Shown here: positions 1-64,000 of the stretch, piece after piece
Position numbering within the stretch: position 1 is the first letter of the stretch
Layout: each line of letters starts with the position of its first letter
NCBI GenBank assembly: GCA_041660305.1
Contig: JBAZWO010000001.1
Coordinates: 290,268-354,267 of the forward strand
DNA length: 64,000 nucleotides
Reading direction: 5' to 3'
From: Patescibacteria group bacterium
GTDB lineage: Bacteria > Patescibacteriota > Patescibacteriia > UBA9570
Notes under the pieces: generated by a model
What the model was told of the DNA's origin: nothing
Seen by the model: only the letters and a program-made list of their open reading frames with translations
The model's database searches: none
Position numbers and translations under genes: made by a program

Positions 1-714
1 CTGTCGATGTTGATTGATATATCCACTCATAAACAATACTGGATAATCAATATATTTTACCAACACTAAATACAATACCATTAAAATACGACCCGTTCTG
101 CCATTTCCATCGTAAAATGGATGAATAGCTTCAAATTGATAATGCAATAATGCCATTCTAACTAATGGGTCAGGATCTACCTGTTTTTGTTCATTATAAT
201 AACTCTCATAATTTTTGAGAAAATCTCGTATGGTTCGTTCTCCTTCTGGTGGCGTATAAATAATTTCATTCGTTAAACTATTTTTAATACTGGTACCGGG
301 TAACTTGCGAATACCACCTTTGGTTGGTTCAATAGTATGTTGAATTGCCAAATAAGAATTAGTGTTTAAAAATTGTTGGTTTTTTAATAACTCAAAACCA
401 TATAATAATGCTTTGGTATAATGCAACGTCTCTTTTTGTTCTTTAGTAATTTCAACATCAGGTAATACTTCAGCCCGAAATATTTCAGCTACTGTAGTAT
501 TAATATTTTCAATTTGTGAACTAGCTACTGCTTCACGGACAGTTAATGGTTTTACCAGTAAATATGGGTTGGGCAATCCAAGTAAAAAGGCATTAAGCCT
601 AGCTAATTGGATATTAGCTCGATTTACGGCTTTTAAAATTTCAACATCATCCAAATTGGTTGGCGGTAAAAGTGGCAAATGGTTATTAGGAATATTTGGC
701 TGAAATTTACTCAT
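1..714 (-). CDS. Fic/DOC family protein, partial (C-terminus runs off the window edge)
   Basis: My own minus-strand translation from ATG (714-712) stays open to base 1: MSKFQPNIPNNHLPLLPPTNLDDVEILKAV... It contains the Fic catalytic motif HPFYDGNGRTGR (His codon at 123-121). SSQIEN matches the [ST]xxxE[GN] auto-inhibition motif. It is absent from the ORF track because no stop lies inside the window. Confidence 0.85.
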   Translation of the reverse strand, partial: MSKFQPNIPNNHLPLLPPTNLDDVEILKAVNRANIQLARLNAFLLGLPNPYLLVKPLTVREAVASSQIENINTTVAEIFRAEVLPDVEITKEQKETLHYTKALLYGFELLKNQQFLNTNSYLAIQHTIEPTKGGIRKLPGTSIKNSLTNEIIYTPPEGERTIRDFLKNYESYYNEQKQVDPDPLVRMALLHYQFEAIHPFYDGNGRTGRILMVLYLVLVKYIDYPVLFMSGYINQHRQ

Positions 715-732
715 GTTCAGTATTCTATATTA

Positions 733-762
733 TTTGGACATGTCTGTCAAATCATGTCCAAA
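733..762. promoter_or_regulatory. Perfect 10-bp inverted repeat upstream of fic (operator-like)
   Basis: TTTGGACATG-N10-CATGTCCAAA (733-742 / 753-762), 19 bp upstream of the fic ATG and next to a TAATAT -10-like box (727-732, minus strand). It could alternatively be a stem downstream of the agmatinase gene, but there is no U-tract. Confidence 0.3.
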
Positions 763-877
763 GGCTACTCATGAACAACGGCTGAATATTTATATCACAG
801 CTTACACAGATGAATTAATTTAATTTGTATTATCAGTGCCATCAGTATTTTATCTGCGACATCTGTGATCCAACTCA

Positions 878-1747
878 TTACAGAAACTTATACCCCAGCA
901 ATTTATACACTAATTTCGCTACCAAAAAATCAGAGGGCTGGCTGTGTTCATGCGGAGCTAGTTCAACTACATCGAAACCCACTATTTCTTTTTGTTTAAA
1001 CAATTTTCTTAAAAATTTTAAAGTGGGATACCATAACAATCCTCCGGGCTCTGGCGTGCCGGTAGCTGGAATAATTGACGGATCAAAACCATCTACATCA
1101 ATAGTAACGTACACATGCTTACTTAGCTTGTTAATAGCCACTTCATGCCAATTATCATTATCAACTATATCTTTAGCATAAAACACTGGATATTTTTTTT
1201 GTTTAATGATTTCGGCTTCTTCTACACATTGGGCGCGAATGCCAATTTGCACCGCCGGACAATAATCTCTAATACGCGCTAACGCGCAGGCATGATTATA
1301 ACGCGAACCTTCATATTCTTCTCGTAAATCAGAATGGGCATCGATTTGTAGCACTGATAAATCACTATATTGCTCTTTTAACGCTTTTACTGCGCCAACA
1401 CTAATGGAATGTTCACCGCCAAAAATCACCGGAAATTTATTATCAGCCAGCACTGTTTTAGCAGCCAAATATAATTGTGCACTGGCATCCTCCGGCTGTT
1501 CCAGGCCAGCAATTGTTTCGGTAGTATGAATGCCCTGCTCAAATACACTGCCATTTAATTCCTCGTCATACAATTCCATATAACGCGACGCGTCCATAAT
1601 GGCGCGCGGTCCTTGCGCCGTGCCCTTCAAATAAGAGGCTGTGCCATCGTAAGCCACTGGAATTATTACCACCTTAGCCGCCGGATAAGCCGCTTGTTCA
1701 TCGGTTAACCCCCCGTAATTAAACTGTACGCGTTTTTTTACATCCAT
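878..1747 (-). CDS. speB: Agmatinase (arginase/ureohydrolase family)
   Basis: 289 aa with ureohydrolase Mn-site motifs GGEHSIS, DAHSDLR and TIDVDGFDPS. It lies directly downstream of a PLP decarboxylase. Confidence 0.85.
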   Translation of the reverse strand: MDVKKRVQFNYGGLTDEQAAYPAAKVVIIPVAYDGTASYLKGTAQGPRAIMDASRYMELYDEELNGSVFEQGIHTTETIAGLEQPEDASAQLYLAAKTVLADNKFPVIFGGEHSISVGAVKALKEQYSDLSVLQIDAHSDLREEYEGSRYNHACALARIRDYCPAVQIGIRAQCVEEAEIIKQKKYPVFYAKDIVDNDNWHEVAINKLSKHVYVTIDVDGFDPSIIPATGTPEPGGLLWYPTLKFLRKLFKQKEIVGFDVVELAPHEHSQPSDFLVAKLVYKLLGYKFL

Positions 1748-1753
1748 AGATAA

Positions 1754-3169
1754 TTAAGCTTTGGGATTATTTTTTTTGCTAATTTGATTTGGTTGATTAG
1801 TGCCCCATAAGCGGTCTAAATTAACGCGGAACAAATTATAGTATTTCTTTAATTCATCCGGATCACCATAGGCTTTTAATACGTCCATTTCCGGGGCGAA
1901 CATTTCGGAGTAGCGATCTCGCCGGCGGATTAATTTACTGGCGCCGTCTTCGTATACCATTACAATTGGGGCACGTTTTAAGGTATTAAAGTTAGAAGCC
2001 ATGACCGTGCTATAAGCCCCGCAATCCATAATCGCTAGCAGATCATCTTCCTGTAAATAAGGTAATTTACGATTCTGGCCAATTACATCTATGCAATCAC
2101 AAGTACAGCCACAAATATTATAAGTATTAGTAGGCTGTTTATCAATTAAATTAACTGGTAAAATATTATAAAATGCTTTTAAAATTAATACATCCGGCAC
2201 AAAACCATAAGTAGAGCCATCGGTAATAACCATTTCTTGCTGGGTTAACTGTTTTTTACTAATTACTTTTACTACCCCAAACGTAGAGTTAGCCACGATA
2301 TATTTGCCTGGCTCTAAAATCAAATACGGCAACACTAAATCGTGTTTTTTTACCAGCTTTCTCAACAAATCAATTAGCTTGCCGCCAAAATCTTCCGGCG
2401 CATACTCTTTGTCTTCCGTATCAATAGGATAACCGCCACCTAAATCTAGTGTTTTTATTTCCACGCCTCTTTTATCACAATACACCATTAAATCCAGCAT
2501 GATTTTTAACACCTCTAAATACACTTGGTATTTTGTAACGTAGCCACCGTGAAAATGAAAACCAATGATATTTAAGTATTCTGATTGTATCGCGTAATCA
2601 ATGGCTTCTTGCACAAACGGCAATGGTATACCGTATTGCTGTTTGGTGCTGGTGTAGCCGTCTATGGTAAGCAAGGGATTCAAGCGGATAAAAATATCCA
2701 CTTTACGATTTATTTTTTCACCCACTTTTTCTATGCGCCGCAATTCCTCCAGGGAATCGGCGGTAATAGCGTGCACGCCAACTTGTGCGGCAAAATGGAT
2801 ATCTTGTTCGCTTTTATATAAATTAGTAAACGTAATTTGGTGCGGTTCAAAATCGGCTAATAACGCCAAAATAATTTCTCCCACGCTGCTAGCATCTATT
2901 TCACCGCCTTCTTCGCGCACGATATTTAAAATCTCTAAATTACTATTGCATTTAGAAGCGTACTGCACACGTAACTTGTGATAAGGAAAAGCGGCTGCGA
3001 AATTGCGAAAATTTTCTCTAATTTTTCTATCTACCGTAACATAGGCTGGCGTACCGTATTTTTTTACAATATCTATCACCGGCACCCCTTCTACCATTAG
3101 CTCGCCGTTTTTAGCGGACAAATAATTCCACCCCGGCTTTAAATAGCTATTCGTTGATATTTTGGCCAT
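1754..3169 (-). CDS. Fold-type III PLP-dependent decarboxylase (Orn/DAP/Arg decarboxylase family), probable arginine decarboxylase
   Basis: 471 aa with a PLP-lysine region (YASKCN), HFHGG, GGGYP, EPGKY and a C-terminal CGCTCDCID motif. Substrate is inferred only from the pairing with agmatinase. Confidence 0.75.
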   Translation of the reverse strand: MAKISTNSYLKPGWNYLSAKNGELMVEGVPVIDIVKKYGTPAYVTVDRKIRENFRNFAAAFPYHKLRVQYASKCNSNLEILNIVREEGGEIDASSVGEIILALLADFEPHQITFTNLYKSEQDIHFAAQVGVHAITADSLEELRRIEKVGEKINRKVDIFIRLNPLLTIDGYTSTKQQYGIPLPFVQEAIDYAIQSEYLNIIGFHFHGGYVTKYQVYLEVLKIMLDLMVYCDKRGVEIKTLDLGGGYPIDTEDKEYAPEDFGGKLIDLLRKLVKKHDLVLPYLILEPGKYIVANSTFGVVKVISKKQLTQQEMVITDGSTYGFVPDVLILKAFYNILPVNLIDKQPTNTYNICGCTCDCIDVIGQNRKLPYLQEDDLLAIMDCGAYSTVMASNFNTLKRAPIVMVYEDGASKLIRRRDRYSEMFAPEMDVLKAYGDPDELKKYYNLFRVNLDRLWGTNQPNQISKKNNPKA

Positions 3170-3212
3170 TTAATTTGACACAATAAATAATTTAATTAAC
3201 AATCACCATATC

Positions 3213-4235
3213 ATGAACCAGTCTATTGTACAAGGCATTATTGCAAAAGTCGAGGAATACTTGGCTGTGCCCGCTGTTATCCGTTTTGAACAAGTTTTTC
3301 TGCGCTATTTAGCGGCTGATTTTAAAAAACTCGGTTGCGCTGTAAATTTATCAAAACATCTATTAATAATCCATAAGCCAACCGCTAAAAATAAGCGCGT
3401 ACTACTTATTCATTGCGATAGAAACGGCTTAATAATAAATGAACAAGGCCATATTGAGTATGCCGATTTTCATGCCAGAAAACATTACAGCGAACCGATT
3501 AATTTTTCTAAACACCTGATTGAATACTGTGCTGATAATTTCCTAAACGAACCGGTGTACGCTTACACTAAAACTGGAAAAACATTAGCTACCGGCATTG
3601 TAACGGCGGCTCGCTATCATGCCCGTAAGCAGCAATTATTATTTAAAATAGCTGGCTTTAAAAAATTACCAATTCATACCCCTATTGCTTATAAACCACA
3701 ACTTTTACAACTTAATACCCGTATCGCCGGACAATTAGATAACGTAATCAGCGTGGCTGTAGCGTATCAACTAGCTAAGCAAGGCTTAAATGTGCATATT
3801 GTTTTTTCTACTGAAGAAGAAATTGGCCGCAGTTGGCGCCACACTATGCCATATCTATCCGCTTTAGCCCATACTCAAGAATTAATTACGTTAGACACCA
3901 CTCCCTATAATCATACCCACGCTATTAATGCAGGGTTGGTAATATTGCGTAACCGTGATGAACATTATCATTTTAACAATAAACTGGTAAACGAGCTGGA
4001 AACTCTTTGTCGACAACAACATATTCCATTTGCATATAAAGATAAACAACCAAAACATAAAATTACCAAAACCATCGGCAAAACTGAACTAGGCCGCATT
4101 GCTCGCGCTACGCAAGGCGTTTGTAATGGTGCTACCATCCAATTGCCAACTTGTTATTATCACACTAACCATGAAACAACCTCGCCGCTGGCTTTGTATA
4201 ATTATTATACTTTAATCGCCAAATGTTTAAAATAA
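3213..4235 (+). CDS. Hypothetical protein, weak M42/M20-like metallopeptidase resemblance
   Basis: 340 aa. It has ordered candidate metal-ligand motifs (IHCDRNG, GQLDN, TEEEIG, ITLDT, C-terminal HTNHE) reminiscent of dinuclear aminopeptidases. This is motif-level evidence only. Confidence 0.4.
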   Translation: MNQSIVQGIIAKVEEYLAVPAVIRFEQVFLRYLAADFKKLGCAVNLSKHLLIIHKPTAKNKRVLLIHCDRNGLIINEQGHIEYADFHARKHYSEPINFSKHLIEYCADNFLNEPVYAYTKTGKTLATGIVTAARYHARKQQLLFKIAGFKKLPIHTPIAYKPQLLQLNTRIAGQLDNVISVAVAYQLAKQGLNVHIVFSTEEEIGRSWRHTMPYLSALAHTQELITLDTTPYNHTHAINAGLVILRNRDEHYHFNNKLVNELETLCRQQHIPFAYKDKQPKHKITKTIGKTELGRIARATQGVCNGATIQLPTCYYHTNHETTSPLALYNYYTLIAKCLK

Positions 4236-6860
4236 ATAAATCATATCGGATTTTTTCTTAGACCGATTATTGCCCTTATCTTTAAATTGAACATATACTC
4301 GTTTTTTACCAGTCTTACTATTGCCACCGTAGCGTGTTTCAGTTAATGACCAGGCTTGTTTTACCTTTTTATATTTTTCCCAAGCTGACCATTTTTTCCC
4401 GTTATTAGAAAAACGCATCTTTTTTACTTTACTACCTGTATCTTTAGCGCTTAATAAAATATCCACGAATATACTATTAGTCAATCCTTGACCATGATTA
4501 AGCACAATAGAACCTTTTGGCGAAATACCATCAATAATTAAACTTGTATCCTCAGATAAATTAGCTGGCAAACCAAATTCTGTGGTGCTGTTATATGCTG
4601 CATCTACAATGCTACCTGTAATTTGTTGCACCGCTAAAACTTGCGTTAAATCACCGGTTTGCACCACATAAGCACAAGTACCGGTTTCCGCTTGACTTAC
4701 TGTTATAGTACAACTTTGATCAATAATACCAGTTTCTAACAATACAGTTATATCTGTAGTAGTAGTGACTAGTTCAGAAAATAATAAACCTACCGTAACA
4801 CTTTGTTTTTTACCAACTACTTTAGTATCAGCTGTAAACTCTACTCCAGTAATAGTAGGCGTTGTCGTATCTATGATAATTACAACCATATCACTTAAAT
4901 TAGCTACTGGCGTAAAATCAGTTATGTTATAATTATCTTCATCCACTACTGTACCAGTAATACTAGCCACGTCTAACGCCGTTACATCATCACCAGCTTG
5001 CACGATATAATCACAACTGCCATTATTAGCACTACTAATATTAAAGGCACAAGTTTTATTGTTATTCAAAGTTACAGTTACTACACCAGTAGCTGTAACT
5101 AATTTGGAAAAATTAACATGAATATCAACTACTTCGCCAACTTTATAACTACCCGCTAACTTATTGGAAGTAATGCTAGATACATAAGCCATATTATCTA
5201 ACTCAGCACAATTTGGTTGTACTCTAGTTTCACCACTACAATAACCAGCCTGATCCATTTCAACCGCTTTGAGAGCTTTTTTTACTTGTTTACAATCGAC
5301 GCTGCTATATAAATCGGCACAAGCAGCTAACAACGCGCTATAAGTTTGATTAAACGTACTACTGGCTGTTAAATAAGTAGTAAGTGCCCGATAAAAAATT
5401 TGTTCCTGTTTGGCTCTACCAAGGCCAGTAATAGAACAACCATTAAACGTACCACCTTGTACCATCAAATAAGCCGCATAACCAGGCACGGTGCCATTAT
5501 GATGTACTCCCCCACCATCGCCGCTACCACAAAAATAATTTTCACTAAAAAACCTATCTGGATACGGTATCGCAAACGTATCGTCTGTCATACCGGCTGG
5601 ATTACTTAAACTACGTAATGGAGCGGACATGCCTGTGGCAGTAATATCTTCTCCAATTTGCCAATCACCGCTGCCTTCATAATAATTTTCAAACGCGTCC
5701 GCAAAAATATCGGAATACGCTTCACTTAACGCACCAGATTCGCCACTATAAATTAAACCACCACCCGGTACAGAATACATTGATACGGCATGGGTGTATT
5801 CATGCCCAACACTGTCTGTGGTAACTAAGCCAGCACAAAAATTAATTGAATAGCCATCAAAATAAGCATTTGGACAATCACCCGGTGTTACACCATCTAA
5901 ATACACAAAACCGTCTGTACTGGTTTCCGGCGCATATAAACCATCACCAATACCGCCTAAATTGTTACCACCATCTCTACCAAATGTTGCTGCATAATAA
6001 TTATGTACGCCATTAACCAGATCATATAAATTATCTAAATCTTCATTGCCATATACCGGATTAGTACCGCGTACAGTTGTACCTTCTGAACGTCCATAGG
6101 TATAACCATAAATAGTAGTATCTAATAAACACGGCCATCCCCAGGTACAATCATAAATCCGCCGACTAACAGCTGTTTGCTGATGAGTAACTTGATACAA
6201 CAAGCTACCGTTTTGCGCATCAATAAAAAATGTTTCGTGTTGTTTAGGTTTTAATTGATTTAATTCTATCACCCAAGCTAAACGATTGTCATTATCATCG
6301 TAATTAAGAATAAATCCTTTATTAAACACTACTAATTGTGCACTCACTACTACTGGGTGAATAGTATTAAATTGGCTTTGCCAATAGCCAGCTGCTCGGC
6401 TACTAGCTTCTTGCTGTGTTAAACTTGGTATAGAATTTATGGCTATATCAGATATAACCCGCCCATTAACCGTGGCTTTACTATTAATATTTTTATAATG
6501 CACCAACATATGTGCTCCATATACTGGCAAACCACGATAAGTTTGCTCGTAACCAATATGATTAATACCAAACCGATCCCGCTCATGAGTAATTGGCTCT
6601 AATGTTGTATCTATATCCGACTGAATACCAGTGTGTTCTGCCGTTTGTTTAAGTAATTGTTTACTAATAGCCACTGGATCCACTTGATTACTAAGACTAT
6701 TACCATTATTAGGATTATTTAAACGTTCTTTATTAAAGATATTAATATTATCTATAGCTTGTGCTGGACAGCTTAAACCAAATACCAAATAATTAACCAC
6801 AAAAAAAACTGTTAACAAAACAGTAAATCGAAAAATTTTCTCCTCCCTAACTTGATACAT
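4227..6860 (-). CDS. Secreted thermolysin-like zinc metalloprotease (peptidase M4) with long C-terminal repeat region
   Basis: 877 aa with an N-terminal hydrophobic anchor/signal. The M4 zinc site is VGHEYTHAV plus GALSEAYSDIF. The C-terminal roughly 300 aa are Thr/Val-rich Ig-like repeats. Confidence 0.85.
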   Translation of the reverse strand: MYQVREEKIFRFTVLLTVFFVVNYLVFGLSCPAQAIDNINIFNKERLNNPNNGNSLSNQVDPVAISKQLLKQTAEHTGIQSDIDTTLEPITHERDRFGINHIGYEQTYRGLPVYGAHMLVHYKNINSKATVNGRVISDIAINSIPSLTQQEASSRAAGYWQSQFNTIHPVVVSAQLVVFNKGFILNYDDNDNRLAWVIELNQLKPKQHETFFIDAQNGSLLYQVTHQQTAVSRRIYDCTWGWPCLLDTTIYGYTYGRSEGTTVRGTNPVYGNEDLDNLYDLVNGVHNYYAATFGRDGGNNLGGIGDGLYAPETSTDGFVYLDGVTPGDCPNAYFDGYSINFCAGLVTTDSVGHEYTHAVSMYSVPGGGLIYSGESGALSEAYSDIFADAFENYYEGSGDWQIGEDITATGMSAPLRSLSNPAGMTDDTFAIPYPDRFFSENYFCGSGDGGGVHHNGTVPGYAAYLMVQGGTFNGCSITGLGRAKQEQIFYRALTTYLTASSTFNQTYSALLAACADLYSSVDCKQVKKALKAVEMDQAGYCSGETRVQPNCAELDNMAYVSSITSNKLAGSYKVGEVVDIHVNFSKLVTATGVVTVTLNNNKTCAFNISSANNGSCDYIVQAGDDVTALDVASITGTVVDEDNYNITDFTPVANLSDMVVIIIDTTTPTITGVEFTADTKVVGKKQSVTVGLLFSELVTTTTDITVLLETGIIDQSCTITVSQAETGTCAYVVQTGDLTQVLAVQQITGSIVDAAYNSTTEFGLPANLSEDTSLIIDGISPKGSIVLNHGQGLTNSIFVDILLSAKDTGSKVKKMRFSNNGKKWSAWEKYKKVKQAWSLTETRYGGNSKTGKKRVYVQFKDKGNNRSKKKSDMIYLF

Positions 6861-6911
6861 TTTTTTAATTTTTATTTTAAATTATAATAATTATATCATT
6901 TTTTTTAAATT

Positions 6912-6939
6912 TTGTAAATACGTAAATTATTGCTACAAT
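6912..6939 (+). promoter_or_regulatory. Sigma70-like promoter TTGTAA-N16-TACAAT, start codon 6 nt downstream (leaderless candidate)
   Basis: TTGTAA at 6912-6917, TACAAT at 6934-6939, ATG at 6946. No SD sequence is present. Confidence 0.5.
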
Positions 6940-6945
6940 ATAACT

Positions 6946-9318
6946 ATGTCTAACTTATTAATTTCATTGTCTGAACTTTCTAAGCAAAATCTTACCCGAG
7001 CCGGTGGTAAAGGCGCCGCTTTAGGTGAATTAATTCAAGCTGGTCTGCCGGTACCTCCTGGCTTTGTAATTTTAGCAGCTACTTTTAAACAAAATTTACC
7101 GGAACAACAAATTCTGGAACAATTTGATAAATTAAACGTAATACAAGTAGCCGTGCGCTCTAGCGCTATTATGGAAGATGGCCAACAAGCCGCCTGGGCC
7201 GGGCAACTAGATAGCGTACTAAATGTTACTAGAAATAATTTAATAATTGCTATTAAAAAATGCAGGGCTTCATTAGATAACGCCCGCGTAAAAGCTTATA
7301 GCCAAGCACATCAACCAGCTGGCGCCACACAAACTATGGCTGTAATCGTACAAGCCATGATTCCTAGTGAGTATTCTGGCGTGATGTTTTCACAACATCC
7401 TACCCAACCCAATAATAATATCGTAATAGAAGCCGTGCCAGGCTTAGGCGAACAACTGGTATCTGGCACTGTAACACCAGATCATTATGAATTAGAAAAA
7501 AACACCTTAACCATTACCAAACAAAACCTAACTAATCAGCAACCATTATTAAATAAAGCATCATTACAAGACCTGGCTAAATTAGTTTTAAAAATAGAGC
7601 ACCATTTTGGTTGGCCGGTAGATGTTGAATGGACGATAGCTAATAAACAAATTTATATTGTCCAAAGCCGACCAATTACTGCATTAAACCAGCCTTTAAT
7701 CCAAGCTGATGTCTGGTCAAACATGAACTTGGCCGAAATATTACCGGGCGTGAACCCACCATTGGTTACTAGTACATTAATCAGCCTGTTTAATCCGGCG
7801 GCTCAAGCTATTTTAAACATAAAAAATCCTATTACATTAATTCGCACTATTAAAGGCCGCTTATATTTTAACGTAACACTATTAAATAGCGCTTTACAAA
7901 ACATTATTCATAATCCAAATTTTTCTCTAACCAAGTTTTTCGGTGGCACCCAAACTACCGCCCAATTAACTACAGCTATTTCTTGGTCAGAAAAATTAAA
8001 TATTGGTTGGTTTGGTTTAAAAAGCCTGCCTCGTATTTATTATCCCACTACGATATTTTATAAACAAATTGCCAAAGTTCCAAAAAAAGTTACCCAACTA
8101 CAAGAGCAAATTAATGCTACTAAATCATTGCCGGCTTTACTAATGCTACAAACCGATTTATTAAATTATGTAAAAACTTACATGATTAATATAATGAAAG
8201 CTTTACTATTACCATTATCCAGTTACTTTATTTATAGCTATTTTTGTCAACGCTGGTTACCAACAAAATATTCTCCTCATGTTTTATTAGCGTCCGGTAA
8301 TGCCCAGCTACACCTAACACAAGCCTTTAATGACTTGTGGGATATTAGTGAAATTATCAAACAATATCCTGAATTATGTAAAAGATTTTTAGATAATTCA
8401 ATTATTACAACCAGTGCGGCTATATTAAATGAACAACCAATCATTACGCAACGTTTAAATAACTTTTTCAAAAATTACGGCTATCGCTGTGTCCAAGAAA
8501 TGAATTTTTCGAAACCACGTTGGCAAGAAGATCGTAGTTTTATTATGCAAATGTTAAAACAGTACATTATTACACCGGCGCAAAACAAGCCCCGGCTTAA
8601 ACAACAGAAAATAATGCAACAACAAACTAAATTATTACAAGATTTAAAGTTAACCTTGCCTCGTTGGAAATACTACTTATTAACTACCTTGTTAAATAAA
8701 GCCAAACGGGCTCAATATAATCGAGAGTGGGCTAAAGATGAGGCGTTAAAAATTATTGCCTGTTTACGAAACTTATATTTAAAAATTGGTCAGCAATTAG
8801 TTACCGAACATTACTTACAAGTACCAAACGATGTTTTTTTGTTAACCCATGAAGAATTACATAAAACCAAGCCAGACCAATATCAAGCTATTATCACCAA
8901 ACATAAACAAGATTACATAAACTACGAAAATGTTATTTTACCAGACATTATCACTAATCTAGATAAAATTGACTCTCCCACATTACCACCAAATACTGCT
9001 ACTAGTTTCACTGGCCTAGGCGTAAGCAATGGTTGTGTTACCGGCCTGGCCAGAATAGTACATAATATTACTGAAATTAATTTAGTACAGCCCGGCGAGA
9101 TTCTTGTTACCGATCACACCGACCCCGGTTGGACACCGGTGTTTGTAATAATTAAAGGTTTAGTTACCAACACTGGCGGCCTATTGTCTCATGCTTCCAT
9201 TGTAGCCCGTGAATATGGTTTGCCTGCGATAGTTAATATACCCCATGCTACCGAATATATAACAGACGGCCAAACCGTTACTGTGGATGCGAATAATGGT
9301 AAGGTGTATTTAAAATAA
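6946..9318 (+). CDS. PEP-utilising-enzyme family phosphotransferase (ATP-grasp N-domain plus swivel phosphohistidine domain, no PEP/pyruvate barrel)
   Basis: 790 aa. The N-terminus has PPDK_N-type motifs (LTRAGGKGAALGEL, VAVRSSAIMED). The C-terminus has TNTGGLLSHASIVAREYGLPA. The roughly 450-aa middle region has no recognisable motif. Confidence 0.75.
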   Translation: MSNLLISLSELSKQNLTRAGGKGAALGELIQAGLPVPPGFVILAATFKQNLPEQQILEQFDKLNVIQVAVRSSAIMEDGQQAAWAGQLDSVLNVTRNNLIIAIKKCRASLDNARVKAYSQAHQPAGATQTMAVIVQAMIPSEYSGVMFSQHPTQPNNNIVIEAVPGLGEQLVSGTVTPDHYELEKNTLTITKQNLTNQQPLLNKASLQDLAKLVLKIEHHFGWPVDVEWTIANKQIYIVQSRPITALNQPLIQADVWSNMNLAEILPGVNPPLVTSTLISLFNPAAQAILNIKNPITLIRTIKGRLYFNVTLLNSALQNIIHNPNFSLTKFFGGTQTTAQLTTAISWSEKLNIGWFGLKSLPRIYYPTTIFYKQIAKVPKKVTQLQEQINATKSLPALLMLQTDLLNYVKTYMINIMKALLLPLSSYFIYSYFCQRWLPTKYSPHVLLASGNAQLHLTQAFNDLWDISEIIKQYPELCKRFLDNSIITTSAAILNEQPIITQRLNNFFKNYGYRCVQEMNFSKPRWQEDRSFIMQMLKQYIITPAQNKPRLKQQKIMQQQTKLLQDLKLTLPRWKYYLLTTLLNKAKRAQYNREWAKDEALKIIACLRNLYLKIGQQLVTEHYLQVPNDVFLLTHEELHKTKPDQYQAIITKHKQDYINYENVILPDIITNLDKIDSPTLPPNTATSFTGLGVSNGCVTGLARIVHNITEINLVQPGEILVTDHTDPGWTPVFVIIKGLVTNTGGLLSHASIVAREYGLPAIVNIPHATEYITDGQTVTVDANNGKVYLK

Positions 9319-9324
9319 GTTTAA

Positions 9325-11778
9325 TTACGACAACTGCAACGATAGCTGCTGCTCATAATCAGCTACGTCTACCCAGGTGCGCAAACACGTATCCGGCGTT
9401 AAAGACATGGTATCGATGCCCTGTTCTACTAAGAACCGAGCGATTTCTGGAAAATCAGATGGAGCTTGGCCGCAAATGCCTATTTTTTTACCAGCGGCAT
9501 GCACCGTTTTAATGGCTTGGGAAATTAATTTTTTTACCGCTTCATTACGTTCATTATAAATATGGGCTACTAATCCAGAATCTCTATCTAAGCCTAACGT
9601 TAATTGAGTAAGATCATTTGAGCCAATCGAAAAACCATCGAATATTTTAATAAACTCTTCTGCTAAAATTACGTTAGACGGAATTTCACACATCATGTAC
9701 ACTTCTAAGCCATTTTCACCCTGCACTAAACCATTAGTCGCCATTTCGGCTATTACTTTGCGGCCTTCTTCTGGCGTACGGCAAAACGGTATCATTAATT
9801 TCATATTAGTTAAGCCCATGTCGTTGCGCACTTTTTTCATGGCACGACACTCTAAGGCAAAAGCCGCTTTATATTCCGTGGAATAATATCGAGAAGCGCC
9901 GCGCCAGCCGATCATGGGATTTTCTTCATGTGGTTCAAATTGCTTGCCGCCTACTAAATTAGCGTACTCATTAGATTTAAAATCAGATAAGCGTACAATT
10001 ACTTGGTAAGGATAATACGCCGCCACAATGCGGCTGACCCCCAAAGCTAATTGATCTACAAAATAATCTGCTTTCACAGTATAATCTCTAGTAATATGAG
10101 CAATTTCTGCTTTTACTTTTTCATCTTTTAACTCATCAAACCGTAACAAAGCTAACGGATGTACTTTAATGGCGTTAAGAATAATCATTTCTAACCGGGC
10201 TAAACCAACACCGCGATTGGGAATATTAGCAAAATCAAAAGCGCGAGCTGGATCGCCAACAATCTGCATAATATCAGTTTTTGGTGGTTTAATGATGCCT
10301 AAATTAGTCCGCTTTACTTCAAATGGAATTTTACCATCATACACAAAACCTTTTTCTCCTTCCGCGCACGATACCGTTACTAGCTGATCCGTTTTTAAAA
10401 TGGTAGTGGCGTGTTTGGTGCCCACTACGCAAGGAATGCCTAATTCACGCGACACAATGGCCGCATGTGAAGTGCGTCCACCGGAATTGGTAACAATGGC
10501 CGCGGCAATTTTCATAATCGGCTCCCAATCCGGATCGGTAATTTCGGTTACCAGTACTTCACCTGGTTTAAAATCGTGAATCGAATTAACATCTTTTAAG
10601 ACGCGCACATTACCTTGGCCAATTTTTGAACCTACGGCCACACCAGCTACTACCGCCGGTTTGTGACCAGCAATGGCATACTCCTCTAAAATTTGCGACG
10701 TGTTTTTGGCATGAACAGTTTCCGGCCGCGCTTGCACAATATATAATTTGTTAGTTAAGCCATCTTTAGCCCATTCAATATCCATTGGCTTACCATAATG
10801 CTGTTCGATTAAAAATGCCCAATAGGCTAATTGCAACACCTCGTCATCGGTTAACACAAACCGTTCTCTATCTTCTTGCGCCACCGGCACTTCTTTAGTT
10901 GGATTATTACCCTCTAAACTGTAAATCATTTTTATTTCCTTGTGGCCTAAACTTTTACCGATAATCGGCCGGAAGTGAAATTTTAACTGGCGATCTTTAG
11001 TACAAGTAGCTCCTTCTACCAAAGTTGGTTTGAACACATAATATTCATCCGGCTCCACTTTGCCTTGCACCACCATTTCACCTAAACCATAAGCCGCGGT
11101 AATAACAGCCGCGTTTTTAAAACCAGATTCAGTATCAATAGAAAACATTACGCCGGAACAAGCCTCATCGGAGCGCACCATTTTTTGCACACCAACAGAT
11201 AACGAAATATTAAAATGATCAAAGCCTTTATCGGCTCGATACGAAATAGCCCGATTGGTAAATAACGAAGCCATACAACGTTTGGTAGCATCAATTACAT
11301 CAAACGCTCCGCGAATATTTAAAAAAGTTTCTTGTTGACCGGCAAATGAAGCATCGGGTAAATCTTCGGCCGTAGCTGAACTACGCACCGCCACGTCCAT
11401 TTCATTATTATTATTCCCTTCTAACTGACACAGTTCGTTATAAGCTGTTTCAATCGCTTGTTTTAAATCAGCTGGTAATTCAGCGGCTAAAATAGCTTCC
11501 CGCACTTTATGGCCATGGTCTTGTAAATTATGTAAATCTTTAGTGTTCAGCGTAGCTAACATGTCCGCAATTTTTTTCTTTAAACCAGTTTTATCTAAAA
11601 AGTATTCGTAAGCATAAGCCGTAATCGCAAATCCGTTCGGCACCGCTACTTCATGCGCTGCCAAATTCTGGTACATTTCCCCTAATGAGGCGTTTTTACC
11701 ACCTACTAACGGCACATCGCCGATAGTAAGTTCTTTAAACCATAAAATGAAAGCATCTTGTTTTGTTGAAGAAACCAT
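9325..11778 (-). CDS. ppsA: Phosphoenolpyruvate synthase (pyruvate, water dikinase)
   Basis: 817 aa with an ATP-grasp N-domain, the phosphohistidine motif GGRTSHAAIVSRELGIPCVVG, and a C-terminal PEP-binding barrel (GSNDLTQLTLG). Confidence 0.92.
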   Translation of the reverse strand: MVSSTKQDAFILWFKELTIGDVPLVGGKNASLGEMYQNLAAHEVAVPNGFAITAYAYEYFLDKTGLKKKIADMLATLNTKDLHNLQDHGHKVREAILAAELPADLKQAIETAYNELCQLEGNNNNEMDVAVRSSATAEDLPDASFAGQQETFLNIRGAFDVIDATKRCMASLFTNRAISYRADKGFDHFNISLSVGVQKMVRSDEACSGVMFSIDTESGFKNAAVITAAYGLGEMVVQGKVEPDEYYVFKPTLVEGATCTKDRQLKFHFRPIIGKSLGHKEIKMIYSLEGNNPTKEVPVAQEDRERFVLTDDEVLQLAYWAFLIEQHYGKPMDIEWAKDGLTNKLYIVQARPETVHAKNTSQILEEYAIAGHKPAVVAGVAVGSKIGQGNVRVLKDVNSIHDFKPGEVLVTEITDPDWEPIMKIAAAIVTNSGGRTSHAAIVSRELGIPCVVGTKHATTILKTDQLVTVSCAEGEKGFVYDGKIPFEVKRTNLGIIKPPKTDIMQIVGDPARAFDFANIPNRGVGLARLEMIILNAIKVHPLALLRFDELKDEKVKAEIAHITRDYTVKADYFVDQLALGVSRIVAAYYPYQVIVRLSDFKSNEYANLVGGKQFEPHEENPMIGWRGASRYYSTEYKAAFALECRAMKKVRNDMGLTNMKLMIPFCRTPEEGRKVIAEMATNGLVQGENGLEVYMMCEIPSNVILAEEFIKIFDGFSIGSNDLTQLTLGLDRDSGLVAHIYNERNEAVKKLISQAIKTVHAAGKKIGICGQAPSDFPEIARFLVEQGIDTMSLTPDTCLRTWVDVADYEQQLSLQLS

Positions 11779-11809
11779 ATTTTAAAATTAATACCTCTAA
11801 TTATTTTAT

Positions 11810-11888
11810 TCCCCTCTCCTGTCCGCCAGAGGCGGATCCACCTTTGGTGGAATAGAAGAGGGGTGCCCGAAAGGGCGGGGTGAGGTAG
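11810..11888. repeat. GC-rich modular palindromic element, locus R1
   Basis: An outer stem CCCCTCT/AGAGGGG encloses hairpins CCGCC-AGA-GGCGG and CCACC-TTT-GGTGG. These are followed by GCCC-GAAA-GGGC and the family terminus GGGGTGAGGTAG. It lies between the pyk stop and the ppsA start. Confidence 0.8.
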
Positions 11889-11952
11889 TTCGGCTTATTA
11901 TAACCTAGCTACTTGCTTTGACAAGCTAAATTATCATAACTAATAAAACACC

Positions 11953-13377
11953 TTATATTTCTTGCAATTTTACCATGTTGGCGCCATGAGTTTTGCCTAC
12001 CGGGTGCCCGGTTACCAATACTAATTTATCACCAGGGCTGACTAATTTACGTTGTTTCATTATTTTTACTGATTGTTGCAATAATTTATCTAATGTTCTA
12101 CAAGTAGGCACTAAATAAGCTTCCACACCCCAACTCAACGTTAGTTGTTGTTGTGTTAAACGATGATTGGTTAACACGGCAATTAGTTTTTCTGGACGAT
12201 GCCGAGCAATTAACCGCGCCGCTTGGCCAGACAACGAATTAACCACAATGGCTTTAACGCCGGCGTGTTGCGCTAAATCATACGCAATTACCGAAATGGC
12301 ATCGGCAATAGCTGGTTGCACTAATTTTAAATAATGAGCCGGCACATCATCGTATTTTGAAGCCTCGGTTTCCTTAATAATACTGGTCATGGTTTTTACG
12401 GCTTCTACTGGATATTTGCCAAAGGCTGATTCAGCCGATAACATCACAGCATCGGTATGATCGATGACCGCATTAGCCACATCGGAAACTTCGGCTCGCG
12501 TGGCGCGCGGATTAATCGTCATGGATTCTAACATTTGGGTAGCTACAATTACTGGCTTGCCTACTTCTAAACATTGCTGAATCATACTCTTTTGTAGTAA
12601 CGGCACATCCGCTGGATTAATTTCTATGCCTAAATCACCCCGCGCTACCATAATACCATCGGTAACTTTTAAAATGTGCTTAAAATTCTTCACCGCTTCA
12701 GCCCGTTCAATTTTAGCTACTATTTGCACCGGGTGTTTACCTAATAATTTACGCAATTCCAAAATATCAGCCGAATCTTTTACAAATGATAAAGCCACAA
12801 AATCAATGCCTTGTTTTAAACCAAAGGCTAAATCTTGCTTATCTTTAGCAGTAATTACATCGGTAATAATATTTGTACTAGGTAAATTTATACCTTTATG
12901 TGAAAAAATTATTCCCGGGCGCACCACACTGCCGAAAATCATTTTATCTTTAACTTGCTCAATCATGATATCGATTAAACCATCGTTGATTAATACATGT
13001 TTACCAACACTGGCAAATTTATATAATTCCGGGTAATCAATGGGAATAATTTTATCGTTACCGGTAGTAAGTAATTTGTAATTAATTAAATTATTAGGCA
13101 CTAACACTACCGATTCTTTGCGCACTAATTCAATACCATCACGGTGTACACTGCCTACTCTAATACGTGGCCCTTGTAAATCCTGCATTAATCCCACGAT
13201 TTTACCAACTTTGGCTGCCGCTAACCGAATATTTTTAATTAACACCGCGTGTTCAGCATACGTGCCATGCGAAAAATTTAAACGCGCTACATTCATGCCG
13301 TGCTTAATCATTTGCTCCAACACCGCCGGTTTAGACGACGCCGGCCCTAATGTACACACTATTTTGGTTCGTTTCAT
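11953..13377 (-). CDS. pyk: Pyruvate kinase
   Basis: 474 aa, starting MKRTKIVCTLGPAS, with full-length PK barrel and C-terminal domain pattern. Confidence 0.92.
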   Translation of the reverse strand: MKRTKIVCTLGPASSKPAVLEQMIKHGMNVARLNFSHGTYAEHAVLIKNIRLAAAKVGKIVGLMQDLQGPRIRVGSVHRDGIELVRKESVVLVPNNLINYKLLTTGNDKIIPIDYPELYKFASVGKHVLINDGLIDIMIEQVKDKMIFGSVVRPGIIFSHKGINLPSTNIITDVITAKDKQDLAFGLKQGIDFVALSFVKDSADILELRKLLGKHPVQIVAKIERAEAVKNFKHILKVTDGIMVARGDLGIEINPADVPLLQKSMIQQCLEVGKPVIVATQMLESMTINPRATRAEVSDVANAVIDHTDAVMLSAESAFGKYPVEAVKTMTSIIKETEASKYDDVPAHYLKLVQPAIADAISVIAYDLAQHAGVKAIVVNSLSGQAARLIARHRPEKLIAVLTNHRLTQQQLTLSWGVEAYLVPTCRTLDKLLQQSVKIMKQRKLVSPGDKLVLVTGHPVGKTHGANMVKLQEI

Positions 13378-13410
13378 AAATCTTATAGTAACACAAAAAA
13401 TGCTTCTATT

Positions 13411-13495
13411 CTACCTCTATCCCCAACCCTTTCCCCTAAACTTCCTACCTCGCCCTGTCCTTCGGACATCCCTCTCCTATTAGGAGAGGGAGAGG
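13411..13495. repeat. GC-rich modular palindromic element, locus R2
   Basis: It starts CTACCTCTATCCCCAACCCTTTCCCCTAAAC. It contains TGTCC-TTCG-GACA and the imperfect stem CCCTCTCCTA/TAGGAGAGGG (near-contiguous arms, at most ~2 unpaired central nt). It lies between the efp stop and the pyk start. Confidence 0.8.
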
Positions 13496-13500
13496 CAATT

Positions 13501-14064
13501 CTATTTATTCACTCGTTCCACGTACTCGCCGGTTTCGGTATTAATGCGAATTACTTCGCCTTCTTTAATAAATAGCGGCACAGAAATTTCGTGACCAGTT
13601 TCCAATTTTACCCGTTTGGTAGCATTAGAAGCTGAATCACCTTTTACGCCTGGCGGAGATTCTACTACTTTTAGTTCTACCTTAGGCGGTAATGACACGG
13701 CTACTGGTTTATCATTATAAATCATTACATCTAAATCCTCCCCTTCGCGTACATAATTTGAGATATCACCAATTTGCTCTAAATCAAAAGCAAATTGTTC
13801 ATAACTAACATTATCCATGAAATTAAAGGAATTACCTTCTCGATACATGAAATTGGCTTTACCGCGCCCTAAATTAGCTTCATCAATTTTATCACCCGGT
13901 TTAAACGTTTTTTCCAATACATTACCTGTAATTAAATTGCGTAATTTAGTGCGTTTTACTGGTTTACGTTGCGCTGTGCGCATAAAATCGGCCCAAACTA
14001 CTTGGTATGGTGCCCCATCAATATCAAGCACCTTGCCTAGCCGTACTTCGTTCATTGTTAACAT
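13501..14064 (-). CDS. efp: Elongation factor P
   Basis: 187 aa with full-length EF-P-like sequence (VLDIDGAPYQVV... C-terminal GEYVERV). Confidence 0.9.
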   Translation of the reverse strand: MLTMNEVRLGKVLDIDGAPYQVVWADFMRTAQRKPVKRTKLRNLITGNVLEKTFKPGDKIDEANLGRGKANFMYREGNSFNFMDNVSYEQFAFDLEQIGDISNYVREGEDLDVMIYNDKPVAVSLPPKVELKVVESPPGVKGDSASNATKRVKLETGHEISVPLFIKEGEVIRINTETGEYVERVNK

Positions 14065-14095
14065 AATTTTTTAAATAAATAATTTATTTAACTCC

Positions 14096-14318
14096 CTACC
14101 TCACCTCCCGGCCTCCTCTCCTTAAAACTACCTTCCTCCCTAACCCTCCTTCCTCAAAGGCAGGAGGGAATAATTTCTTTAATTATCATTTCTTATCCCC
14201 CTCTCTCCTTAGAGGAGAGAGGGGGTTGGGGGGAGTGAGGTAGGTTGTTTAGGGGAGAGGGGGTTAGGCCATCGGCTCTGAGGCTCTGGCTCGAAGAGGG
14301 GAGAGGTAGTCTACCTCC
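14096..14318. repeat. GC-rich modular palindromic element, composite locus R3 (inverted partner of R4)
   Basis: It starts CTACCTCACCTCCC and ends GAGAGGTAG/CTACCTCC. About 170 bp match the reverse complement of 15677-15857. The rpsR stop codon (14311-14313) lies at its edge. Confidence 0.85.
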
Positions 14319-14532
14319 TAGTATACTGCAACAAGGCCATATAACGCGCGCGTTTAATGGCTTGGCTAAGTTTGCGCTGAATTTTGGCACTGACACCGAT
14401 ACGTTTAGCTGGTAAAATTTTGGCGTAATTAGAAATCACTTTACGTAACAAGACAATATTTTTGTAATCAATATTAGTTTCATCAACAATTAATTTTTCA
14501 CGCACTGGTTTATGAGAATGATTCATGGACAT
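14311..14532 (-). CDS. rpsR: 30S ribosomal protein S18
   Basis: 73 aa with the S18 pattern IDYKNIVLLRKVISNYAKILPAKRIGVSAKIQRKLSQAIKRARYMALL. Confidence 0.9.
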   Translation of the reverse strand: MSMNHSHKPVREKLIVDETNIDYKNIVLLRKVISNYAKILPAKRIGVSAKIQRKLSQAIKRARYMALLQYTRR

Positions 14533-14556
14533 AAAAAAACAAATAAATAATTTTTA

Positions 14557-15000
14557 TTAAAATGGAATATCTTCAACCCTAATTTCTTCACTAGGATTAT
14601 TCGTAACCGGTTCTGGTGCGGTTTGGGCTGGCTTTGACATAGTAGGATTGGCCGCTGCTACACCACTATTTCCCCTGCTATCTAACATAATCATGTTTTC
14701 CGCAACAATCTCCGTACGATATTTTTTTACGCCTTGTGGATCAGTCCAAGATCGAGTTTCTACTCGTCCTTCAATGTAAATTTTTGAGCCTTTTTTTACA
14801 TACTGTTGAATAATTTCCGCTAATTTACGCCAAGCTACAATGTTATGAAATTCGGCTTTGTCTTGCTTCTGCCCGGCCTGATCGGTCCATTGTCTATTTG
14901 TGGCCATAGCAAACGTGGCTACACTTTGCCCAGATGGAATAGTGCGCACTTCTGGATCGCGAGTTACGCGACCAATTAACATTACTTTGTTTAAATCCAT
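14557..15000 (-). CDS. ssb: Single-stranded DNA-binding protein
   Basis: 147 aa with an OB-fold N-terminus (MDLNKVMLIGRVTRDPE) and an acidic tail ending EDIPF. Confidence 0.9.
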   Translation of the reverse strand: MDLNKVMLIGRVTRDPEVRTIPSGQSVATFAMATNRQWTDQAGQKQDKAEFHNIVAWRKLAEIIQQYVKKGSKIYIEGRVETRSWTDPQGVKKYRTEIVAENMIMLDSRGNSGVAAANPTMSKPAQTAPEPVTNNPSEEIRVEDIPF

Positions 15001-15019
15001 AAAAATAAGTAATTAGTAA

Positions 15020-15547
15020 TTACAATTTTAAACCAATATCAGTATCATCTAAAATGGCGTCTAGCTTTTTATCAAGCTCTTCAATCGATACTGGTGTTTT
15101 GTCTTTTTTCTTTTCTTCTACCTTACTTGTTTCTACCACAGGTTTTTCTACAGTAGGTTCGGTAATTATCTTAGCCACTGGTGTAGCTGATACTACTGGT
15201 TTCTCTTCTGCTTTTGGTAGAGCGGCCGTAAAGTACGCTTGAATTTGTTCAGACGTAGCTGGTTTTGTTTTTATTAACAAATAACGCAACTTCACTTGAT
15301 TCAAGCTTAACACTTTATTTAATGACACTAGTTCTTTCGATTCCATATCGAAGTGTCTAACCACATAATAACCGTAACCCTGATCGTTAATTGGGTAGGC
15401 TAGGCGGCGGCGGGGCAAATCACAGGCCGCTGTGATAGTGCCGGCTCGTTCAGTAATAAAAGTTACTACCTGTTGTTTGGCTTCGGCTAATTTAGCCTCA
15501 TCCATGGTGCCAGGAAATACCACCATTAATTCATAATGTTGCAACAT
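15020..15547 (-). CDS. rpsF: 30S ribosomal protein S6 with Glu/Lys/Pro/Val-rich C-terminal tail
   Basis: The ORF track starts at 15652, but S6 homology begins at the internal MLQHYELMVVF (ATG at 15547-15545). An AAGGAAA sequence lies 8 nt upstream of that ATG. Confidence 0.8.
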   Translation of the reverse strand: MLQHYELMVVFPGTMDEAKLAEAKQQVVTFITERAGTITAACDLPRRRLAYPINDQGYGYYVVRHFDMESKELVSLNKVLSLNQVKLRYLLIKTKPATSEQIQAYFTAALPKAEEKPVVSATPVAKIITEPTVEKPVVETSKVEEKKKDKTPVSIEELDKKLDAILDDTDIGLKL

Positions 15548-15676
15548 GTTCAATTTTCCTTGTTGCGCTCTATCTATTACAGCGTTAAATGGGCTGTAAT
15601 TTGGATTAAAAGATAGATCACGCTTAAATATTAAGTATTTATAAGTTAGCAAAGATGGCTTTGTGAGTCAAGTACA

Positions 15677-15857
15677 CTACCTCTATCCCCAACCCTTTCC
15701 CCTAAACAACCTACCTCACTCCCCCAACCCCCTCTCTCCTCTAAGGAGAGAGGGGTATAAGAAATGATAATTAAAGAAATTATTCCCTCCTGCCTTTGAG
15801 GAAGGAGGGTTAGGGAAGAAGGTAGTTTTAAGGAGAGGGGGCTAGGGGGTGAGGTAG
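15677..15857. repeat. GC-rich modular palindromic element, composite locus R4 (inverted partner of R3)
   Basis: It starts CTACCTCTATCCCC and ends GGGGGTGAGGTAG. It is the reverse complement of most of R3, including the AT-rich core aataatttctttaattatcatttcttat. Confidence 0.85.
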
Positions 15858-15861
15858 TATT

Positions 15862-16326
15862 CTATCTTTCATCCGAGCCGTAGATAAAATTATCATCTAT
15901 CTTGGCGTAGGAAAATAATTCTTCTGATTTGAAAAATCTAGGAATTTCTTGTTGAGCAGTAGCTACAGAATCGGAGGCGTGAATAATATTATATTGTACA
16001 CTCATAGCAAAATCACCCCGAATGCTACCAGCATCAGCCGCTCGCCCTTTGGTAGGGCCAACAATTAACCGAATCGCCGCAATGGCTTCATAGCCTTCTA
16101 GTGCCATTACCACTACCGGCGAAGATTGCATGAACCGTTTTAAATCAGCAAAAAAAGGCTTGTCTTGATGATGAGCATAGTGTTCCGCAATTTTCACATC
16201 ATCAATCGCCATCATTTTTAAGCCAACTATTTTTAATCCTTTGCGTTCAAATCTACGAATTATCTCCCCTAATAAATTCCTTTGTAACGCATCTGGTTTT
16301 ACGATAATTAAAGATCGTTCCATCAT
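15862..16326 (-). CDS. ndk: Nucleoside diphosphate kinase
   Basis: 154 aa with ERSLIIVKPDA and the active-site region NIIHASDS. Confidence 0.92.
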   Translation of the reverse strand: MMERSLIIVKPDALQRNLLGEIIRRFERKGLKIVGLKMMAIDDVKIAEHYAHHQDKPFFADLKRFMQSSPVVVMALEGYEAIAAIRLIVGPTKGRAADAGSIRGDFAMSVQYNIIHASDSVATAQQEIPRFFKSEELFSYAKIDDNFIYGSDER

Positions 16327-16342
16327 AAATTAATTAATATAA

Positions 16343-16726
16343 TTATACAGCCTTAGTTTTACTTTTTAATAAATTATCTACTTTATCCACTACCTCCTGT
16401 GGTGTATGATTAGCTTTAATAAAATAATCATCCGCTCCTAACTCTTTACCTTTCTTTACATCTTCTTCCTGACCTAAATTAGTTAACAAAATAACTGGAA
16501 TATTCACTGTAGCCGGATTTTTGCGCATTTTTTTCAACGCCACAAAACCGTCCATTTTTGGCATAATCACATCTAATAAAATTAAATCGGGCTGTTCTGC
16601 TTCAGCTAATTTTACTCCGTCTGCGCCATTATAAGCTGAAACAACTGTATAACCATGGTTTTTAAACTTCTGGGTATACATGTCGTGAAGCATTTCGTCA
16701 TCTTCAACTAAAAGAATTTTAGCCAT
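16343..16726 (-). CDS. Stand-alone response-regulator receiver domain (CheY-like)
   Basis: 127 aa with an acidic pocket (VEDDE) and phospho-acceptor context LILLDVIMPKMDG. There is no output domain and no kinase gene nearby. Confidence 0.85.
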   Translation of the reverse strand: MAKILLVEDDEMLHDMYTQKFKNHGYTVVSAYNGADGVKLAEAEQPDLILLDVIMPKMDGFVALKKMRKNPATVNIPVILLTNLGQEEDVKKGKELGADDYFIKANHTPQEVVDKVDNLLKSKTKAV

Positions 16727-16786
16727 ATATTTTTCCTCCTTAATTTATATATAGTTTATTACCAAATTATTATAGCATTTTTATTA

Positions 16787-18205
16787 TTACTTGTACAACT
16801 GTTCAATTATCGCGCCAAATTGCAACAAGCTATCTTCAGAAAATTGCCTTCCTATTAACTGAACGCCTATTGGCAGCTGCTTAAGCTGTCCAGCCGGTAC
16901 GGCTAAACCAGGTAAGCCGGCTAATGAAACCGCGGCTAAATAAATATCGGCTAAATACATTTCTAGTGGATCCTGCGCTTTCTCCCCTACAGCAAAAGCC
17001 GTGTTTGGAGTAGTTGGAGTAATTATCACGTCTACCTCTTGGAAAGCTTTGGTAAAATCTTGTTTTATTAATGTGCGCACTTTAGCTGCCTTTAAATAAT
17101 AGGCCTCGTAATACCCAGCCGATAAAGCATAGGTGCCTAACATAATTCTACGCTTTACTTCATCGCCAAAACCTTCCGCCCGAGATTGGGCATACACCGA
17201 AAATAAATCTTCCACTTGTTCTGAACGATAACCATATTTAATACCATCGTATCTGGCCATGTTTGAACTTACTTCACACGGACATAAAACATAATAAGTA
17301 GGAATAGCAAATTGAGTATGTGGTAAAGAAATTTCTTTTACAGTTATTTTATATTGCTTTTTTAATTGAGCAATAACCTCTTCTATACGCTGTCGAACTG
17401 TTTCATTTAAACCAGCTACTGAAAAATATTCTTTTGGTACACCAATGGTTATTTTATTTAATTCGATTTTTTTAGAATTTTGTTTTACAACATTAGTACT
17501 AGCAATCGTAGTACTATCTAACGGATCAATACCAGTGATTTCTTGTAATACTGCTTGTGCGTCCGCGCAGGTAGTAGTGATTGGCCCAATGGTATCTAAC
17601 GATGAGGCCATAGAAATAACACCGTAACGCGATACTAGACCATACGTAGGCCGCAAACCAGCCACCCCACAATATGCCGCCGGTAAACGAATAGAACCAC
17701 CCGTATCCGTGCCCAGAGCAAACACCGCTAAATCAGCCGCCACGGCCGCCGCTGAACCACCGGAAGAACCGCCGGCAACCTTAGTAATATCATGCGGATT
17801 ACGCGTAACACCAAAACAAGAATTTTCCGTAGAGGCACCCATAGTAAACTCATCCGTATTGGTTTTGCCTAATAATACCGCCCCTTGATTATATAATTTT
17901 TTCGCTACAGTACCGGTATACGGCGGTATATACCCCTTTAAAATATTAGAACAAGCCGTGGTTTCAATACCATCCACACAAAACACATCTTTTAAAGCAT
18001 ATGGAATACCAGTCAGCGGCTGAATATCGCCCTTGGCAATTCGAACATCCGCTTGTTTGGCTTGCTCTAACGCGTAATCTTCCAACACCAATACATAAGC
18101 GTTTAACTCTGGATTGCGTTTTTTAATCCGCGCTAAATATTGTTGAGTTAATTCAACTGCAGAGATTTTTTTACTGTCTAATTTTTCTCGTAACTCTTTT
18201 ATCAT
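16787..18205 (-). CDS. gatA: Glutamyl-tRNA(Gln) amidotransferase subunit A
   Basis: 472 aa with the amidase signature GGSSGGSAAAVAA. Confidence 0.92.
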   Translation of the reverse strand: MIKELREKLDSKKISAVELTQQYLARIKKRNPELNAYVLVLEDYALEQAKQADVRIAKGDIQPLTGIPYALKDVFCVDGIETTACSNILKGYIPPYTGTVAKKLYNQGAVLLGKTNTDEFTMGASTENSCFGVTRNPHDITKVAGGSSGGSAAAVAADLAVFALGTDTGGSIRLPAAYCGVAGLRPTYGLVSRYGVISMASSLDTIGPITTTCADAQAVLQEITGIDPLDSTTIASTNVVKQNSKKIELNKITIGVPKEYFSVAGLNETVRQRIEEVIAQLKKQYKITVKEISLPHTQFAIPTYYVLCPCEVSSNMARYDGIKYGYRSEQVEDLFSVYAQSRAEGFGDEVKRRIMLGTYALSAGYYEAYYLKAAKVRTLIKQDFTKAFQEVDVIITPTTPNTAFAVGEKAQDPLEMYLADIYLAAVSLAGLPGLAVPAGQLKQLPIGVQLIGRQFSEDSLLQFGAIIEQLYK

Positions 18206-18212
18206 GGGATAG

Positions 18213-18244
18213 TTCCCCCTTTAGGGGGTTAGGGGGCTGGGGCC
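18213..18244. repeat. GC-rich palindromic element fragment, locus R5 (gatC tail / gatA leader)
   Basis: Contains the CCCCC-TTTA-GGGGG hairpin (18215-18228) plus TTAGGGGGCTGGGGCC. The gatC stop (18221-18223) sits in the hairpin loop. Confidence 0.7.
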
Positions 18245-18523
18245 AAATACTCCTTTAACTTTTAAATGATCTTCCGCTGTTTCAATGGCCGATTTAAACA
18301 TTTGTTCTCTAGTAAACTGATAATCAATAACATCCGGCCTGGTTTTATTGGCTAGGCCGGTAATTTGATACGTGGGCGTAACTTGGCTAGTATCCACCTG
18401 ATTTAATTGTTCCACAAATTTTAAAATAGTAGCAAATTCACCTTGAAAATGCTTAATTTCCGCTTCAGTTAGGTTAATTCTAGATAGTTTAGCAATTTTT
18501 TCCACTTCGGCTTTAGATAACAT
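18221..18523 (-). CDS. gatC: Glutamyl-tRNA(Gln) amidotransferase subunit C
   Basis: 100 aa with a GatC-like sequence. The last residues (GPSPLTP) are encoded by repeat R5. Confidence 0.85.
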   Translation of the reverse strand: MLSKAEVEKIAKLSRINLTEAEIKHFQGEFATILKFVEQLNQVDTSQVTPTYQITGLANKTRPDVIDYQFTREQMFKSAIETAEDHLKVKGVFGPSPLTP

Positions 18524-18529
18524 GGAATG

Positions 18530-18535
18530 ATTATA
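18530..18535 (-). promoter_or_regulatory. TATAAT -10 box 6 nt upstream of the gatC ATG (leaderless candidate)
   Basis: The minus strand reads ...TATACTATAATCATTCC-ATG. There is no SD. Confidence 0.4.
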
Positions 18536-18655
18536 GTATATTTTAACAAATATTGAAACTCACCTACTGCTTGCACATTTTATGTTAACTTGTTAAACTG
18601 GCGCGGTTATAAAAACCGCTCTTTGAAAAAAATTATGCATCCGGTAATTAAATTT

Positions 18656-18740
18656 GACCCTTCCCCCTACCCCCTTCCCTGCAAGGCAGGGGGTTTAACT
18701 CCATCCCTCTTGGCAGGAGGGAGGGCTGGGGTGGGAGGTC
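18656..18740. repeat. GC-rich palindromic element, locus R6 (inverted partner of R7)
   Basis: 85 bp, GACCCTTCCCCCTACCCCC...GGGGTGGGAGGTC. It differs at only 2 positions from the reverse complement of 21109-21193. Confidence 0.9.
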
Positions 18741-18859
18741 GAATCTATTTCTCGGGTGCATAATGGAAGATGCACAAGACTTAACTTGTTTAAGCTTCGT
18801 TCACAATTGGGTTGAATGAAGCAAAAATAAGTTGAGCAACAAACTTCCTAGAAAGGATT

Positions 18860-20700
18860 ATCGTAAAAGCCCAGCGGTTGCTGGTGCTTGGTCACAATAA
18901 CAATAATGTAATTGTGACCCGGTATGTTGTCAGCCAACTGTTCGAACCGCCGTGAGAAACCAATGACACAAAATAGTGTGTCTTGATTCGCTCGCGGCAA
19001 CTTGGGAGAAAGCAAAATGCAACTGAAACGTCTTTGGGGTTTAATACCCCTGAGTCTGTTGATGGTTGGTGTACAGGAGTGTCCGACCACGACAACGCCG
19101 CCGGAGTATGAGCGCACTATCATCAACTATGACCATGTCGCACTCAACTTTGATCCGAGTGGCACAATCACGGTCGATGCAGACGTGACCGTGGCGGATG
19201 GTGATCAGGGTGTGGCAGTCGATGTTGGGGACTTTGTTCCAACCTACTCCACAACAACATTCCACCAGGACGGTGCATATGAAATCTACGACGTACCGAC
19301 CGGTGGTGAGCAGACATTCCACTTATCCGGCAACACGACCTTGCAAAATTCGTGGCAGGGAGTCTCCTACATGGTTCACCCCGACTACGGATATTCAAGT
19401 GTACAATCGATCATCTGGCCGTACAACGGTGTCAACGTCGGTCCCTACCAGAACGACTCATTCTCGCGCCCTGATGGTATGGTGAAGTTCACATGGGGGG
19501 GAATCTACGGACTTGAAAACATGTTCGGTGGTCAGACACCCATCATCCTGCGAGGTGACACGGAAGGACCTGGTGGATCTGCCTACACGGCATTCGCATT
19601 GGCAGCAAGTCCTGACTACGACCTTTACGAAGTAGGGACGTCAAACGGAGGGGTTCTTCTCCGTTCGTACTATTTCAAATCTGATCCAGAACAGCCAGGA
19701 AAAGTCGCCTATTTGAACCGATACACACTATCTATGATGAACTGGCTCGAGAAAAACTTCGGACCCTATCCTCAAACCAAGTACACGAGCGCATCAGTTC
19801 TGCTCGGAACCGGCGGTGGTATGGAAGGTCCAGTCGTCATGTATGACAATCTCAACAGTGGCGACGCTTCCTGGTACGGCGGTGACCATGAACCGCCGCA
19901 CGCCTTCATCGGGACCAGTGTTAGAACAGGAGACCCTATCTACCAAGCCTTCAATGAGGGTACGGTAGTGAGTCTACAGACCGCTCATCTGAACGAAGAC
20001 GGTAGCCCAGCAGATTTCAAAACCGTCACTGACTTCCTCTGTGATATGATTCCCTACGCTGCTACGTATGAAAGGAACTTTGTGCCTTGGCCGGCAGGAC
20101 AGGAAGGAATGTATGCTCTGGATGAGATGACACGAGGAAGTACGTACTACAAAACTGGATTTATCTCGTGGATGCTCCAGGAAGAGCGCGGATACTCCGG
20201 CTACGTGAAAGGTGTGGACTTGTTTATTCAGCGACATCGAGACAATACCTTTACGGATGAGGAATTCATTCGCGACATGACCGATGGGTACGAAGGTGCT
20301 GTCAGCTATGACGAAATCTACACCAGATATGCTGAATTGCAAAACCCTAATTCTGTGTACCCTGCGGGCTACGAAACCTACTGTCCAGACGCCGCAAAAA
20401 CGTGGAAAACCCGCGACGAAAACTACTGGAAGATGCATGGCATCACATATCGTCTTCATCCGGGCATGCCGGCCTGGGGCGAGTACGTGAACTAAAACCA
20501 TCCTCCCCTTTTTTTTGAGAAGCACCCGGCGCTGACCTGAAAGCGCCGTGATCGGAGGATCTTCGCTTCTCCCTACCCAACAGGCCGCTCACCTGATCTC
20601 CCCGCCTTTCCCACCGAAAGCCGCGCGACGATAAAATGAGCAAATTCCTAGTGTTCATCTCTGCTACGCTAAAGCTACGCAGAAGGTGGGTAGTAGATAA
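18860..20700. other. Compositional island 1 (GC-rich relative to flanks)
   Basis: The line starting at 19081 has 34/60 G+C, against 17-19/60 in typical host lines. Boundaries are approximate. Confidence 0.7.
19017..20495 (+). CDS. Secreted M1-family (gluzincin) zinc metallopeptidase
   Basis: HEPPH followed exactly 18 residues later by E (FNEG) gives the HExxH-X18-E gluzincin motif. The upstream GGGMEG resembles the GxMEN exopeptidase motif. There is an N-terminal signal (MQLKRLWGLIPLSLLMVGVQEC). The ATG at 19017 is preferred over the track's TTG at 19002 because GGGAGA lies 7 nt upstream. Confidence 0.75.
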   Translation: MQLKRLWGLIPLSLLMVGVQECPTTTTPPEYERTIINYDHVALNFDPSGTITVDADVTVADGDQGVAVDVGDFVPTYSTTTFHQDGAYEIYDVPTGGEQTFHLSGNTTLQNSWQGVSYMVHPDYGYSSVQSIIWPYNGVNVGPYQNDSFSRPDGMVKFTWGGIYGLENMFGGQTPIILRGDTEGPGGSAYTAFALAASPDYDLYEVGTSNGGVLLRSYYFKSDPEQPGKVAYLNRYTLSMMNWLEKNFGPYPQTKYTSASVLLGTGGGMEGPVVMYDNLNSGDASWYGGDHEPPHAFIGTSVRTGDPIYQAFNEGTVVSLQTAHLNEDGSPADFKTVTDFLCDMIPYAATYERNFVPWPAGQEGMYALDEMTRGSTYYKTGFISWMLQEERGYSGYVKGVDLFIQRHRDNTFTDEEFIRDMTDGYEGAVSYDEIYTRYAELQNPNSVYPAGYETYCPDAAKTWKTRDENYWKMHGITYRLHPGMPAWGEYVN

Positions 20701-20725
20701 TATCTCAAAGGTTTTGGGATAAAAA

Positions 20726-21100
20726 TTATATTGATAACGTATCCAAAATGATTTTTAGTACACTATCAATATTTTTTAATATCTTATCATTACTAAATCG
20801 CAGAATATTACAGCCATATAATTGTAATACAAAATCACGCCCTTGATCTCGTTGCTGTTGATAGTTATGAATCTCACCATCAACTTCAATGACTAATTTC
20901 TTTTCGTGACAATAAAAATCAACAATAGAAGAATACAAAGGATATTGCCTACGAAATTTATATCCTAACATTTTACTACGCTGCAAATAATACCATAATT
21001 TCTCTTCTGCTTGAGTAGGATTATGACGTAAACTCTTAGCAAGATAATGCAGTTTATTTTGCAAAGTAATATCTCGAGATTGTTTGGATTGTGTTAACAT
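20726..21100 (-). CDS. DUF559 / Vsr-like endonuclease-domain protein
   Basis: Contains LWYYLQRSKMLGYKFRRQYPLYSSIVDFYCHEKKLVIEVDGEIH...ILRF, typical of DUF559. The ORF-track N-terminus MAGGRAGEGGQTH is read-through into repeat R7, so the ATG at 21100-21098 is preferred. Composition is host-like and AT-rich. Confidence 0.75.
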   Translation of the reverse strand: MLTQSKQSRDITLQNKLHYLAKSLRHNPTQAEEKLWYYLQRSKMLGYKFRRQYPLYSSIVDFYCHEKKLVIEVDGEIHNYQQQRDQGRDFVLQLYGCNILRFSNDKILKNIDSVLKIILDTLSI

Positions 21101-21108
21101 GTGCGTTT

Positions 21109-21193
21109 GACCTCCCTCCCCAGCCCTCCCTCCTGCCAAGAGGGAGGGAGTTAAACCCCCTGCCTTGCAGGGAAGGGGGTAGGGGGAAGGGTC
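21109..21193. repeat. GC-rich palindromic element, locus R7 (inverted partner of R6)
   Basis: 85 bp, GACCTCCCTCCCCAGCC...GGGGGAAGGGTC. The ligA TGA stop (21192-21194) overlaps its last bases. Confidence 0.9.
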
Positions 21194-23180
21194 ATTTTAT
21201 TAATTTTAGGAATTCCTGTTCAGATAAAATTTTCACTCCTAATTTTTTCGCTGTATTATATTTCGAGCCCGGCTCTTCTCCGGCTACTACATAATCGGTG
21301 CTTTTGCTCACGCTACTGGAAATTTTGCCGCCGGCTTGGCGGATTTTAGCTTTGGCTTCGTCCCGCAACATGGTTTTTAGAGTGCCGGTTAGCACAAAAG
21401 TTTTGCCGGTTATCTTATTGGTAGAGACAGATTGCAATCTGTCTCTACCAATTACGGATTGCACCTGAACATATTTCAATAATTCATCTAATTGAGCTTG
21501 CTGTTTTTTATTATGAAAATAATCATAAACACTTTTGGCTACTATTGGACCAATTTCTGGAATAGCTTGTAATTGTTCCAAATTATTATTACGTAATGCG
21601 GTGATGGTGGTAAATTGATTTGCTAACAAAATAGCGGTTTCTTCACCTACATGGCGAATACCTAAGGCATATAACAAACGAGGCAATGATACGTTTCGAG
21701 CTTGTTGAATTTCTTGCACCAAATTAGCGGCCGATTTATCGGCAAACCGATCTAGCGGCTCTAATACTACTTTGGTTAATTTAAAAATATCAGCAAAATT
21801 ATTCACTAACCCGGCTTGCATTAATTGATCGATTATTTTCGGTCCTAAACCTTCAATATCCAAGCCTTTTTTAGACACAAAATGATATAAGCGCTCTTGT
21901 TCCTGGGCAAAACACGCTGGATTAGTACAGTAATACGCTACTTCACCGGTTTTACGCGTTACTGCCGCGCCACAAACCGGACATTTATTTGGAAACATGT
22001 ATGGCTTACTATGTTTTGGTCGTAATGCCGGCAACACCTGCACTACATCGGGAATAATATCACCGGCTTTTTCTATAATTACCGTATCGCCTATTCGAAC
22101 ATCTAGCCGCTTGATTTCATCTTCATTATGCAATGTAGCCCGAGATACTGTAGAGCCAGCTACGGTAACCGGTCGTAAATGCGCTACCGGTGTTAACGCG
22201 CCAGTGCGCCCTACTTGCACTTGAATGTCTGCTACAATAGTAGTGGTTTGTTGTGCCGGGAATTTGTATGCCACTGCTCCGCGTGGCGCTTTACCTACCA
22301 CGCCTAATTGTTTAAAAATATTAATATTATCCACATTTATCACCATACCGTCTATCCAATAGGGTAATTTTTCTCTTATTTTCATTAATTGTTCGTAATG
22401 TTTTTGTACAGCGGCTAAATTATTACAACGTAAATTATTAGCATTAGACGGAAAACCTAATGTTTGTAAATATTCGTGCACCGCGGAATGATTTAAAATG
22501 GCCAAATTGGTTGCGCAATCATAGGCCATAAAGCTCAATTTCCTAGCCGCTACTACTTTAGGATCCAGCTGGCGAATACTGCCGGCGGCTACGTTTCTTG
22601 GGTTAGCGAATTTTTGTTCCGCTGTTTTATTAATCAGCTCAAATTGCTGTTTGGTCATGTACACTTCTCCTCTTACTTCTATGTGTTCTGGGTAATCCCC
22701 TTGCAACTGTAACGGTATTGCCTCAATGGTTTTTAAATTTTCGGTAACATCTTCACCAATTTTACCATCGCCCCGGGTGGAACCACGAACAAATTTACCT
22801 TGTTTATATTCTAACGCTACCGCTAAACCGTCCATTTTTATTTCTGTGTAATAAGCTAATGGCTCGTTAGTAAGCTTGGTTAAACGCTGTTCCCAAGCTT
22901 GTAATTCTGCAAAAGAAAAAATGTCGTTCAATGATAGCATTTTTACCGCGTGTGTTACTTTGGAAAAATTAGCCAATGGCAAACCACCAACTCGCTGACT
23001 GGGTGAATCCGGTGTAATTAAATCTGGATATTGATTTTCTAACTGTGTTAATTCATGTTTTAAAGAATCCAGCGCCGCTTCCGAAATTTCTTGTTTATCT
23101 AATACATGATAAAGATAACGATAATGCTCTATTTCTTTACACAGCTGTTTTAGACGAGTTTTAGCTTGGGATTTGGTCAT
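21192..23180 (-). CDS. ligA: NAD-dependent DNA ligase
   Basis: 662 aa with the adenylation motif EIKMDGLAV, a Zn finger CPVCG...CTNPAC, HhH repeats and a C-terminal BRCT domain (GKTFVLTGTL). Confidence 0.93.
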   Translation of the reverse strand: MTKSQAKTRLKQLCKEIEHYRYLYHVLDKQEISEAALDSLKHELTQLENQYPDLITPDSPSQRVGGLPLANFSKVTHAVKMLSLNDIFSFAELQAWEQRLTKLTNEPLAYYTEIKMDGLAVALEYKQGKFVRGSTRGDGKIGEDVTENLKTIEAIPLQLQGDYPEHIEVRGEVYMTKQQFELINKTAEQKFANPRNVAAGSIRQLDPKVVAARKLSFMAYDCATNLAILNHSAVHEYLQTLGFPSNANNLRCNNLAAVQKHYEQLMKIREKLPYWIDGMVINVDNINIFKQLGVVGKAPRGAVAYKFPAQQTTTIVADIQVQVGRTGALTPVAHLRPVTVAGSTVSRATLHNEDEIKRLDVRIGDTVIIEKAGDIIPDVVQVLPALRPKHSKPYMFPNKCPVCGAAVTRKTGEVAYYCTNPACFAQEQERLYHFVSKKGLDIEGLGPKIIDQLMQAGLVNNFADIFKLTKVVLEPLDRFADKSAANLVQEIQQARNVSLPRLLYALGIRHVGEETAILLANQFTTITALRNNNLEQLQAIPEIGPIVAKSVYDYFHNKKQQAQLDELLKYVQVQSVIGRDRLQSVSTNKITGKTFVLTGTLKTMLRDEAKAKIRQAGGKISSSVSKSTDYVVAGEEPGSKYNTAKKLGVKILSEQEFLKLIK
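21418..21451. repeat. 34-bp perfect palindrome inside ligA (GTAGAGAC family)
   Basis: TTGGTAGAGACAGATTG|CAATCTGTCTCTACCAA. It encodes IGRDRLQSVSTN in the linker before the BRCT domain. Confidence 0.85.
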
Positions 23181-23205
23181 AAAGGGAGAAATTAATCTGT
23201 ATTAT

Positions 23206-23279
23206 TCCCCCTCTCCTCAGAGGAGAGGGGGTTAGGGGGTGAGGTAGGATGTTTAGGGGAGGTAAAGAGGGAGAGGTAG
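23206..23279. repeat. GC-rich modular palindromic element, locus R8
   Basis: Contains CCCCCTCTCC-TCAGA-GGAGAGGGGG, then TTAGGGGGTGAGGTAG and GAGAGGTAG. It lies between the ligA start and the stop of the last pilin gene. Confidence 0.8.
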
Positions 23280-23282
23280 TTA

Positions 23283-24116
23283 TTATTTCGTTACCTTCTC
23301 CTCCGAAAATAACACATAATCAAAATAATTATTTAGAGGCGACCGCCATAACATGTTCGCCGTAACGGTTTGCTGATATTGCCCGGTGGTGCTAACACTA
23401 CTGATGGTAATTGTTTCTTTTAGCGGCACAAATTTAGTAGAGTCATTAATATCTAAAGCTTTAACTGATAAATCTGTAATATCACAATACAAGGCTTTTA
23501 AGCGCAGCTTATAAAGATAATCACGAGTTAAACCAAAACTACACCCATTATTGCATTCGTTATATACCCAACGTGTTTTTTGCATAGCTGTATTTTTAGT
23601 TTCACTATCCCATTCTTGTACCGTCCAAGCGGTGTCACTAATTTCTAATGTATTCACGTGCCCATCTCCACAGCTATTATTTGTCCAAGAAAACTGCACT
23701 GAACCAATATTATCCGGTACAGTAGTTAAGTAACTTAATGTTTTATTATAACTTTCCGTATAAAGATGCAGCTGATTCACTTCATTCTCAGCTAACGATA
23801 ATATTAATTCTTCATCCTGTGCTTGCGTAATTATGGTTTTACCAGCCGTAATAGTTTGTAACCGTTCATTCAGTGTAGTTGGATCTATTGTTTTAGCTGT
23901 TCGCGCCGACTGGGCATAATACAAACCCTGTTCCACTCCACTTTCAGCCGTCATAAAACCTAACGTGCTTTGCTTATAACTGGTAACAAAGCGTAAATTA
24001 TTTAAAATAATTAACGCTAACGTGCTAATAATCGCCGCAAAAATTATCAGCATAATCATTACAATTACTAACACCGAGCCGGCTTGATTAGTGGATAATT
24101 TAGCTTTAGCGTGCAT
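23283..24116 (-). CDS. PilX-like minor pilus protein (N-terminal hydrophobic helix)
   Basis: 277 aa with N-terminus NQAGSVLVIVMIMLIIFAAIISTLALI. It is the last gene of the pilin cluster. Confidence 0.5.
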   Translation of the reverse strand: MHAKAKLSTNQAGSVLVIVMIMLIIFAAIISTLALIILNNLRFVTSYKQSTLGFMTAESGVEQGLYYAQSARTAKTIDPTTLNERLQTITAGKTIITQAQDEELILSLAENEVNQLHLYTESYNKTLSYLTTVPDNIGSVQFSWTNNSCGDGHVNTLEISDTAWTVQEWDSETKNTAMQKTRWVYNECNNGCSFGLTRDYLYKLRLKALYCDITDLSVKALDINDSTKFVPLKETITISSVSTTGQYQQTVTANMLWRSPLNNYFDYVLFSEEKVTK

Positions 24117-24648
24117 AGTATCTACTAGTAGTTAAAGTTTGAAAATGCGTAGTAATTTTTGGATCATCAGCGCGCTGGGCATCTATTACCATCATTACTG
24201 CCGGCTGATTATTAACTGAACTACCATCGGCTTGAATAACTGTTGGGTCAGCGTTTGGATAAATATAAAATTGCAAGTTAGTTATTTTAACATTATTTCC
24301 GGTTAACAAATTAGTATCTATAGTAATATTACCATTTGTAGATAACTCTATTATATGCGTTTCACCCGTAACCGTGGTAACCGTTAAAAAATCAGTATAC
24401 GCTGTAGCTGCGGTATAATTAAAACTTTTTCCTTCCCGAATATAGCGCGCAATTTCACTGGTAGCATAAGTTACTTGTTCTTCCAGTTGTTTTTTACGAA
24501 TTTGCTGCAATGGCCCGCGTAAAAACATAATGAGTAATTGCATAACTGTAACTATAACAATAGCAAACACGGCTGTGGCCACTAACATTTCCACTACGGT
24601 AAAACCTTCTACTCGTTTATGTTTATTTAGTAATGATAGGATCGGCAT
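24106..24648 (-). CDS. Minor pilin with prepilin-type N-terminal cleavage/methylation motif
   Basis: 180 aa with KRVEG|FTVVEMLVATAVFAIVIV. Confidence 0.7.
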   Translation of the reverse strand: MPILSLLNKHKRVEGFTVVEMLVATAVFAIVIVTVMQLLIMFLRGPLQQIRKKQLEEQVTYATSEIARYIREGKSFNYTAATAYTDFLTVTTVTGETHIIELSTNGNITIDTNLLTGNNVKITNLQFYIYPNADPTVIQADGSSVNNQPAVMMVIDAQRADDPKITTHFQTLTTSRYYAR

Positions 24649-25327
24649 ATTTCCAATTATATAATTTTTCAGTAAAAATACGTTCTTGCTGTTCTCCGGC
24701 CTGTTGCCATATTACCTGTACCATAACCTGCACACCAATATCAATGTATCCACCGTCAACACAAGTAAGCGCTTCTGCACGCACTATTTCTGCCTGTGTT
24801 AAATCAGGTTCATTCGGATTAAAACAAATGGGAAATAACGTTACTAAGCGTTTAAATGGTGTGGCTGTTAAACCGATAAAATCATTGCCGCTGATTTGTA
24901 GATAATTTCCAGCCGTATCTTGCCGCACAATGGCTCTAGCATCCGATTCGTTGTCTACCGAAAAATCAAATTTAATAGCTAAATTAGGATCAACCTCGCT
25001 AGGTGTCCAAATATAGATAGCACTATAATCAACATTATCTGTGACAGTTTTACCATACAAACCTGTGTTATATCCTAATAAATTACTAGTAGCACTATCG
25101 GTAATACCAGCTTCCCGTTTTAGCCAGTTGCTATCGCGCACATAACGCGCCGCCTCGATAGCTTCCTGGCCAAGCTGAGTAGCTCTAGTTTCTGCTAACG
25201 CTCTAGAACTAGTAGACCATAAATTTACCAACAACGAAGCTAAACTAACAACACCAATTAAGATAATAGCAATCGCCATTAATGATTCTAATAAAGTTTG
25301 GCCGGATTGATTAGGTTGTTTCAACAT
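24623..25327 (-). CDS. Minor pilin with prepilin-type N-terminal motif
   Basis: 234 aa with NQSG|QTLLESLMAIAIILIGV. Confidence 0.65.
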   Translation of the reverse strand: MLKQPNQSGQTLLESLMAIAIILIGVVSLASLLVNLWSTSSRALAETRATQLGQEAIEAARYVRDSNWLKREAGITDSATSNLLGYNTGLYGKTVTDNVDYSAIYIWTPSEVDPNLAIKFDFSVDNESDARAIVRQDTAGNYLQISGNDFIGLTATPFKRLVTLFPICFNPNEPDLTQAEIVRAEALTCVDGGYIDIGVQVMVQVIWQQAGEQQERIFTEKLYNWKYADPIITK

Positions 25328-25333
25328 AATTTA

Positions 25334-25876
25334 TTACTCAATTAACGCGCTAGGATAATATAATGTTACTGGATTTTTTATTTGTTTTGTAGCTACATCT
25401 TGAAATACCACTTGAACGTTACCATTACTATTATAAACCGTGCCCCAATCTTTAGCATCAATAGTTACGGCTGTACTATTATTCCCTAAATAAAACATAA
25501 TGTCTTTAAAAATACCATCTGGTTCAACTTTTGTGTCAAAGTTTGTTGTAGACAAAATAACATCTTCAGTATTAGCTTGGTAACTTGGCGCATTATTTAA
25601 TTCCGCGTATAAGTTAATGGCCTTGTCCGTGCTATCAATGAACACGCCGTAGGCTTGCGGCGCTTGATTATTACAACACGTTTTTCCTGTTCTGGCATAC
25701 GTGCGCGCTAAGGTTAAGCTAGAACGATATTGATTCGCCGCTTCGGTAACCAAATCTTCCGGACTGCGCTGGCGAAAACTTAATAACGTAATAGTAGATA
25801 ACACCGCTATCATGCCCATTACGGTTACTAATTCAACTAATGAAAAGCCTGTTTTATCGCCACACATATAACACAT
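25334..25876 (-). CDS. Minor pilin with prepilin-type N-terminal motif (FimT/GspH-like)
   Basis: 180 aa with DKTG|FSLVELVTVMGMIAVLS. Confidence 0.7.
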   Translation of the reverse strand: MCYMCGDKTGFSLVELVTVMGMIAVLSTITLLSFRQRSPEDLVTEAANQYRSSLTLARTYARTGKTCCNNQAPQAYGVFIDSTDKAINLYAELNNAPSYQANTEDVILSTTNFDTKVEPDGIFKDIMFYLGNNSTAVTIDAKDWGTVYNSNGNVQVVFQDVATKQIKNPVTLYYPSALIE

Positions 25877-26630
25877 TGTGCATATACCAATAAACTAACG
25901 GCGTACCGTATAATAATCCTAACCAAGTGGCCACGCTTAAAAATGTACCAAACGGCAGACGATCTTGCATGGTTTTGCGGCGCCAAATTAACAACGGCAC
26001 CGCTACTACCGTGCCCAGCGCGTAAGCCAACAATAACGTAACTGTAATATTTGGCCAGCCTACCATAGCCCCCATTAGCGCCCCAAAACGCACATCGCCT
26101 CCGCCTACCCATTTGCCACGTGAAATTAAAAACTGCATTAAGAAAAAACCAGCTCCGGTTATTATACCAAGCATTATATTAATAGGATTCATGCCTAATA
26201 ATAAACCGCCTATTATTGCTATCATAATACCCGGCAACGTAAACCTATCCGGCAACAAATAATATTTTAAATCATACACAAATAACACTATTAACAACGC
26301 GCTGTACACGGCATAAATTGTTAATTTAAGCGGCTCTGCCCAAAACCAGGCACCTAGTATTCCAAAAATAATCGCCGTAACGCTTTCCACTACTGGATAC
26401 TGCCAAGCAATACCAGCTTTACAATGCAAACACCGGCCGCGAATGCCGATATACGAAGCTACCGGAAATAATTCGTACCAACTTAATGTAGTTAAACAAG
26501 CCGGGCAGTGCGACCGTCCCAGCCAAGATTCTTTACTGTTCGTGCGCAATATCACCACATTCAAAAAGCTTCCTATACCTAAACCAGCTAATACCGTAAT
26601 AATAATGATAACTATCGGCCAAAGTAACAT
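25854..26630 (-). CDS. pilD: Prepilin peptidase (A24 family)
   Basis: 258 aa, polytopic. It has the Cys motif CPACLTTL...GRCLHCKA and the catalytic-Asp context GGGDVRFGALMG. Confidence 0.9.
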   Translation of the reverse strand: MLLWPIVIIIITVLAGLGIGSFLNVVILRTNSKESWLGRSHCPACLTTLSWYELFPVASYIGIRGRCLHCKAGIAWQYPVVESVTAIIFGILGAWFWAEPLKLTIYAVYSALLIVLFVYDLKYYLLPDRFTLPGIMIAIIGGLLLGMNPINIMLGIITGAGFFLMQFLISRGKWVGGGDVRFGALMGAMVGWPNITVTLLLAYALGTVVAVPLLIWRRKTMQDRLPFGTFLSVATWLGLLYGTPLVYWYMHNVLYVWR

Positions 26631-26655
26631 GTTTTATATTATACCATATAACACC

Positions 26656-26684
26656 AAGAGGCCGCAGATCTGCGGCCTCTTTTT
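26656..26684. terminator. 26-bp perfect palindrome hairpin between pilA and pilD
   Basis: AAGAGGCCGCAGATCTGCGGCCTCTT followed by a T-run on the plus strand. On the minus (gene) strand it is preceded by an A-run and followed by GGUGUUAUAU. This is the usual position for attenuation after a major pilin gene. Confidence 0.5.
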
Positions 26685-26712
26685 CAGATGCTTACTTAAT
26701 AATTTTTATAAA

Positions 26713-27300
26713 TTATTCAGAAACACAGTAAACATATGGGCCGCTACCATCTTCACAAGTAGCAAATGCATCTGGTGAACTAACCGAGTAAATAACACTA
26801 GTAGCAAAATCAGCGTTCGCCCAACCTGGATGATCAGTTGTGGTAGTACTTAAATACTTCGTATCATCATCCCCACTAAGGGCAGGGTTATTATCTTCCA
26901 ATTTTGATACAACAAAAACATATTGCGTTGCGTCGCCAGAAGTTTGCGATGCACTATTGTTAGAGTAAGCGTAATAATCTGAGGCGTCATTGTCTGGAGC
27001 AGCTGGCGCTTGAGTAATAAATTCACCAATACCACCGCTTGCTGCCGTAGTAGTAATAGATGTGTCATTAGCAACAAAAGCTGCCCAGTTGGCCGGATCT
27101 GGATACTCGTTGTATTTGTTATAGAACAATTCAATGGCTCCCTGGTATTGTTTAGCGTCGGCAACACGTTTAGTATCACGGGCTTTTCGTTGTGCACCAG
27201 TTAAGGACACAATGGCTAAGGTAGCTAACAAACCGATAATCGCGATAACGATTAATAGTTCGATTAGCGTAAAACCTCCTGTTTTTTTATGCTGTTGCAT
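26713..27300 (-). CDS. pilA: Major type IV pilin
   Basis: 195 aa with KKTGG|FTLIELLIVIAIIGLLATLAIVSL, the canonical class III signal. Confidence 0.85.
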   Translation of the reverse strand: MQQHKKTGGFTLIELLIVIAIIGLLATLAIVSLTGAQRKARDTKRVADAKQYQGAIELFYNKYNEYPDPANWAAFVANDTSITTTAASGGIGEFITQAPAAPDNDASDYYAYSNNSASQTSGDATQYVFVVSKLEDNNPALSGDDDTKYLSTTTTDHPGWANADFATSVIYSVSSPDAFATCEDGSGPYVYCVSE

Positions 27301-27344
27301 AAGTATGATATAGGCTAATGTTTAATTAATTAATTTATGTGCAC

Positions 27345-27373
27345 ATTATAGCATATATGGAAAATGGGGGCAA
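27345..27373 (-). promoter_or_regulatory. pilA promoter candidate TTGCCC-N17-TATAAT
   Basis: On the minus strand, TATAAT is at 27350-27345 and TTGCCC at 27373-27368, giving a roughly 38-nt leader. Confidence 0.4.
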
Positions 27374-27374
27374 G

Positions 27375-27415
27375 GTCTTGAACTATGATTTTTGTGATTA
27401 TTGAATCACTGAGAA
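27375..27415. promoter_or_regulatory. Conserved ~42-bp element, copy 1 (abuts the pilA -35)
   Basis: GTCTTGAACTATGATTTTTGTGATTATTGAATCACTGAGAA. The 16-bp core is identical in all three copies. Confidence 0.6.
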
Positions 27416-27449
27416 TTCTGAAAAATACTGACAATGCTGATAATACAAA

Positions 27450-28124
27450 TTAATTTAATTTTAATATCCGCTTAGTCACAACTGGTATTTCTTTTTGAAA
27501 ATATTTTTTTACTTGCGCCCAGGTAGTATCAAAAAATATTTCAGGCATTGGATCAATTTCCGCATCTGCAAAATACATTAAACTTTTCATAATATGATGA
27601 TAATCATGTGCCACCGTAGGATATTGCCTTGCTACACGTAAAATAATATCAAACAGGGATTCACAATGATGTAAATACCAATACAAATCAAAAAAATCAC
27701 GTTTTTTACCACGTTGGCTAATAGCTATTATTTTCATTACCGCAATATCACGCTTATCCACTATTGCCACATTACCAAAGTACAAAACTGGTTGCTCTGG
27801 AATAAAAAATGGATAGGCAATAAAACTAATTTTAGCATTATATAAACGTCCGTACACCGTTCCTTCTTCATTTACATCAGTATGCCAGATAGTTCCAGGA
27901 AAGTGTTTTAATAACACCGTTGTACGAAAATCTTTTTTTGGTAGAAAAAAATCAAGATCAAGTGATAAACGATGACCTACTTGTAATGTTAAGGCTGTGC
28001 CACCAGCTAAATACCAATCAGTGCCTTTTAACCAAGACTGGTTTGATAAATACTCCAAAGCCAGTCTGGTGTTTTTTGGAATATTATTAAGATGCCAGAT
28101 TATGTTTTGCTTAGTGCTAGCCAT
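27450..28124 (-). CDS. Nucleotidyltransferase AbiEii/AbiGii-family toxin (type IV TA)
   Basis: 224 aa with the hallmark LAGGTALTLQVGHRLSLDLDFF. Confidence 0.8.
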   Translation of the reverse strand: MASTKQNIIWHLNNIPKNTRLALEYLSNQSWLKGTDWYLAGGTALTLQVGHRLSLDLDFFLPKKDFRTTVLLKHFPGTIWHTDVNEEGTVYGRLYNAKISFIAYPFFIPEQPVLYFGNVAIVDKRDIAVMKIIAISQRGKKRDFFDLYWYLHHCESLFDIILRVARQYPTVAHDYHHIMKSLMYFADAEIDPMPEIFFDTTWAQVKKYFQKEIPVVTKRILKLN

Positions 28125-28351
28125 AACAAACGAGTTTTGTCTCGTAAAGATCGTGATTGTTTAGCGACATCGACCAACAGAGTATGAGAGTAAGTCTGCC
28201 ACATCCAGCGAGCTTCTTTATCTGTACCAAAATCCATAATCCGTTCAATAACGTAACGAGCATGTTTTTTTGGGTTAATAGTTTTTGGATCCACATCCCA
28301 AAACAAAGTTTTCCGCCGTGGCATTTTTTGTAACATGTTAGAAGATTTCAT
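28100..28351 (-). CDS. Small upstream partner of the AbiEii toxin (candidate antitoxin)
   Basis: 83 aa, overlapping the toxin gene by 25 nt. It contains FWDVDPKTINPKKHARYVIERIMDFG. I could recognise no wHTH, so the role is inferred from position. Confidence 0.45.
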   Translation of the reverse strand: MKSSNMLQKMPRRKTLFWDVDPKTINPKKHARYVIERIMDFGTDKEARWMWQTYSHTLLVDVAKQSRSLRDKTRLLWLALSKT

Positions 28352-28357
28352 ACCCTA

Positions 28358-28386
28358 ATTATAGCACGTTTTATGATTTTTTCATA
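28358..28386 (-). promoter_or_regulatory. TA-pair promoter candidate; TATAAT 6 nt upstream of the ATG (leaderless candidate)
   Basis: The minus strand reads GTGCTATAATTAGGGT-ATG. The -35 position coincides with the distal half of element copy 2. Confidence 0.4.
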
Positions 28387-28421
28387 GTCTTCATTTAATC
28401 AAACTAATCATAGTTCAAGAC
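28381..28421. promoter_or_regulatory. Conserved ~42-bp element, copy 2 (inverted orientation)
   Basis: Its reverse complement reads GTCTTGAACTATGATTAGTTTGATTAAATGAAGACTATGAA. It lies 6 bp downstream of the pilC stop. Confidence 0.6.
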
Positions 28422-28426
28422 AATTT

Positions 28427-29638
28427 TTACTGCATATTACTACTAGCCGTATAGATTGGCATTAAAATTCCTGTTACCATAATACCAGCACCAATACCAA
28501 GAGCAATAATAACTACCGGCTCAATTAAGCTGGTTAACGTAGCTAACATGCCATCAACTTCTCGCGTATAAAATTGCGCCAATTTATTTAACACTTCATC
28601 TAACCTACCAGTTTCTTCTCCCACCGTCATCATTTGTGGCATAATTACTGGAATATTTTTATCATGCATAAACACTGTAGCAATAGAATTGCCCCCTTCT
28701 ACTTCTTTAACCGCTTTTCTAATTAATGTTTGGTATACTAAATTATCTACCACATCAGCAGAAATTTCCAACGATTTAGTTACTGGCACACCACTGGATA
28801 ATAAACTAGATAAACTAATGGCAAAACGAGTAAGCGCAATTTGTTGATATAATTTCCCCAACACCGGAATTTTCAGCTTCCATTGATCTAAATAATAAGC
28901 CCCCTGGTCAGTTCTAGCAAAGGCCGCCACTGCTACAATAATCAAAGCTAACAAAAATAAAATTAACCACCAATAATGTGCTAAAATATAGCTAGTACTT
29001 AATAAAATTTTGGTAGTCCAGGGTAATTCAGAACCACTTTGAGTAATAACTTCTGCCAATTTTGGCACTACATAAATCATCATAATAGCACCAATCACAA
29101 CCATAGCACTGATAATCACAATTGGATAAATCATGGCGCCACGAATGCGACTTTTTAAGCTGTAATCTTTTTCTTTTTGTTCAGCTAAATACTCTAATAC
29201 TTTATCTAAACGACCAGTGGTTTCACCGGCTTTAATCATGTTTACAAAAAATTGATCAAATATTTTTGGATACCGCGCCATGGCTACTGATAATTTAGCA
29301 CCGCCTTCTACTGCAGCCGCAATATCAGCCACCGCTAATTTAAACGTTGGATTATCAATTTGTTTGGTAAGAGTTTTTAACGCTCGTACCACCGGAATAG
29401 AAGCATTAATTAATACCGCAAATTGTCGGGCAAAAAATGCTATCTCTTTTACACTCACATGTGCCAACCAACTTTTTATGGTGTTAACTAAAATTGATTG
29501 CGGTTGTTCTTTTACAGCTATAACAATTAATTGTCGATCTTGTAATAATTGTTGCGCATCACTTAGCGTATTAGCCTCTACCGTGCCACTAACTGTTTGA
29601 CCGGTTTGATACTTGGCTGTGTAGGTAAAATTTGCCAT
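28427..29638 (-). CDS. pilC: Type IV pilus platform protein PilC (GspF family)
   Basis: 403 aa with a duplicated GspF-type domain and three TM segments. Confidence 0.9.
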   Translation of the reverse strand: MANFTYTAKYQTGQTVSGTVEANTLSDAQQLLQDRQLIVIAVKEQPQSILVNTIKSWLAHVSVKEIAFFARQFAVLINASIPVVRALKTLTKQIDNPTFKLAVADIAAAVEGGAKLSVAMARYPKIFDQFFVNMIKAGETTGRLDKVLEYLAEQKEKDYSLKSRIRGAMIYPIVIISAMVVIGAIMMIYVVPKLAEVITQSGSELPWTTKILLSTSYILAHYWWLILFLLALIIVAVAAFARTDQGAYYLDQWKLKIPVLGKLYQQIALTRFAISLSSLLSSGVPVTKSLEISADVVDNLVYQTLIRKAVKEVEGGNSIATVFMHDKNIPVIMPQMMTVGEETGRLDEVLNKLAQFYTREVDGMLATLTSLIEPVVIIALGIGAGIMVTGILMPIYTASSNMQ

Positions 29639-29653
29639 GGTAATATGATTAAA

Positions 29654-31390
29654 TTATGTTTTAGTGGCATTCCACACTTCTTCTAAAGTAGTTAAACCAC
29701 GAAATACTTTTATTAAACCATCTTGCCGTAAAGTGAACATACCTTGTCGTTCTCCTTCAACTTGCATAACAGCGCTATCAGACCCTTGTTTTTCGCCAAT
29801 AATTTTACTAAGTGTTTTGGTGTTTTCTAACACTTCGTTAATAGCAATTCTACCATGATAACCGGTTCCCTCACAATAATTACAACCCGCTCCTTTAAAC
29901 GCTTTAAACGGTGGAAATAATTTAACATTGGTGGGCAAAAAACGCTTGGGCATTTGTTTTATTTCGGTAATAATTTCCTGTTCCGCGTCTTTGTGTAATT
30001 CCACTGGCTGCCGACAATGTTCACAAATTTTTCGTACTAAACGTTGTGCTACCACCACATTCAGCGCACTAGCAATTAAAAACGGCTCTACTCCCATATC
30101 CATTAACCGAGGAATCGCTCCAAAAGCATCATTAGTATGCAAAGTAGATAGTACCATATGTCCAGTTAAGGCAGCGTGCACGGCTAATTCAGCTGTTTCG
30201 TTATCACGAATTTCTCCTACCATCACTATATCCGGATCTTGCCGCAATACCGAGCGTAACCCCGTAGCAAAAGTTAAACCAATTTCTGGCTTCATTTGTG
30301 ATTGAGCAATCCCCGGTAAATTATATTCTACTGGGTCTTCCAAAGTAATAATATTTACCCCTTCTTTATTAATAATAGAAATCATGGAATAAAGCGTGGT
30401 GCTTTTTCCAGAACCAGTTGGACCAGTAACTAATAATAAACCATGTGGCCGATTTAGGTGTTGTGATATACGTTCTAAATTACGATCTTGAAAACCTAAT
30501 GACACTAAACTAAGAATACTAGCTGACGTATCTAAAATACGTAATACTACTTTTTCATTATTTAGCAAGGGCAAAGTTGATACGCGAAACTCAATATCCC
30601 GTCCATCCACCTTCATTTTAAAACGACCATCTTGTGGTAACCGGCTTTCATCTAATTTTAGATTGGCTAATACTTTAATGCGTGCAATTAACGCTTTATG
30701 CACTTTAATGGGTAACACTAAAGAAGTGTGTAAAATGCCGTCTACTCTATAACGTACTCGCGTTTCATCGTTTACTGGCTCAATATGCACATCGGAAGCG
30801 GCGCCTTCAATAGCGTGTTTTAAAATTACCGAAATCATTTTCGATACTGGCGCGGTTTTAATCACTTCTTTACTATCTTCTTCCGGTAAATCAAAATCCA
30901 CATCACCAATATCCGCTGTAGCTAAAGCTTCTTCTACGGCAATATTTAAATTTTCATATTGCTGTAAAACATGTTTTAAACTAGTTACGGTTGTAAGATA
31001 ATATTTAAAACGCCATTTTTGTTGTTGTCCAATAAAATCCAATACTTCTACCGCGCGATAATCTTCTGGATGTAAGCAGGCTACGCTAACCTCTCCTGCG
31101 GCCAATTTAAACGGCACTAATTGGTAATTCTCGGCAGTTTCTTGCGGAATAGTTTTTAATACATCAGCGGCCACCTGTTGTTTTGTTAAATCAATGGCTG
31201 GCAACTTTAATATTTCGGCTTTAATAGCTAAGAGCGTTTCTTCGGGCACTAAATTATTTTGTTCAACAACAGTTAAAGCGGCGGCTTTATTATTATTGCT
31301 TTGCTGTAAAACCTGCTGAATCTGCTCGGCGGTTAATAATTGTTTAGCTTGTAAGATATCTAAAACTTGTGTAGCAAAATCAGCCCCCAT
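29654..31390 (-). CDS. pilB: Type IV pilus assembly ATPase PilB (GspE family)
   Basis: 578 aa with Walker A GPTGSGKSTT, Asp/His boxes and the tetracysteine motif CEHC...CNYCEGTG. Confidence 0.92.
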   Translation of the reverse strand: MGADFATQVLDILQAKQLLTAEQIQQVLQQSNNNKAAALTVVEQNNLVPEETLLAIKAEILKLPAIDLTKQQVAADVLKTIPQETAENYQLVPFKLAAGEVSVACLHPEDYRAVEVLDFIGQQQKWRFKYYLTTVTSLKHVLQQYENLNIAVEEALATADIGDVDFDLPEEDSKEVIKTAPVSKMISVILKHAIEGAASDVHIEPVNDETRVRYRVDGILHTSLVLPIKVHKALIARIKVLANLKLDESRLPQDGRFKMKVDGRDIEFRVSTLPLLNNEKVVLRILDTSASILSLVSLGFQDRNLERISQHLNRPHGLLLVTGPTGSGKSTTLYSMISIINKEGVNIITLEDPVEYNLPGIAQSQMKPEIGLTFATGLRSVLRQDPDIVMVGEIRDNETAELAVHAALTGHMVLSTLHTNDAFGAIPRLMDMGVEPFLIASALNVVVAQRLVRKICEHCRQPVELHKDAEQEIITEIKQMPKRFLPTNVKLFPPFKAFKGAGCNYCEGTGYHGRIAINEVLENTKTLSKIIGEKQGSDSAVMQVEGERQGMFTLRQDGLIKVFRGLTTLEEVWNATKT

Positions 31391-31396
31391 AAATAA

Positions 31397-32293
31397 TTAT
31401 AAATTGGTAATAAATGGTTGCGCGTTACCATAAGGTGCTAGCGCATAATTTTTAGCTGATTCATTACCAGCTTCATCTGTAGCCGTAACACTATAATAAT
31501 ATGTTATACCGGCTTGCTCAGTACTGTCTAACCAAGTAGTACTGGTAGCAGTGGTAGTAGTTATAACTTCTCCGGCTAAACCAGGCTGTTCCGAACGATA
31601 AATATTATATTGCACCACATCGTTTTCCGGAGTAGCTTGCCAAGTAATTTCAATAGCCGTTGGATTAGCAGCGCTAACCTTAACCGCGGTTAAGGCTGGA
31701 GCTATCGGTGCTATACTATCAGTAATGGTAACCATATATGTTTCCGATAACGCCGAGGTTTTTACAGAACCATCCGCTAATTGCCGATAAGTTTGTGCCG
31801 TATAATAATACACTTGATTATTAGTTACGGTATTATCATGATAATTTCCATTAACCTGCTTAACCTTAGTTAGCTCGGTGCCAGGTACATTAACTTCATT
31901 AGACCGATAAATAATAATTCCATCATAATCATTCGTTTCTCCAAACCATTCAATAAAGGCTTGCTGTCCAAAACCAGTATCCTGTACTGTTACCATCATT
32001 GGTAAAGCTGGCGTTGGATAGGGGTGGGCTCGTGCCGCTAATTGTTCTAAATAAGCCCCTTTATTAAATTGCTTTAAACGATATACTTGCGCCGTAGCTA
32101 AAGAATCAAGTGGTAAATTTTTTACAATGGCCGCATTAACCATTTGCTGTTGACTACTTACTTGTCCACTAATCATTTGCTCTTGTACAGCGCTGTATTG
32201 TTTAATCCACCAAACTACCGCCGCCAATATTAACAATAGTCCAATTAAAACTAGCGTAGCCCGAGTGATATAAGTGCGTATATCTTGTTTCAT
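31397..32293 (-). CDS. Membrane-anchored protein with two fibronectin-III-like domains
   Basis: 298 aa with an N-terminal TM helix and FN3-like endings YYYTAQTY and YYYSVTATDEAGNES. Confidence 0.5.
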   Translation of the reverse strand: MKQDIRTYITRATLVLIGLLLILAAVVWWIKQYSAVQEQMISGQVSSQQQMVNAAIVKNLPLDSLATAQVYRLKQFNKGAYLEQLAARAHPYPTPALPMMVTVQDTGFGQQAFIEWFGETNDYDGIIIYRSNEVNVPGTELTKVKQVNGNYHDNTVTNNQVYYYTAQTYRQLADGSVKTSALSETYMVTITDSIAPIAPALTAVKVSAANPTAIEITWQATPENDVVQYNIYRSEQPGLAGEVITTTTATSTTWLDSTEQAGITYYYSVTATDEAGNESAKNYALAPYGNAQPFITNL

Positions 32294-32907
32294 GGCGTAG
32301 TTAAATTACGTTGATAAACCTGTAATAACAAGGTGAAACTATCGGCTCCCGGACTATATGATAACGAGCTTAATTCTAATATCCGAGCATTATTTTCTAG
32401 TTGCTGCAATAATTTCTTAAAATCTTCATAATTAGTATTATTGCCCACGATATTAACCGTTACTTGCGTACGCGTAAAACCTTTTGGCACACCGGTATTA
32501 TTTGTTGCTCCGCTTGCCGGACTTGTAGTAGGACTAGTTGGTGCAGTATTAGCAATATTAATGCTTTGCACAGTAAAATTAGTCTTGCTAAACACTGCTT
32601 CAATTTCGGCAAATAATTGCTCGGTTGTAGCTGCCGGCAAAACCTGATTAACCACCACGAGCAATCGTTTATCCAATTGTTGATAATATTGCTCCATAGT
32701 TTTTAAATCTGCTAAATATTGTTGGCGTTGCTCTAACACAGTTACGGATTGTTGGTAAGTTTGCTTGCCAGAATTTTGAAATTTTACATATTGCGGATAA
32801 ATAATAAAATATCCACCAAATAAAATAAGTACTCCAAATATAATGGCTAAACTATAAGCAAAATATTTATCTACTATTTGATATATTTTATTTTTTGAAA
32901 TATCCAT
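32290..32907 (-). CDS. pilO: PilO-like pilus alignment protein
   Basis: 205 aa with a single TM helix, a coiled-coil and a small C-terminal domain, positioned after pilN. Confidence 0.55.
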   Translation of the reverse strand: MDISKNKIYQIVDKYFAYSLAIIFGVLILFGGYFIIYPQYVKFQNSGKQTYQQSVTVLEQRQQYLADLKTMEQYYQQLDKRLLVVVNQVLPAATTEQLFAEIEAVFSKTNFTVQSINIANTAPTSPTTSPASGATNNTGVPKGFTRTQVTVNIVGNNTNYEDFKKLLQQLENNARILELSSLSYSPGADSFTLLLQVYQRNLTTP

Positions 32908-34420
32908 TATGATAGAAAGTTAATACTTCGGGATTCAGCTGTAAACTAATATTAAATGTTACTACTCCATTATTTACCACTGGAGTTACTGGAACAGTTG
33001 CAGCGGTAGTTTTAGTTACAGCTGATTCAACACCACTAGTAGCCGTAACTACTTGAACCGATTGAATGTATTTATCGGCCTGTTTAAAAACTGCTAATTG
33101 ATGACTAATACTGGCATAATCCGAAGTAACTGCTTGCAATGTAACTACCCCTTTTTCATCCGCATTAACCAAAGTAAAATAAACATTAGGTAATGTATAC
33201 TGTTCTAATATAGTAAAAATATTAGTCCAATAATGATGTTGCTCCAAGGCCTGATTAACTGTAGTAATTTGGTTAGTTAAATTATTAATATTTTGTTGCA
33301 ATGGCTGATAAGCTACAATATTAGTTTCTAATGCTGTAATTTGTTCTAAATTAGCATTGGTACGTAACACATAATATGTTTGATAGCCCAATAATAATAA
33401 ATAACCAACTGCCAAACTCACCACCGCTAACAATCCTGTATTAATTAATTGCTGAATTTTATGAACCAATGGGGTTAAAGTAATACGAAAATGCGGTAAT
33501 AAATTAATATGCAGTAAATTGGCTGACACTTTATCTGGGTTAGTAGTTTGTCCGGCAAATTCAGCTACATTTTGTGCTCGTACATCACCTAGCTGAGTTT
33601 TTTGTGCCACCGCTGGTTTTAAAACAGTTTTATCAACTTTATCACTATTTTTATCACTCAGCTTACTTTGATTATTATTTTGAATAACAGTGGCTGTTGC
33701 TTTGTTACTAACTGTTCTAAGGCTAGCCGGTACACCTTTTAATGGAGCTAGTGGTGCTGGTGGTAATGTTTTAATAGCTACCGGCTTTGGCATTGGTACT
33801 GGCACAGGAATTTTTGACGCAATAATTGTTGGCGGTGCTGGTGGTGCAGGAATAACACGCAGGGCGGTTATTGTTTGCGTAGTAACACTGTGCGGAGCTG
33901 GTTTAATTTTCATTAACACGGTTTTTTCAGGCTTTTTTACCACGTTAATTGGAACTGATTGTATTTTTGGAATAATTGAAATAGCGGGAGTAGTTGTTAC
34001 AACTGGTTGACTAGCTTGATTAATAATAGGCTGATTAACGGTAGTTTTAGTTAACGGTTGTAACGAAGGGGCTAACTTAGTAGCTGTTTTTTCAATCACT
34101 ATATCATGAACTGGCATTACATTGGCCTGAGTAAGTGTATTGTTCGCTGTTTGAATAGGAGTAATCTCTGGTTTAGCTTGAGCTTGTGCTTGATTGCTAG
34201 CTGGAGCGTTTGACGCTGGTAGAGGACTCATTAACTTTACTGGCACCACTGGCGTAGCTGCTGATACTACATGTTTACGTTTACCTTTAAACCAATCTAA
34301 CCAACCACGCAAAGAGCGCTTGGATTGATTAGGGGTGGTATATTCCACAGCATAATGCTTCGGCTTAGTAGTAGCTGAATTATTATTGCCGCTTTGTTTT
34401 ACAAAATTTATATCACTCAT
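32888..34420 (-). CDS. pilN: PilN-like protein with ~300-aa Pro/Ala/Thr/Val-rich N-terminal extension
   Basis: 510 aa. The conserved PilN motif INLLP (LLHINLLPHF) and the TM helix occur only around residue 300. The preceding region is low complexity. Confidence 0.6.
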   Translation of the reverse strand: MSDINFVKQSGNNNSATTKPKHYAVEYTTPNQSKRSLRGWLDWFKGKRKHVVSAATPVVPVKLMSPLPASNAPASNQAQAQAKPEITPIQTANNTLTQANVMPVHDIVIEKTATKLAPSLQPLTKTTVNQPIINQASQPVVTTTPAISIIPKIQSVPINVVKKPEKTVLMKIKPAPHSVTTQTITALRVIPAPPAPPTIIASKIPVPVPMPKPVAIKTLPPAPLAPLKGVPASLRTVSNKATATVIQNNNQSKLSDKNSDKVDKTVLKPAVAQKTQLGDVRAQNVAEFAGQTTNPDKVSANLLHINLLPHFRITLTPLVHKIQQLINTGLLAVVSLAVGYLLLLGYQTYYVLRTNANLEQITALETNIVAYQPLQQNINNLTNQITTVNQALEQHHYWTNIFTILEQYTLPNVYFTLVNADEKGVVTLQAVTSDYASISHQLAVFKQADKYIQSVQVVTATSGVESAVTKTTAATVPVTPVVNNGVVTFNISLQLNPEVLTFYHNGYFKK

Positions 34421-34436
34421 TAGACTATAAGCTATT

Positions 34437-35558
34437 TTATACTATTTCACGCATCGCTAAACCAATGGCCACCGATAAACGTGGGCCAATTTCGCTAAGC
34501 ACAGATTTTAATTCTACCGGATACACCACTCTAGCCCAAGGATCACCAATTACTACTTTCATATTTAAAACTTGCGACAAATATTGTGGTAAATTAGGTA
34601 ACCAAGCTGAGCCACCAGTTAGAATTATTTTTTCAATTTGATAACTGCTCTGATTATGATAAAGATTCAACACATACCGAATTTCGTTCACTACTGAGGC
34701 TACCATAAATTCAATGCGTTTGGGAATTTGGTTGCCCGTAGCCGTAGACGGAATTAAACCAAAATCACGTTTAAATTGCTCGGCTCTATCTACATCTACA
34801 TTTAAACTAGTAGCCACGGTTTTAGTAATAGCCTGCCCGCCTAAATCGATGCTACGATTTACTACTGGCACGCTAGCTACTACTACCGAAATATTGGTAG
34901 TAGCCGAACCAATATCCACCATCATCATTGGCATTCGATCGTGTCCTACTAATGACCGTTCCATGGCAAAAGCTTCGGTTTCCAAACTAATCAAATTCAT
35001 TCCGGCCATCTTAAAAATATCAATGTAATGATTCACTAAATCAGCTGGTGCGGCCGTTAATAATATTTTGTGATACTTGCGTGGTTGACTAGTAATTTGT
35101 GCCTGATTATTACTATCATTAGCACTAACATTAGCCGCTGGCATAGCCCCAGCCATAAAACCTGGCTCGTTATCTAATAATTTCCAATCCAAGATCATTT
35201 TCTCAATCGGCATTGGTACAAATTTTTTCGCTTCCCATTGCACCGCGGCGTCCAATTCCCGCTTGTTCATTTCTGGTAACGTAATAACCGAAGAAAACAC
35301 CGTGTAACTAGGCAAGGCCGCTACCACATTATTAGTAGTAACTTTGGCTTTATCAGCCACTTGTTTAATAGTGGCCACAATGTTTTGTTTGGCTTCCGGA
35401 CTGTTAAATTTCAATAACTTGCTCGGCCGCTCAATATAACCATAGGTAACCAATTTTGGCCGCCCTTTATCATTGTGCAATTCCGCCATTTTTAAAGACG
35501 AACTGCCAATGTCGATACCAATGTAATTATCCGATAAATGTAATGCCATACTGCGCAT
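34437..35558 (-). CDS. pilM: Type IV pilus assembly protein PilM (actin-like ATPase fold)
   Basis: 373 aa with the IGIDIGSSSLKMAEL phosphate-1 motif and PilM-like length. Confidence 0.85.
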   Translation of the reverse strand: MRSMALHLSDNYIGIDIGSSSLKMAELHNDKGRPKLVTYGYIERPSKLLKFNSPEAKQNIVATIKQVADKAKVTTNNVVAALPSYTVFSSVITLPEMNKRELDAAVQWEAKKFVPMPIEKMILDWKLLDNEPGFMAGAMPAANVSANDSNNQAQITSQPRKYHKILLTAAPADLVNHYIDIFKMAGMNLISLETEAFAMERSLVGHDRMPMMMVDIGSATTNISVVVASVPVVNRSIDLGGQAITKTVATSLNVDVDRAEQFKRDFGLIPSTATGNQIPKRIEFMVASVVNEIRYVLNLYHNQSSYQIEKIILTGGSAWLPNLPQYLSQVLNMKVVIGDPWARVVYPVELKSVLSEIGPRLSVAIGLAMREIV

Positions 35559-35593
35559 TATTATAGCACAAAATATTACTTGGCGTCTATACG

Positions 35594-38500
35594 TTATTTT
35601 ATCGTTGGCAAACTTTTGCTTAAATCTTCCAGGCCAGGCGGTGGATTGGTAATTAAGCGGGTATCATAAATAATACGTTCAGAAGCTTTATTACCAGATT
35701 CTGTGCCGATATTTTTTCTACCAAAATTAAATTTACGCGCTAATACCAAACCTTTAATTTCCAGCTGCAACGTACTAGGGTCGGTAATAAACGTAGCAAT
35801 ACTATCATCCGTTGGATTATCTAACGCAATATATGCTCCAGCTAATTTTGTTACCGCTGGCTTAATAGTAATTTTACCAGTAGCAATCCAAGCTACGGAA
35901 GCAATATTATAAATATTGCTAATTGACGTATCATAATAAAACGAATTAGCCGCTATTTCTAAATCACCTTCTACTACAACAGTACCGGATCCTAACTTAT
36001 CTGGTGTATTAGCAAAAATTAAATTATTATTAATGATTAACTTATTGTTTATAGCATCTGTTTTACAATAATACACTTTACCGCCTAATGATATATGATT
36101 TATAGATAATGTATTTAAGGCATTCATTAATTCAATACAAGAATTATAAGCCGTGCCCTGTTGCTTGGCTTGTTCAATTAATTCACTTACATGTAAATCG
36201 CCAATACTGCCTCGATATACTTGTGTACTGTTATTAGTTGGTACATTAACATTTCCATACGCCGGATTTTTGGCATAGTCCGTAGCGTTTTTTTCAGCAA
36301 ACTCACTAGTAAACCCAGTGATGGTATCATTGGCTTGAATTAAATAAGTGGCATTATATTGTCCAACCGGAGGTGTAGTATTAGCCGTAAAGCCTTTTTT
36401 AGCATATACATCGCCATATAAAGTCTGTAACCAAGCTTTGGTAGCACTACTAACATCGGCATCAAAGCGCATCCAGCCTAAACCGCTACCAGTGATAAAA
36501 TTATTAGCACCATCTGTGCCATTGCCATTCCAACTAAATCCAGAAAACTGCCGAGCTGTGGTGTCATAGTATACTCCATAATTTCCGGTAACATTACCTG
36601 AACTATCTTTAACATCGCCACGCAATTTTACCCAACCCCAATCATTAACGTTATACAAATCTTTACCGTGATTACTAATACTTGTCCACCGTGCCCAACC
36701 ACTCACCACACCCGTACGTTCGTCCCAATAGGCTGTTTTGTCTACAAAATCAGGCTTACTAGTTAAATCTGGCTGAAATTCTAACCAACCTAATGTTTTA
36801 GCTTTATCAACAAACACGTCTGATACCGCATAATTCCCGACCCAAGCGAAACCTTTTATTAAACAATTCTCCGCGCAATCATCACCAATTTCTAATTGCA
36901 CACCGTATTTTGGCGTATCAGTTGCCACTGAATTTTCTGAAGCAAAACTAATAAACCCTACTCCACCACATTTACCTGGCAATAAAACACTTGGTACACA
37001 AGTTTCCTCCGCTGCATTGCCAATCCAGCCATAACCTTGGGCATTAGTATATAATGGAAATTGAATTACCTGCCAATACTGGTTGTTTAAATCGCTTTCA
37101 CCGTTTTCATCACTCCGCCAAAACGAAGCGGTAATTTTATCCTTGGCTGTTAATTGCGTTAACCAACGATTACGCGGAAACTCTTGTCCAGTACCTTTGG
37201 TAGTATTAGTAACAAACGCGAATGCTTTGTTGGTAGTATCTACCACTTTTGGTAAAGTAATTTCTTGATCATAGCGTTCGCCATCCGATTCAGTAGAGTT
37301 ATTTTCAACCACATTTTGCTGCGTAATTACAGTATTTTCCGGAAACGCAATCGCATAATAATTAATAGTGTTTACATATTCACCAGCTTCACTACGAGAA
37401 AACTCGGCTGTATTACCACCATCTGTGTTATTACAACCAACTGCTGCCGCGGCTATGCTATCTCCAGTAGTATTATAGGAACAATACAGCCATATCCTGT
37501 CTTGGCTGGCATTTAAACTATCAACGGTGGCAGAAACATCGCTAAAATTTGCTGGAATGGCTGTTTCGCCAGCTAGTATTTTTACATTCGAGGATTCAGA
37601 AAACGTTACTACTTCATAACGCGCCAAAGTGGTAGCTGTACTACCTCCACGAGCCACCTCTACAGTTTTATTATTTTTTAATTTACCAGTTACTAAACCA
37701 TTTTTTTCGGTAACTTGCGTATCGGCCGTACGAGAAGATACTAAAACCAGTGAGCGCGCGCTATCAACTATTGGAGTTAAATCGTTTGAATCGGCAAATG
37801 ATTCTTCATTATTAATAGTAATTTCACCGCGCTGCACCGAAAATTCATCTAGTTTACATTCCACTAACGTATATGATATTTGTGCCGTACCGGCCGTACC
37901 AATACGTTCAAACACTAATTCGGAAGCACTGGAAATATAACCACTCACCAAATGATCTGCAGCATTAACCACGTTACTATCTCCCGTACTGTTCACTAAC
38001 AAAAGCGCTTTGGTAATATTGGTTAACGACTTATCTAAAGTAACAGTCACACTGGTTTTATTTTCTCCGGTATCTGTGATGGTAGTTTCTCCTTGTTCTA
38101 CGCGGCACTGCGACCAATCAATTAATGGGACACTATTATTGGTAGTCTCTGCCGAACCGGTACCTTTTAGAGCAACACTTTGCAATTTTGGAGTAACCGC
38201 TGTATCACTAGTATTAAAAAATAATTTATATTGAATATATTGTTGTTTCATGTTTGCTAAAGCATAATAAGGCGCTCCATCAGCATTACTATCTAAATCA
38301 TTATAATAAGTACTGTCTCCATTGGGTCCAGTAAAGTTTTCTGTATCACAATTCACATCATCACACACTCGTAATTGCACGCCAAATTGCACTGCCCCCC
38401 TCATATACATATTTTCCACCTCCGTTGCAGACAATGCTCGCTTGAACACCGCCACTTCATCCATGTCGCCATAATATTGATTCTTGCCGGAAGTACCAAA

Positions 38501-40585
38501 GGCTTGCGTAGTGCCGAAACCAAAACGATCACCTTGTGCACCAGTAGGAACAGTAGTGGTATAAACTGACTGGCCGTTTTTATATAGTGTTACTTGGCCA
38601 CCACTATAGCTAATAGCCATGTGCTGCCATGTATCATAGGTAACTGGCACATTGGTATTGATAAAATAAGGCTGTGTCCAACTACCGTTACTAATGTAAT
38701 AATTATTTTGATAAATTTGAATGTTTCTACCATTGCTGTTATCACTTAACACAAAATGATAATTTGTGTCGTAATCTGCAACTGTAGCTGGTTTAGTTGG
38801 CTTAATCCAAACAGACCAAGTGGTGTTAGGCATAACACTATAGTTTAAATTAAGCCTTGGCGAGCTATAATCGTTACTAATATATTGATTAGTCTTTGTA
38901 AACGACGCTCCTTTAGCAAATACTGTATTAATATTTAATGTTGGGCAATTGTAAGACCCTCCCTGTTCAACGCCCAATACAGTTAGTGTGTGAATACCAC
39001 AGGTAAATTTATTGTTATCGGTAGTGCTAGCTTTATTAACAAATAAATTTGTGTTTTCATCGAGATGCCACAAGCCCACGATATCGTTCATGGACAGATT
39101 GTTGCTATAGCCTGTTTCTGAAGCACCAAAATCTGGGAGTGGTTTTTGGTAGGCCTGATAAGGTTGCCAACCTAAATAGTCCCATACCGTATTACTGTAA
39201 CCAGAATCTTTTATAGAAGAGGTAAACGTACCAGCTGTAACATATTTTCCTAAGCCATCATCAGCTAATTGCAAAAACGCTGTGCCGCCTGTACTAGCAA
39301 TGTCCGTATCATCATAATCTCCTCCGTCGTTAAAATTATTAGCCGCCGAATCTTCAATATCTGTAGAAGTAGTAATAGTAGCTCCTTGCACAGTAACATT
39401 AGATAATACCGGTGTAACACCAGAATCACTGGTAATAAAATCGGCTTTATATTGAATGTATTGGCTGGTATCCATTAATAAATTTTGAAACACTGGTGCC
39501 TCGTTAGTAGTATTTCCAGCATCAGTAAAAAAAGATCCACTAGTACCATCTGGCCCCATATAATTTCCTTGGCTACAAGTAGCATCGTTACATGCCCGTA
39601 ACTGAAATTTTATATCCGCCACTCCCCGCGCATACATATTTTCAATCTCCGCTTGCTCTAGCGTCCGATTAAACACCGCCACTTCGTCCATTTGCCCATG
39701 ATATTGATTGGCAGTAATGTTTGCGCCAGTATTCCCTCCCAACGTAAATTGGGTTCCTTGTGCCGTAATAGCCGCAACCGTTGTAGAAAATTGTAGTATC
39801 CCGTTTTTATAAAAACTAAGTTTTTTATTATCAAATACAACTACTAAATGCTGCCACTTATCATAATCTACTGTCACTGGTGTATATATAAAATTCCAAT
39901 TACCATAATAAAAAGAATAATAAAGTGATTGGGACGTGGCAGTACTATTTGGCCTATTTATTTGAATACCACGACCAGCATTAGCATCACTAATTACATA
40001 GTGTTGCTGACCATCATTGTTACTTGCGGTCGGTTTAATCCAAACTGACCAAGTGGTAGTAGGTAAAGTACTAGGATTTAATGGAGTGGTTATGTACTGT
40101 CGCTGCGCGTTAAAATTAACGCTAGTACCAAATTTACCAGTCGGTTCAAGCGCTGGACAATAAGTATTGTATGTTGTCGCGCAAGTGCCATTATTTAACC
40201 CCACTAGATTAGCCGTATCTTTAAAAGGGGCTGTAGCTTCATCTAAATGCCACAAGCCCACAATACCGTTCATGGACAGATTGTTGCTATAGCCTGTTTC
40301 TGAAGCACCAAAATCTGGGAGTGGTTTTTGGTAGGCTTGTTGTGGTTGCCAACTAAACTTACTCCAATCGGTTACGCCGCCAGAATTTTTAATATTTGAA
40401 GTATAGGTTCCTGATAACAATGTTTTATTATTCAGTTCTACCGCGTTAGCAACATTTAATTTAGTGTTACTAGTATAAGCACCGGCATCAAATTCGGCTT
40501 TTGTATCATCGGTAGCTAAATACGCCAAACTTAACCTTGGCAACAACACAAACACTAGCCCAAACATGATAATTCTTGCTTTCAT
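35594..40585 (-). CDS. Giant secreted protein with two LamG/ConA-like lectin domains; first gene of the pilus locus
   Basis: 1663 aa with signal peptide MKARIIMFGLVFVLLPRLSLA. It carries a duplicated roughly 394-aa unit. Each unit ends in the LamG_3-type motif W.H....YDG..L.LY.NG...QY.G.MDEVAVF.R.L...E.ENMY. Confidence 0.7.
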   Translation of the reverse strand: MKARIIMFGLVFVLLPRLSLAYLATDDTKAEFDAGAYTSNTKLNVANAVELNNKTLLSGTYTSNIKNSGGVTDWSKFSWQPQQAYQKPLPDFGASETGYSNNLSMNGIVGLWHLDEATAPFKDTANLVGLNNGTCATTYNTYCPALEPTGKFGTSVNFNAQRQYITTPLNPSTLPTTTWSVWIKPTASNNDGQQHYVISDANAGRGIQINRPNSTATSQSLYYSFYYGNWNFIYTPVTVDYDKWQHLVVVFDNKKLSFYKNGILQFSTTVAAITAQGTQFTLGGNTGANITANQYHGQMDEVAVFNRTLEQAEIENMYARGVADIKFQLRACNDATCSQGNYMGPDGTSGSFFTDAGNTTNEAPVFQNLLMDTSQYIQYKADFITSDSGVTPVLSNVTVQGATITTSTDIEDSAANNFNDGGDYDDTDIASTGGTAFLQLADDGLGKYVTAGTFTSSIKDSGYSNTVWDYLGWQPYQAYQKPLPDFGASETGYSNNLSMNDIVGLWHLDENTNLFVNKASTTDNNKFTCGIHTLTVLGVEQGGSYNCPTLNINTVFAKGASFTKTNQYISNDYSSPRLNLNYSVMPNTTWSVWIKPTKPATVADYDTNYHFVLSDNSNGRNIQIYQNNYYISNGSWTQPYFINTNVPVTYDTWQHMAISYSGGQVTLYKNGQSVYTTTVPTGAQGDRFGFGTTQAFGTSGKNQYYGDMDEVAVFKRALSATEVENMYMRGAVQFGVQLRVCDDVNCDTENFTGPNGDSTYYNDLDSNADGAPYYALANMKQQYIQYKLFFNTSDTAVTPKLQSVALKGTGSAETTNNSVPLIDWSQCRVEQGETTITDTGENKTSVTVTLDKSLTNITKALLLVNSTGDSNVVNAADHLVSGYISSASELVFERIGTAGTAQISYTLVECKLDEFSVQRGEITINNEESFADSNDLTPIVDSARSLVLVSSRTADTQVTEKNGLVTGKLKNNKTVEVARGGSTATTLARYEVVTFSESSNVKILAGETAIPANFSDVSATVDSLNASQDRIWLYCSYNTTGDSIAAAAVGCNNTDGGNTAEFSRSEAGEYVNTINYYAIAFPENTVITQQNVVENNSTESDGERYDQEITLPKVVDTTNKAFAFVTNTTKGTGQEFPRNRWLTQLTAKDKITASFWRSDENGESDLNNQYWQVIQFPLYTNAQGYGWIGNAAEETCVPSVLLPGKCGGVGFISFASENSVATDTPKYGVQLEIGDDCAENCLIKGFAWVGNYAVSDVFVDKAKTLGWLEFQPDLTSKPDFVDKTAYWDERTGVVSGWARWTSISNHGKDLYNVNDWGWVKLRGDVKDSSGNVTGNYGVYYDTTARQFSGFSWNGNGTDGANNFITGSGLGWMRFDADVSSATKAWLQTLYGDVYAKKGFTANTTPPVGQYNATYLIQANDTITGFTSEFAEKNATDYAKNPAYGNVNVPTNNSTQVYRGSIGDLHVSELIEQAKQQGTAYNSCIELMNALNTLSINHISLGGKVYYCKTDAINNKLIINNNLIFANTPDKLGSGTVVVEGDLEIAANSFYYDTSISNIYNIASVAWIATGKITIKPAVTKLAGAYIALDNPTDDSIATFITDPSTLQLEIKGLVLARKFNFGRKNIGTESGNKASERIIYDTRLITNPPPGLEDLSKSLPTIK
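39065..39154. repeat. 90-bp near-identical patch, copy B (inside the giant ORF)
   Basis: 88/90 identical to 40247-40336. It encodes AYQKPLPDFGASETGYSNNLSMNDIVGLWH. Confidence 0.9.
40247..40336. repeat. 90-bp near-identical patch, copy A (inside the giant ORF)
   Basis: See copy B. The offset is 1182 bp (394 codons). Confidence 0.9.
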
Positions 40586-40592
40586 TGCAGAA

Positions 40593-40621
40593 ATTATACC
40601 ATTTTTTGAATGGTTTTGCCA
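40593..40621 (-). promoter_or_regulatory. Pilus-operon promoter candidate with extended -10 (TGGTATAAT), ATG 7 nt downstream (leaderless candidate)
   Basis: The minus strand reads TGGCAA-N17-TATAAT-TTCTGCA-ATG, with TATAAT at 40598-40593 and TGG at 40601-40599. Confidence 0.5.
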
Positions 40622-40633
40622 GACCAGAAACGG

Positions 40634-40675
40634 GTCTTGAACTATGATTTGTCTGATTATGTGATAGACTATGAA
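40634..40675. promoter_or_regulatory. Conserved ~42-bp element, copy 3 (upstream of the pilus-operon promoter)
   Basis: GTCTTGAACTATGATTTGTCTGATTATGTGATAGACTATGAA. It has the same orientation as copy 1 relative to the downstream gene. Confidence 0.6.
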
Positions 40676-40852
40676 ATTATAACATTTACGCTAACATGCA
40701 CATGATTTACATACAAGCGTGAATAGTCGACGGCGCTGAAATATTTATTTTTACCAATCCGCTGCACAAAAACTGGTTGTGCACTGGATTGGTGAGGAGG
40801 CGCAGGCAGGACACAAGATAAATTGTGCACGCGCCTCCCCTATCGTCTGCGA

Positions 40853-41602
40853 CTAGCCGTCCTGGCCATTGCAGTTTTGATCGATGTCGTCACCGTAAGG
40901 ATCGGGGGCGCCGGAGTAAATAGTTGGATCATTGTCATTGCAATCTGCTGCTGGCGACATAGGATCACACGACCCGCTGTAACCATCACCGTCACCATCG
41001 GGATCATCTTTGATCCCATTGCAGTTATTGTCCATACCATTACACATTTCTGGTGCCCCTGGATATATGTTCCGGTTATTGTCATTGCAGTCCTGGTTAT
41101 TTGTTACATAACCATATGGAGTGCTACAAGCTTGTGTAAAAACTTCAGGACTACCATAACTGTCATCATCAGCATCCTGGTAGTATGTGTTCTCCACATC
41201 TTCATCCACCTGACCATCACAATCATTATCCATAATGTCACAGCTCTCCGCAGCACCAGGATAAGAGTTAGTATTAGTATCGTCACAGTCATCTGTAGCA
41301 GTTACCCATCCTGGCAGCGGAGCACATGCCTCTCCTACTGCCACGGAAGTTCCGTATCCGTCGTTGTCCGCGTCCGGGTAATAAATGGTCTTCACACTAT
41401 CGTCAACCACGCCATCACAGTCATCATCCATCTCGTTGCAGCTTTCGGCCGCACCAGGATAGACCTGGTCATTCTGGTCATTGCAGTCGCCGTCAGCGAC
41501 CGAATAACCATCGACATCGACATCTTCAGTATCGGGACAGCCCTCTGCCCCAACGAACACAAACGCCGCCAAAAGAGGCAGCGCCTTCAGCCAGTTTCTC
41601 AT
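40853..41602 (-). CDS. Secreted Cys/Asp-rich repeat protein (MopE-type putative metal-binding motif, 4 repeats)
   Basis: The repeat is D.DGY....DC(N/D)D.....YPGA.E.C(N/D).(M/I)D(N/D)(D/N)C(D/N)G..D. The signal is MRNWLKALPLLAAFVFVGAEGC. The ATG at 41602 is preferred over the track's 41623 because AAGGAGG lies 5 nt upstream. Confidence 0.7.
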   Translation of the reverse strand: MRNWLKALPLLAAFVFVGAEGCPDTEDVDVDGYSVADGDCNDQNDQVYPGAAESCNEMDDDCDGVVDDSVKTIYYPDADNDGYGTSVAVGEACAPLPGWVTATDDCDDTNTNSYPGAAESCDIMDNDCDGQVDEDVENTYYQDADDDSYGSPEVFTQACSTPYGYVTNNQDCNDNNRNIYPGAPEMCNGMDNNCNGIKDDPDGDGDGYSGSCDPMSPAADCNDNDPTIYSGAPDPYGDDIDQNCNGQDG

Positions 41603-41914
41603 GGCTTCCTCCTTAAAAAACATTATCTCTATGTAAACAAGTATCCTGAAAAAATTATCAGGTTACTTGGAATTTTTAAAGAACAAAAAAATCCCCTGCT
41701 GTATATATAAAAGGATTAACTAAAATAATACTAGGGTATGTTGGCGACGGCGCTGCTAAAAAAACATCATTTTAGCTGTTGTAGTTAATAACCTAACGCC
41801 TGGGGATAAAATTTATACCGACGGCGCTAAAAATGTCTGGAACTATTCAATAAATCCACTAGGAACCTCTTCAAGAGATTCATACTGGATTTAGAGGCGG
41901 CGGGTTGAAATATA

Positions 41915-42667
41915 TTATTTCAAACACCGGCGCCTCCTTGTTATGGTGAGAAAAAGGGCGGTAAGAACCACCGCCAGACCCAGGGGCGGTCTGGCGGCCG
42001 ACTGCGTCGTAGAGCACGAGCAGCCGGGAACGGGGGGCGGCGAGACGAACTGATCGTCGTCGCCCGTGGTGTCGTCATCCCCCGCAGTGGCCGGGGGGGT
42101 GGGAGAAACGTCCGGAGTCGGCGAGACCTCCGGCGTGGGGGTGGGCGAGTCCCCCGTGGCATCGTCGTCGCCCGTCGAGTCGTCATCCCCGCCTTCAGGG
42201 GTCGGGGAGACGGGATCCGGAGTCGGCGTGGCCGTGGGCTCCGGGGTGGGGGGAGGCGAGTCCCCCGTGGCATCGTCATCGCCCGTGGCGTCATCGTCAC
42301 CCGCCACCGGTGTGGCTGGGGGGGTGGGAGAAACGTCCGGAGTCGGCGAGACCTCCGGCGTGGGGGTCGGCTCCGGAGTCGGACTGACCTCCGGGATGGG
42401 GGTGGAGATACAGTCCCCCGCGACCGACCCCTCGTCGGTCAGACCATCACAGTCGTTGTCTATACTGTCGCAAACTTCGGGAGCTCCCGGATATGTGTCC
42501 GGGTCGTCATCCCGACAGTCCCCAGTTGCACAACTAGGGTAGTCTGCCGAACACGACGACCCGTAGGCTCCCCATCCGTCGGCATCCTCATCGGTCCAAA
42601 CGGCCGACGCGGACGGGACGACGTATAGTGCTCCGAGAATCGTAAGGATCATGAACAAGTGCTTCAT
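41915..42667 (-). CDS. Secreted Pro/Thr-rich repeat protein with one MopE-type motif and a Cys-containing C-terminal sorting-signal-like tail
   Basis: 250 aa with signal MKHLFMILTILGALYVVPSASA and a tandem repeat EVSPTPDVSPTPPAT...GDDDxTGDDD. The C-terminus reads GCSCS, then a hydrophobic helix, then RRRRCLK. An AAGGAGGG SD is present. Confidence 0.65.
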   Translation of the reverse strand: MKHLFMILTILGALYVVPSASAVWTDEDADGWGAYGSSCSADYPSCATGDCRDDDPDTYPGAPEVCDSIDNDCDGLTDEGSVAGDCISTPIPEVSPTPEPTPTPEVSPTPDVSPTPPATPVAGDDDATGDDDATGDSPPPTPEPTATPTPDPVSPTPEGGDDDSTGDDDATGDSPTPTPEVSPTPDVSPTPPATAGDDDTTGDDDQFVSPPPVPGCSCSTTQSAARPPLGLAVVLTALFLTITRRRRCLK

Positions 42668-42759
42668 GGTCCCTCCTTATCTTTGCCAGCCCTCTTCACC
42701 GTATCCTGCACCATGCAAGAATTCAGATCAGAAAGCTGGACTTGTTGAAACAGAACATA

Positions 42760-42807
42760 CTACCTCTATCACCCCAGCCCCCTTTCCCCTAAACAGGGGA
42801 AAGGGGG
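42760..42807. repeat. GC-rich modular palindromic element, locus R9
   Basis: CTACCTCTATCACCCCAG then the imperfect hairpin CCCCCTTTCCCC-TAAA-CAGGGGAAAGGGGG (arms unequal by one base, so the stem has one unpaired/mismatched position). It sits at the right edge of island 2. Confidence 0.8.
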
Positions 42808-43040
42808 AATAAAAAAATAGAGCTTTTATATTCCATGTCTTCAATAATACCTCGTAATATAATGCTATGTTTTCAATGTGCAAAACTTACATGTATATCA
42901 TATTTCAACAAATTTGTCAATACCAAAAAAATGTTAGACTCCTCCAATTTTAATTATACGGACAAACCGCTTTTAAACGCAAGCAAAAACGTATGTTTTT
43001 TACACAGTTTACGCACTATATCGGAAACCACTGGCCGATA

Positions 43041-45893
43041 TCAATATTGATTTAAAGTCTGACAACTGCCTGAACTGGACGGAACACTTAATGATCCTCC
43101 ATTATTACTCACCTTCACGCAATATACATTACCATTATCATCCATTATATTAATACCTTTATACGCCCACGGTTGACCATAACTGCCACTGCCTTGGCCG
43201 GAAAAAAATCGGCGCAAACTAGTACCAGTTGAATACCAAATATAAGTACCGTCAAATTCAATATCACCGATAATAGTACCATTAGCAAGAAACTTATTTT
43301 CTGAACTAACATTGGAATCACTTGGTAATAAACGTTGCAAATAATTTTCAGTATTAAACCAAATATAACTGCCGTCAAATACTAGGCCATTTGGTTTACC
43401 GTAAATTGTATTGATTTCTTGAATATCAATATTATCAAACACATTAACCTTATTTAAACTACCATTGGAACCACCAGAACCATTGTTTTGCATGGCTACC
43501 CATAAATAATGGCCATCAAACGTCATACTTTTGGCTGTTTGTTGCTTTGTGGCAGAAGTATTGTATGGTAACGTGTAAGTCAGTTGAACACTGCTAGTAA
43601 ATGGGGTATTTTTAAAGTCAGTTACATTCATCTTGATTATTTTATCATTAGTAGAAGACATGTCTACTAAAGCATATAAATCTGTTCCATTTAAAATAAA
43701 TTTTAAAATACTACCCCCCGCTGAAATATTAGAATCTGTATAAGCTATTAAATTACTGGCATTTGTACTATAAATTCTCCCATCAGATGTACCAATAACA
43801 TAATAACCATCTTTAACATATAAGCCAGTTGTAACAATTTTATTAAGTAATGAGCTAGGAGAAGATGCTGCTACACTAGATTGTACACCTGATTTTGATA
43901 ACCAGTTATATTTAACCACACTACCAGTACTACTCCAAAACATAACTCCCTGTACACCTTGTACACCAGCTGCTATTAAATTACTAGTTGTTCCTATATT
44001 AGAAAAATTATAGTCTTTTATTAATTGTAAATCTAATGGATAAAAACGAGATAATGTAGCATTACTACCAGAATTAGCTAACACAAATAATTCTGAACTA
44101 TCAAAGAAAATAGATTTTGTGCCTGTAAGTGTTTTATCAATACCAAGTGTTTTAGAATCCAAAACACTTGTATCTAATACTGAATATTTTTTTGTTTCAA
44201 TTAACCTATCGGCTACAATCTGCCCCTCAAATTTCCCCGCATATGTTTTACCTTTGCTATACAATCCAATTCCACCTTCCGATTTTGCTTCCACGCCATA
44301 ACTAGTACCACCAGAACTGCCGTATACGCCAGCTTTAGGATTGTTTACTGGCGCGTAACCCCATATTCCATAACCATCCTTTGATGCTTCACCATATACA
44401 CCTGCTTTTTGAGCATTACCACCAGTAACTTTTCCTACTATTCCATAGCCACCTACACCGCTAGTAGAATCATAACCTGTCCCTTCTGCATATAAACCGT
44501 TAGCATATAAATCATTGCCTTTAAAATAACCACCAAAACCACCACGACCATTAGCAATACCATACACACCATAATTACTTCCTATACTATCAACTCCAAT
44601 GGTTCCCGATGCAGAAATCCCAACCGTATTACCTTGCGCTATTACAGCTGATCCTTGCCAACTAATTGCTTCTACCCCTGTATAACCAAAAAAATGTCCA
44701 CCTACTGATTTTGTATTATCTTGATTAGCTTCCCCTTGCACTCCATAAGAATCACCGTCTGCACTATTAGATACTCCGTACACCCCTACTCCAGCATAGC
44801 TAGAATCAGCTTGTCCTTTTACAGCTTTTTGATAATCACCTATTGTAGTTCCTAATACTCCAGGATTGCCATTACCATGCACACCAGGAACACCAGAACC
44901 ATACACTCCAGCAACCATGCCAATAGCAACACCTTGTACACCATAACTGTCTCCAGTACCTTCACCATAAACAGCTGCTTTATCAGTAGAATCACTTCTA
45001 CCATAAACACCATAATTAGTATTGCTAAATCCTACTATTCCTATACCACTGTCTGATTCACCAAACACTCCCATACCACTTGACGTACTTTTACCATATA
45101 CACCAGCCGCGCCAAAACCAGATCCACCGGCTTCGCCATATACACCATAATTCCAATCCGTACCGGAATTTTTTCCATATAAACCAGCTATATTTCCGTA
45201 ACCAACTATTCCATATCGAGCACCACTACCTTCAATACCAATACCATTATCGTCTGAATTATTACCAATAATTACACCACCAGTTGAATTTTTTGCATTC
45301 ACTTGCAAAACACCACTCATGCTATCCCCTGTTGTATTCACCCAAATATCCGAAATACCAACCGCGTTACTAGGTAAAGTACCATATACTTCTGCATTAT
45401 TTTTTTCCGCTTGTGTACTACTGTCATTAGCCCATTTATTTAAATCCACTGCCGGCGTACTACCACCTCGTACAAACTTAGATGACGTTAAATCATCATT
45501 AACCATACCATCGCTAACTGAATTGCCGGGCAATATTAAATACCAATTATAATCATAATCACCGCTGTTGCTGTAAGTAACATAATAAGGTTCGTCTGGA
45601 TAGGCGCTAACAGCGTATGGATAAGAATATAGCGTGTTAATATCAATTGTTGTGTTTTTGTAAGGCAATAAACCAAAACCACTTTGCGCGGTAATACTCC
45701 CCAACTTCGTCTGCCTCGCCTCCGAAACATTTAATGGCGCCGAAATATTGCAGCCCTCGGCACCTGGATCCACTGCCGGATCACAGGTTGGCTCCTGCCA
45801 AGCGGCTAAAACACCACGCTGTACACCAAACAAAATTACTAGTGTACTAATCGCAAATATTAATGTAATTTTTTTCCAAATCATTAACCGCAT
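43041..45893 (-). CDS. Large secreted protein: Gly/Tyr-rich short-repeat solenoid region plus C-terminal FDGxY(I/L)W repeats
   Basis: 950 aa with an N-terminal anchor/signal. About 400 aa consist of (G/S)xYG(V/I)xG-type repeats. The C-terminus has FDGHYLW, FDGSYIW and FDGTYIW, which look like propeller blades. The promoter geometry favours a start at Met4 (45884). Confidence 0.6.
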   Translation of the reverse strand: MRLMIWKKITLIFAISTLVILFGVQRGVLAAWQEPTCDPAVDPGAEGCNISAPLNVSEARQTKLGSITAQSGFGLLPYKNTTIDINTLYSYPYAVSAYPDEPYYVTYSNSGDYDYNWYLILPGNSVSDGMVNDDLTSSKFVRGGSTPAVDLNKWANDSSTQAEKNNAEVYGTLPSNAVGISDIWVNTTGDSMSGVLQVNAKNSTGGVIIGNNSDDNGIGIEGSGARYGIVGYGNIAGLYGKNSGTDWNYGVYGEAGGSGFGAAGVYGKSTSSGMGVFGESDSGIGIVGFSNTNYGVYGRSDSTDKAAVYGEGTGDSYGVQGVAIGMVAGVYGSGVPGVHGNGNPGVLGTTIGDYQKAVKGQADSSYAGVGVYGVSNSADGDSYGVQGEANQDNTKSVGGHFFGYTGVEAISWQGSAVIAQGNTVGISASGTIGVDSIGSNYGVYGIANGRGGFGGYFKGNDLYANGLYAEGTGYDSTSGVGGYGIVGKVTGGNAQKAGVYGEASKDGYGIWGYAPVNNPKAGVYGSSGGTSYGVEAKSEGGIGLYSKGKTYAGKFEGQIVADRLIETKKYSVLDTSVLDSKTLGIDKTLTGTKSIFFDSSELFVLANSGSNATLSRFYPLDLQLIKDYNFSNIGTTSNLIAAGVQGVQGVMFWSSTGSVVKYNWLSKSGVQSSVAASSPSSLLNKIVTTGLYVKDGYYVIGTSDGRIYSTNASNLIAYTDSNISAGGSILKFILNGTDLYALVDMSSTNDKIIKMNVTDFKNTPFTSSVQLTYTLPYNTSATKQQTAKSMTFDGHYLWVAMQNNGSGGSNGSLNKVNVFDNIDIQEINTIYGKPNGLVFDGSYIWFNTENYLQRLLPSDSNVSSENKFLANGTIIGDIEFDGTYIWYSTGTSLRRFFSGQGSGSYGQPWAYKGINIMDDNGNVYCVKVSNNGGSLSVPSSSGSCQTLNQY

Positions 45894-45920
45894 TATACAA
45901 TATTTTCTATTTTTTTACAA
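45892..45920 (-). promoter_or_regulatory. Promoter candidate TTGTAA-N17-TATAAT overlapping the annotated ATG
   Basis: TATAAT is at 45897-45892 on the minus strand. The ATG of Met4 (45884) lies 7 nt downstream, giving leaderless geometry. Confidence 0.4.
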
Positions 45921-46046
45921 CTGGAATTTCCAATGCTTGAATCACAGATAATACAAATTTAATTAATTGAATTTATCTGCCCGCCTAGCCGGCGAGGCTG
46001 GTGTCATCAGAAATTTTATCAGTGTAATCAGTGTTTCTAGCATTTT

Positions 46047-46076
46047 TTGACAATTCTCCACAAAAACCAGTATAAT
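46047..46076 (+). promoter_or_regulatory. Sigma70 consensus promoter TTGACA-N18-TATAAT upstream of lemA
   Basis: TTGACA at 46047-46052, TATAAT at 46071-46076. Confidence 0.55.
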
Positions 46077-46125
46077 GAGCTTAGTAATTAGTTTTTAGTT
46101 ATAATAATTAACCGTAATAAACAAT

Positions 46126-46689
46126 ATGATTGGATTATATATAGTAATTGGCTTAATCGTTGTAATAGCCGCTTGGTTTATAGCTGTATACAACGGTTTA
46201 ATTCGCTTACGTAACCAGGTAGACGAAAGCTGGTCCGACATCGACGTGCAATTAAAACGCCGCCACGATTTGATTCCAAATTTGATAGAGAGCGTAAAAG
46301 GCTACATGAAACACGAACGTGAGTTATTGGAGAACATTACTAAAGCTCGTAGCCAAGCCATGACCGCGCAAGCTGGTGGTAATGCTACCGAATTAGCCAA
46401 GGCCGAAAATACCTTGGGTGGTTTGCTCGGTAACCTACGCGTAGCCTTTGAAGCTTACCCCGATTTGAAAGCTAATCAGAACATGTCTAAGTTAATGGAT
46501 GAATTATCGGATACGGAAAATAAAATTCAAGCTTCCCGCCGCTTTTACAACGGCATGGTACGCGATTTCAACACCAAATTACAGGTGTTTCCTACCAATA
46601 TGATTGGTAACATGCTTGGCTTTAAAGCCCGTAATTTCTTTGAACTGGAAGATGTTAGTGAACGAAAAAATGTGGAAGTGAAATTCTAA
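46126..46689 (+). CDS. lemA: LemA family protein
   Basis: 187 aa with an N-terminal TM helix and NGLIRLRNQVDESWSDIDVQLKRRHDLIPNL. Confidence 0.9.
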   Translation: MIGLYIVIGLIVVIAAWFIAVYNGLIRLRNQVDESWSDIDVQLKRRHDLIPNLIESVKGYMKHERELLENITKARSQAMTAQAGGNATELAKAENTLGGLLGNLRVAFEAYPDLKANQNMSKLMDELSDTENKIQASRRFYNGMVRDFNTKLQVFPTNMIGNMLGFKARNFFELEDVSERKNVEVKF

Positions 46690-47579
46690 TGAACATTTAT
46701 CAACAAATTGAATCCAACAAACGCCGCAGTGTTTTATTAGTAATACTGTTTATTGTGTTTATTATCGCCTTAGGCTACACGTTTGCGTATATTAATGATA
46801 GCCCGGGGTTATTGCTATTAGCGATACCAATTTCTATTATCATGTCGCTGACTAGTTATTATAGTGGTGATAAAATTGCCCTATGGAGTAGTGGCGCGCA
46901 AGGACCAATTAAAAAAGAAGCTAACCCTTATGTGTACCGCCTAGTAGAAAACTTGTGCATTACCGCCGGTCTGCCGATGCCAAAGATTTATCTTATTAAT
47001 GATAGTGCGCCAAATGCTTTTGCTACCGGCCGCGATCCACAACACGCCTCTATAGCCATGACTACCGGCATTATTCAGCTATTAGAAAATGAAGAACTAG
47101 AAGGTGTAATTGCCCATGAATTATCACATATTAAAAATTACGATATTCGCTTAATGATGATTGTAATTATTTGTGTAGGCATTGTAAGCCTGTTAGCGAA
47201 TTGGTTTTTACGCTTTAGTTTTTTCGGCCGCGGTGGTCGCCGTGATAAAAATGGCGCGGGATTAATTTTTATGTTAATTGGTGTTATACTAATGATACTG
47301 TCGCCGTTAATTGCCAAATTAATCCAGCTAGCGGTATCACGTAAGCGCGAATTCCTAGCTGATGCTTCCGCAGTATTATTAACCCGCTATCCAGCAGGCT
47401 TAGCTAAAGCGCTGGAAAAAATATCAGCCGCAGCTCAACCACTGCAACGCACCAATCCGGCCACCGCCCATTTATTTATTGCTAGCCCATTTGGCGCCAC
47501 CAAACATAGTTGGCGCAATTTATTTTCCACGCACCCACCTATTAGTGAGCGTGTGAAAGCCTTAAGATCTATTGCCTAA
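46689..47579 (+). CDS. htpX: HtpX-like M48 zinc metalloprotease
   Basis: 296 aa with HELSHIKNYD and four TM segments. Its start overlaps the lemA stop. Confidence 0.88.
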   Translation: MNIYQQIESNKRRSVLLVILFIVFIIALGYTFAYINDSPGLLLLAIPISIIMSLTSYYSGDKIALWSSGAQGPIKKEANPYVYRLVENLCITAGLPMPKIYLINDSAPNAFATGRDPQHASIAMTTGIIQLLENEELEGVIAHELSHIKNYDIRLMMIVIICVGIVSLLANWFLRFSFFGRGGRRDKNGAGLIFMLIGVILMILSPLIAKLIQLAVSRKREFLADASAVLLTRYPAGLAKALEKISAAAQPLQRTNPATAHLFIASPFGATKHSWRNLFSTHPPISERVKALRSIA

Positions 47580-47587
47580 TAAAAATT

Positions 47588-48394
47588 ATGCCTCGGACTA
47601 CCACCCACCAAACCATGTTGCCCTTTAGTACATTATTACGTAACGCTCTGTTGTTATTTGAAGAAAAAATCATGCTGTTTGTGGCAGTTACAGCTATACC
47701 ATTATTCGTGAGTTATGCTATTTATTGGTTATTACTAAATAAAATCATTAACACCTTAGCTACTGTTCATTCTGTAGAGCAACTGCAAGCCATGTTTTCT
47801 TTAAATAGTTCTACTACTTATTTAAGTAGCGCTGCTTTTTTAGTAATCGCTTTAATAAATATCTTTGGTTTAATAGCCAATCCAATTGTTGCCTCGTACA
47901 ATAAACATATCACTTGGAAAACCATTATTCCAGAATCCGCTAAATTCTTTTTTAGCTACATTGGTTTAACCATTTTAATTAGTTTAAGTTTGTTTGGCAT
48001 ATTAATAGTTAGTTATCTGGTTTGTACTATTATTGCTAGCATCTTTGGTTATATTAATCATAGTTATTTAAATACTGTGTTCTTTTTACTTATTCCATTA
48101 GTGCCAAATGTACTAGTGTTATTTAGTGGCATTTTCTTTGTGTTTGCGCCTTTTGCGTTAGTAACCAATCAAGCTGGCGCCTGGGCGGCTTTATTAACTA
48201 GTTGGCGCCTAGTAAAACAACATTTTTTTGGCATAGTGATACGTTTAGGATTAATATTAATAATACTAATATTACTTACTACGCTTTTGCAATTTATTCC
48301 CTTGGTTGGCTGGTCATTAGCTATTCTTATTAGCAATATTACTTTAACTGTATTCAATTATACCTTGTATTTGCATCTCACTACCAATGAATAA
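47588..48394 (+). CDS. Polytopic membrane protein, unknown function
   Basis: 268 aa with about 6 hydrophobic helices and no recognisable motif. Confidence 0.5.
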   Translation: MPRTTTHQTMLPFSTLLRNALLLFEEKIMLFVAVTAIPLFVSYAIYWLLLNKIINTLATVHSVEQLQAMFSLNSSTTYLSSAAFLVIALINIFGLIANPIVASYNKHITWKTIIPESAKFFFSYIGLTILISLSLFGILIVSYLVCTIIASIFGYINHSYLNTVFFLLIPLVPNVLVLFSGIFFVFAPFALVTNQAGAWAALLTSWRLVKQHFFGIVIRLGLILIILILLTTLLQFIPLVGWSLAILISNITLTVFNYTLYLHLTTNE

Positions 48395-50902
48395 ATGGCT
48401 TTAGATATTTTAAATAAATTTACCAATCATTTAAAAAACACGCTGGTAGAAGCAATTAATGTTTCCATTCGCTTAAAACATCCTCAAGTATTGCCAGTAC
48501 ATTTATTAATTGGTTTAAGCAAACAAACCGGCAGTATTGCCACAGAAATTATTAATCAACACAAGCTTACTACTAAAACTTTACAGCCTCATTTAGAACA
48601 CATGCGCTGGATTAACCAGCAACGCATGTATACCCTACCACAATTATCTGCTGAAGCAATTCGCATTCTAGAACACGCAGCTGTAATTGCCTTTGAATGT
48701 AAACACAAGTATGTTGGCACCGAACATCTGTTGTTAAGTTTATTAGATTTAGCTAATGACCAATTAACTCATATATTTAAAGCTCATCAGGTAAATTTAG
48801 AACAGATCCGTAAACAAATTATTAATATATTAAATAGTACTTCGCGGTTTCCGGATGTGGCTAATTTATTTCAAGAGGATGCTGAAGTGGTAGTAGAAAC
48901 TGCCACTGGAGAGCAGTTGTCTCCCCGCGCTGTTACTAATCTGGGCACACCGGCTTTAGATTTTTTCTGTGTTAATCTAACCGATGCTACCATTCAGAAA
49001 ACTATCGATCCAGTAATTGGCCGCTCGGCCGAAATTGAGCAATTAATTCATGTATTATCTCGGCGCACCAAAAATAACCCTGTACTATTAGGTGAGCCTG
49101 GCGTAGGCAAAACCGCTATTATTGAAGGCTTAGCCAAACAAATTTTACAAGGCAATGTACCGGCTATATTATTACGTAAAAAAATTTACCGCTTAGATTT
49201 AAGCTTAGTGGTAGCCGGCTCTATGTATCGTGGTGAATTTGAGGCTCGCTTTAAACAAATTATTGAAGAATTAAAAATTCATACCAATATTATTTTATTT
49301 ATTGATGAAATCCACACTATTATTGGTGCCGGCGGCTTAGGCGCCAATGCCATGGACGCGGCTAATATCTTAAAGCCTGGTTTAGCGCGCGGCGAAATTC
49401 GCTGCATTGGTGCTACTACTATTAATGAGTACCAAAAATACATTGAGTCCGATGCTGCGTTAGAGCGTAGGTTTAGACCAATTTACGTAACCGAACCAAG
49501 CAGTGCTGAAGCTATTACCGTACTGCAAGGTATTAAAAACAGCTACGAAAAATTTCATCGCGTAACTATTTCCAACGAAGCTATCACCGCAGCGGTTAAT
49601 TTTTCTACTCGTTACATTCAAGATAAATTTTTACCAGATAAAGCTATTGATTTAATCGATGAAGCGGCCGCTCGTTATAAAGTTACTACTCCTACTAACC
49701 CTTTAGAAAAAAACCTACTAGCTTTAGAACAACAACTAGAAACCATTCAAACCCAAAAATTAACTTTAGTAAAACAAGAAAAATTTGAGCAGGTGTTGGC
49801 TTTAAAAAAGCAAGAAAAACAGCTTAAAGACCAATTAGCCACTGTACATAATAAACTAACTGCTACCCAGCCGGTTGTACATGGTATTATTACCGCTTTA
49901 GATATTGCTCAAGTAATTGCGCAAAATACTGGCATTCCTCTGCCTGAATTGGTTACTCCAGAAAAAAAACGTTTACTTAATTTACAAACCGAATTAAATA
50001 AGCGCGTCATTGGCCAAACCGACGCTACTGCTCTAGTAGCTAAATTAATTCAACGTTCCCGCACTGGTTTAGCTAGGCCAAATCGCCCAATTGGTTCGTT
50101 TATGTTTTTAGGGCCCTCCGGCGTAGGAAAAACGGAACTAGCTAAAACACTGGCTAACCAAGTATTTGGCAGTGAAAAAAATATGTTGCGCCTAGACATG
50201 TCTGAATTTTCTGAAAGCTTTACCATCTCAAAATTAATTGGTGCGCCAGCCGGCTATGTTGGCTATAAAGACGGCGCCAAATTAACCGATCAAATTAAAC
50301 ATAAGCCCTATGCTTTGGTACTCTTTGATGAAATTGAAAAGGCTCATCCTGATGTTTTTAATATTTTATTACAAATATTAGATGAGGGTACTTTAACTGA
50401 TGCCGCTGGTAAAAAAATTAACTTTAAAAACACTATTATTGTCTTAACTTCCAATATCGGTTTACAACATTTTCAACAGCAGGCTGCTTTAGGCTTTCAA
50501 ACAAAAACCACCAACAAACTTACTAATGAAAAAATAACTAAACAAGTAACCAGTGAATTACATGATGTGTTTAAGCCAGAATTTTTAAATCGCATCGATA
50601 ATATAGTAATATTTAAACCACTCACAAAAACTAGTTTAATTAAAATAGTCACTTTACAACTTAACGAATTGTTTGCCCGAGCTAAAGACCAACATATTTA
50701 TTTAACCGCTACTCTAGCGTTACACCGCCACCTGGCTAATATTAGCTACACGCCAACTGAAGGAGCCCGCGCTATTCATCACCATATTCAAAACGATATT
50801 GAAAATGTCCTCGCCGAAAAAATCCTTAAAGATGAAATTAAATCTGGTGATAAAGTTACTATAGATTTTAAACAAGGGAAAATAGTGTTTACGAAAAAAT
50901 AA
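48395..50902 (+). CDS. clpC: Clp/Hsp100 AAA+ chaperone, ClpC-type
   Basis: 835 aa with Clp_N repeats, two Walker A motifs (GEPGVGKT, GPSGVGKT), a short UVR-like middle motif and an LGF tripeptide loop (ALGFQ) that suggests ClpP docking. Confidence 0.85.
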   Translation: MALDILNKFTNHLKNTLVEAINVSIRLKHPQVLPVHLLIGLSKQTGSIATEIINQHKLTTKTLQPHLEHMRWINQQRMYTLPQLSAEAIRILEHAAVIAFECKHKYVGTEHLLLSLLDLANDQLTHIFKAHQVNLEQIRKQIINILNSTSRFPDVANLFQEDAEVVVETATGEQLSPRAVTNLGTPALDFFCVNLTDATIQKTIDPVIGRSAEIEQLIHVLSRRTKNNPVLLGEPGVGKTAIIEGLAKQILQGNVPAILLRKKIYRLDLSLVVAGSMYRGEFEARFKQIIEELKIHTNIILFIDEIHTIIGAGGLGANAMDAANILKPGLARGEIRCIGATTINEYQKYIESDAALERRFRPIYVTEPSSAEAITVLQGIKNSYEKFHRVTISNEAITAAVNFSTRYIQDKFLPDKAIDLIDEAAARYKVTTPTNPLEKNLLALEQQLETIQTQKLTLVKQEKFEQVLALKKQEKQLKDQLATVHNKLTATQPVVHGIITALDIAQVIAQNTGIPLPELVTPEKKRLLNLQTELNKRVIGQTDATALVAKLIQRSRTGLARPNRPIGSFMFLGPSGVGKTELAKTLANQVFGSEKNMLRLDMSEFSESFTISKLIGAPAGYVGYKDGAKLTDQIKHKPYALVLFDEIEKAHPDVFNILLQILDEGTLTDAAGKKINFKNTIIVLTSNIGLQHFQQQAALGFQTKTTNKLTNEKITKQVTSELHDVFKPEFLNRIDNIVIFKPLTKTSLIKIVTLQLNELFARAKDQHIYLTATLALHRHLANISYTPTEGARAIHHHIQNDIENVLAEKILKDEIKSGDKVTIDFKQGKIVFTKK

Positions 50903-50905
50903 ATC

Positions 50906-51067
50906 CTACCTCACCTCCCGGCCTCCTCTCCTCTACCTTCCATCCCCGACCCTTCCCTCCTATAAAGAGGGAAGGGAGAATTACGAAATTATTCCCTCCT
51001 GCCTTAGAGGAAGGAGGGTTAGGGAGGAAGGTAGTTTTAAGGAGAAGGGGGCTAGGGGGAGAGGTAG
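50906..51067. repeat. GC-rich modular palindromic element, composite locus R10
   Basis: The 5' end matches the 5' end of R3 (CTACCTCACCTCCCGGCCTCCTCTCCT). The 3' half matches the 3' half of R4 (ATTATTCCCTCCTGCCTT.GAGGAAGGAGGGTTAGGGA...GAGGTAG). Confidence 0.85.
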
Positions 51068-51072
51068 GAAGT

Positions 51073-51101
51073 TTGCTAATCTAAAAAAGATTTGCTAAAA
51101 T
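51073..51101 (+). promoter_or_regulatory. Promoter candidate TTGCTA-N17-TAAAAT upstream of comF
   Basis: Hexamers at 51073-51078 and 51096-51101. TTTGCTAA occurs as a direct repeat. Confidence 0.35.
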
Positions 51102-51152
51102 AGCTTTAATTGAGCGCTCATTTTGTGATGGAAATGAAGCGTTTTTTTATTT

Positions 51153-51776
51153 ATGTTAAATTGGCTCTTAGATTGGATTTTTCCCGTCCGCTGTTTAGGC
51201 TGTAAACAGTGGGATGTTTGGTTATGTAAACACTGTTTAGCTACACTACAACCAAATAATCATTCTATACATTATCGCTTATTAAATATACCTGCTGGTA
51301 TTAAAAATCTTTACTATTTAAACCGTTACCAACACTCTTTATTACAGCTAGCTATTCATACTTTAAAATACGATGCCGTTTTTAAGCTAAGCGTACCCTT
51401 AGGTAATTTATTAGCCGAACTATTACCAAAAGACGCTTATTATGATTATGTTATACCTGTGCCAATTCATCCACAACGTTACCGTGAACGCGGCTTTAAC
51501 CAAAGCACGTTATTAGCCAAACAACTACCTTTTACATTAAATGAACAATTAAAACGTATCCGCTATACCACCGCGCAAGCTAATCTAAAGCGCGCTGAGC
51601 GTTTAACCAATATGAATCAGGCCTTTTATTATTACCCAACTATTCCTTTAATCAATAAAAAAATCTTATTAATAGATGATGTATATACTACTGGCACCAC
51701 CTTAAATACTTGCGCTAATATATTATACAAACACAACGCTAAGCAAGTAGATGGCTTGGTGTTAGCGCTAGACTAA
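51153..51776 (+). CDS. comF: ComF-family competence protein (phosphoribosyltransferase domain)
   Basis: 207 aa with the N-terminal Zn-ribbon CLGC...CKHC and the PRTase motif LLIDDVYTTGTT. Confidence 0.85.
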   Translation: MLNWLLDWIFPVRCLGCKQWDVWLCKHCLATLQPNNHSIHYRLLNIPAGIKNLYYLNRYQHSLLQLAIHTLKYDAVFKLSVPLGNLLAELLPKDAYYDYVIPVPIHPQRYRERGFNQSTLLAKQLPFTLNEQLKRIRYTTAQANLKRAERLTNMNQAFYYYPTIPLINKKILLIDDVYTTGTTLNTCANILYKHNAKQVDGLVLALD

Positions 51777-51807
51777 AACCAATAAATATATTACAATGTA
51801 ATTATCT

Positions 51808-52302
51808 ATGGCTGTTGGACATAATACAAAATATGGCAAGATTTTAGCTGAATGGCAAGTGCCAGAATATATTAAATATCAGCACTTTTTTGGCTGGTAT
51901 TTAGGCGCTGGCTTAATTGGCGGTTTTTTCTTTATTCACGCTTTAATTAATCGCAATTTTCTGTTTGTAATCATTATCGCTTTGATAGCTCTGATTTCTT
52001 ATTTGCATGAGCGTAATGAGCCAGCCTTAATTGAATTACTTATTACTGAAGATGGCCTAGTATTTGGTGAAAAATTTTATCCTTACCGAGAATTTACATC
52101 TTTTTGGATTGTTTATGAGCCACCTGACGTGAAAACACTTTACTTTACCAATAATAAAACCTTACGTTCAGAATTCCCAATTCACCTGGAAAATCAAAAT
52201 CCCATTACCATTCGTCAACTTTTGTTAAATTATTTACCAGAAGATATTGAAAAAGAAGAAGAGGCCATAGAAGAAAAACTTGGTCGCGCCTTCCGCATTT
52301 AG
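51808..52302 (+). CDS. Hypothetical membrane protein
   Basis: 164 aa with two TM helices followed by a soluble domain. No motif was recognised. Confidence 0.45.
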   Translation: MAVGHNTKYGKILAEWQVPEYIKYQHFFGWYLGAGLIGGFFFIHALINRNFLFVIIIALIALISYLHERNEPALIELLITEDGLVFGEKFYPYREFTSFWIVYEPPDVKTLYFTNNKTLRSEFPIHLENQNPITIRQLLLNYLPEDIEKEEEAIEEKLGRAFRI

Positions 52303-52367
52303 TTTATTAATTACTTGGGTTTACATAAAATACTTTATTTGCTAAGATAGCGCTGTTGTTTATGTTA

Positions 52368-52440
52368 GCCCTGGTAGCTCAGTGGATAGAGCATTCGGTT
52401 GCGGTCCGAAGGGTCGCAGGTTCGATTCCCGCCCAGGGCA
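52368..52440 (+). tRNA. tRNA-Arg (anticodon GCG)
   Basis: Hand-folded cloverleaf of 73 nt. The acceptor stem is GCCCTGG/CCAGGGC and the D arm is GCTC-AGTGGATA-GAGC, with A20. The anticodon arm is TTCGG-TTGCGGT-CCGAA with GCG at 52401-52403. The T arm is GCAGG-TTCGATT-CCCGC with one A-C mismatch. The discriminator is A. No CCA is encoded. Confidence 0.9.
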
Positions 52441-52448
52441 CATTTAAA

Positions 52449-52487
52449 ACGTAGAGACGCATTGCAAGGCGTCTCTACGTTTTTTTT
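52449..52487 (+). terminator. Intrinsic terminator after tRNA-Arg (member of the GTAGAGAC palindrome family)
   Basis: ACGTAGAGACGC-ATTGCAAG-GCGTCTCTACGT followed by T8. Confidence 0.8.
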
Positions 52488-52546
52488 AAATTTATGTTTT
52501 TTTGGTTGATTTTCGGTTACTTTTATAGTAAAATTACTATAATCTT

Positions 52547-52954
52547 ATGGACATTACTGTACAACAACAATTAGGCAGAACTTTGGCGGCACAGCGTCAA
52601 CAAGATCGCCAAACTTGGTTAGATAATGAGTTAAACGAAGACGCTGCTACCACTAAACCGCCGGCCTGGTTAATAAAACAACAAACTACTCAACAACAGT
52701 TAGCGCAACGTTTAACGAATCATTTTCAACAATTACTGCAACAATTGCCTGTGGTAGCTAATACAAATAACTTAGCTGCTAAACAAACATTTTTACGTAC
52801 CATTACAACTGAACTAGCTAAAATATATTATTTACGTTTGCGCATGGTAGAACTAAACGATCAATTAACTCCTGCAACCAAACAAGCTCGCTTACAGCAA
52901 CTAGCGCAAGACTGCCAACAGCAAGCTCAAACTATTATTAATTTATTAGGCTAA
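52547..52954 (+). CDS. Hypothetical Gln-rich protein
   Basis: 135 aa with Q/L/A-rich helical composition and no motif. Confidence 0.4.
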   Translation: MDITVQQQLGRTLAAQRQQDRQTWLDNELNEDAATTKPPAWLIKQQTTQQQLAQRLTNHFQQLLQQLPVVANTNNLAAKQTFLRTITTELAKIYYLRLRMVELNDQLTPATKQARLQQLAQDCQQQAQTIINLLG

Positions 52955-52963
52955 CTTCTACTT

Positions 52964-54391
52964 ATGGAACAACCTAATAATCCACTAGCCAATTCTGAAC
53001 AAACCAATCCAATTGTAGACCATCTGGAACAAGACATGGCTAATTTATTAAATAAAGATGGCTTGAATATTCGCTTGCCAAAAGCAGCCATGTTAAGCGT
53101 GCTTAAAAAAGCTTTAGGCCAGGTTAAGTTAACGCCAGAAAATATTACTAAATTAGAAAATGCTCACGTGCAACTAGCTGTTATTAATAAAATAGCCTTA
53201 GCTGATTTAGCTAATCGAGTGGCTAATGGCATGGGCGAATCATTAGATGAAGCGCCACCAGCTGGCGTAACCGAAGCCGTGCAGGCTTTGCCAAATCAAT
53301 TTAATTCTTTTGGCAACATGCCTGATAATCTACCAACCATGGCTATGCCTGCTACTTCAAGACCGCCTACAAATTTAGCTCACCAAACTCAACCAAGGCC
53401 AAGTAATGATATGGCTATGCCCGGCGAAGGCGTTGGTGATGATGAACCAACTCCTAATAAACCGGCTGCCGGCCAACAAGCAACCACACAACCAACTCAA
53501 CCAGCTAACGCCCCGGCCAATTTCCCCGGCTTAAACGCTCCGTCTGCTCAACCGGTAATGCCTACCGCGCAACCTGGCGCTGATAGCAGCTTCCCTTATC
53601 AAGGCACGCCTGAACAGCAAAAACAAGCCGAACCGCCTTTTGCTCAAAATGCATTAGCTAATCAAGACGCACAGCCTACTCCTCCACCAACTGCTGGATC
53701 ACCCACTCCAGCTGGTGCCACTAATACTCCACCTCCTGGTACTCCGCCACCGGCTGCCGGTGCACCTGGCACGCCTAATAATCAACCGGCCGGCGCCACT
53801 TCTAATGCCGCTAATCCTGCAACACAACCACAGGCCCAAACCGGCGGCCAACCTACTGCTGGAACAACCCCTAATAATAACACAGCTACTCAAAAAAAAA
53901 CCAAGCAAGTTGGCCCAATAGGTAACCTATTCAATCGTATACATAGACGCGGAAAAATAAATGCAGTCAATACAAAAATTAAGGATACACAAAATAAATT
54001 AAAAGATGTATCATTTCAGTTTGCTACAGAATACTTTGTTATTGTTTGTTTTAAAGAATTACTAGATTTTTTAATGACACTATTAGATGCTACCGGCTTC
54101 ATGATTATTATTTGCACGGCTATTAGTGCCGCCTGTGGCTCTGTAATCGGCTTAATTATTTGGTGGCAAACTAAAACTTGGAAAAAAGAAGTATTTAATA
54201 ATAAAATAGCGCTCCAAGCTATAGTAGCTTTTCTTTTAGAGTTAATTCCTATTATACAATTACTACCATTAAATATTGCTATGGCTTACGCCTTAACTAT
54301 TCAAACCGAACGGCGCAAAAAACATCATGAAAATAAATTAGACAAACTACAAAAAGAAAAACATAAGTTAATCAATCAGAAAAAAATATGA
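52964..54391 (+). CDS. Hypothetical Pro/Gln/Ala/Thr-rich protein with C-terminal TM helices
   Basis: 475 aa. A central roughly 200-aa low-complexity region is followed by 2-3 TM helices. The stop overlaps the recG start (ATGA). Confidence 0.45.
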   Translation: MEQPNNPLANSEQTNPIVDHLEQDMANLLNKDGLNIRLPKAAMLSVLKKALGQVKLTPENITKLENAHVQLAVINKIALADLANRVANGMGESLDEAPPAGVTEAVQALPNQFNSFGNMPDNLPTMAMPATSRPPTNLAHQTQPRPSNDMAMPGEGVGDDEPTPNKPAAGQQATTQPTQPANAPANFPGLNAPSAQPVMPTAQPGADSSFPYQGTPEQQKQAEPPFAQNALANQDAQPTPPPTAGSPTPAGATNTPPPGTPPPAAGAPGTPNNQPAGATSNAANPATQPQAQTGGQPTAGTTPNNNTATQKKTKQVGPIGNLFNRIHRRGKINAVNTKIKDTQNKLKDVSFQFATEYFVIVCFKELLDFLMTLLDATGFMIIICTAISAACGSVIGLIIWWQTKTWKKEVFNNKIALQAIVAFLLELIPIIQLLPLNIAMAYALTIQTERRKKHHENKLDKLQKEKHKLINQKKI

Positions 54392-56502
54392 TGCTGACCG
54401 GCCTGCACGGCGTTGGCACGGCTATACAACAAAAACTGCGCCGGTTAGCTATTACTACTTTAACCGATTTGTTATATCACTTTCCGGCTCATTACGAGGA
54501 TTTTTCAAATATCACCGCTATTACTGCTTGCGCAACGGATCAAGCCGTTACCATATTAGGCACAATAAAAAAAATTAGCACACGGCGTAGCTGGAAACGG
54601 CGCCGGTTTACCATTACCGAAGCTACCATTACAGATGCTAGTGGTGACATGAGGGTAATTTGGTTTAATCAAGCATATATTGCCGAACAACTACCGGCCA
54701 ACACTTTGGTTTATTTATCCGGAAAAATAACCCTTTACCAAAAAAAATTAGTGCTTAATAACCCTGTTTATGAACTATACAAAACCGAAACGGTTCATAC
54801 GGCCAGAATTGTACCGCGTTACGCGTTAACTACCGGTTTAACCCATAAACAACTACGCTATTTTATAAAACAAGCCCTACAAATACAAACTACTAATTAC
54901 TCCATTATTAAAGACTGGCTACCAGCTAATATATTAGATCAATATCAATTACTGCCCATTACTCAAGCTCTGCAAGCCATTCATTTTCCAAATAGCTGGG
55001 CAGAATTAGAGCAAGCCAAATATCGTTTAGGGTTTGATGAATTATTATTAGTACTGTTATTTGTACAAGCTACGCGCGCTAGTTTAGCTAAAGAAACGGC
55101 TCCTAGTATCCCGTTTGCCAAAACGCCTACTAAAACATTAGTGGATCGGCTCCCTTTTCAGCTCACGAATGATCAACGCGTAGCTGCTTGGGATATTATT
55201 AAAGACTTACAGCACACTACGCCCATGAACCGCTTACTAGAAGGCGATGTGGGCTCTGGTAAAACCGTAGTGGCCGCGTTGGCTATGTACAACGTAGCCC
55301 TAGCTTGTTATCAAGCCGTGCTTATGGCGCCTACTGAATTATTAGCCGAACAGCATTATCACACGATTAAACAATTATTTAGCCATACTAATATTAACGT
55401 GGGCTTGTGGACGCGTAGTAAAAAGATTGCTGCCTCGTTTCCAAGCGTCCTACCTCACCCCCCAACCCCCTCTCCTCTGAGGAGAGGGGGAGAATTTCTC
55501 CCTTCTCCTTTGAGGAGAAGGGCTGGGGATGAGGTAGGTAGCGGCGAGATTATTATTGGCACCCAAGCTTTGATTCAAAAAAATGTTCATTTTCCAAAAT
55601 TGGCGTTGGTGGTGGTGGATGAACAACACCGTTTTGGTGTTACCCAACGACAACAGCTAAAACAAGTAGCGACGCCCCGCGGGGCGTCTCTACTGACCCC
55701 TCATTTATTATCCATGACCGCTACGCCGATTCCCCGATCACTCGCCTTAACTATTTACGGTGATTTAGATTTATCATTATTAGCCCAGCTCCCAAAAAAC
55801 CGTAAACCTATTATTACTAAATTGTTTTCCACTGAACAACGTTTAGTTTTACAAAAAATTATTACTGAACACTTAGCTAATCAAGCGCAAATTTATGTAG
55901 TAGTACCAAGAATTGAAGAAAAAGATGACGGCGCTCGTTCTGTACAGACTGAGTATAAACACTGGCAAAAATTATTTCCAAATTATCGAATAGCTTATTT
56001 ACACGGCCAATTGCCAACCGAAGAAAAACAAGCGGTTATGGAGCAATTCCGCGCTGGAAAAATTGCGGTGTTAATAACTACCACGGTAATTGAAGTAGGG
56101 GTAGACGTACCTAATGCTACCGTAATGATTATAGAAGGGGCTGAACACTTTGGTCTAGCGCAGCTACATCAATTACGCGGTCGCGTGGGACGCTCACACC
56201 AACAATCCTATTGCTATGTTTGTACTGACGTGGCGTATCCCATAAAACGTTTGCAATATTTTGTAAAAAATCATAATGGGTTTGCCTTAGCAGACTACGA
56301 TTTAAAACTGCGCGGCCCCGGCGCTGTCTACGGCGCCATCCAATCCGGCTACTTCAACCAATTTAAAATAGCTACCTTAAGTAACACCAAACAACTCCAA
56401 CAAGTTAAAGCCGCTGCCGCCACACTTTACCCAAACATTAAACGCTACCCCGCTTTACACGCCAAACTGCAACACATGATAAAGCGGGTGCATTTAGAGT
56501 GA
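54388..56502 (+). CDS. recG: ATP-dependent DNA helicase RecG (carrying two palindromic-element insertions)
   Basis: 704 aa with a wedge domain, motif I GDVGSGKT, DEQHRFGV, TATPIPRSLA and QLRGRVGR. The reading frame is intact across the repeat at 55450-55537. Confidence 0.9.
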   Translation: MMLTGLHGVGTAIQQKLRRLAITTLTDLLYHFPAHYEDFSNITAITACATDQAVTILGTIKKISTRRSWKRRRFTITEATITDASGDMRVIWFNQAYIAEQLPANTLVYLSGKITLYQKKLVLNNPVYELYKTETVHTARIVPRYALTTGLTHKQLRYFIKQALQIQTTNYSIIKDWLPANILDQYQLLPITQALQAIHFPNSWAELEQAKYRLGFDELLLVLLFVQATRASLAKETAPSIPFAKTPTKTLVDRLPFQLTNDQRVAAWDIIKDLQHTTPMNRLLEGDVGSGKTVVAALAMYNVALACYQAVLMAPTELLAEQHYHTIKQLFSHTNINVGLWTRSKKIAASFPSVLPHPPTPSPLRRGGEFLPSPLRRRAGDEVGSGEIIIGTQALIQKNVHFPKLALVVVDEQHRFGVTQRQQLKQVATPRGASLLTPHLLSMTATPIPRSLALTIYGDLDLSLLAQLPKNRKPIITKLFSTEQRLVLQKIITEHLANQAQIYVVVPRIEEKDDGARSVQTEYKHWQKLFPNYRIAYLHGQLPTEEKQAVMEQFRAGKIAVLITTTVIEVGVDVPNATVMIIEGAEHFGLAQLHQLRGRVGRSHQQSYCYVCTDVAYPIKRLQYFVKNHNGFALADYDLKLRGPGAVYGAIQSGYFNQFKIATLSNTKQLQQVKAAAATLYPNIKRYPALHAKLQHMIKRVHLE
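55450..55537. repeat. GC-rich modular palindromic element, locus R11, inside the recG ORF
   Basis: CTACCTCACCCCCC...GGGGATGAGGTAG with hairpins CCCCCTCTCC-TCTGA-GGAGAGGGGG and CCCTTCTCC-TTTGA-GGAGAAGGG. It is translated as LPHPPTPSPLRRGGEFLPSPLRRRAGDEVG. Confidence 0.85.
55666..55693. repeat. GTAGAGAC-family palindrome inside recG
   Basis: GTAGCGACGCCCC|GCGGGGCGTCTCTAC, with one stem mismatch. It encodes VATPRGASLL between helicase motifs II and III. Confidence 0.75.
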
Positions 56503-57876
56503 TCACGTACAATCATCCGCTGAATTAGCTGTATTATAATCAGAACAATATGGTTCTGTATAAAGTTTGTTTTCATCAGGTATGCCACGTGAAAAACCGC
56601 AACCTTGATCGGCATTTTTACAACCTAATTCTTCATATTTATCATATCCATTAGGACATTTATCCACCGTACTATTTGTTGTGCATGTTGCAAAAGTAGT
56701 ATCTCTATTAGCAGAATTTAAACAATAATAATTAGCCGACACTCTTTCAGGCATATCGCTCCTTTTATAAGCCGGATTTAATAGAACACATTTATTCATT
56801 TTATTTGTGGCACCAACATAATTATCGCCACATCGTTGTAAATAATTAAAATGCCACCATTCTCCGGAATCACGAACAAATTTTCCACCAGATAATTGCT
56901 CCATAATTTTTTTCAACATATCCTGATTAGCTTTTAAATCTTCTTTATCAGGATTACCACTTCCTCCCGGACCGCCATTATTATACATAGCCGCTCTATA
57001 GTCTTTAGATGAAAAACCAGCTGAAGGAGCACCTTCTAACCATAAATCCAGAGCTACTCCTGATTCATGTTTACTAGTGCATACAGCGCTGGCTGGATTG
57101 CATGTTCTACAATCAGTAGTACAACAACCAACGCCAGCCGTACAACCTTCGGCTTTTGCCTTAAGATAACAGTCGCGCAGCTTAACTTGACTTTCATGTG
57201 ACCGATAAGCACTACCAACACCAATTTTACAAGTAGGACACAACGCTGCCTGTCCATAACCTGCACCGTTACGCATAGCATCAGTAATTTCTTCTAACCC
57301 ATCAGCGACTGATTTACATGCTTGTAATCCATTACCAATTAATCCTGCCGTATTTGGTATAGTTACAATAGGAGTTGGTACTGGTGTATCACAATAAGCA
57401 TCTTCTGATTTTGGAACAATCTTTAACACCGCTAACTTCATGTTCACAAAATTAGGATTAATCAAATATAAGATACTGTAGGAAAATAAGGCTAAGACTA
57501 AACCAATCACAGCGGAAGTAATGAGTTCTTTGCCTTGAGTAATGCTTTGCTCATTACCAGCGGAAGTTAACCACATTACTCCACCGGCCATAATTAACAC
57601 CGTAGCAATAATGCCTACTAAGCCTAAAGCGTAACGATAAACCAAGTTAATATATTGGCCTAAATTAGTTATGGTAGTTTGGGTACCTAGTGGTTGTTCT
57701 AGGGTGTATGGTTCCACTAAACCACCAATGTATTCTTCATCAACGGATTGCTTTGGATCTGATCCATCTGACGCTAGCACTAAACTAGGCAACAAACAAA
57801 ACCAACATAGCACAATTAATAATAATTTAGTTTGTTTTAAAAATTTATAATAAAAATTACTTACTAATAACAGCAT
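56503..57876 (-). CDS. Fusion: T4SS-pilin-like two-TM N-module plus Cys-rich M15 (VanY-like) peptidoglycan peptidase
   Basis: 457 aa. The N-module (residues 67-153) is shared with the 58624-60057 gene. LAS/M15 motifs present are GSAYRSHESQ, SKHESGVALDL and EWWHFNY. There are more than 25 Cys. Confidence 0.7.
   Translation of the reverse strand: MLLLVSNFYYKFLKQTKLLLIVLCWFCLLPSLVLASDGSDPKQSVDEEYIGGLVEPYTLEQPLGTQTTITNLGQYINLVYRYALGLVGIIATVLIMAGGVMWLTSAGNEQSITQGKELITSAVIGLVLALFSYSILYLINPNFVNMKLAVLKIVPKSEDAYCDTPVPTPIVTIPNTAGLIGNGLQACKSVADGLEEITDAMRNGAGYGQAALCPTCKIGVGSAYRSHESQVKLRDCYLKAKAEGCTAGVGCCTTDCRTCNPASAVCTSKHESGVALDLWLEGAPSAGFSSKDYRAAMYNNGGPGGSGNPDKEDLKANQDMLKKIMEQLSGGKFVRDSGEWWHFNYLQRCGDNYVGATNKMNKCVLLNPAYKRSDMPERVSANYYCLNSANRDTTFATCTTNSTVDKCPNGYDKYEELGCKNADQGCGFSRGIPDENKLYTEPYCSDYNTANSADDCT
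57418..57678. repeat. 261-bp near-identical module, copy A
   Basis: It differs from 59644-59904 at 2 positions by eye (57421 C/T and 57493 T/C). Both differences are synonymous. Confidence 0.9.
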
Positions 57877-58579
57877 CTATGGTTTTAGTTAATTGCTCAA
57901 GAGTTAATGGTTCGCTATACATAGCATCATTTACAAACAACGTATGCCTATTAGTAACACCTAAGGCTTGGCCATTATAATAGGCGTAATTAATCATAGC
58001 TTGATAGCGTTTTTCGTTCACACATGTTTCTAAATCAACACTACTGGCTCCGGCACTAGATAATTTAGTATAATCTAATGCTGTATTCGCTTTAGCTACA
58101 GTAATAATATTTTGTGTACTATTCCAAAACTTATCTTGTTCATCTAAACAATGAATCGCTTGTGTTAAATTCGTAGCTGTATCCGTATAATCTTTCCATA
58201 CGAGCATTAATTGTGAATATTGCTTGATTAAATCATTTGCCCAAGTTAAGTATTGCTGCGTAGTAGCATCATTAATATCACCATAAATAATTAAAAATAC
58301 TTCTGCTTGTACATTGCCTAATTTTGGATCCAAGTCCGAAACAAATACTTTAGTTTTGCGATTGATTTGTTGTTGATTAGTAGGTACTGTGGTAATTAAT
58401 GGATCTGGTAATATAACCTTATTTTTGTTGGTAATTGTGTTTGTACTATTAATCTTATTGCCTAATAATAGAAAATCCCTATTTTTAATAGCTGGTAACA
58501 TAATAATTATCACAAAAAAAGTACACAAAATAATTCCAGCTAAAATTAAAAGAATATAAGGAATGATACGCTTTAACAT
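57857..58579 (-). CDS. Membrane-anchored DsbA-like thioredoxin-fold protein lacking the CxxC active site
   Basis: 240 aa. It has the DsbA-family pattern (AEVFLIIYGD..., QDKFW, GVTNRHTLFVND), but the CxxC position reads NDAT and the cis-Pro loop reads RHT. Confidence 0.45.
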   Translation of the reverse strand: MLKRIIPYILLILAGIILCTFFVIIIMLPAIKNRDFLLLGNKINSTNTITNKNKVILPDPLITTVPTNQQQINRKTKVFVSDLDPKLGNVQAEVFLIIYGDINDATTQQYLTWANDLIKQYSQLMLVWKDYTDTATNLTQAIHCLDEQDKFWNSTQNIITVAKANTALDYTKLSSAGASSVDLETCVNEKRYQAMINYAYYNGQALGVTNRHTLFVNDAMYSEPLTLEQLTKTIDAVISK

Positions 58580-58623
58580 ATAAGTACTATTATAGTATTA
58601 TTCTATATTAAGATCAAACTTTG

Positions 58624-60057
58624 CTACATGGCATCTTTACATTTAGGTTTACTAGTATACAAATTACTAACACCGCCATAATTCTTGACGCTGGAAAAAT
58701 CCCAAAATGGTATATCGTCTGCACTGGGAGTATCATACATACAAGGCCCTGTGTCTTTAAACATTAGAGTAAAATCAGCTACTGTGGGACACACAATATT
58801 AGAACCACCACAAATAGCGTAACTATAAACTGTATCTTTATCAGCGGTACCCATATCAGCCTCATCTGTCTCAGCTTCGCTAGTACAATATCCATTAATA
58901 GCCACTTCTATAGCACCCTCCGCCGTATTTACCGGTCTACATAGTTGATTATCCTGACAAATATCATCACGCATTTTCAAAAATTGATCGCCGCTTAATT
59001 TTGGATTTTCACTATGACAACGCTCCGGATAATCTGCTGGACAATAATAAGAGGCTACTCCAGCACCACAATTAATACTAGATTTCCAGATATTCCAACC
59101 ACAATGATAAGCTCCTAATATAGTTCTTGAATCAGTTGAATTTAATCCTTTACTAAAATCAGCAAATATTTTTACACCAGCACACACGCCTACTTCTGGA
59201 TTCGTAGCCATAAAATTACAAATACTTTGCCAGTCTGTTCCATTAGACTGGTTATAAGCTAAGCCTGCTTTATCGGCGCATACTGCAATAATTTGATTAT
59301 TGTCTGAAATATTTTGTTCTTTTCTGGAATTCCATAAATATCCAGGTAATGTACCCATCAAACCACAGGCATTGGATTTTGGATCGGGATTATGTGCATT
59401 AATACAATAACCACTTTCATGTTTAACAATAGCTTTCATCATAGTTAAACTAAGCCCTGAATTAAACGCCTTCACATATTTAGTAATCCACTTATTTAAG
59501 TCTGTACTACTATAACTAGTTTTCGCACCACTAGGTAATGGTATAGTACTACCTCCTGAACAAGTTTTTAAACCAGTTTTTTCAATTAACGGCTTATCAT
59601 TCACACAAGCATTATCTGGATTAGCTAATTCAGCTGGAACAGGAATTTTTAACACCGCTAACTTCATGTTCACAAAATTAGGATTAATCAAATATAAGAT
59701 ACTGTAGGAAAATAAGGCCAAGACTAAACCAATCACAGCGGAAGTAATGAGTTCTTTGCCTTGAGTAATGCTTTGCTCATTACCAGCGGAAGTTAACCAC
59801 ATTACTCCACCGGCCATAATTAACACCGTAGCAATAATGCCTACTAAGCCTAAAGCGTAACGATAAACCAAGTTAATATATTGGCCTAAATTAGTTATGG
59901 TAGTGATGGAACTAAGGGGTTGTTCTAGGGTATAGTTGATATCAGTAACATATTGATCCTCCGTTTGGTCAGAATCTGCCGCTTGTCCTACAAAACCAAA
60001 ACTAAGCCCAGCTAATATCACAAAAACTATTAAAAACTTACGCAACAAAAACTTCAT
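58624..60057 (-). CDS. Fusion: T4SS-pilin-like two-TM N-module plus Cys-rich lytic transglycosylase (SLT/VirB1-like)
   Basis: 477 aa. SLT motifs present are IVKHESGY (catalytic Glu-Ser) and ACGLMG. The N-module is identical in protein sequence to the paralogue. Confidence 0.7.
   Translation of the reverse strand: MKFLLRKFLIVFVILAGLSFGFVGQAADSDQTEDQYVTDINYTLEQPLSSITTITNLGQYINLVYRYALGLVGIIATVLIMAGGVMWLTSAGNEQSITQGKELITSAVIGLVLALFSYSILYLINPNFVNMKLAVLKIPVPAELANPDNACVNDKPLIEKTGLKTCSGGSTIPLPSGAKTSYSSTDLNKWITKYVKAFNSGLSLTMMKAIVKHESGYCINAHNPDPKSNACGLMGTLPGYLWNSRKEQNISDNNQIIAVCADKAGLAYNQSNGTDWQSICNFMATNPEVGVCAGVKIFADFSKGLNSTDSRTILGAYHCGWNIWKSSINCGAGVASYYCPADYPERCHSENPKLSGDQFLKMRDDICQDNQLCRPVNTAEGAIEVAINGYCTSEAETDEADMGTADKDTVYSYAICGGSNIVCPTVADFTLMFKDTGPCMYDTPSADDIPFWDFSSVKNYGGVSNLYTSKPKCKDAM
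59644..59904. repeat. 261-bp near-identical module, copy B
   Basis: See copy A. The offset is 2226 bp. Confidence 0.9.
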
Positions 60058-60064
60058 GTGGAAC

Positions 60065-61348
60065 TTATTTAAGATTAATTTTCCTTAATTGCTTAGTAAC
60101 AGCTTCTTGATAGTAAAGTGTTTTTTCATTGGCATCCACCAGCACATTATTAATACCGTTCAAACTAGTGCCTTTAACATTATCGGCTGGTATAGCGATT
60201 TTTTCTGTAGTGCCAGCGGCTAAATTAATCCGATAAATTTCGTGCGGTACGGTATCTAGTTTTTCTGGAGCAATGGCTGCGCCAGTTGGTTGTTGGGTAG
60301 GCACGGCACAATACAAGGTTGTGCCGGAACTATTATAAGCACATTTATCCACTGTGGTATTTAAGCCTAGGGTTGTTTTACTTGTTCCCACGGTATCGCC
60401 CTCTACTTTAGCAACACCGAGCGTATAATTATAATTAGTGGCCGTGGAATAAGTGGCATACAGCATAGTATCACCGCTTGGTGACCATTTTGTTTGCAAA
60501 CCACGACCATTTACTACGAAGGCTTTATAGTTTTCACCTTTTAAACCAACTGGAATTACTTTCTGATTAATATTATCCACATATTCTTGAAACGTGCCTA
60601 TCATTTTACCAGATGGAGACCAGTCCACAATTACTTTATCGGCATTATCACCCAATGGCTCAATGCCTTGCACTTGGCTACCGTCTGGATTAGAAACTCC
60701 TAACCAACGATCATTGGTATTGGCCACCATATATTTAAAACCAATTTGCGTATCGTTAGCGGAAAAATCCACCTCTTGAATATCTTTATTTAACGTATAT
60801 TGTTTTTTATTGGTAAAATCATACATTAATTTGTTGCCATCTTCAAATTGTAGCACCGCTTTATTATTATCATTCGACCAAGCCACCTCATTTACCCCTT
60901 TAAACACCTGTTCACTAATAGGAATTACGTTGCCATTAGCATCTACTCGGTAAAATTTACCATCCGCCGCGTTATAAAACGATACTAGCCCGGTATTGTT
61001 CAGTGTTGGAGACTGTGTTTCACCATTATAAACCACCGCGGACAAAGTTTCTTTACCACGCGCTACCGCATCAATAATCGGTAAACCGCCGTTCACATTA
61101 TTAGTATTTATTAAAACTGGATTATTATCTAAGTTTATATCCGGTAATTGCCCGTTACTAACCACCGCCGTGTTATCATTGGTGGTACTGGTTTGAAAAA
61201 TCGGCTTAAAAAATATAAAATAAATCAACCAACCAATAAAAACCGCCCCAATTAATAATACACTAACTAATAAAATCCGTTGTTGTACATAACTTAATTG
61301 TTGATACCAGCGTCTTATTTTATCTAACTGCTGCCTTAACCAAAACAT
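60065..61348 (-). CDS. Membrane-anchored beta-propeller protein (TolB/PD40-like repeats)
   Basis: 427 aa with an N-terminal TM helix and repeated WSPSG/WSNDN blade motifs. Confidence 0.55.
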   Translation of the reverse strand: MFWLRQQLDKIRRWYQQLSYVQQRILLVSVLLIGAVFIGWLIYFIFFKPIFQTSTTNDNTAVVSNGQLPDINLDNNPVLINTNNVNGGLPIIDAVARGKETLSAVVYNGETQSPTLNNTGLVSFYNAADGKFYRVDANGNVIPISEQVFKGVNEVAWSNDNNKAVLQFEDGNKLMYDFTNKKQYTLNKDIQEVDFSANDTQIGFKYMVANTNDRWLGVSNPDGSQVQGIEPLGDNADKVIVDWSPSGKMIGTFQEYVDNINQKVIPVGLKGENYKAFVVNGRGLQTKWSPSGDTMLYATYSTATNYNYTLGVAKVEGDTVGTSKTTLGLNTTVDKCAYNSSGTTLYCAVPTQQPTGAAIAPEKLDTVPHEIYRINLAAGTTEKIAIPADNVKGTSLNGINNVLVDANEKTLYYQEAVTKQLRKINLK

Positions 61349-61354
61349 AGAAAA

Positions 61355-61960
61355 TTATTTATTATTTAACCATTTAAATGTATCCACTTGCCAGGTTTGA
61401 TTGGTTTTCTTTAACTGTAAGCGAGCCGTTTGAGAAAATTGTTTAGTAGCACCAGCTATAGTTTCTACTCTACGCGTGCTTACTTCTACTGTAGCCCCCG
61501 TAGCCGCTTCGTCATAATCCACTAACTCTATATTTACCGCCGTGGTAATAACAGTATAAGCACTATTACTATTAGCTGTATTAGTGGAATTATTAATATT
61601 ATTAGCCACTACGCTTTTCATGTTTTCCGTCATGAACGCTTGCAAACTAATAATATTTTCCTGGCCGGTAGTGGTGGAAAAAGAACCGTACCGCTCGGTA
61701 AAAAAGCGCGCCGTGTTATAAATGCTCGTTTTATTATCTAGCGGTACATTAGTAACTGTATTAGCTGTATTAGTAGTAGTTGTATTGCTATTGTTAACCG
61801 CATTATTCGTAACTGAATTATTAGCGTTAATTACTGCCGGGTTATTATTACTATTAGTATTAGTAGTTGGCTGGCGTTTAATTACCACTAACAACACAAT
61901 AATACCAATTAATAAAATTCCAGCTATTGTACTTAATATAATTAATGTTTTTTTGTTCAT
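61355..61960 (-). CDS. Membrane-anchored protein, Asn/Thr-rich linker plus small C-terminal domain (VirB8-like candidate)
   Basis: 201 aa with a TM helix, a low-complexity N/T stretch and a roughly 120-aa C-terminal domain. Size and topology fit NTF2-like VirB8 proteins. This is a weak call. Confidence 0.35.
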   Translation of the reverse strand: MNKKTLIILSTIAGILLIGIIVLLVVIKRQPTTNTNSNNNPAVINANNSVTNNAVNNSNTTTTNTANTVTNVPLDNKTSIYNTARFFTERYGSFSTTTGQENIISLQAFMTENMKSVVANNINNSTNTANSNSAYTVITTAVNIELVDYDEAATGATVEVSTRRVETIAGATKQFSQTARLQLKKTNQTWQVDTFKWLNNK

Positions 61961-61975
61961 ATTGATTGATTTATT

Positions 61976-62019
61976 TCTCCCCCTCTCCAGAAAGGAGAGG
62001 GGGCTGGGGGGTGAGGTCG
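61976..62019. repeat. GC-rich modular palindromic element, locus R12
   Basis: CCCCCTCTCC-AGAAA-GGAGAGGGGG then CTGGGGGGTGAGGTCG. It lies between the VirB4 stop and the next gene start. Confidence 0.8.
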
Positions 62020-62020
62020 A

Positions 62021-63925
62021 TTAATCTGGTTGATTATAATTATTTGCAAACTCTTTTTTTGCCTCTTCAATTTCCAATAACTGCTTAGGATCGGAAGTAA
62101 TAATCTGATCCTCCGTATAAGAGGCGATAATTTTAATAGCCGCATGTTTTGGTCCAGCAAAAAATATCCCCTCACCAACATTACCTTCCAATAATAAATA
62201 TTTTTCGCCATTAGTTAGCAAAAAGGTTTTTTGCACATTATCAATTGAAGCCGGTGATTGTTTTAATAGTATTTGTAAAGCAGAATTAGTAACAATCGCC
62301 CGACCATATGGTGATAACAAGAAATCATTCACATCTTGCGTAATGGTAGTAACACCTAAATAATATTTTCGACAGCGTTTTACCAGCGCAAAAATAAATT
62401 TAGCCGAATCCTCATTCTGCATCAGCCACCAGGCTTCATCAATTACCAAGATTCTTCGTTTTAATTCCGACCGGACAATATTCCAAATAAAACTAACAAT
62501 AGTATAAATACCAATTGGCCGCAACTCATCTTCTAAATCGCGCACTGAAAATACCACTAACTGATTATTTAAATCAATGTTGGTAGAGCTAGAAAATAAA
62601 CCAGCAAAAGTACCCTCGGTGTATTTTTTTAAACGTAGTACTAAATCCTGGCTACCTTCAAAACCAGTTAAAATATCTTGAAATTCTCTTAAAATTGGTG
62701 CTTCAACTTTAGATAAATCGGCATCGGGCGTAATATCTTTTTTCGCGTAAGTTTCTATTAAGGCGCGGTCAATAATGGAATCTTCGGCTGGAGTAATGTT
62801 ACCCAACATAATACGCAGCAACCCCTTTAAAGTAATTACAGCTGAACGTAAAATATCAGCTGGCCGATCGGCTCCGCCAACTGGTTTTGGTAAATCAAAC
62901 GGATTTATTTTGGCTTCAGAATTAAGGGAAATGGGAATAAACGTACCACCAACTGCATCCGATAAATATTTATACTCGTTTTCCGGATCAATCACAATTA
63001 CCTGTGTGCCCATCATTAAACTGCGTAAAATTTCTAATTTAATAGCATAGCTTTTACCGGCGCCTGATGTAGCAAATACCACTGAATTAGCATTTTGTAA
63101 AGCAAACCGATCGAATAAAATTAAGCTGTTATTATGCCGATTAATACCATATAAAATACCATTATCACTACTTAGTTCCGCTGAAATAAATGGAAACGAC
63201 GAAGCACATGGCGATGAATTCATGTTAAAATACACCTGTAACTGATCATTGGCTAGTGGTAATGTGGAATCAAACCCCTGTTCCGCTTGATAATACACCC
63301 GTTTCGCTACTACTAATTTGGAACCAAATTCTTCATCTAAGCGCTCCATAATATCTTCTAACGATTTTTCGTTATCAGCATAAGCCGTTAAATAAAGCGC
63401 GTATTGAAAAAATTTCTCCGTACCCTGAGTTAAGCTATCCCGTAAGTTTTCAATGTCTTTTAAAGCCGTTTCTTTCATTGGATCGCGCGGCGCGCCTTTT
63501 TCCGCATCGGAAATAATTTCCGCTTCTAGCGCACCCACTTTCTTTTTTAATTGTTTTAAAATAACCGAGGGCTTGACCGGATAAAAATACATGGCAATAT
63601 CCAACGATAAATTAAGTGTAATCATGGGCGCAAACCAACCAACCGCAATATACCGTGGATAAGTAACTACAAACATGGTAGAAGCTAATTTACCACCCAA
63701 ATCTATCCAACGTGATTGCACTTTTAAAGCGGCCGGCGCAATAATATCTAAAATAGACCTTACTCCTTCGGCATAAACTTTGGCTGCTTCTAACAATTCC
63801 CTAGTTTCTTGAGCCTCGGCTAATTTACGCTGTCGTTCCAAGGTTAACTCGGCCTTGGTTTTTGGTGTAAACGGGTTAGGTGTAACCTTTTTTTCGGCAA
63901 TGGCTGTTTGTTTTAAATTAATCAT
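62021..63925 (-). CDS. VirB4/TraC-type type IV secretion ATPase
   Basis: 634 aa with Walker A FATSGAGKSYAIK and Walker B RILVIDEAWWLM, in a Gram-positive TrsE/PrgJ-like layout. Confidence 0.85.
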   Translation of the reverse strand: MINLKQTAIAEKKVTPNPFTPKTKAELTLERQRKLAEAQETRELLEAAKVYAEGVRSILDIIAPAALKVQSRWIDLGGKLASTMFVVTYPRYIAVGWFAPMITLNLSLDIAMYFYPVKPSVILKQLKKKVGALEAEIISDAEKGAPRDPMKETALKDIENLRDSLTQGTEKFFQYALYLTAYADNEKSLEDIMERLDEEFGSKLVVAKRVYYQAEQGFDSTLPLANDQLQVYFNMNSSPCASSFPFISAELSSDNGILYGINRHNNSLILFDRFALQNANSVVFATSGAGKSYAIKLEILRSLMMGTQVIVIDPENEYKYLSDAVGGTFIPISLNSEAKINPFDLPKPVGGADRPADILRSAVITLKGLLRIMLGNITPAEDSIIDRALIETYAKKDITPDADLSKVEAPILREFQDILTGFEGSQDLVLRLKKYTEGTFAGLFSSSTNIDLNNQLVVFSVRDLEDELRPIGIYTIVSFIWNIVRSELKRRILVIDEAWWLMQNEDSAKFIFALVKRCRKYYLGVTTITQDVNDFLLSPYGRAIVTNSALQILLKQSPASIDNVQKTFLLTNGEKYLLLEGNVGEGIFFAGPKHAAIKIIASYTEDQIITSDPKQLLEIEEAKKEFANNYNQPD

Positions 63926-63928
63926 ACG

Positions 63929-64000
63929 TTAATTCTGGTCAATTTGCAGCTTATTTAACACCGGCAATTGTCGCGCACTGCCTCGCGTTGGATTATATAA
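63929..64000 (-). CDS. 3' end of an upstream ORF (partial, 23 codons + stop)
   Basis: Own translation gives ...LYNPTRGSARQLPVLNKLQIDQN*. The stop lies 3 nt before the VirB4 ATG, so the two are probably co-transcribed. Confidence 0.3.
   Translation of the reverse strand, partial: LYNPTRGSARQLPVLNKLQIDQN

Follow-up and report, generated by a model that had tools for sequence, protein, structure and literature searches.

We found that the DNA stretch analysed here (the window, 64,000 nucleotides of a Patescibacteria group contig) carries a repeat family with a simple hairpin grammar, that its copies are present or absent at orthologous sites, and that its core sequence is nearly identical across phyla. 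On balance, the 12 GC-rich blocks of the window are probably ORF-less copies of a selfish palindromic family, belonging to a DUF559-bearing cross-phylum superfamily in which the DUF559 protein would be the trans-acting partner.

All 12 GC-rich blocks listed in the initial annotation were found again at the coordinates given there (Table 1). They have 49-69% G+C; the background of 28-32% reported with them was too low, as the window mean is 38.8% and 1-kb windows range from 32 to 45%, two foreign islands excepted. The proposed CTACCTC/GAGGTAG termini occurred 21 times in the window, compared with 3.26 expected, and none of 100 shuffles reached this number. Seventeen of these sites fall within the blocks, and the remaining four (16390, 17032, 37641 and 59549) are about the number expected by chance. 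The small stem-loop vocabulary was likewise borne out, with 12 copies of a 28-nt C-arm/loop/G-arm module (family D2) and 9 copies of a G-rich tail (family D3), and the strict 21-mer GAGGGGGYTRGGGGGTGAGGT was present in four exact copies and one with 2 mismatches, against 0 expected. Two inverted pairs were detected, I1 (137 nt, 96% complementary) and I2 (89 nt, 97% complementary), and the members of the former, R3 and R4, bracket rpsR-ssb-rpsF. R10, described earlier as a joint of R3 and R4, does share modules with both, but no recombination is needed to explain it because the left part of R3 is the reverse complement of the right part of R4; module recombination between loci is thus not required by the data.

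Table 1. Hairpin elements and associated ORFs in the window (z, single-strand folding score).
Feature	Position	Strand	Context	Remarks
Singlet, branched hairpin then GGGGTGAGGTAG head	11810-11888		Between PEP-utilising enzyme gene start (11778) and pyruvate kinase stop (11953)	z = -4.2
Two CTACCTC heads and CCCTCTCC/GGAGAGGG hairpin	13411-13495		Between pyruvate kinase start and EF-P stop	
Compound element R3: head, hairpin A, AT-rich centre, hairpin B, two more heads	14096-14318		Between EF-P start and rpsR	14096-14232 is left arm of I1
Compound element R4, inverted copy of R3	15677-15857			15721-15857 is right arm of I1
Minimal singlet, CCCCC-TTTA-GGGGG and TTAGGGGGCTGGGG	18213-18244		Overlaps gatC 3' end, adjoins gatA start	Fold alone not significant, z = -0.1
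gatC	18221-18523	minus		
Doublet R6, GACC(C/T) variant, two inner hairpins	18655-18743			Left copy of I2
Passenger ORF	19017-20495	plus	Between R6 and R7	52% G+C, no Pfam family
DUF559 (Vsr-like PD-(D/E)XK) endonuclease ORF, 124 aa	20726-21100	minus		PF04480, E = 3e-34
Doublet R7	21106-21194		Between DUF559 start and ligA stop	Right copy of I2
Singlet hairpin and two GAGGTAG heads	23206-23279		Between ligA start and next gene	
Head CTACCTCTATCACCCCAG and 13-bp hairpin	42760-42807		Adjoins 72% G+C ORF 41915-42667	z = -5.3
Compound doublet R10, modules common with R3 and R4	50906-51067		After clpB-like stop	Repeats D7, D13, I3
Perfect doublet, 90 nt, encodes LPHPPTPSPLRRGGEFLPSPLRRRAGDEVG	55448-55537		In frame in RecG	Outer stem and two hairpins, z = -7.5
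Singlet hairpin and GGGGGGTGAGGTCG	61976-62019		Between 201-aa ORF and TraG/VirB4-like gene	

The blocks are singlets, doublets and (nested) compound forms of a single module, in which a pyrimidine head (CTACCTCACCCC; in full ACCTCACCCC and variants) is followed by 2-4 nt (YAR) and a hairpin of 8-13 bp with a C-rich arm, a loop and a G-rich arm, and a doublet consists of two such units in inverted orientation. The copies in this genome have CTAC...GTAG as outer ends, with GTAG lying 3' of the hairpin at a distance of 12-14 nt. The RecG copy folds into the long hairpin of an inverted doublet that characterises REP/REPIN elements; the copies at 11810 and 13411 gave z = -4.2/-4.3, and weak folds (z = -0.1 to -2.7) were obtained for 18213, 18655, 21106 and 61976, for which G/C-rich shuffles fold almost equally. 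The search for target-site duplications suggested in the initial annotation revealed no direct repeats next to any of the 12 window copies. At many loci, the element flanks are inverted rather than direct repeats, and those of R6 (TTATGCAyCCG) are inverted too.

The hairpin family has moved. In a relative whose RecG is 63% identical, the syntenic contig L204 has neither the RecG insert nor the 61976 copy, although L204 itself terminates in a family member; breaks of independent assemblies at element copies also speak for mobility. The comparison of orthologous regions proposed earlier gave the presence/absence pattern of a mobile element: the two genes flanking the 61976 site overlap each other in L204, and the closest RecG homologue (63% identical) is 30 aa shorter at the point where the window copy splits the DEAD domain (Pfam). 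These empty sites count against the view that the blocks are immobile hairpins under selection, such as terminators, mRNA stabilisers or protein-binding sites, or low-complexity assembly artefacts. Such a view would account for the position of most copies exactly between genes, for several viral copies located just upstream of gene starts, and for the breaks of independent assemblies at element copies (contig L001 starts inside 50906-51067 and a Logan contig ends inside 42760-42807); the junction with the 72% G+C ORF at 42.7 kb also has no independent confirmation. However, window copies occur in both orientations relative to transcription, no consistent T-run follows the hairpin in the cross-phylum hits, copies lie in frame in RecG and LeuRS, and assemblies made independently from other samples contain both the RecG copy and the arrangement at 18.6-21.2 kb (doublets and passenger ORF), the latter on a 13-kb assembly. 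At the gathering score, moreover, Rfam gave only tRNA and cobalamin riboswitch matches and nothing on the elements, whose sub-threshold matches were generic microRNA hairpins. We consider this explanation very improbable.

The family core is not specific to this genome, and is common, nearly letter for letter, to many phyla and viral contigs. Among the matches listed, GAGGGGGYTRGGGGGTGAGGT occurred at over 120 genome loci, which belong to at least 10 phyla, including Chloroflexota, Cyanobacteria, Bacteroidota, Planctomycetota, Melainabacteria, Gracilibacteria and Proteobacteria, and in 29 viral contig stretches. A matching hairpin almost always precedes it (an unforced hairpin arm in 109 of 114 hits), and a mate head lies within 300 nt in 64 of the 114 cross-phylum hits. 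The base that follows GAGGT differs among hits from other phyla, where GTAG is not conserved.

With regard to a partner enzyme, the initial annotation had reported no transposase in the window. No classical transposase was indeed detected among the 40 window ORFs scanned against Pfam (all longest ORFs included), but the DUF559 nuclease ORF between the inverted doublets R6 and R7 had been overlooked. This ORF matches 3HRL (E = 1e-18), contains every invariant residue of the family, begins at a distance of 6 nt from R7 and has GGAGGT 9 nt before its ATG; a second DUF559 copy is located elsewhere on the same contig. The adjacent doublet is of the GACC variant, unlike the CTACCTC type of most copies. 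Because both arms around this gene are doublets complete in themselves and also enclose a 1.5-kb foreign ORF, the 2.5-kb DUF559-bearing unit may represent two separate insertions. In the passenger ORF, a signal-peptide-like N-terminus and a HEPPH motif were read by eye.

DUF559 genes are statistically associated with flanking modules. In a sample of 80 metagenome loci, retrieved through the DUF559 protein core only, the immediate flanks of DUF559 formed a strong inverted repeat in 33 of the 77 loci tested (the other 44 had no clear flanking repeat), compared with none of 49 controls lying 400 nt beyond these flanks, and shuffled flanks never scored above 33. CCTCACCCC/GGGGTGAGG were present on both sides in 28 DUF559 loci, and many DUF559 proteins have module-encoded tails, e.g. 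...KPHP, matching AAACCTCACCCC. In the ORF-bearing members, which are about 420-625 bp long, the DUF559 gene lies between two units; for example, in L008 and L086 it lies precisely between two modules, and the CPR contig L236 has modules on both sides. DUF559 was the only ORF found between matching ends, no transposase family was found among the ORFs scanned, and no other gene was associated with the repeats in the fetched loci. Previous reports have grouped DUF559 with Vsr and the homing endonuclease I-Bth0305I (PMC3424549), found DUF559 genes 14-fold enriched among predicted inversion targets, i.e. between inverted repeats (PMC9881135), and described DNA damage in vivo by a DUF559 protein (PMC12907096).

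The elements are also inserted in frame into unrelated protein genes, namely RecG for the window family and LeuRS, MetH, PriA and Acs for its ORF-bearing relatives. Of the 80 DUF559 loci, 21 are read through in frame within host ORFs. Pfam analysis of ten of these revealed seven internal insertions (LeuRS three times, MetH, a TsaD/TsaB-family protein, PriA and Acs) and three N-terminal fusions (GlgB, HisF and a SufS-like protein), and L008 is a further internal LeuRS insertion. One LeuRS site is occupied in L008, L124, L130 and L141 (Pfam) and in L146, L171, L172 and L195 (by eye). Among 120 close homologues (up to 96% identical), 115 are empty at this site and four have a longer segment, which in P0420 and P0427 contains a minimal hairpin element; L008 has the full DUF559 element. 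No splicing domain of an intron or intein was found in the Pfam scans, in which the ORFs read straight through with only host domains and DUF559, and Rfam detected no intron in the window.

Such observations can be read the other way round, with the hairpins as an independent REP/REPIN-like family spread by another agent or by host replication/repair, and DUF559 as a homing endonuclease that parasitises them. DUF559 would cut ORF-less doublets and, with the two modules serving as homology arms, be copied into the middle of them; the window copies would represent unoccupied targets, not clients of the nuclease. It is established that a nuclease alone suffices for homing and not for transposition. 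Consistent with homing, DUF559 always occupies the centre of the palindrome, one LeuRS position holds either a minimal or a full element, and one member of the nuclease family is a bona fide homing endonuclease (PMC3424549). ORF-less copies also far outnumber the ORF-bearing ones: only 2 of roughly 60 motif-bearing doublets at genome loci carry a DUF559 ORF, and no DUF559 remnant was found in 39 long ORF-less doublets, so that descent of the ORF-less copies by deletion may not be general. However, homing leaves the spread of the repeats themselves unexplained, no other gene accompanies them, and DUF559 elements occupy many sites where close relatives bear no trace of an earlier repeat, as in LeuRS. 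We regard it as rather unlikely.

Among the closest known systems are the REP/REPIN elements with their RAYT transposases (PMC3116915, PMC6006769). These likewise combine a conserved head with a short GC-rich hairpin, are found singly or as inverted doublets folding into long hairpins, lack target-site duplications, flank their own partner gene and are inserted in frame in genes (occasionally in REPs; intragenic copies are frequent here). RAYT subclass 2.4, in particular, is found in Cyanobacteria, Bacteroidetes and various other phyla with "double-foot" REPs and in-frame REP insertions in genes (PMC6006769). The blocks could be REP/REPIN elements that owe their mobility to a single-copy RAYT (HUH-Y1 TnpA_REP) elsewhere in the genome, with the DUF559 association being secondary, and the identical architecture, the outer ends CTAC...GTAG and a separate double-foot palindrome family in the window, GTAGAGAC...GTCTCTAC, which resembles a listed RAYT-associated REP, would fit this origin. 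Nevertheless, the gene found between the units is a PD-(D/E)XK DUF559 nuclease and not an HUH-Y1 transposase; only one HUH-like ORF was detected across the 1.37 Mb of loci fetched, and the scan of 40 window ORFs gave none. The head is set off from the stem by YAR, whereas REPs have a 5' GT[AG]G adjoining the stem; here, GTAG is on the 3' side, away from the stem. The 9-mers CCTCACCCC, GGGGTGAGG, CCCCTCTCC and GGAGAGGGG are absent from the accessible part of the table of RAYT-flanking REPs (PMC6006769). REPs are normally lineage-specific, in contrast to the core described here. A RAYT origin appears decidedly unlikely.

Other palindromic elements were also compared. Like the Rickettsia palindromic elements (RPEs), the family consists of palindromic mini-elements (about 100-150 bp) that lie in frame in unrelated housekeeping proteins, tolerated in surface loops, and also between genes; unlike RPEs, it is GC-rich with R/Y-tract hairpins and has ORF-bearing members. 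RPE domain models are present in NCBIfam, and neither the RecG insert nor six-frame peptides matched NCBIfam or Pfam at E up to 10. To our knowledge, RPEs are confined to Rickettsia and have no known partner enzyme. A review (PMC10969869) names none. With the Vsr-like I-Bth0305I homing endonucleases, the family shares a nuclease of the same Vsr/DUF559 clade (PMC3424549), and with homing endonuclease genes and inteins repeated insertion at a single conserved position of the essential LeuRS gene, insertion in other conserved genes and patchy presence among close relatives. It differs from them in that the whole element stays in frame with no intron or intein, and in its structured terminal inverted repeats, abundant ORF-less derivatives and many different sites. 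Terminal inverted repeats are also a feature of IS-derived MITEs, but no target-site duplication was seen at the 12 copies and no parent IS transposase sharing the ends was found. Yeast mitochondrial GC clusters and byp-type elements are likewise short GC-rich hairpins in a lower-GC genome, some of them in coding regions; unlike the present family, they are organellar, lineage-restricted and not known to encode a nuclease within the element, and ribosomes skip byp elements, while the present copies are apparently translated. The initial annotation as a MITE/REP-like family holds for a multi-copy, modular, palindromic and ORF-less family comparable to REP/REPIN or RPE, but missed the cross-phylum core and DUF559, and its failure to recognise a described family agrees with the lack of a match in Rfam, Pfam, NCBIfam and the searched literature.

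In conclusion, we favour the reading of the blocks as ORF-less members of a DUF559-bearing superfamily, and infer that DUF559 is the mobilising enzyme. In the proposed mode of action, the nuclease would nick or cleave structured ends or target sites, leaving the subsequent copying or movement of the element to host repair or replication. A PD-(D/E)XK nuclease alone is unable to rejoin DNA, and therefore the complete transposition chemistry is missing in this model. The short copies would use DUF559 in trans or, alternatively, may be left over after interior deletion between two near-identical hairpins. Surviving copies would be those in harmless places, between genes or in in-frame protein surface loops as in RecG. 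Taken together, these hairpins, for which we found no description in the searched literature, point to a widespread selfish DNA element.

The 12 G/C-rich blocks of the window (R1-R12 in order) are best explained as the ORF-less partners of elements encoding a DUF559 protein, a Vsr-like PD-(D/E)XK nuclease. All 12 blocks reported in the initial annotation were found at its coordinates, and with 49-69% G+C they are truly richer than their surroundings; the background of 28-32% G+C assumed there was too low, since this gene-dense bacterial DNA has a mean of 38.8%. CTACCTC/GAGGTAG was counted 21 times versus 3.3 expected, with 17 sites inside the blocks and the remaining four equal to chance expectation, and a repeat finder returned 12 copies of a 28-nt C-arm/loop/G-arm hairpin and nine copies of a G-rich tail. 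When single-strand folding was compared with shuffles, the better copies were much more stable (z = -7.5 for the RecG copy, -5.3 for 42760, and about -4.2 for 11810 and 13411), and the shortest or most G/C-rich copies were not told apart by folding energy alone. Copy orientation relative to transcription is mixed, as seen for 11810 versus 13411, both of which lie between minus-strand genes.

The unit consists of a pyrimidine head (CTACCTCACCCC, variant GACCTCC), a spacer of 2-4 nt, and a hairpin with a C/T-rich 5' arm and a G/A-rich 3' arm; the mirror unit terminates in GGGGGTGAGGTAG. Units occur as singlets, doublets (two units in inverted orientation) and compound forms. R3 and R4 represent a single compound element in opposite orientations (137 nt, 96% complementary) and lie on either side of rpsR-ssb-rpsF; likewise, R6 and R7 are a single doublet in opposite orientations (89 nt, 97%), with 2.36 kb between them. 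R10 has modules in common with both R3 and R4, from which recombination of modules between loci had initially been deduced; this is not required, because the left part of R3 is the reverse complement of the right part of R4. In many loci fetched from other genomes (L025, L114, L045, L026, L118, L087), inverted repetition extends beyond the conserved heads into an outer part that is lineage-specific, and R6 is flanked in the same manner. A larger palindrome thus seems to enclose the conserved core at its centre; the core may insert into the loops of hairpins, or else the palindromes expand outwards.

Positions of the repeat elements and neighbouring features in the window
Feature	Position	Strand	Description
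Singlet	11810		
Block	13411		
R3	14096-14318		Compound form
R4	15677-15857		Compound form
Singlet	18213		
Outer flanks of R6	18630-18654 / 18744-18775		TTATGCAyCCG on both sides
R6	18655-18743		Doublet
ORF	19017-20495	+	492 aa; 52% G+C versus 39% for the genome; no Pfam family
DUF559 gene	20726-21100	-	Between R6 and R7; PF04480, E = 3e-34
R7	21106-21194		Doublet
28-bp palindrome	21421-21448		Inside ligA
Singlet	23206		
AbiEii-type toxin gene	27450-28124	-	Nucleotidyltransferase (type IV toxin-antitoxin)
Internal repeats	38439-40353		Period about 1.2 kb; gene of 1,663-aa Laminin_G_3 protein
ORF	41915-42667	-	250 aa; about 72% G+C; internal repeats; MopE-type metal-binding motif (Pfam PF11617)
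Singlet	42760-42807		
R10	50906-51067		Compound form
28-bp palindrome	52451-52478		Directly after tRNA-Arg; T-run following
RecG copy	55448-55537		Doublet
28-bp palindrome	55666-55693		Inside RecG, variable loop; encodes VATPRGASLL
Direct repeat	57418-57708 and 59644-59934		291 nt, 97% identity
Singlet	61976		

The elements are mobile. In RecG, whose nearest named relatives are from Kerfeldbacteria, a 90-nt copy (LPHPPTPSPLRRGGEFLPSPLRRRAGDEVG) is inserted in frame in a variable loop and splits the DEAD domain; the closest homologue, which is 63% identical, is 30 aa shorter and has no insert. On the 11.6-kb syntenic contig of that homologue (L204), the 61976 copy is also absent and the two genes on either side of its site overlap, and the contig terminates in a CTACCTCTCTCCCCCGACCCCTCCCTCC...GGAGGGAGGGG element despite lacking both copies. 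Contigs from other samples break within copies, as expected of multi-copy repeats, and the RecG copy and the entire 18.6-21.2 kb arrangement were found again in independent assemblies and are therefore not assembly chimeras. No target-site duplications were found at the copies in the window. In a Bacteroidales MAG (L006, 76-252) near-identical 78-bp units of the module follow one another in tandem, and copies recur at 181-bp spacing in an Anaerolineae MAG (L080, 976-1358); the elements can thus amplify locally as well as disperse.

The same module is spread across phyla. A scan of one genome per species returned at least 120 stretches matching GAGGGGGYTRGGGGGTGAGGT, for which we estimate about one chance match in 596 Gb at even base composition. 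The matches listed include Anaerolineae and other Chloroflexota, Oscillatoria, Nostoc, Scytonema, Hymenobacter, Cytophagales, Arcicella, Planctomycetia, Melainabacteria, Gracilibacteria, Zixiibacteriota, Ignavibacteria and several proteobacteria. Among these listed matches, the left hairpin arm was present in 109 of 114 though the pattern did not force it, and the mate head ACCTCACCCC lay within 300 nt in 64 of 114, forming 50-300 bp doublets whose centres vary and are often AT-rich. Stem variants are compensatory (CCCCCTCGCC/GGCGAGGGGG, CCCTCCC/GGGAGGG), and in many loci the palindrome runs on into lineage-specific flanks. The exact 21-mer was also found in 29 stretches of viral contigs (IMG/VR, L207-L235). 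Most of these copies are intergenic singlets; some stretches have three of them within 2 kb, and several copies are directly upstream of gene starts. No DUF559 ORF was found near the 21-mer in these 29 stretches. Viruses may be a vehicle for movement from one phylum to another.

When every ORF near the motif in the 120 listed loci was clustered without bias, no neighbour family was common to the loci (largest cluster, 12 loci). The gene between R6 and R7 encodes a DUF559 protein whose closest solved structure is 3HRL (E = 1e-18). Using this protein in tblastn against the 120 foreign loci, two matches were obtained (L008 and L086), and in both the ORF lies exactly between two modules; the layout of L008 is ACCTCACCCCCGG-CCCCTCTCC...[ORF]...CCCCCTCTCC-tgtg-GAGAGGGGGCTGGGGGGTGAGGT, and that of L086 is analogous. 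On a CPR contig (L236), variant-type modules flank a DUF559 ORF, with a doublet upstream and a singlet downstream. For generality, 15 diverse DUF559 proteins were trimmed by alignment to the catalytic core, and 80 metagenome loci were fetched by core pattern alone. A strong inverted repeat (local score of at least 40 between the 260 nt directly left and right of the core) was found in 33 of the 77 loci with enough flank, versus none of 49 flanks taken 400 nt further out, and shuffles never exceeded 33. In the 80-locus sample, CCTCACCCC/GGGGTGAGG occurs on both sides in 28 loci and on at least one side in 51. These repeats follow the same grammar with many head (ACCTCACCCC, GACCTCCCCCC, ACCCCAACCCC) and stem (CCCCTAAAGGGG, CCCCTTCTCC) variants, so that the stem-loop vocabulary first read from the window recurs around DUF559 cores from metagenomes. 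The elements around these cores are 420-625 bp long. Many database DUF559 proteins carry module-encoded C-terminal tails such as ...KPHP (matching AAACCTCACCCC) and ...PSPQGEG, and a second DUF559, 55% identical, which lies on the 491,640-bp contig that includes the window, ends in ...TPPSP. The family comprises 22,056 clusters at 50% identity (E <= 1e-3). Some matches have two or three DUF559 stretches per protein or lie deep inside proteins of 400-1,214 aa, which suggests tandem or nested insertions beyond the cases examined. No DUF559 remnants were found within long ORF-less doublets. The 492-aa ORF that shares the interval between the two doublets with the DUF559 gene has, by eye, a signal-peptide-like N-terminus and an HEPPH (HExxH-type) motif; the same layout is present on an independent 13-kb assembly, and it is therefore probably a horizontally acquired passenger.

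DUF559 elements also reside in frame in housekeeping genes. At L008, the whole 460-bp element is read through within LeuRS, directly before the editing domain, and long open frames enclose 21 of the DUF559 cores among the 80 metagenome loci. Ten of these 21 were run through Pfam: in seven the core lies inside the host protein (LeuRS at three loci, MetH, a TsaD/TsaB-family protein, PriA and acetyl-CoA synthetase), and in the other three it forms an N-terminal fusion (GlgB, HisF and a SufS-like enzyme). Most of the read-through cases whose adjoining residues were inspected have peptides encoded by the modules on either side, such as PPxPSxxGxG. Some DUF559 proteins bear source names ("leucyl-tRNA synthetase", "cyclase", "primosomal protein N'") that are misleading because the elements are read through inside host genes; P0187, a JGI "leucyl-tRNA synthetase", was rejected as a LeuRS case, being a free-standing gene among pilin genes. 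At the LeuRS site of L008, 115 of 120 close homologues of this enzyme (identity up to 96%) are empty and four hold a longer segment; both of those inspected carry a minimal head-hairpin-head element (e.g. NLTPNPSPVERGPGGEV), and L008 has the full element. More distant LeuRS genes are occupied by DUF559 at this position as well, as seen with Pfam in L124, L130 and L141 and by eye in L146, L171, L172 and L195. This occupancy is the pattern of a homing-type element, yet without intron or intein. A length split of the LeuRS homologues (927 vs ~980 aa), considered as a second mini-element, is an unrelated variable insertion elsewhere in the protein. Selection of the R/Y-tract hairpins to be stop-free in all frames was also rejected: open-frame counts do not exceed those of shuffles (2.14 vs 2.37), the heads contain TGA, and A-containing linker variants (CTA, TTA) yield TAG.

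DUF559 is associated with the modules, and the nuclease would be the source of strand breaks. Since a PD-(D/E)XK nuclease cannot ligate DNA, the element must depend on the host for repair or replication. The data are compatible with two variants. First, the nuclease may act on structured ends, and ORF-less copies could be mobilised in trans or formed by deletion between two near-identical hairpins, an origin also suggested for "double-foot" REPs (Quentin et al., PMC6006769). Second, the nuclease gene may home into pre-existing ORF-less doublets. The partnership also fits the 14-fold enrichment of DUF559 genes among predicted programmed-inversion targets (PMC9881135) and the SOS response caused by a Caulobacter DUF559 protein when its cognate methylation is missing (PMC12907096).

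Among known families, the blocks behave like REP/REPINs and Rickettsia RPEs, yet they fail the defining features of both. The likeness to REPs would make RAYT, the HUH-Y1 transposase partner of REP/REPIN, a candidate agent of the blocks, but this explanation is weakened: no HUH gene is among the window ORFs scanned, an HUH-Y1 motif scan gave one match in 1.37 Mb of fetched loci, the motif 9-mers are missing from the published table of RAYT-flanking REPs, and GTAG is wrongly placed relative to the hairpin. Homing endonuclease genes are similar in nuclease family and site recurrence, but the DUF559 elements have no splicing vehicle. Against Rfam 15, the window and 18 foreign loci gave no match on the elements at the gathering score, nor did 11.7-23.4 kb when scanned by E-value; translated elements had no Pfam/NCBIfam matches. 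In open-access full text, the 11-mers appeared among the papers listed only in unrelated eukaryotic or viral contexts. The open-access papers searched that mention DUF559 and a 2024 prokaryotic MITE review do not describe the element, nor do those searched on CPR repeats, small dispersed repeats, COG2852/Vsr-like proteins, LeuRS insertions and RPE-like elements. We rate the blocks themselves as palindromic mini-elements, a known kind; the DUF559 unit may well constitute a new class of selfish element.

The window has further features. A second, unrelated repeat family consists of 28-bp palindromes, GTAG(A/C)GAC-N12-GTC(T/G)CTAC (three copies vs 0 expected). Their design is that of the "double-foot" REPs associated with RAYT transposases, and the supplement of PMC6006769 contains a nearly identical sequence, GTAGAGACAGGGCATTGCCCTGTCTCTAC. 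The 250-aa ORF adjoining the 42760 singlet has, by eye, a signal-peptide-like N-terminus and a hydrophobic, basic C-terminus, and is either foreign DNA or a chimeric join; the 42.7-kb junction lacks independent confirmation because the only other assembly ends inside the singlet. The 291-nt direct repeat is between a pair of adjacent minus-strand genes (457 and 477 aa), and the AbiEii-type gene is among type IV pilus and secretion genes.

In conclusion, we tentatively propose, as a serious possibility somewhat short of probable, that many DUF559 proteins are the nucleases of an unrecognised class of prokaryotic selfish elements of 0.4-0.6 kb, which have structured hairpin ends, spread across phyla and phages, reside in frame in conserved housekeeping proteins without intron or intein, and shed numerous REP/RPE-like mini-palindromes, the 12 of the window among them. 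If the partnership holds, it would give a function to one of the commoner bacterial domains of unknown function, and would account for a class of GC-rich repeats and for spurious or odd peptide tails in annotation. The elements break metagenome assemblies and mislead function transfer between annotations, and the long inverted repeats that they create around operons are potential substrates for inversion. The element family that invades cyanobacteria, Bacteroidota and Chloroflexota has also entered reduced CPR genomes. Beside introns and inteins, there would be a third route into essential genes, in which a selfish nuclease gene, flanked by module-encoded Pro/Ser/Gly-rich peptides, could persist by staying in frame.

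Follow-up and report, generated by a model that had tools for sequence, protein, structure and literature searches.

The BoxC, PIT or TM repeats have been known in Escherichia coli since the 1990s, occur in hundreds of genomes and are tied to local genome instability. MITEs and the Rickettsia palindromic elements are small non-coding palindromic insertions found at many sites. To our knowledge, no function has been established for any member of the very large DUF559 family of small nucleases, and we know of no activity of a DUF559 protein on TM DNA. The E. coli TM_ECO repeats (Holder et al. 2015, PMC4666352, and earlier work by Bachellier and by Hoyne and Maher cited there) have the architecture CCCTCNCCC-N3-6-GGGNGAGGG-N3-GGGNGAGGG and often form inverted doublets, and their loci are hotspots of insertion and deletion. 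PIT elements exhibit neither promoter nor terminator activity, and neither a common flanking gene nor a link to mobile elements was found for TM_ECO (PMC4666352). An enzyme, a mobility mechanism or a common neighbor gene has not been identified for these repeats, the same study stating that none was found.

The window analyzed here, a 64-kb stretch of a Patescibacteria genome, belongs to a genome with many TM units at gene ends; no report of TM repeats in Patescibacteria was found in the literature searched. The original prediction singled out two inverted repeats of 85 nt at 18656–18740 and 21109–21193, and these do match at 83 of 85 positions when inverted, the mismatches being at 18703 (A versus C) and 18732 (T versus A). 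A repeat search of the window extends the arms to 18655–18743 and 21106–21194 (89 nt, 97% complementary, 2362 nt between them); compared in direct orientation, the two are only 68.5% alike. Judged by sequence, neither arm is a transposon end; in each, two copies of the BoxC, PIT or TM intrastrand-triplex repeat form a head-to-head doublet. The repeat is defined by a pyrimidine block, a loop of 3–8 nt and a complementary purine block, and then, after a short linker, a G-rich block mirroring the purine block, in which T may replace A; both arms conform to this rule. Shared with TM_ECO are a near-equal sequence, the succession of pyrimidine stem, 3–7 nt loop, purine stem, 1–5 nt linker and mirror G-rich block, the intergenic and multicopy occurrence, the frequent inverted doublets, and the association with indels and variable regions. 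The elements of the window differ in forming larger mosaics (85–137 nt), in overlapping stop codons, in lying in one case in frame in recG, and in flanking DUF559 genes. The arms are members of the mini-element family of the window, as had been proposed.

The left arm (18656–18740) is composed of two TMs, or triplex motifs, in opposite orientations, with the outer termini GACC…GGTC. TM-1, in reverse orientation at about 18658–18694, consists of a third block CCCTTCCCCC, the linker TA, a pyrimidine stem CCCCCTTCC, a loop and a purine stem GGCAGGGGG. The spacer TTTAAC separates it from TM-2 (18701–18737), which comprises CCATCCCTC, the loop TTGGCAG, GAGGGAGGG, the linker CT and the third block GGGGTGGGAG. 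The right arm (21109–21193) is the same doublet inverted; its outer end is the source of the ligA stop codon, and the G-rich third block of its TM-2, which includes GGAGG, stops 8 nt upstream of the DUF559 ATG. The 9-bp right-arm stem CCCTCCCTC-TTGGCAG-GAGGGAGGG is perfect and the left-arm counterpart has one mismatch, at 18703, while the second module of either arm has a 9-bp stem with one mismatch. The right-arm sequence GAGGGAGGG-CT-GGGGAGGGAG forms a perfect mirror, the left-arm third block being GGGGTGGGAG, and a strict motif scanner picks up the right-arm TM at 21110–21148 with a block length of 11. One of the two differences between the arms is an A-to-T change in the third block, a type of substitution also present among the E. 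coli TM sequences. Nearest-neighbor folding of the arms gives only two hairpins closed by C-rich and G-rich tails, with z-scores of -1.0 to -2.2. A terminator role for the arms was considered and set aside: there are no T runs after the hairpins, and a consensus scan placed no terminator in the arms.

The arms had also been described as exceptionally similar to each other. They are mutual closest relatives, and an arm-derived 21-mer with up to three mismatches has its sole sites within the 64 kb in the two arms and none in 100 shuffles, but high identity is not unique to them, since other pairs reach 94–96%. Copies lying 32–37 kb apart are up to 94–95% identical over 49–66 nt, and a second inverted pair (137 nt, 96%) consists of mosaics of several TMs at 14096–14232, between efp and rpsR, and at 15721–15857, between rpsF and ndk. 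The rpsF-ssb-rpsR operon inside this second pair has its ancestral position and order, as judged against the relative L007, and no DUF559 gene is present there; because the operon has not moved, a bracketing inverted repeat is no evidence that its contents are mobile. Approximately 15 robust TMs are found in the window, nearly all within spacers or over stop codons, and about half of the spacers of at least 60 nt contain one. A single canonical TM (23206–23245, forward strand: CCCCCTCTCCT CAG AGGAGAGGGGG TTA GGGGGTGAGGT) lies upstream of ligA, and the strict motif scanner detects one TM at that junction in two relatives as well (L008 and L009). Doublets are present at three sites, the two arms and 55447–55536, where a 90-nt doublet CCTACCTCA…TGAGGTAGG (forward strand; fold z-score -7.1) lies in frame in recG between AGCG flanks. 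Its frame and flanks indicate that doublets behave as discrete insertions; the AGCG flanks are a possible 4-bp target duplication, the only one seen, and could be due to chance. The recG doublet resembles the Rickettsia palindromic elements in occurring in frame within a conserved protein gene, and the TM doublets differ from those elements and from MITEs in having no linked transposase family and a possible target duplication once only (4 bp).

The original prediction located the segment between the gatC side and the ligA stop codon, and this is where it lies: gatC starts at 18523, 132 nt from the left arm, and the stop codon (TGA, 21192–21194, reverse strand) is inside the right arm, after the C-terminus …EQEFLKLIK. 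Since LigA ends there as it does in relatives, the insertion starts exactly at the stop codon. The suggested search for an empty junction was positive: in three relatives with ligA 62–70% identical to that of the window, ligA is directly followed by gatC with gaps of 19 nt (L007), 21 nt (L008) and 16 nt (L005), so that about 2.65 kb in the window represents an insertion. From gatC to the left arm run 132 AT-rich nt (18524–18655, reverse strand), which match the junction of the relatives only in their last 12–20 nt (TATAAT at 18530–18535 and CATTCC before the ATG); the remaining ~110 nt are inserted DNA, yet they lie outside the inverted repeat, on its left side. A relative (L009) has a different GC-rich insert at the same junction. 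No target duplication was found at the cassette, the outer flanks being …TAATTAAATT / T GACC and GGTCA / TTTTATTAA…, with nothing directly repeated apart from AT-rich noise. When ligA, gatC and the open reading frame (ORF) inside the cassette were looked up by exact protein, only cassette-bearing or arm-truncated contigs and no empty-site strain variants appeared, and no second copy was present in the databases searched, so the cassette is known from this genome only.

Between the arms, the non-coding leader of the ORF (18741–19016, forward strand) contains a palindrome GGTCACAAT-N12-ATTGTGACC at 18890–18919. The convergent spacer between the two genes (20496–20725), in which the GC-rich part stops near 20690, contains a degenerate TM-like hairpin with a C-rich 5′ tail at 20603–20623, ~100 nt past the DUF559 stop. 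Rfam gave no match on the cassette, and the PADLOC models for defense systems gave weak nuclease-domain matches only.

The predicted DUF559 gene (20726–21100, reverse strand, GC 0.29) was recovered by Pfam PF04480 at E = 3e-34 (117.6 bits against a cut-off of 20.6). It is free-standing and encodes 124 aa with DUF559 as the sole domain; the family-invariant residues D61, E72, D74, G75, H78 and D85 are all present, as is R101, and PDB 3HRL is matched at E = 1.7e-37. A profile built from 20 DUF559 proteins picks up the EDxHD homing endonuclease I-Bth0305I through its catalytic domain (PDB 3R3P, E = 3.6e-5), and the core pattern E72-x-D74…H78…D85 is invariant. The protein has a Vsr-like or EDxHD-like nuclease core, with neither the N-terminal NUMOD/HTH region of the EDxHD enzymes nor an intron or intein location. 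The other gene (19017–20495, forward strand) encodes 492 aa with a signal peptide-like N-terminus. Its composition is foreign, as had been claimed (GC 0.51 and GC3 0.56, against GC3 values of 0.29–0.34 in neighboring host genes), and it is an orphan: a word search of 5.8 billion proteins returned only the ORF itself, and one further, marginal match came from a full HMMER scan of 1.84 billion representatives. The M1 peptidase label is retained only in weakened form. The zinc-binding gluzincin motif HEXXH-X18-E is present as HEPPH, 18 residues and E, PDB aminopeptidase N structures are matched at E = 0.016 and 0.023 in alignments anchored on HEPPH, and the only remote homolog (P0122, E = 3.4e-4) bears Pfam Peptidase_M1; against this, neither Pfam nor NCBIfam gave a match, the Peptidase_M1 model included, even at E up to 10. 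A single-sequence AlphaFold model (pLDDT 36) was unusable. The ORF appears to be weakly related to the M1 aminopeptidases, and we interpret it as captured foreign cargo.

It had been suggested that other DUF559 genes of this genome might be flanked by the same 85-bp repeat. This proved true in a broader form, in which the same kind of repeat accompanies DUF559 genes in this genome and many others. In a sample of 16 loci, as distinct from a genome-wide census, the DUF559 gene lies within 174 nt of a TM motif in every case; the loci come from Patescibacteria, two low-GC sources (one Salinivirgaceae), α-, β- and γ-proteobacteria including E. coli ycjD, cyanobacteria and Deinococcus. At 6 of the 12 loci outside the Patescibacteria, there is no TM elsewhere in the 10–20 kb fetched. 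The closest DUF559 homolog (61% identity; L011–L014 and L017) sits in another genomic context, that of a TPP-riboswitch SBP gene, but its ATG is immediately preceded by a doublet of the same orientation that is 82% identical. The shared hairpin pattern was used to scan a metagenome collection, and a single locus resulted, on a contig of this type. Inverted TMs enclose a paralog in the genome of the window (L010) and a homolog from a second Patescibacteria genome (L015/L016). For three loci picked blind to repeats (L019, L020 and L023), all robust TMs in 20 kb flank a DUF559 gene, and for diverse loci found by tblastn a TM is within 100 nt of DUF559 in 8 of 8, the Sinorhizobium TM being seen by eye only. 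The Sphingomonas DUF559 gene is enclosed by inverted TMs between sufB and sufC. In E. coli K-12, which has only 18 TM loci, TM_ECO #9 is 174 nt downstream of ycjD and a degenerate TM covers the ycjD stop codon. In a placement test over the fetched loci of 8–20 kb, the p values combine to 0.0016, two of the loci entering with p = 1. No report of a link between DUF559 and TM was found in the literature searched.

Flanking geometry differs among the loci, with direct doublets at L019, L020 and L023, inverted single TMs at L010, L015, L028 and L029, and a complete doublet upstream only at L011. Such variability counts against a DUF559-TM unit, as do the second inverted pair without DUF559 and the ~110 nt inserted outside the left arm. 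Where TMs are abundant, as in this genome and in PCC 7002, chance adjacency would be fairly frequent, and the G-rich block before the ATG could be a mere ribosome-binding or regulatory structure. Two shared motifs upstream of DUF559 genes, TTGAGCGCTCA and GAGCGTTTTTAT (L010 and L011), were dropped for inconsistent orientation, the first occurring in the window only at 51110.

Three described systems invite comparison. REP/BIME repeats with their RAYT (PMC2817692, PMC3333891) are likewise short palindromic repeats at gene ends, often inverted doublets, with a single small nuclease gene flanked by its own repeats and a copy number that varies greatly between genomes. The enzyme here is of the Vsr/EDxHD-type PD-(D/E)XK class and not an HUH Y1 transposase, and the repeat has a third, triplex-type block; membership in REPIN-RAYT was rejected because the flanked gene is DUF559 and not Y1_Tnp, leaving a resemblance of layout. 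The EDxHD homing endonucleases such as I-Bth0305I (PMC3239194, PMC3384342) share the sequence-detectable catalytic core with the E-x-D…H…D pattern, and their genes likewise intrude between or inside conserved genes (compare ligA–gatC, sufB–sufC and the hpa operon), whereas DUF559 has no N-terminal NUMOD/HTH domain, is free-standing and not in an intron or intein, and is flanked by a repeat family and not by a unique conserved gene. The third is the E. coli ycjD locus between sapF and fabI, where a DUF559 gene near TMs occupies a site with alternative cargo in other lineages, ycjD replacing the eefRABCD operon in whole phylogroups (PMC12817139). In contrast to the cassette, ycjD is single-copy and stable within phylogroups, with no bracketing inverted pair of high identity and no cargo inside. 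With one copy and conserved synteny in 3378 of 5426 genomes, ycjD is not visibly mobile in E. coli.

The geometry was originally likened to a composite or foldback mobile unit, in which the arms would be the ends of one transposon that carries the peptidase-like gene and is moved by DUF559. The empty sites in relatives, the foreign cargo, the arms at or close to both boundaries (the right one being exactly the ligA stop codon) and the discrete recG insertion with its possible 4-bp duplication are all consistent with such a unit. Nevertheless, we consider it quite unlikely. Domain calls for 14116–27261 contain no transposase or recombinase, and no DDE, serine, tyrosine or HUH enzyme nor any invertase is encoded in the two-gene cassette or the surrounding 13 kb; strand joining is beyond a PD-(D/E)XK or Vsr-type nuclease on its own. 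The cassette has no convincing target duplication, ~110 nt of further inserted DNA lie beyond its left arm, it occurs in one genome only, and an equivalent inverted pair surrounds an unmoved core operon. The absence of an invertase gene in or near the segment also weighs against a phase-variable segment flipped by recombination between the 85-bp arms, to which we assign a low probability, even with arms that are inverted and 83/85 identical. Predicted targets of programmed inversion are enriched in DUF559 coding sequences (odds ratio 14.3; PMC9881135), and short-k assemblies break within the arms, but unitig breaks at k=31 are expected with any identical stretch of 48 nt, the k=141 contig and the genome assembly show one and the same orientation, and a flip would alter no reading frame or obvious promoter-gene relation.

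In our estimate, it is rather unlikely that intergenic TMs landed on either side of, or were gene-converted around, a horizontally acquired island, with DUF559 as an unlinked selfish or accessory gene in permissive spacers. TMs fill about half of the longer spacers of this genome, the high-identity copies 32–37 kb apart would fit, and the different insert in L009 suggests that the junction is a permissive spot. Coincidence does not easily explain TM-poor genomes (L019, L020, L023, Azospirillum, Deinococcus and the Neisseria and Photobacterium arrays), where the only TMs in 10–20 kb flank DUF559, nor the E. coli ycjD case, nor the recurrence of a homologous doublet-DUF559 layout in the other genomic context of L011. 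An assembly chimera, in which GC-rich DNA of another organism was joined at the repeats, might be suspected from the GC jump from 0.39 to 0.51, the repeats at both borders and the orphan ORF. This is very improbable, as a MEGAHIT k=141 contig crosses both 89-nt arms into unique flanks, and the segment shows 100% identity between the NCBI genome assembly, its ENA counterpart and a Logan unitig of another run. One uninterrupted unitig (L003) contains both the AT-rich DUF559 gene and the GC-rich ORF, and the identical cassette sequence is present in three samples.

On balance, and by a modest preference, we favor a ligA–gatC junction interrupted by a DUF559-TM unit, into which a GC-rich orphan M1-like gene was taken up. 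The DUF559-TM unit would consist of a small Vsr/EDxHD-type nuclease gene with inverted TM copies on either side and G-rich blocks facing inward, a geometry that recurs around DUF559 genes in other genomes and phyla; peculiar to this locus would be ~1.95 kb of GC-rich foreign DNA with the orphan ORF between the DUF559 3′ end and the distal doublet. In this model, TM DNA may be the substrate of DUF559, acting as a free-standing nuclease that is either of the homing type or structure-specific, and breaks at or near TMs would be mended from other TM copies. Such TM-templated repair would duplicate or homogenize nearby copies and occasionally capture foreign DNA. The inverted orientation would be the surviving one, because direct repeats of such identity would delete the intervening DNA. 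More broadly, and more tentatively, DUF559 proteins of the YcjD type may supply the cognate nuclease so far missing for the BoxC, PIT or TM repeats across bacteria, a proposal that we rate as somewhat short of probable. The relationship may be analogous to that of RAYT and REPIN, or DUF559 may be a free-standing homing endonuclease for which the TM doublets are both target and homology arms.

The pairing of DUF559 and TM from Patescibacteria to E. coli is a testable hypothesis for the repeats and the nuclease family alike, and it points to an enzyme partner of the BoxC or TM repeats that has apparently not been identified so far. If true, a nuclease, rather than triplex structure alone, would be behind the genomic instability at TM loci, and would likewise be responsible for repeat spread and for the occasional capture of cargo as in this cassette. 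The pairing would explain the assembly breaks at TM sites, the splitting of the tight ligA-gatC operon junction, and a possible route for a foreign gene into so small and streamlined a genome.

The two arms of the inverted repeat (18656-18740 and 21109-21193) match at 83 of 85 positions in inverted orientation, as in the original prediction (the differences are at 18703 and 18732), and at only 68.5% of positions in direct orientation. A repeat search of the window returned the arms as 89 nt with 97% complementarity (18655-18743 and 21106-21194). With up to three mismatches allowed, an arm-derived 21-mer is found nowhere in the 64 kb beyond the two arms, and in none of 100 shuffles. The arms enclose a GC-rich ORF on the forward strand (19017-20495; 492 aa, GC 0.51), with a GC3 of 0.56 versus 0.29-0.34 in neighboring genes, and a DUF559 gene on the reverse strand (20726-21100; 124 aa, Pfam E = 3e-34, GC 0.29). 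The 492-aa ORF, initially taken for an M1 peptidase gene, is an orphan whose composition is foreign; it has an HEXXH-X18-E motif and only weak similarity to M1 aminopeptidases. A perfect 9-bp palindrome, GGTCACAAT-N12-ATTGTGACC (18890-18919), precedes this ORF by approximately 100 nt and could be an operator that came along with the foreign gene.

The ligA|gatC locus is the site of an insertion. The gene order in relatives, the nearest of which have ligA proteins of 62-70% identity, is pilin genes, ligA, gatC, gatA, response regulator and ndk, and in three of them (L005, L007 and L008) the ligA-gatC gap is only 16-21 nt, which is the empty junction that had been proposed as a check. The final ligA residue is at the same position in the window as in the relatives, and the conserved TATAAT-CATYCC-ATG directly before gatC is still present. 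Because the ligA end and the pre-gatC motif have been retained, the inserted DNA amounts to approximately 2.65 kb, starting at the ligA stop codon and stopping shortly before the gatC -10 box. On the right, the insertion and the right arm share their outer end, and this arm contains the ligA stop codon (21192-21194). On the left, the insertion continues past the left arm for approximately 110 nt of AT-rich sequence; this arm is 132 nt from the gatC start. The segment is wedged between gatC and ligA, with the stop codon inside the right repeat, as was first described. In the window (18524-18536) and at the L007 and L008 junctions, the gatC TATAAT is only 6 nt before the ATG, which suggests a leaderless or near-leaderless gatC transcript and a start inside or just after ligA. 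Another relative (L009, ligA 66% identical) has a different GC-rich insert of 434 nt with a 92-aa ORF (11990-12422) at the same junction, suggesting a recurrent insertion spot.

Each arm is a doublet of triplex motifs (TMs), in which TTTAAC connects two oppositely oriented modules. In a module, a C-rich pyrimidine stem is followed by a loop of 3-7 nt, the purine stem complementary to it, a linker of 2-3 nt and a G-rich block in mirror symmetry with the purine stem, as in CCCTCCCTC-TTGGCAG-GAGGGAGGG-CT-GGGGAGGGAG. The architecture, and nearly the sequence, is that of the Escherichia coli BoxC/PIT/TM_ECO intrastrand-triplex repeat, with consensus CCCTCNCCC-N3-6-GGGNGAGGG-N3-GGGNGAGGG, which is present in more than 260 genomes, is intergenic, often forms inverted doublets, and has been linked to local indels (PMC4666352). 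The repeat family itself is already known. Of the two positions at which the arms differ, one is an A to T substitution in the third block, of a kind also present in E. coli TM sequences; the other disrupts a base pair in a stem of the left arm. There are approximately 15 robust TM copies in the window, mostly at gene ends and concentrated between 11.8 and 23.3 kb.

A second inverted pair (14096-14232 and 15721-15857; 137 nt, 96% identity), made up of several TMs and an AT-rich spacer, brackets the core operon rpsF-ssb-rpsR, which has not moved, because its order and position are the same in L007. Inverted repeats on both sides of a segment are not enough to diagnose a mobile cassette. A partial third copy of the 137-nt element (66 nt, 95%) is found at 50985-51050, and TM copies 32-37 kb apart are 94-95% identical over 49-66 nt; high identity is not confined to the two arms. 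Within recG (54388-56502) a 90-nt TM doublet (55447-55536) is inserted in frame, adding approximately 32 residues (…VLPHPPTPSPLRRGGEFLPSPLRRRAGDEVG…) to a linker that is approximately 14 residues long in solved RecG structures. AGCG is present on both sides of this doublet and is possibly a 4-bp target duplication. The behavior of the TM family is that of discrete insertions with recent activity. A TM at 42778-42807 is on the edge of a second GC-rich island (40800-42700; up to 73% GC, GC3 0.73), whose two reverse-strand ORFs (40853-41623 and 41915-42667) carry MopE-type Cu-binding repeats as well as internal tandem repeats; the island is possibly another foreign acquisition adjoining a TM.

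DUF559 genes are recurrently positioned between or beside TM repeats. The gene for the closest homolog of the DUF559 protein (61% identity) is on Patescibacteria contigs of four metagenome samples. Directly before its ATG is a doublet with 82% identity and equal orientation, and its neighbor, a TPP-riboswitch-controlled binding-protein gene, differs from that in the window. A 55% identical paralog in the same genome (L010) and a 57% homolog in another Patescibacteria genome (L015/L016) are each located between inverted TMs. In three loci on long contigs chosen without regard to repeats, L019, L020 (Salinivirgaceae) and L023 (two DUF559 genes in a genome of 6.7 Mb), all of the robust TMs within 20 kb flank DUF559; in L023 they form doublet elements of 115-170 nt on both sides. 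Eight diverse loci were obtained by tblastn from plasmid and chromid records, namely of Synechocystis, Picosynechococcus, Azospirillum, Neisseria gonorrhoeae, Sphingomonas, Deinococcus, Sinorhizobium and Photobacterium; a TM is at most 100 nt from DUF559 in all eight (that of Sinorhizobium by eye only), and four have no further TM in the 10 kb fetched. The Sphingomonas DUF559 gene is enclosed by two inverted TMs exactly between sufB and sufC. E. coli K-12 has only 18 TM loci; a degenerate TM lies over the ycjD stop codon, and TM_ECO #9 is 174 nt downstream. A deliberately conservative placement test within the fetched 8-20 kb gave a combined p = 0.0016. The suggestion to look for the same repeat at other DUF559 genes has thus been answered positively in Patescibacteria and well outside them.

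Tandem TM-doublet arrays begin 58 nt after the DUF559 stop in Photobacterium (L031, 5352-6940; 1.6 kb) and 177 nt after it in N. gonorrhoeae (L027, 5495-6196; 0.7 kb), with TMs absent from the rest of the 10 kb fetched. On two cyanobacterial plasmids (L024, 4316-6840; L025, 4479-8828), DUF559 is beside, and possibly splits, a DUF1156 methylase-like gene among defense-type clusters with DUF499, DUF3883 and PIN genes, suggesting that it inserted within a gene or next to one. Overlap of a TM with the stop codon occurs in gatC (18214-18236), ligA, and the DUF559 genes of L010, L023, Sphingomonas and E. coli (ycjD); TMs therefore supply host genes with their stop codon or final codons. Many DUF559 proteins of other phyla have C-terminal peptides that appear to be TM-encoded, e.g., SPSPQGEG and SPCKGRARVG.

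The DUF559 protein of the window has kept every family-invariant residue. A 20-member DUF559 profile matches PDB 3HRL, an uncharacterized "endonuclease-like protein" of N. gonorrhoeae (E = 1.7e-37), and 3R3P, the catalytic domain of I-Bth0305I (E = 3.6e-5), which is the prototypic Vsr-related EDxHD homing endonuclease (PMC3239194, PMC3384342). DUF559 is typically the intruder at tight junctions: ligA|gatC, sufB|sufC, the hpa operon and, in E. coli, sapF-fabI, where ycjD replaces the eefRABCD operon in whole phylogroups (PMC12817139).

We propose a hypothetical model in which the cassette would have started as a DUF559-TM unit like that of Sphingomonas, with inverted TMs, G-rich blocks facing inward and the proximal TM a few bases before the DUF559 ATG. 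Approximately 1.95 kb of foreign DNA would then have entered between the DUF559 3' end and the distal doublet; its border has a degenerate TM-like hairpin at 20603-20623. The DUF559 nuclease may cut at or near TM DNA, and repair of the breaks from other TM copies would account for the near-identity of neighboring copies, doublet spread and the capture, now and then, of foreign DNA. Inverted pairs would persist, since direct repeats this similar would delete the intervening DNA.

Of the original interpretation, insertion from the mini-element family and the link with DUF559 are upheld, and the composite or foldback mechanism is unsupported. It is unlikely that the segment is a self-contained composite or foldback transposon, since there is no strand-joining enzyme in the cassette or the surrounding 13 kb, no target duplication and no second copy in the databases searched, and extra DNA lies beyond one arm. 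Passive inversion of the segment between the arms may occur, and predicted inversion targets are enriched for DUF559 coding sequences (PMC9881135); programmed inversion is improbable, given that the same 13 kb contain no invertase and that flipping would have no visible consequence. An assembly chimera is contradicted by an independent MEGAHIT contig (k=141, which exceeds the arm length) identical to window 14116-27261 and by a Logan unitig of another run (L003) corresponding to 18673-21167. A unitig starts at 18684 in two runs, and k=31 unitigs end within the identical portion of the arms, as expected. The cassette structure, in a 491,640-bp contig of a Patescibacteria genome assembly, is not an assembly artifact. 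Pure coincidence of TMs and DUF559 is contradicted by the TM-poor genomes.

Previous work on TM repeats identified no flanking gene common to them (PMC4666352), and the literature that we searched on DUF559 or intrastrand-triplex repeats contains no report of the link. Nor did the searched literature describe a TM family in Patescibacteria or an in-frame TM insertion in recG. Among these three points the chief new one is the consistent pairing of TMs with DUF559 nuclease genes across phyla.

Follow-up and report, generated by a model that had tools for sequence, protein, structure and literature searches.

An inserted two-gene unit lies between ligA and gatC in a metagenome-assembled genome (MAG) of a Patescibacteria bacterium, within the 64,000-nt stretch of DNA analysed here (the window). 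It joins a GC-rich open reading frame for a predicted zinc peptidase to an AT-rich gene with a nuclease-fold product, and is enclosed by a pair of 89-nt inverted repeats. An earlier sequence-only reading had ascribed the GC-rich part to a reduced-genome organism, which agrees with its Patescibacteria host. The features of the locus are as follows.

18655..18743, no strand: left arm of the 89-nt inverted repeat, 97% complementary to 21106-21194
18744..19016, + strand: 5' leader of the peptidase gene, with hairpin 1, hairpin 2 and the ribosome-binding site (RBS)
18890-18919, + strand: hairpin 1, GGTCACAAT-N12-ATTGTGACC, an exact palindrome
18965-18982, + strand: hairpin 2, GACACA-N6-TGTGTC, an exact palindrome
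19004-19009, + strand: RBS GGGAGA, 7 nt before the ATG of the peptidase ORF
19017..20495, + strand: peptidase ORF, 492 aa, predicted divergent compact M1-like zinc peptidase
Residues 1-21 of the peptidase, + strand: signal-type N-terminus, followed by Cys22 with a Thr/Pro linker
19812-19829, + strand: GGGMEG (residues 266-271), exopeptidase-like motif
19887-19901, + strand: HEPPH (residues 291-295), zinc-site motif
19956-19958, + strand: E314, exactly 18 residues past the second His of HEPPH
20145-20147, + strand: Tyr377, predicted catalytic Tyr
20496..20650, + strand: C-rich 3' untranslated stretch with nested hairpins, 55% G+C
20527-20548, + strand: CGGCGCT-N8-AGCGCCG, an exact hairpin in the 3' stretch
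20726..21100, - strand: full-length DUF559 gene, Vsr-like PD-(D/E)XK nuclease fold
21106..21194, no strand: right arm of the 89-nt inverted repeat; its three final bases, 21192-21194, make up the ligA stop codon

An insertion into a conserved gene cluster

The ligA-gatC-gatA cluster is conserved, and the segment interrupts it as an insertion. The ligA-gatC gap spans 2668 nt in the window, compared with 78 nt, 6 nt and approximately 147 nt in the related genomes L009, L089 and L090, respectively. The unit bounded by the inverted repeats (18655-21194) accounts for 2540 nt of this gap, with 131 nt left. Both L009 and L089 also keep the gene order pilD...ligA-gatC-gatA-RR-ndk, with amino acid identities to the window of 63-66% for ligA and 59-66% for gatA, while in a fourth relative, L010, the ligA-gatC site is occupied by a different insert. 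Of the acquisition first proposed, this comparison bears out the insertion.

A chimeric join is unlikely. Two assemblies span both junctions, namely the window's own 491-kb contig and L003, a 13-kb ENA MEGAHIT contig that matches the window over 12,380 nt at 100% identity. A Logan contig from SRR18595301 (L004) is likewise 100% identical over 18673-21167 and ends inside both repeat arms. Such ends, like the sharp composition edges, could point to an assembly chimera or a contaminating fragment in a Patescibacteria scaffold, but a short-k assembly is expected to end contigs inside an 89-nt repeat. L003, moreover, was assembled separately and extends to gatA and gatC in one direction and to DUF559 and ligA in the other, and the layout of a GC-rich ORF in AT-rich context recurs in two further samples (L001 and L002, described below). 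An artefact of this kind therefore has next to no likelihood.

How the unit arrived is less evident from its ends. The left arm has a high G/C content and an internally palindromic sequence, and is akin to the intergenic G-rich repeats of this genome, although no further full copy of the 89-nt repeat is present in the 64 kb. Because such related repeats also flank housekeeping genes, and bracket rpsF-ssb, the inverted repeats may be bystanders rather than the vehicle of insertion. They were rejected as transposon ends for the same reason, and because the unit holds no transposase or integrase, DUF559 being its only other gene, and shows no clear target-site duplication (the flanks are TTAAATT and TTTTATT).

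The DUF559 gene is a full-length representative of its family (Pfam PF04480, E 2.3e-34; NCBIfam PRK09767, E 1.4e-20) and is AT-rich, with 29% G+C and a third-position G+C (GC3) of 0.20. No evidence that DUF559 mobilises DNA was found in the published literature, and its link with the peptidase may be only positional. A defence island was also considered and set aside, with PADLOC and PHROGs returning nothing for the peptidase and weak nuclease-type matches for DUF559.

Composition of the GC-rich island

The region 18860-20700 has a G+C content of 51.2% and the peptidase ORF one of 51.4%, against a window mean of 38.8%. G+C in 200-nt windows lies between 47 and 55.5% inside the island, and the values at its edges are 28% (18400-18599) and 27.5-31% (20700-21099). 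The step from about 30% to about 55% described by the sequence-only reading thus holds at the local edges but not against the genome background of ~38%; its count of 34 G+C in the 60 nt from 19081 is exact.

The compositional anomaly of the ORF is at silent sites. Its GC3 is 0.564, compared with 0.297±0.050 and a maximum of 0.44 among the 45 other genes (z=+5.3), and its synonymous-codon log-likelihood is similarly displaced from those genes (z=-9.5). In tetranucleotide distance the ORF ranks second highest in the window, and the encoded protein is Lys-poor (K 2.4% vs 6.2%) and shifted to Gly/Ala/Arg/Pro. The codon and tetranucleotide comparisons bear out the atypical composition that the sequence-only reading had called foreign. 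The window contains another GC-rich island, which codes for secreted proteins with MopE motifs.

A divergent member of peptidase family M1

The peptidase ORF runs from the ATG at 19017 to the TAA at 20493-20495 and is the sole ORF reported for the island; it encodes 492 aa, one fewer than first counted. The other features picked out by the sequence-only reading, namely the purine-rich RBS, the gluzincin site HEPPH-X18-E, the GGGMEG motif, the two upstream palindromes and the downstream CGGCGCT hairpin, are all present where they had been placed. An HExxH-X18-E arrangement arose by chance in 13 of 20,000 shuffles of the peptidase sequence. Antisense ORFs (for example, 19974-20525) were rejected as genes and read as by-products of high GC, as their extent is not conserved in L001 or L002.

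Curated models miss the protein. A single-sequence search of Pfam gives no family at E up to 1, and in NCBIfam the sole match, pepN_proteo, scores 11 bits where the cut-off is 718. Profile methods, however, lead to family M1, in line with the M1-type gluzincin first suggested. All 10 of the 10 weak exhaustive-search matches scanned (E 4e-9 to 6.5e-5) carry Pfam Peptidase_M1, and the PDB profile match is PepN 5dll (E 9e-9), in which GGCME aligns with GAMEN, HEPGH with HEYFH, NEG with KEG, and YYRAG with VYNKG. An hhalign comparison with M1 reaches a probability of 99.86% (E 2.5e-31) over 413 columns, covering residues 28-457. Across 45 aligned sequences, M1 proteins included, H291, E292, H295, E314 and Y377 are invariant, the last aligning with the Tyr of VYNKG in PepN. 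G267, G268, M269 and E270 show almost no variation and line up with GAMEN of PepN; where GXMEN ends in Asn, the window peptidase has Gly and its two homologues, P0002 and P0003, have Val.

Structure prediction is consistent with this assignment. AlphaFold on a three-sequence alignment was unusable (pLDDT 32), whereas an AF2 model from the M1 alignment reached pLDDT 75 and pTM 0.81, as fold evidence that depends on that alignment. With this model, the top 50 Foldseek matches are all M1 aminopeptidases (E ~4e-16, TM 0.60-0.65), and ERAP1, ERAP2, PepN and APN are matched over ~470-500 columns, again by a model built on M1 sequences.

On profile and alignment evidence, the peptidase is a very divergent two-domain member of family M1, with an N-terminal beta domain and a thermolysin-like catalytic domain but without the C-terminal helical domain. 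It shares these two domains, the HEXXH-X18-E and G-G-M-E motifs and the catalytic Tyr with known members (MEROPS M1; Pfam PF17900 and PF01433; PepN 5dll and 2dq6; ERAP1, ERAP2 and LTA4H). Unlike them, it is only ~13-20% identical and falls under the Pfam and NCBIfam thresholds, lacks the ERAP1_C/HEAT domain, has a Pro in the zinc helix (HEP[PG]H) and a replaced GXMEN Asn, and carries an extra ~40-residue tail with an invariant Cys as well as a predicted N-terminal export signal. Its architecture and length are those of compact two-domain M1 proteins (420-530 aa), which provide the best remote profile matches. Examples are P0220, 'M1 family metallopeptidase [Streptomyces lanatus]' (457 aa), and the P0029 cluster, 'M1 family peptidase [Bacteroidota]'. 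Identity to these is 17-25%, and Pfam PF01433 recognises them but misses the peptidase.

Predicted activity, export and role

Conservation extends to H291, H295 and E314 as zinc ligands, to E292 as general base, to Tyr377 for the transition state, and to the GGME Glu, which in this family binds the free amino group of the substrate. A zinc aminopeptidase is therefore the most likely activity. The Pro of HEP[PG]H in the zinc-binding helix and the replacement of the GXMEN Asn could nevertheless mean that activity is altered or lost. In the extreme case, the protein would be a catalytically dead M1 fold serving in binding or adhesion. The Pro-Pro or Pro-Gly within HEXXH, the lost Asn and the missing C-terminal domain, which shuts off the substrate cavity of long M1 enzymes, would all fit such a role. 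However, compact two-domain M1 proteins are common among the remote matches, and the zinc ligands, catalytic Glu, Tyr and GGME Glu are invariant in three homologues that are 47-69% identical and under purifying selection, which makes a dead enzyme quite improbable.

The protein is probably exported, and its N-terminus is of an export type, consistent with the signal peptide first proposed. Residues 6-19 form its only strongly hydrophobic stretch and are preceded by K4 and R5. Cys22, which is followed by PTTTTPP, is invariant in P0002 and P0003. The residues before it (VQE here, ISE in the homologues) make VQEC or ISEC a non-canonical lipobox when set against [LVI][ASTVI][GAS]C. An exported aminopeptidase would be a plausible means of nutrient scavenging for Patescibacteria, which are unable to synthesise most amino acids and live in attachment to other cells.

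Homologues and their hosts

Homologue searches together covered ~15 billion proteins, among which the peptidase has only two close homologues, P0002 (at locus L001) and P0003 (at L002). A word-indexed search of 5.8 billion clusters found these two alone, both on low-GC contigs, and an exhaustive profile search of 1.84 billion representatives gave nothing under E 1e-10 besides the peptidase's own cluster. Scans of GTDB species representatives, JGI metagenome contigs and IMG/VR, limited by the patterns used, detected no relatives, and neither did tblastn against plasmids and phages.

P0002 lies on a Kerfeldbacteria-like Patescibacteria contig. The RNase H beside the L001 cassette shares 77% identity with proteins from Patescibacteria and Kerfeldbacteria MAGs and 68% with P0082. 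A further contig, L005, is 93% identical to L001, with similarity lost exactly at the end of RNase H. For P0003, composition and shared flanks point to a Patescibacteria host, and an IS481 transposase fragment adjoins the L002 cassette. The ends of L002 and L005 share a 24-nt identity, which is too short to link those contigs. The peptidase family is thus tiny, with three members so far, and is found only in Kerfeldbacteria-like Patescibacteria, counting the host deduced for L002.

The homologous genes occupy different loci from that of the window, in strain-variable regions. Both are GC-rich islands in flanks of roughly 36-46% GC, with ORFs of 59% GC and a GC3 of 0.72-0.73, compared with 0.30-0.42 in flanking genes. 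Their leaders are AT-rich (32-37% GC) and 88-95% identical. Synonymous sites are saturated between L001 and L002 (pS 0.70), yet GC3 is 0.72-0.73 in both; dN is 0.26 and dS ~2, indicating purifying selection.

Leader and 3' hairpins

The leader of the window gene is strongly structured, with a fold of -57.6 kcal/mol for 18870-19019 against -36.2±3.5 for shuffled sequences (z=-6.2). L001 and L002 likewise carry two hairpins, spaced similarly from the ATG and bearing compensatory changes; between the 280-nt leaders of these two loci, five base-pair changes are fully compensatory. No alignment at the sequence level was obtained between these leaders and that of the window, so that homology between them rests only on the similar positions of the two hairpins. 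The 3' stretch is also folded beyond expectation (z=-3.7), no T-run comes after its hairpins, and a terminator scan found no canonical + strand terminator in 20496..20650. Rfam searches of 18400-21400, L001 and L002 gave no known riboswitch or leader and only sub-threshold matches, the best being psRNA6 with 24.6 bits, below its gathering score of 60. The leader core and the 3' element have no other occurrence in the 93 fetched loci, and IMG/VR gave no match to the L001/L002 3' element.

Origin of the peptidase gene

With a probability of roughly 0.65, we consider the segment an accessory insertion with a divergent M1 cargo, its cassette having been exchanged among Patescibacteria or acquired from an unsampled reservoir. 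The 2540-nt unit with its terminal inverted repeats would have entered the ligA-gatC-gatA cluster carrying two genes of opposite compositional bias. The N-terminal hydrophobic signal, invariant Cys and Thr/Pro linker would lead to export and tethering at the cell surface, where the peptidase could trim peptides for an organism dependent on imported amino acids. The gene occupies a different variable locus in each host, where it is GC-rich relative to its surroundings, and would not be the recent gift of an ordinary high-GC host.

The sequence-only reading had instead suggested a recent acquisition from a high-GC neighbour or host, in this case one outside Patescibacteria, so that the GC excess would be an un-ameliorated relic. 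A strong GC3 excess (0.56 vs 0.30) is what such a transfer would leave, and the codon usage, tetranucleotide and amino acid shifts, the second GC-rich island and the absence of the gene at the orthologous site in relatives are all compatible with it. However, no donor lineage was identified in the protein, plasmid or phage collections searched or, within the reach of the patterns used, in the genome, metagenome and viral ones, and the 1.84 billion representatives gave no match under E 1e-10 beyond the peptidase's own cluster. The closest proteins are P0002 and P0003, which places the peptidase with the host's own lineage, an outcome that the earlier reading had itself named as counting against it. 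These homologues, on low-GC contigs, join AT-rich, highly conserved leaders to GC-rich ORFs, and their GC3 is unchanged despite saturated synonymous divergence, which argues against both a recent arrival and a high-GC donor. We regard this origin as unlikely.

Persistence of GC3 at a dS of ~2, at a roughly similar offset from flanking genes in all three loci (~+0.27 in the window, ~+0.3 to +0.4 in L001 and L002), would also suit an ancestral gene lost from relatives, in which high GC is an intrinsic equilibrium kept, for example, by GC-biased gene conversion, should the gene recombine often, or by mRNA-level selection. Such an ancestry is very unlikely given that four relatives lack the peptidase at this site, one of them with a different insert, that the homologues lie at different loci in strain-variable regions, and that the excess DNA is an inverted-repeat-bounded unit. 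Also unlikely is the proposal of a self-contained expression cassette, consisting of an AT-rich structured leader, the GC-rich ORF and a conserved 3' hairpin, which would pass from one Kerfeldbacteria-like member of Patescibacteria to another. In that case the high GC3 would be an equilibrium under active maintenance, for instance by GC-biased gene conversion in an often exchanged gene or by mRNA selection, rather than a donor relic, and the 280-nt L001/L002 leader, 88-95% identical beside saturated synonymous sites, would be a new cis-regulatory RNA.

Relation to known transfer islands

A survey of 125 Patescibacteria genomes reported genomic islands and transferred genes in the hundreds, most transfers of single genes being from one member of Patescibacteria to another (mSystems 2025, PMC12455944). 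Transfer within the group fits the pattern of the peptidase, while the survey mentions peptidases 0 times and the unit described here has 89-nt inverted repeats but no integrase or transposase. As both transfer islands in Patescibacteria and compact M1 peptidases were already known, current understanding is unchanged, and the island is of an ordinary kind with an unusual cargo.

The locus would, nevertheless, be an example of a nutrient-scavenging tool gained by Patescibacteria as a small cassette. It also extends family M1 to a subfamily missed by curated models, characterised by a proline-containing zinc motif and represented by three sequences in ~15 billion proteins. Being GC-rich in every known host, beside AT-rich conserved flanks, the gene cautions against taking any GC island for a recent gift of a GC-rich donor.

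A divergent member of the M1 peptidase family

The candidate zinc peptidase gene and its immediate surroundings comprise the following features:

19017-20495 (+), ORF starting at ATG 19017, 492 aa
7 nt 5' of this ATG, GGGAGA
18655-18743 and 21106-21194, 89-nt inverted repeat, arms 97% complementary

The product, recorded at NCBI as 'hypothetical protein WCW27_05635 [Patescibacteria group bacterium]', is not recognised by the curated models of Pfam and NCBIfam. Among 5.8 billion clusters, a word-indexed search yielded P0002 and P0003 as the sole homologues (46-48% identity), and an exhaustive profile search, run over 1.84 billion representatives, gave no further match below E 1e-10. That profile search did return 40 weak matches (E 4e-9 to 1e-3); the ten of these that were scanned all belong to Pfam Peptidase_M1. 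Searched against PDB sequences, the three-sequence profile matched aminopeptidase N (5dll, E 9e-9); GGCME aligns to GAMEN and HEPGH to HEYFH, and the catalytic Tyr and third zinc ligand are paired as well. Set against 12 compact M1 proteins in a profile-profile comparison, it aligns over residues 28-457 (probability 99.86%, E 2.5e-31), a stretch that takes in the N-terminal and catalytic domains.

In a 45-sequence alignment, H291, E292, H295, E314 and Y377 are invariant, while G267, G268, M269 and E270 are nearly so. All 50 of the best listed PDB matches to an AlphaFold model from this alignment (pLDDT 75, pTM 0.81) are M1 aminopeptidases (E ~4e-16, TM 0.60-0.65), although the model depends on the M1 alignment used as input and is not independent fold evidence. 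HEPPH-X18-E and GGGMEG, both reported from the sequence alone, are present. Departures from the M1 pattern are a missing Asn in GXMEN and a Pro within the zinc helix, where the motif reads HEPPH in this protein and HEPGH in P0002 and P0003. The C-terminal helical domain is absent, as it is from the compact M1 proteins of 420-530 aa common among the remote matches. These comparisons place the product in a known enzyme family, as a new and very divergent member.

The sole hydrophobic segment of the protein (residues 6-19) lies behind K4 and R5; next come Cys22, which is invariant, and PTTTTPP. The protein is likely exported; a surface tether is possible, but the residues before Cys22 do not form a canonical lipobox.

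Insertion between ligA and gatC

Relatives were located via GatA and LigA. The order pilD ... orf277-ligA-gatC-gatA-response regulator-ndk is kept in L009, a Patescibacteria MAG (identity to the window's proteins: LigA 63%, GatA 66%), and in L089 (66% and 59%), and ligA-gatC is kept in L090, a 4.5-kb contig (LigA 51% identical). The ligA-gatC gap measures 78 nt in L009, 6 nt in L089 and ~147 nt in L090, as against 2668 nt in the window. Setting aside the 2540-nt unit bounded by the 89-nt repeats (18655-21194), whose right arm terminates on the ligA stop codon, leaves 131 nt, inside the relatives' range. Between ligA and gatC another relative, L010, has an insert of its own, ~800 nt long (436-1233; a ~60% GC stretch and a PIN/VapC-like ORF), indicating that this site tolerates insertions. 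The L010 record is labelled Gammaproteobacteria but is probably mis-binned, as the genes on it most resemble the Patescibacteria genes of the window.

An assembly chimera at the island edges, a concern of the sequence-only reading, is unlikely. One ENA contig, assembled separately, matches the window at 100% identity for 12,380 nt and crosses both junctions. A Logan contig (run SRR18595301) matches 18673-21167, also at 100%, and ends inside the repeat arms as a short-k assembly would. Together with the gap comparison, these contigs mark the peptidase segment as an insertion, not a chimera.

Downstream of ligA, a conserved block of small ORFs (23283-26630) has a prepilin peptidase (A24) gene as its last member; L009 and L089 show synteny here. 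The block, which also has a faint N_methyl match, probably represents a gene cluster of the type IV pilus-like kind.

Repeats as a possible transfer vehicle

Neither a transposase nor an integrase lies in the unit, and there is no target duplication that is clear. Its sole other gene, encoding a DUF559 nuclease fold (20726-21100; 29% G+C, GC3 0.20), is a compositional outlier opposite in direction to the peptidase ORF, and the unit is thus a mosaic. The right repeat arm is also the upstream region of the DUF559 gene, and a TTG-start version of that gene would extend into it. Both arms are members of a family of G-rich repeats, internally palindromic and dispersed across the window's intergenic regions. 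Copies, which have GGGGG-N2-3-GGGGG cores, lie at:

14096-14261
15677-15860
18213-18242
23206-23254
50891-51070
55435-55494
61975-62022

A 137-nt inverted pair (14096-14232 / 15721-15857, 96% complementary) brackets rpsF-ssb, and synteny with L009 and L089 stops right after ndk, exactly at this repeat. The G-rich repeats may mark rearrangement breakpoints, and the 89-nt arms may be recombination substrates or bystanders.

Composition and origin of the gene

The GC-rich island is real: G+C is 51.2% in 18860-20700 (47 to 55.5% in 200-nt windows) and 38.8% in the whole window. The reported jump from about 30% to about 55% holds locally (immediate edges 28% left, 27.5-31% right), but not as a statement about genome background, which is ~38%. 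The anomaly of the ORF lies at silent sites. Its GC3 is 0.564, against 0.297±0.050 (maximum 0.44) in 45 other window genes, and its choice among synonymous codons departs from background by 9.5 sd (Leu TTA 2/29 versus 1101/1762; Ile ATC 14/18 versus 128/1347). In tetranucleotide distance the ORF ranks second in the window, after another island at 41-42 kb.

The homologues P0002 and P0003 lie on contigs L001 and L002. The RNase H of L001 is 77% identical to Patescibacteria and Kerfeldbacteria MAG proteins and 68% identical to P0082, which has its 491,640-nt longest contig in common with the window gene; judged from this RNase H, L001 is a Patescibacteria contig. Its cassette (leader, ORF and 3' element) lies in a strain-variable region, given that similarity to L005, a strain with 93% DNA identity, is lost exactly where RNase H ends, and a more distant relative (L006) has glycosyltransferase genes there. 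From composition and shared flanks, we infer a Patescibacteria host for L002 as well. An N-terminal fragment of an IS481-family transposase (1626-2174 (-), NCBIfam E 1.7e-9) adjoins the left edge of the L002 cassette.

The cassette is the sole part common to L001 and L002; flanking genes differ. Both ORFs have 59% G+C and GC3 of 0.72-0.73, against 0.30-0.42 in neighbouring genes, and lie beside AT-rich leaders. Their identity is 70% at the DNA level and 69% at the protein level, and their synonymous sites are saturated (pS 0.70, dS ~2, dN 0.26).

Two explanations fit these facts. Diverged copies may have come from an unsampled GC-rich reservoir, each arriving very recently with its AT-rich leader, or high GC3 may be a stable property of the gene within low-GC Patescibacteria. 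The sequence-only reading proposed recent acquisition, possibly from a high-GC neighbour or host. Such a donor is disfavoured, by the criterion of that reading itself, because the homologues are confined to host-lineage relatives, and no donor was found in the collections searched; 'recent' is unsupported too. The reading is supported in part: the results favour its core proposal, that a reduced genome acquired the gene of an exported peptidase of the M1 type. Single-gene transfers in Patescibacteria are reported to occur mostly between Patescibacteria (PMC12455944). The carrier is an ordinary kind of accessory insertion. The sole unusual aspects, on the basis of three loci, are lasting GC-richness and a conserved leader.

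Leader and 3' element

The AT-rich leader of ~280 nt is 88-95% identical between L001 (1865-2143) and L002 (2200-2494) and includes, by eye, a sigma-70-like TTGCTA-N16-TATACT. Substitutions are concentrated in two hairpins, where five pairs have changed in a fully compensatory way and G·U pairs are conserved, which points to a structure of the sense-strand RNA. The window leader (18870-19019) folds much better than shuffles (z=-6.2). Both palindromes described upstream of the ORF match exactly (-127 to -98 and -52 to -35 of the ATG), at a spacing similar to that of the L001/L002 hairpins; sequence homology with those leaders is not demonstrable. The leader has no match in Rfam, and mRNA stabilisation or translational control are guesses at its role.

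Downstream of the window ORF, the reported CGGCGCT-N8-AGCGCCG hairpin is likewise exact. Across the island's 3' edge, 20584-20828 gives a sub-threshold Rfam match to the Nitrosomonas sRNA psRNA6 (E 3e-4; 24.6 bits, where the gathering score is 60), most likely by chance. L001 (3683-3789) and L002 (4111-4216) share a 108-nt 3' element, 94% identical and thus better conserved than the coding region, which forms a long hairpin (AAACCCCTCC...GGAGGGGTTT) followed by ATCATTT; no further copy was found in the other fetched loci or IMG/VR.

Other features of the window

A second GC-rich island (40823-42800) is stronger than that of the peptidase:

40853-41623 (-), ORF with Pfam Cu-binding_MopE motifs, 49% GC
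41915-42667 (-), ORF with Pfam Cu-binding_MopE motifs, 66% GC, GC3 0.73, codon usage z=-13
42053-42407, internal tandem repeats
42772-42801, adjacent G-rich repeat

A 291-nt direct repeat (57418-57708 / 59644-59934) has copies 97% identical and 2.2 kb apart. They sit within two ORFs on the minus strand (56503-57876 and 58624-60057), which suggests recently duplicated or converted paralogues.
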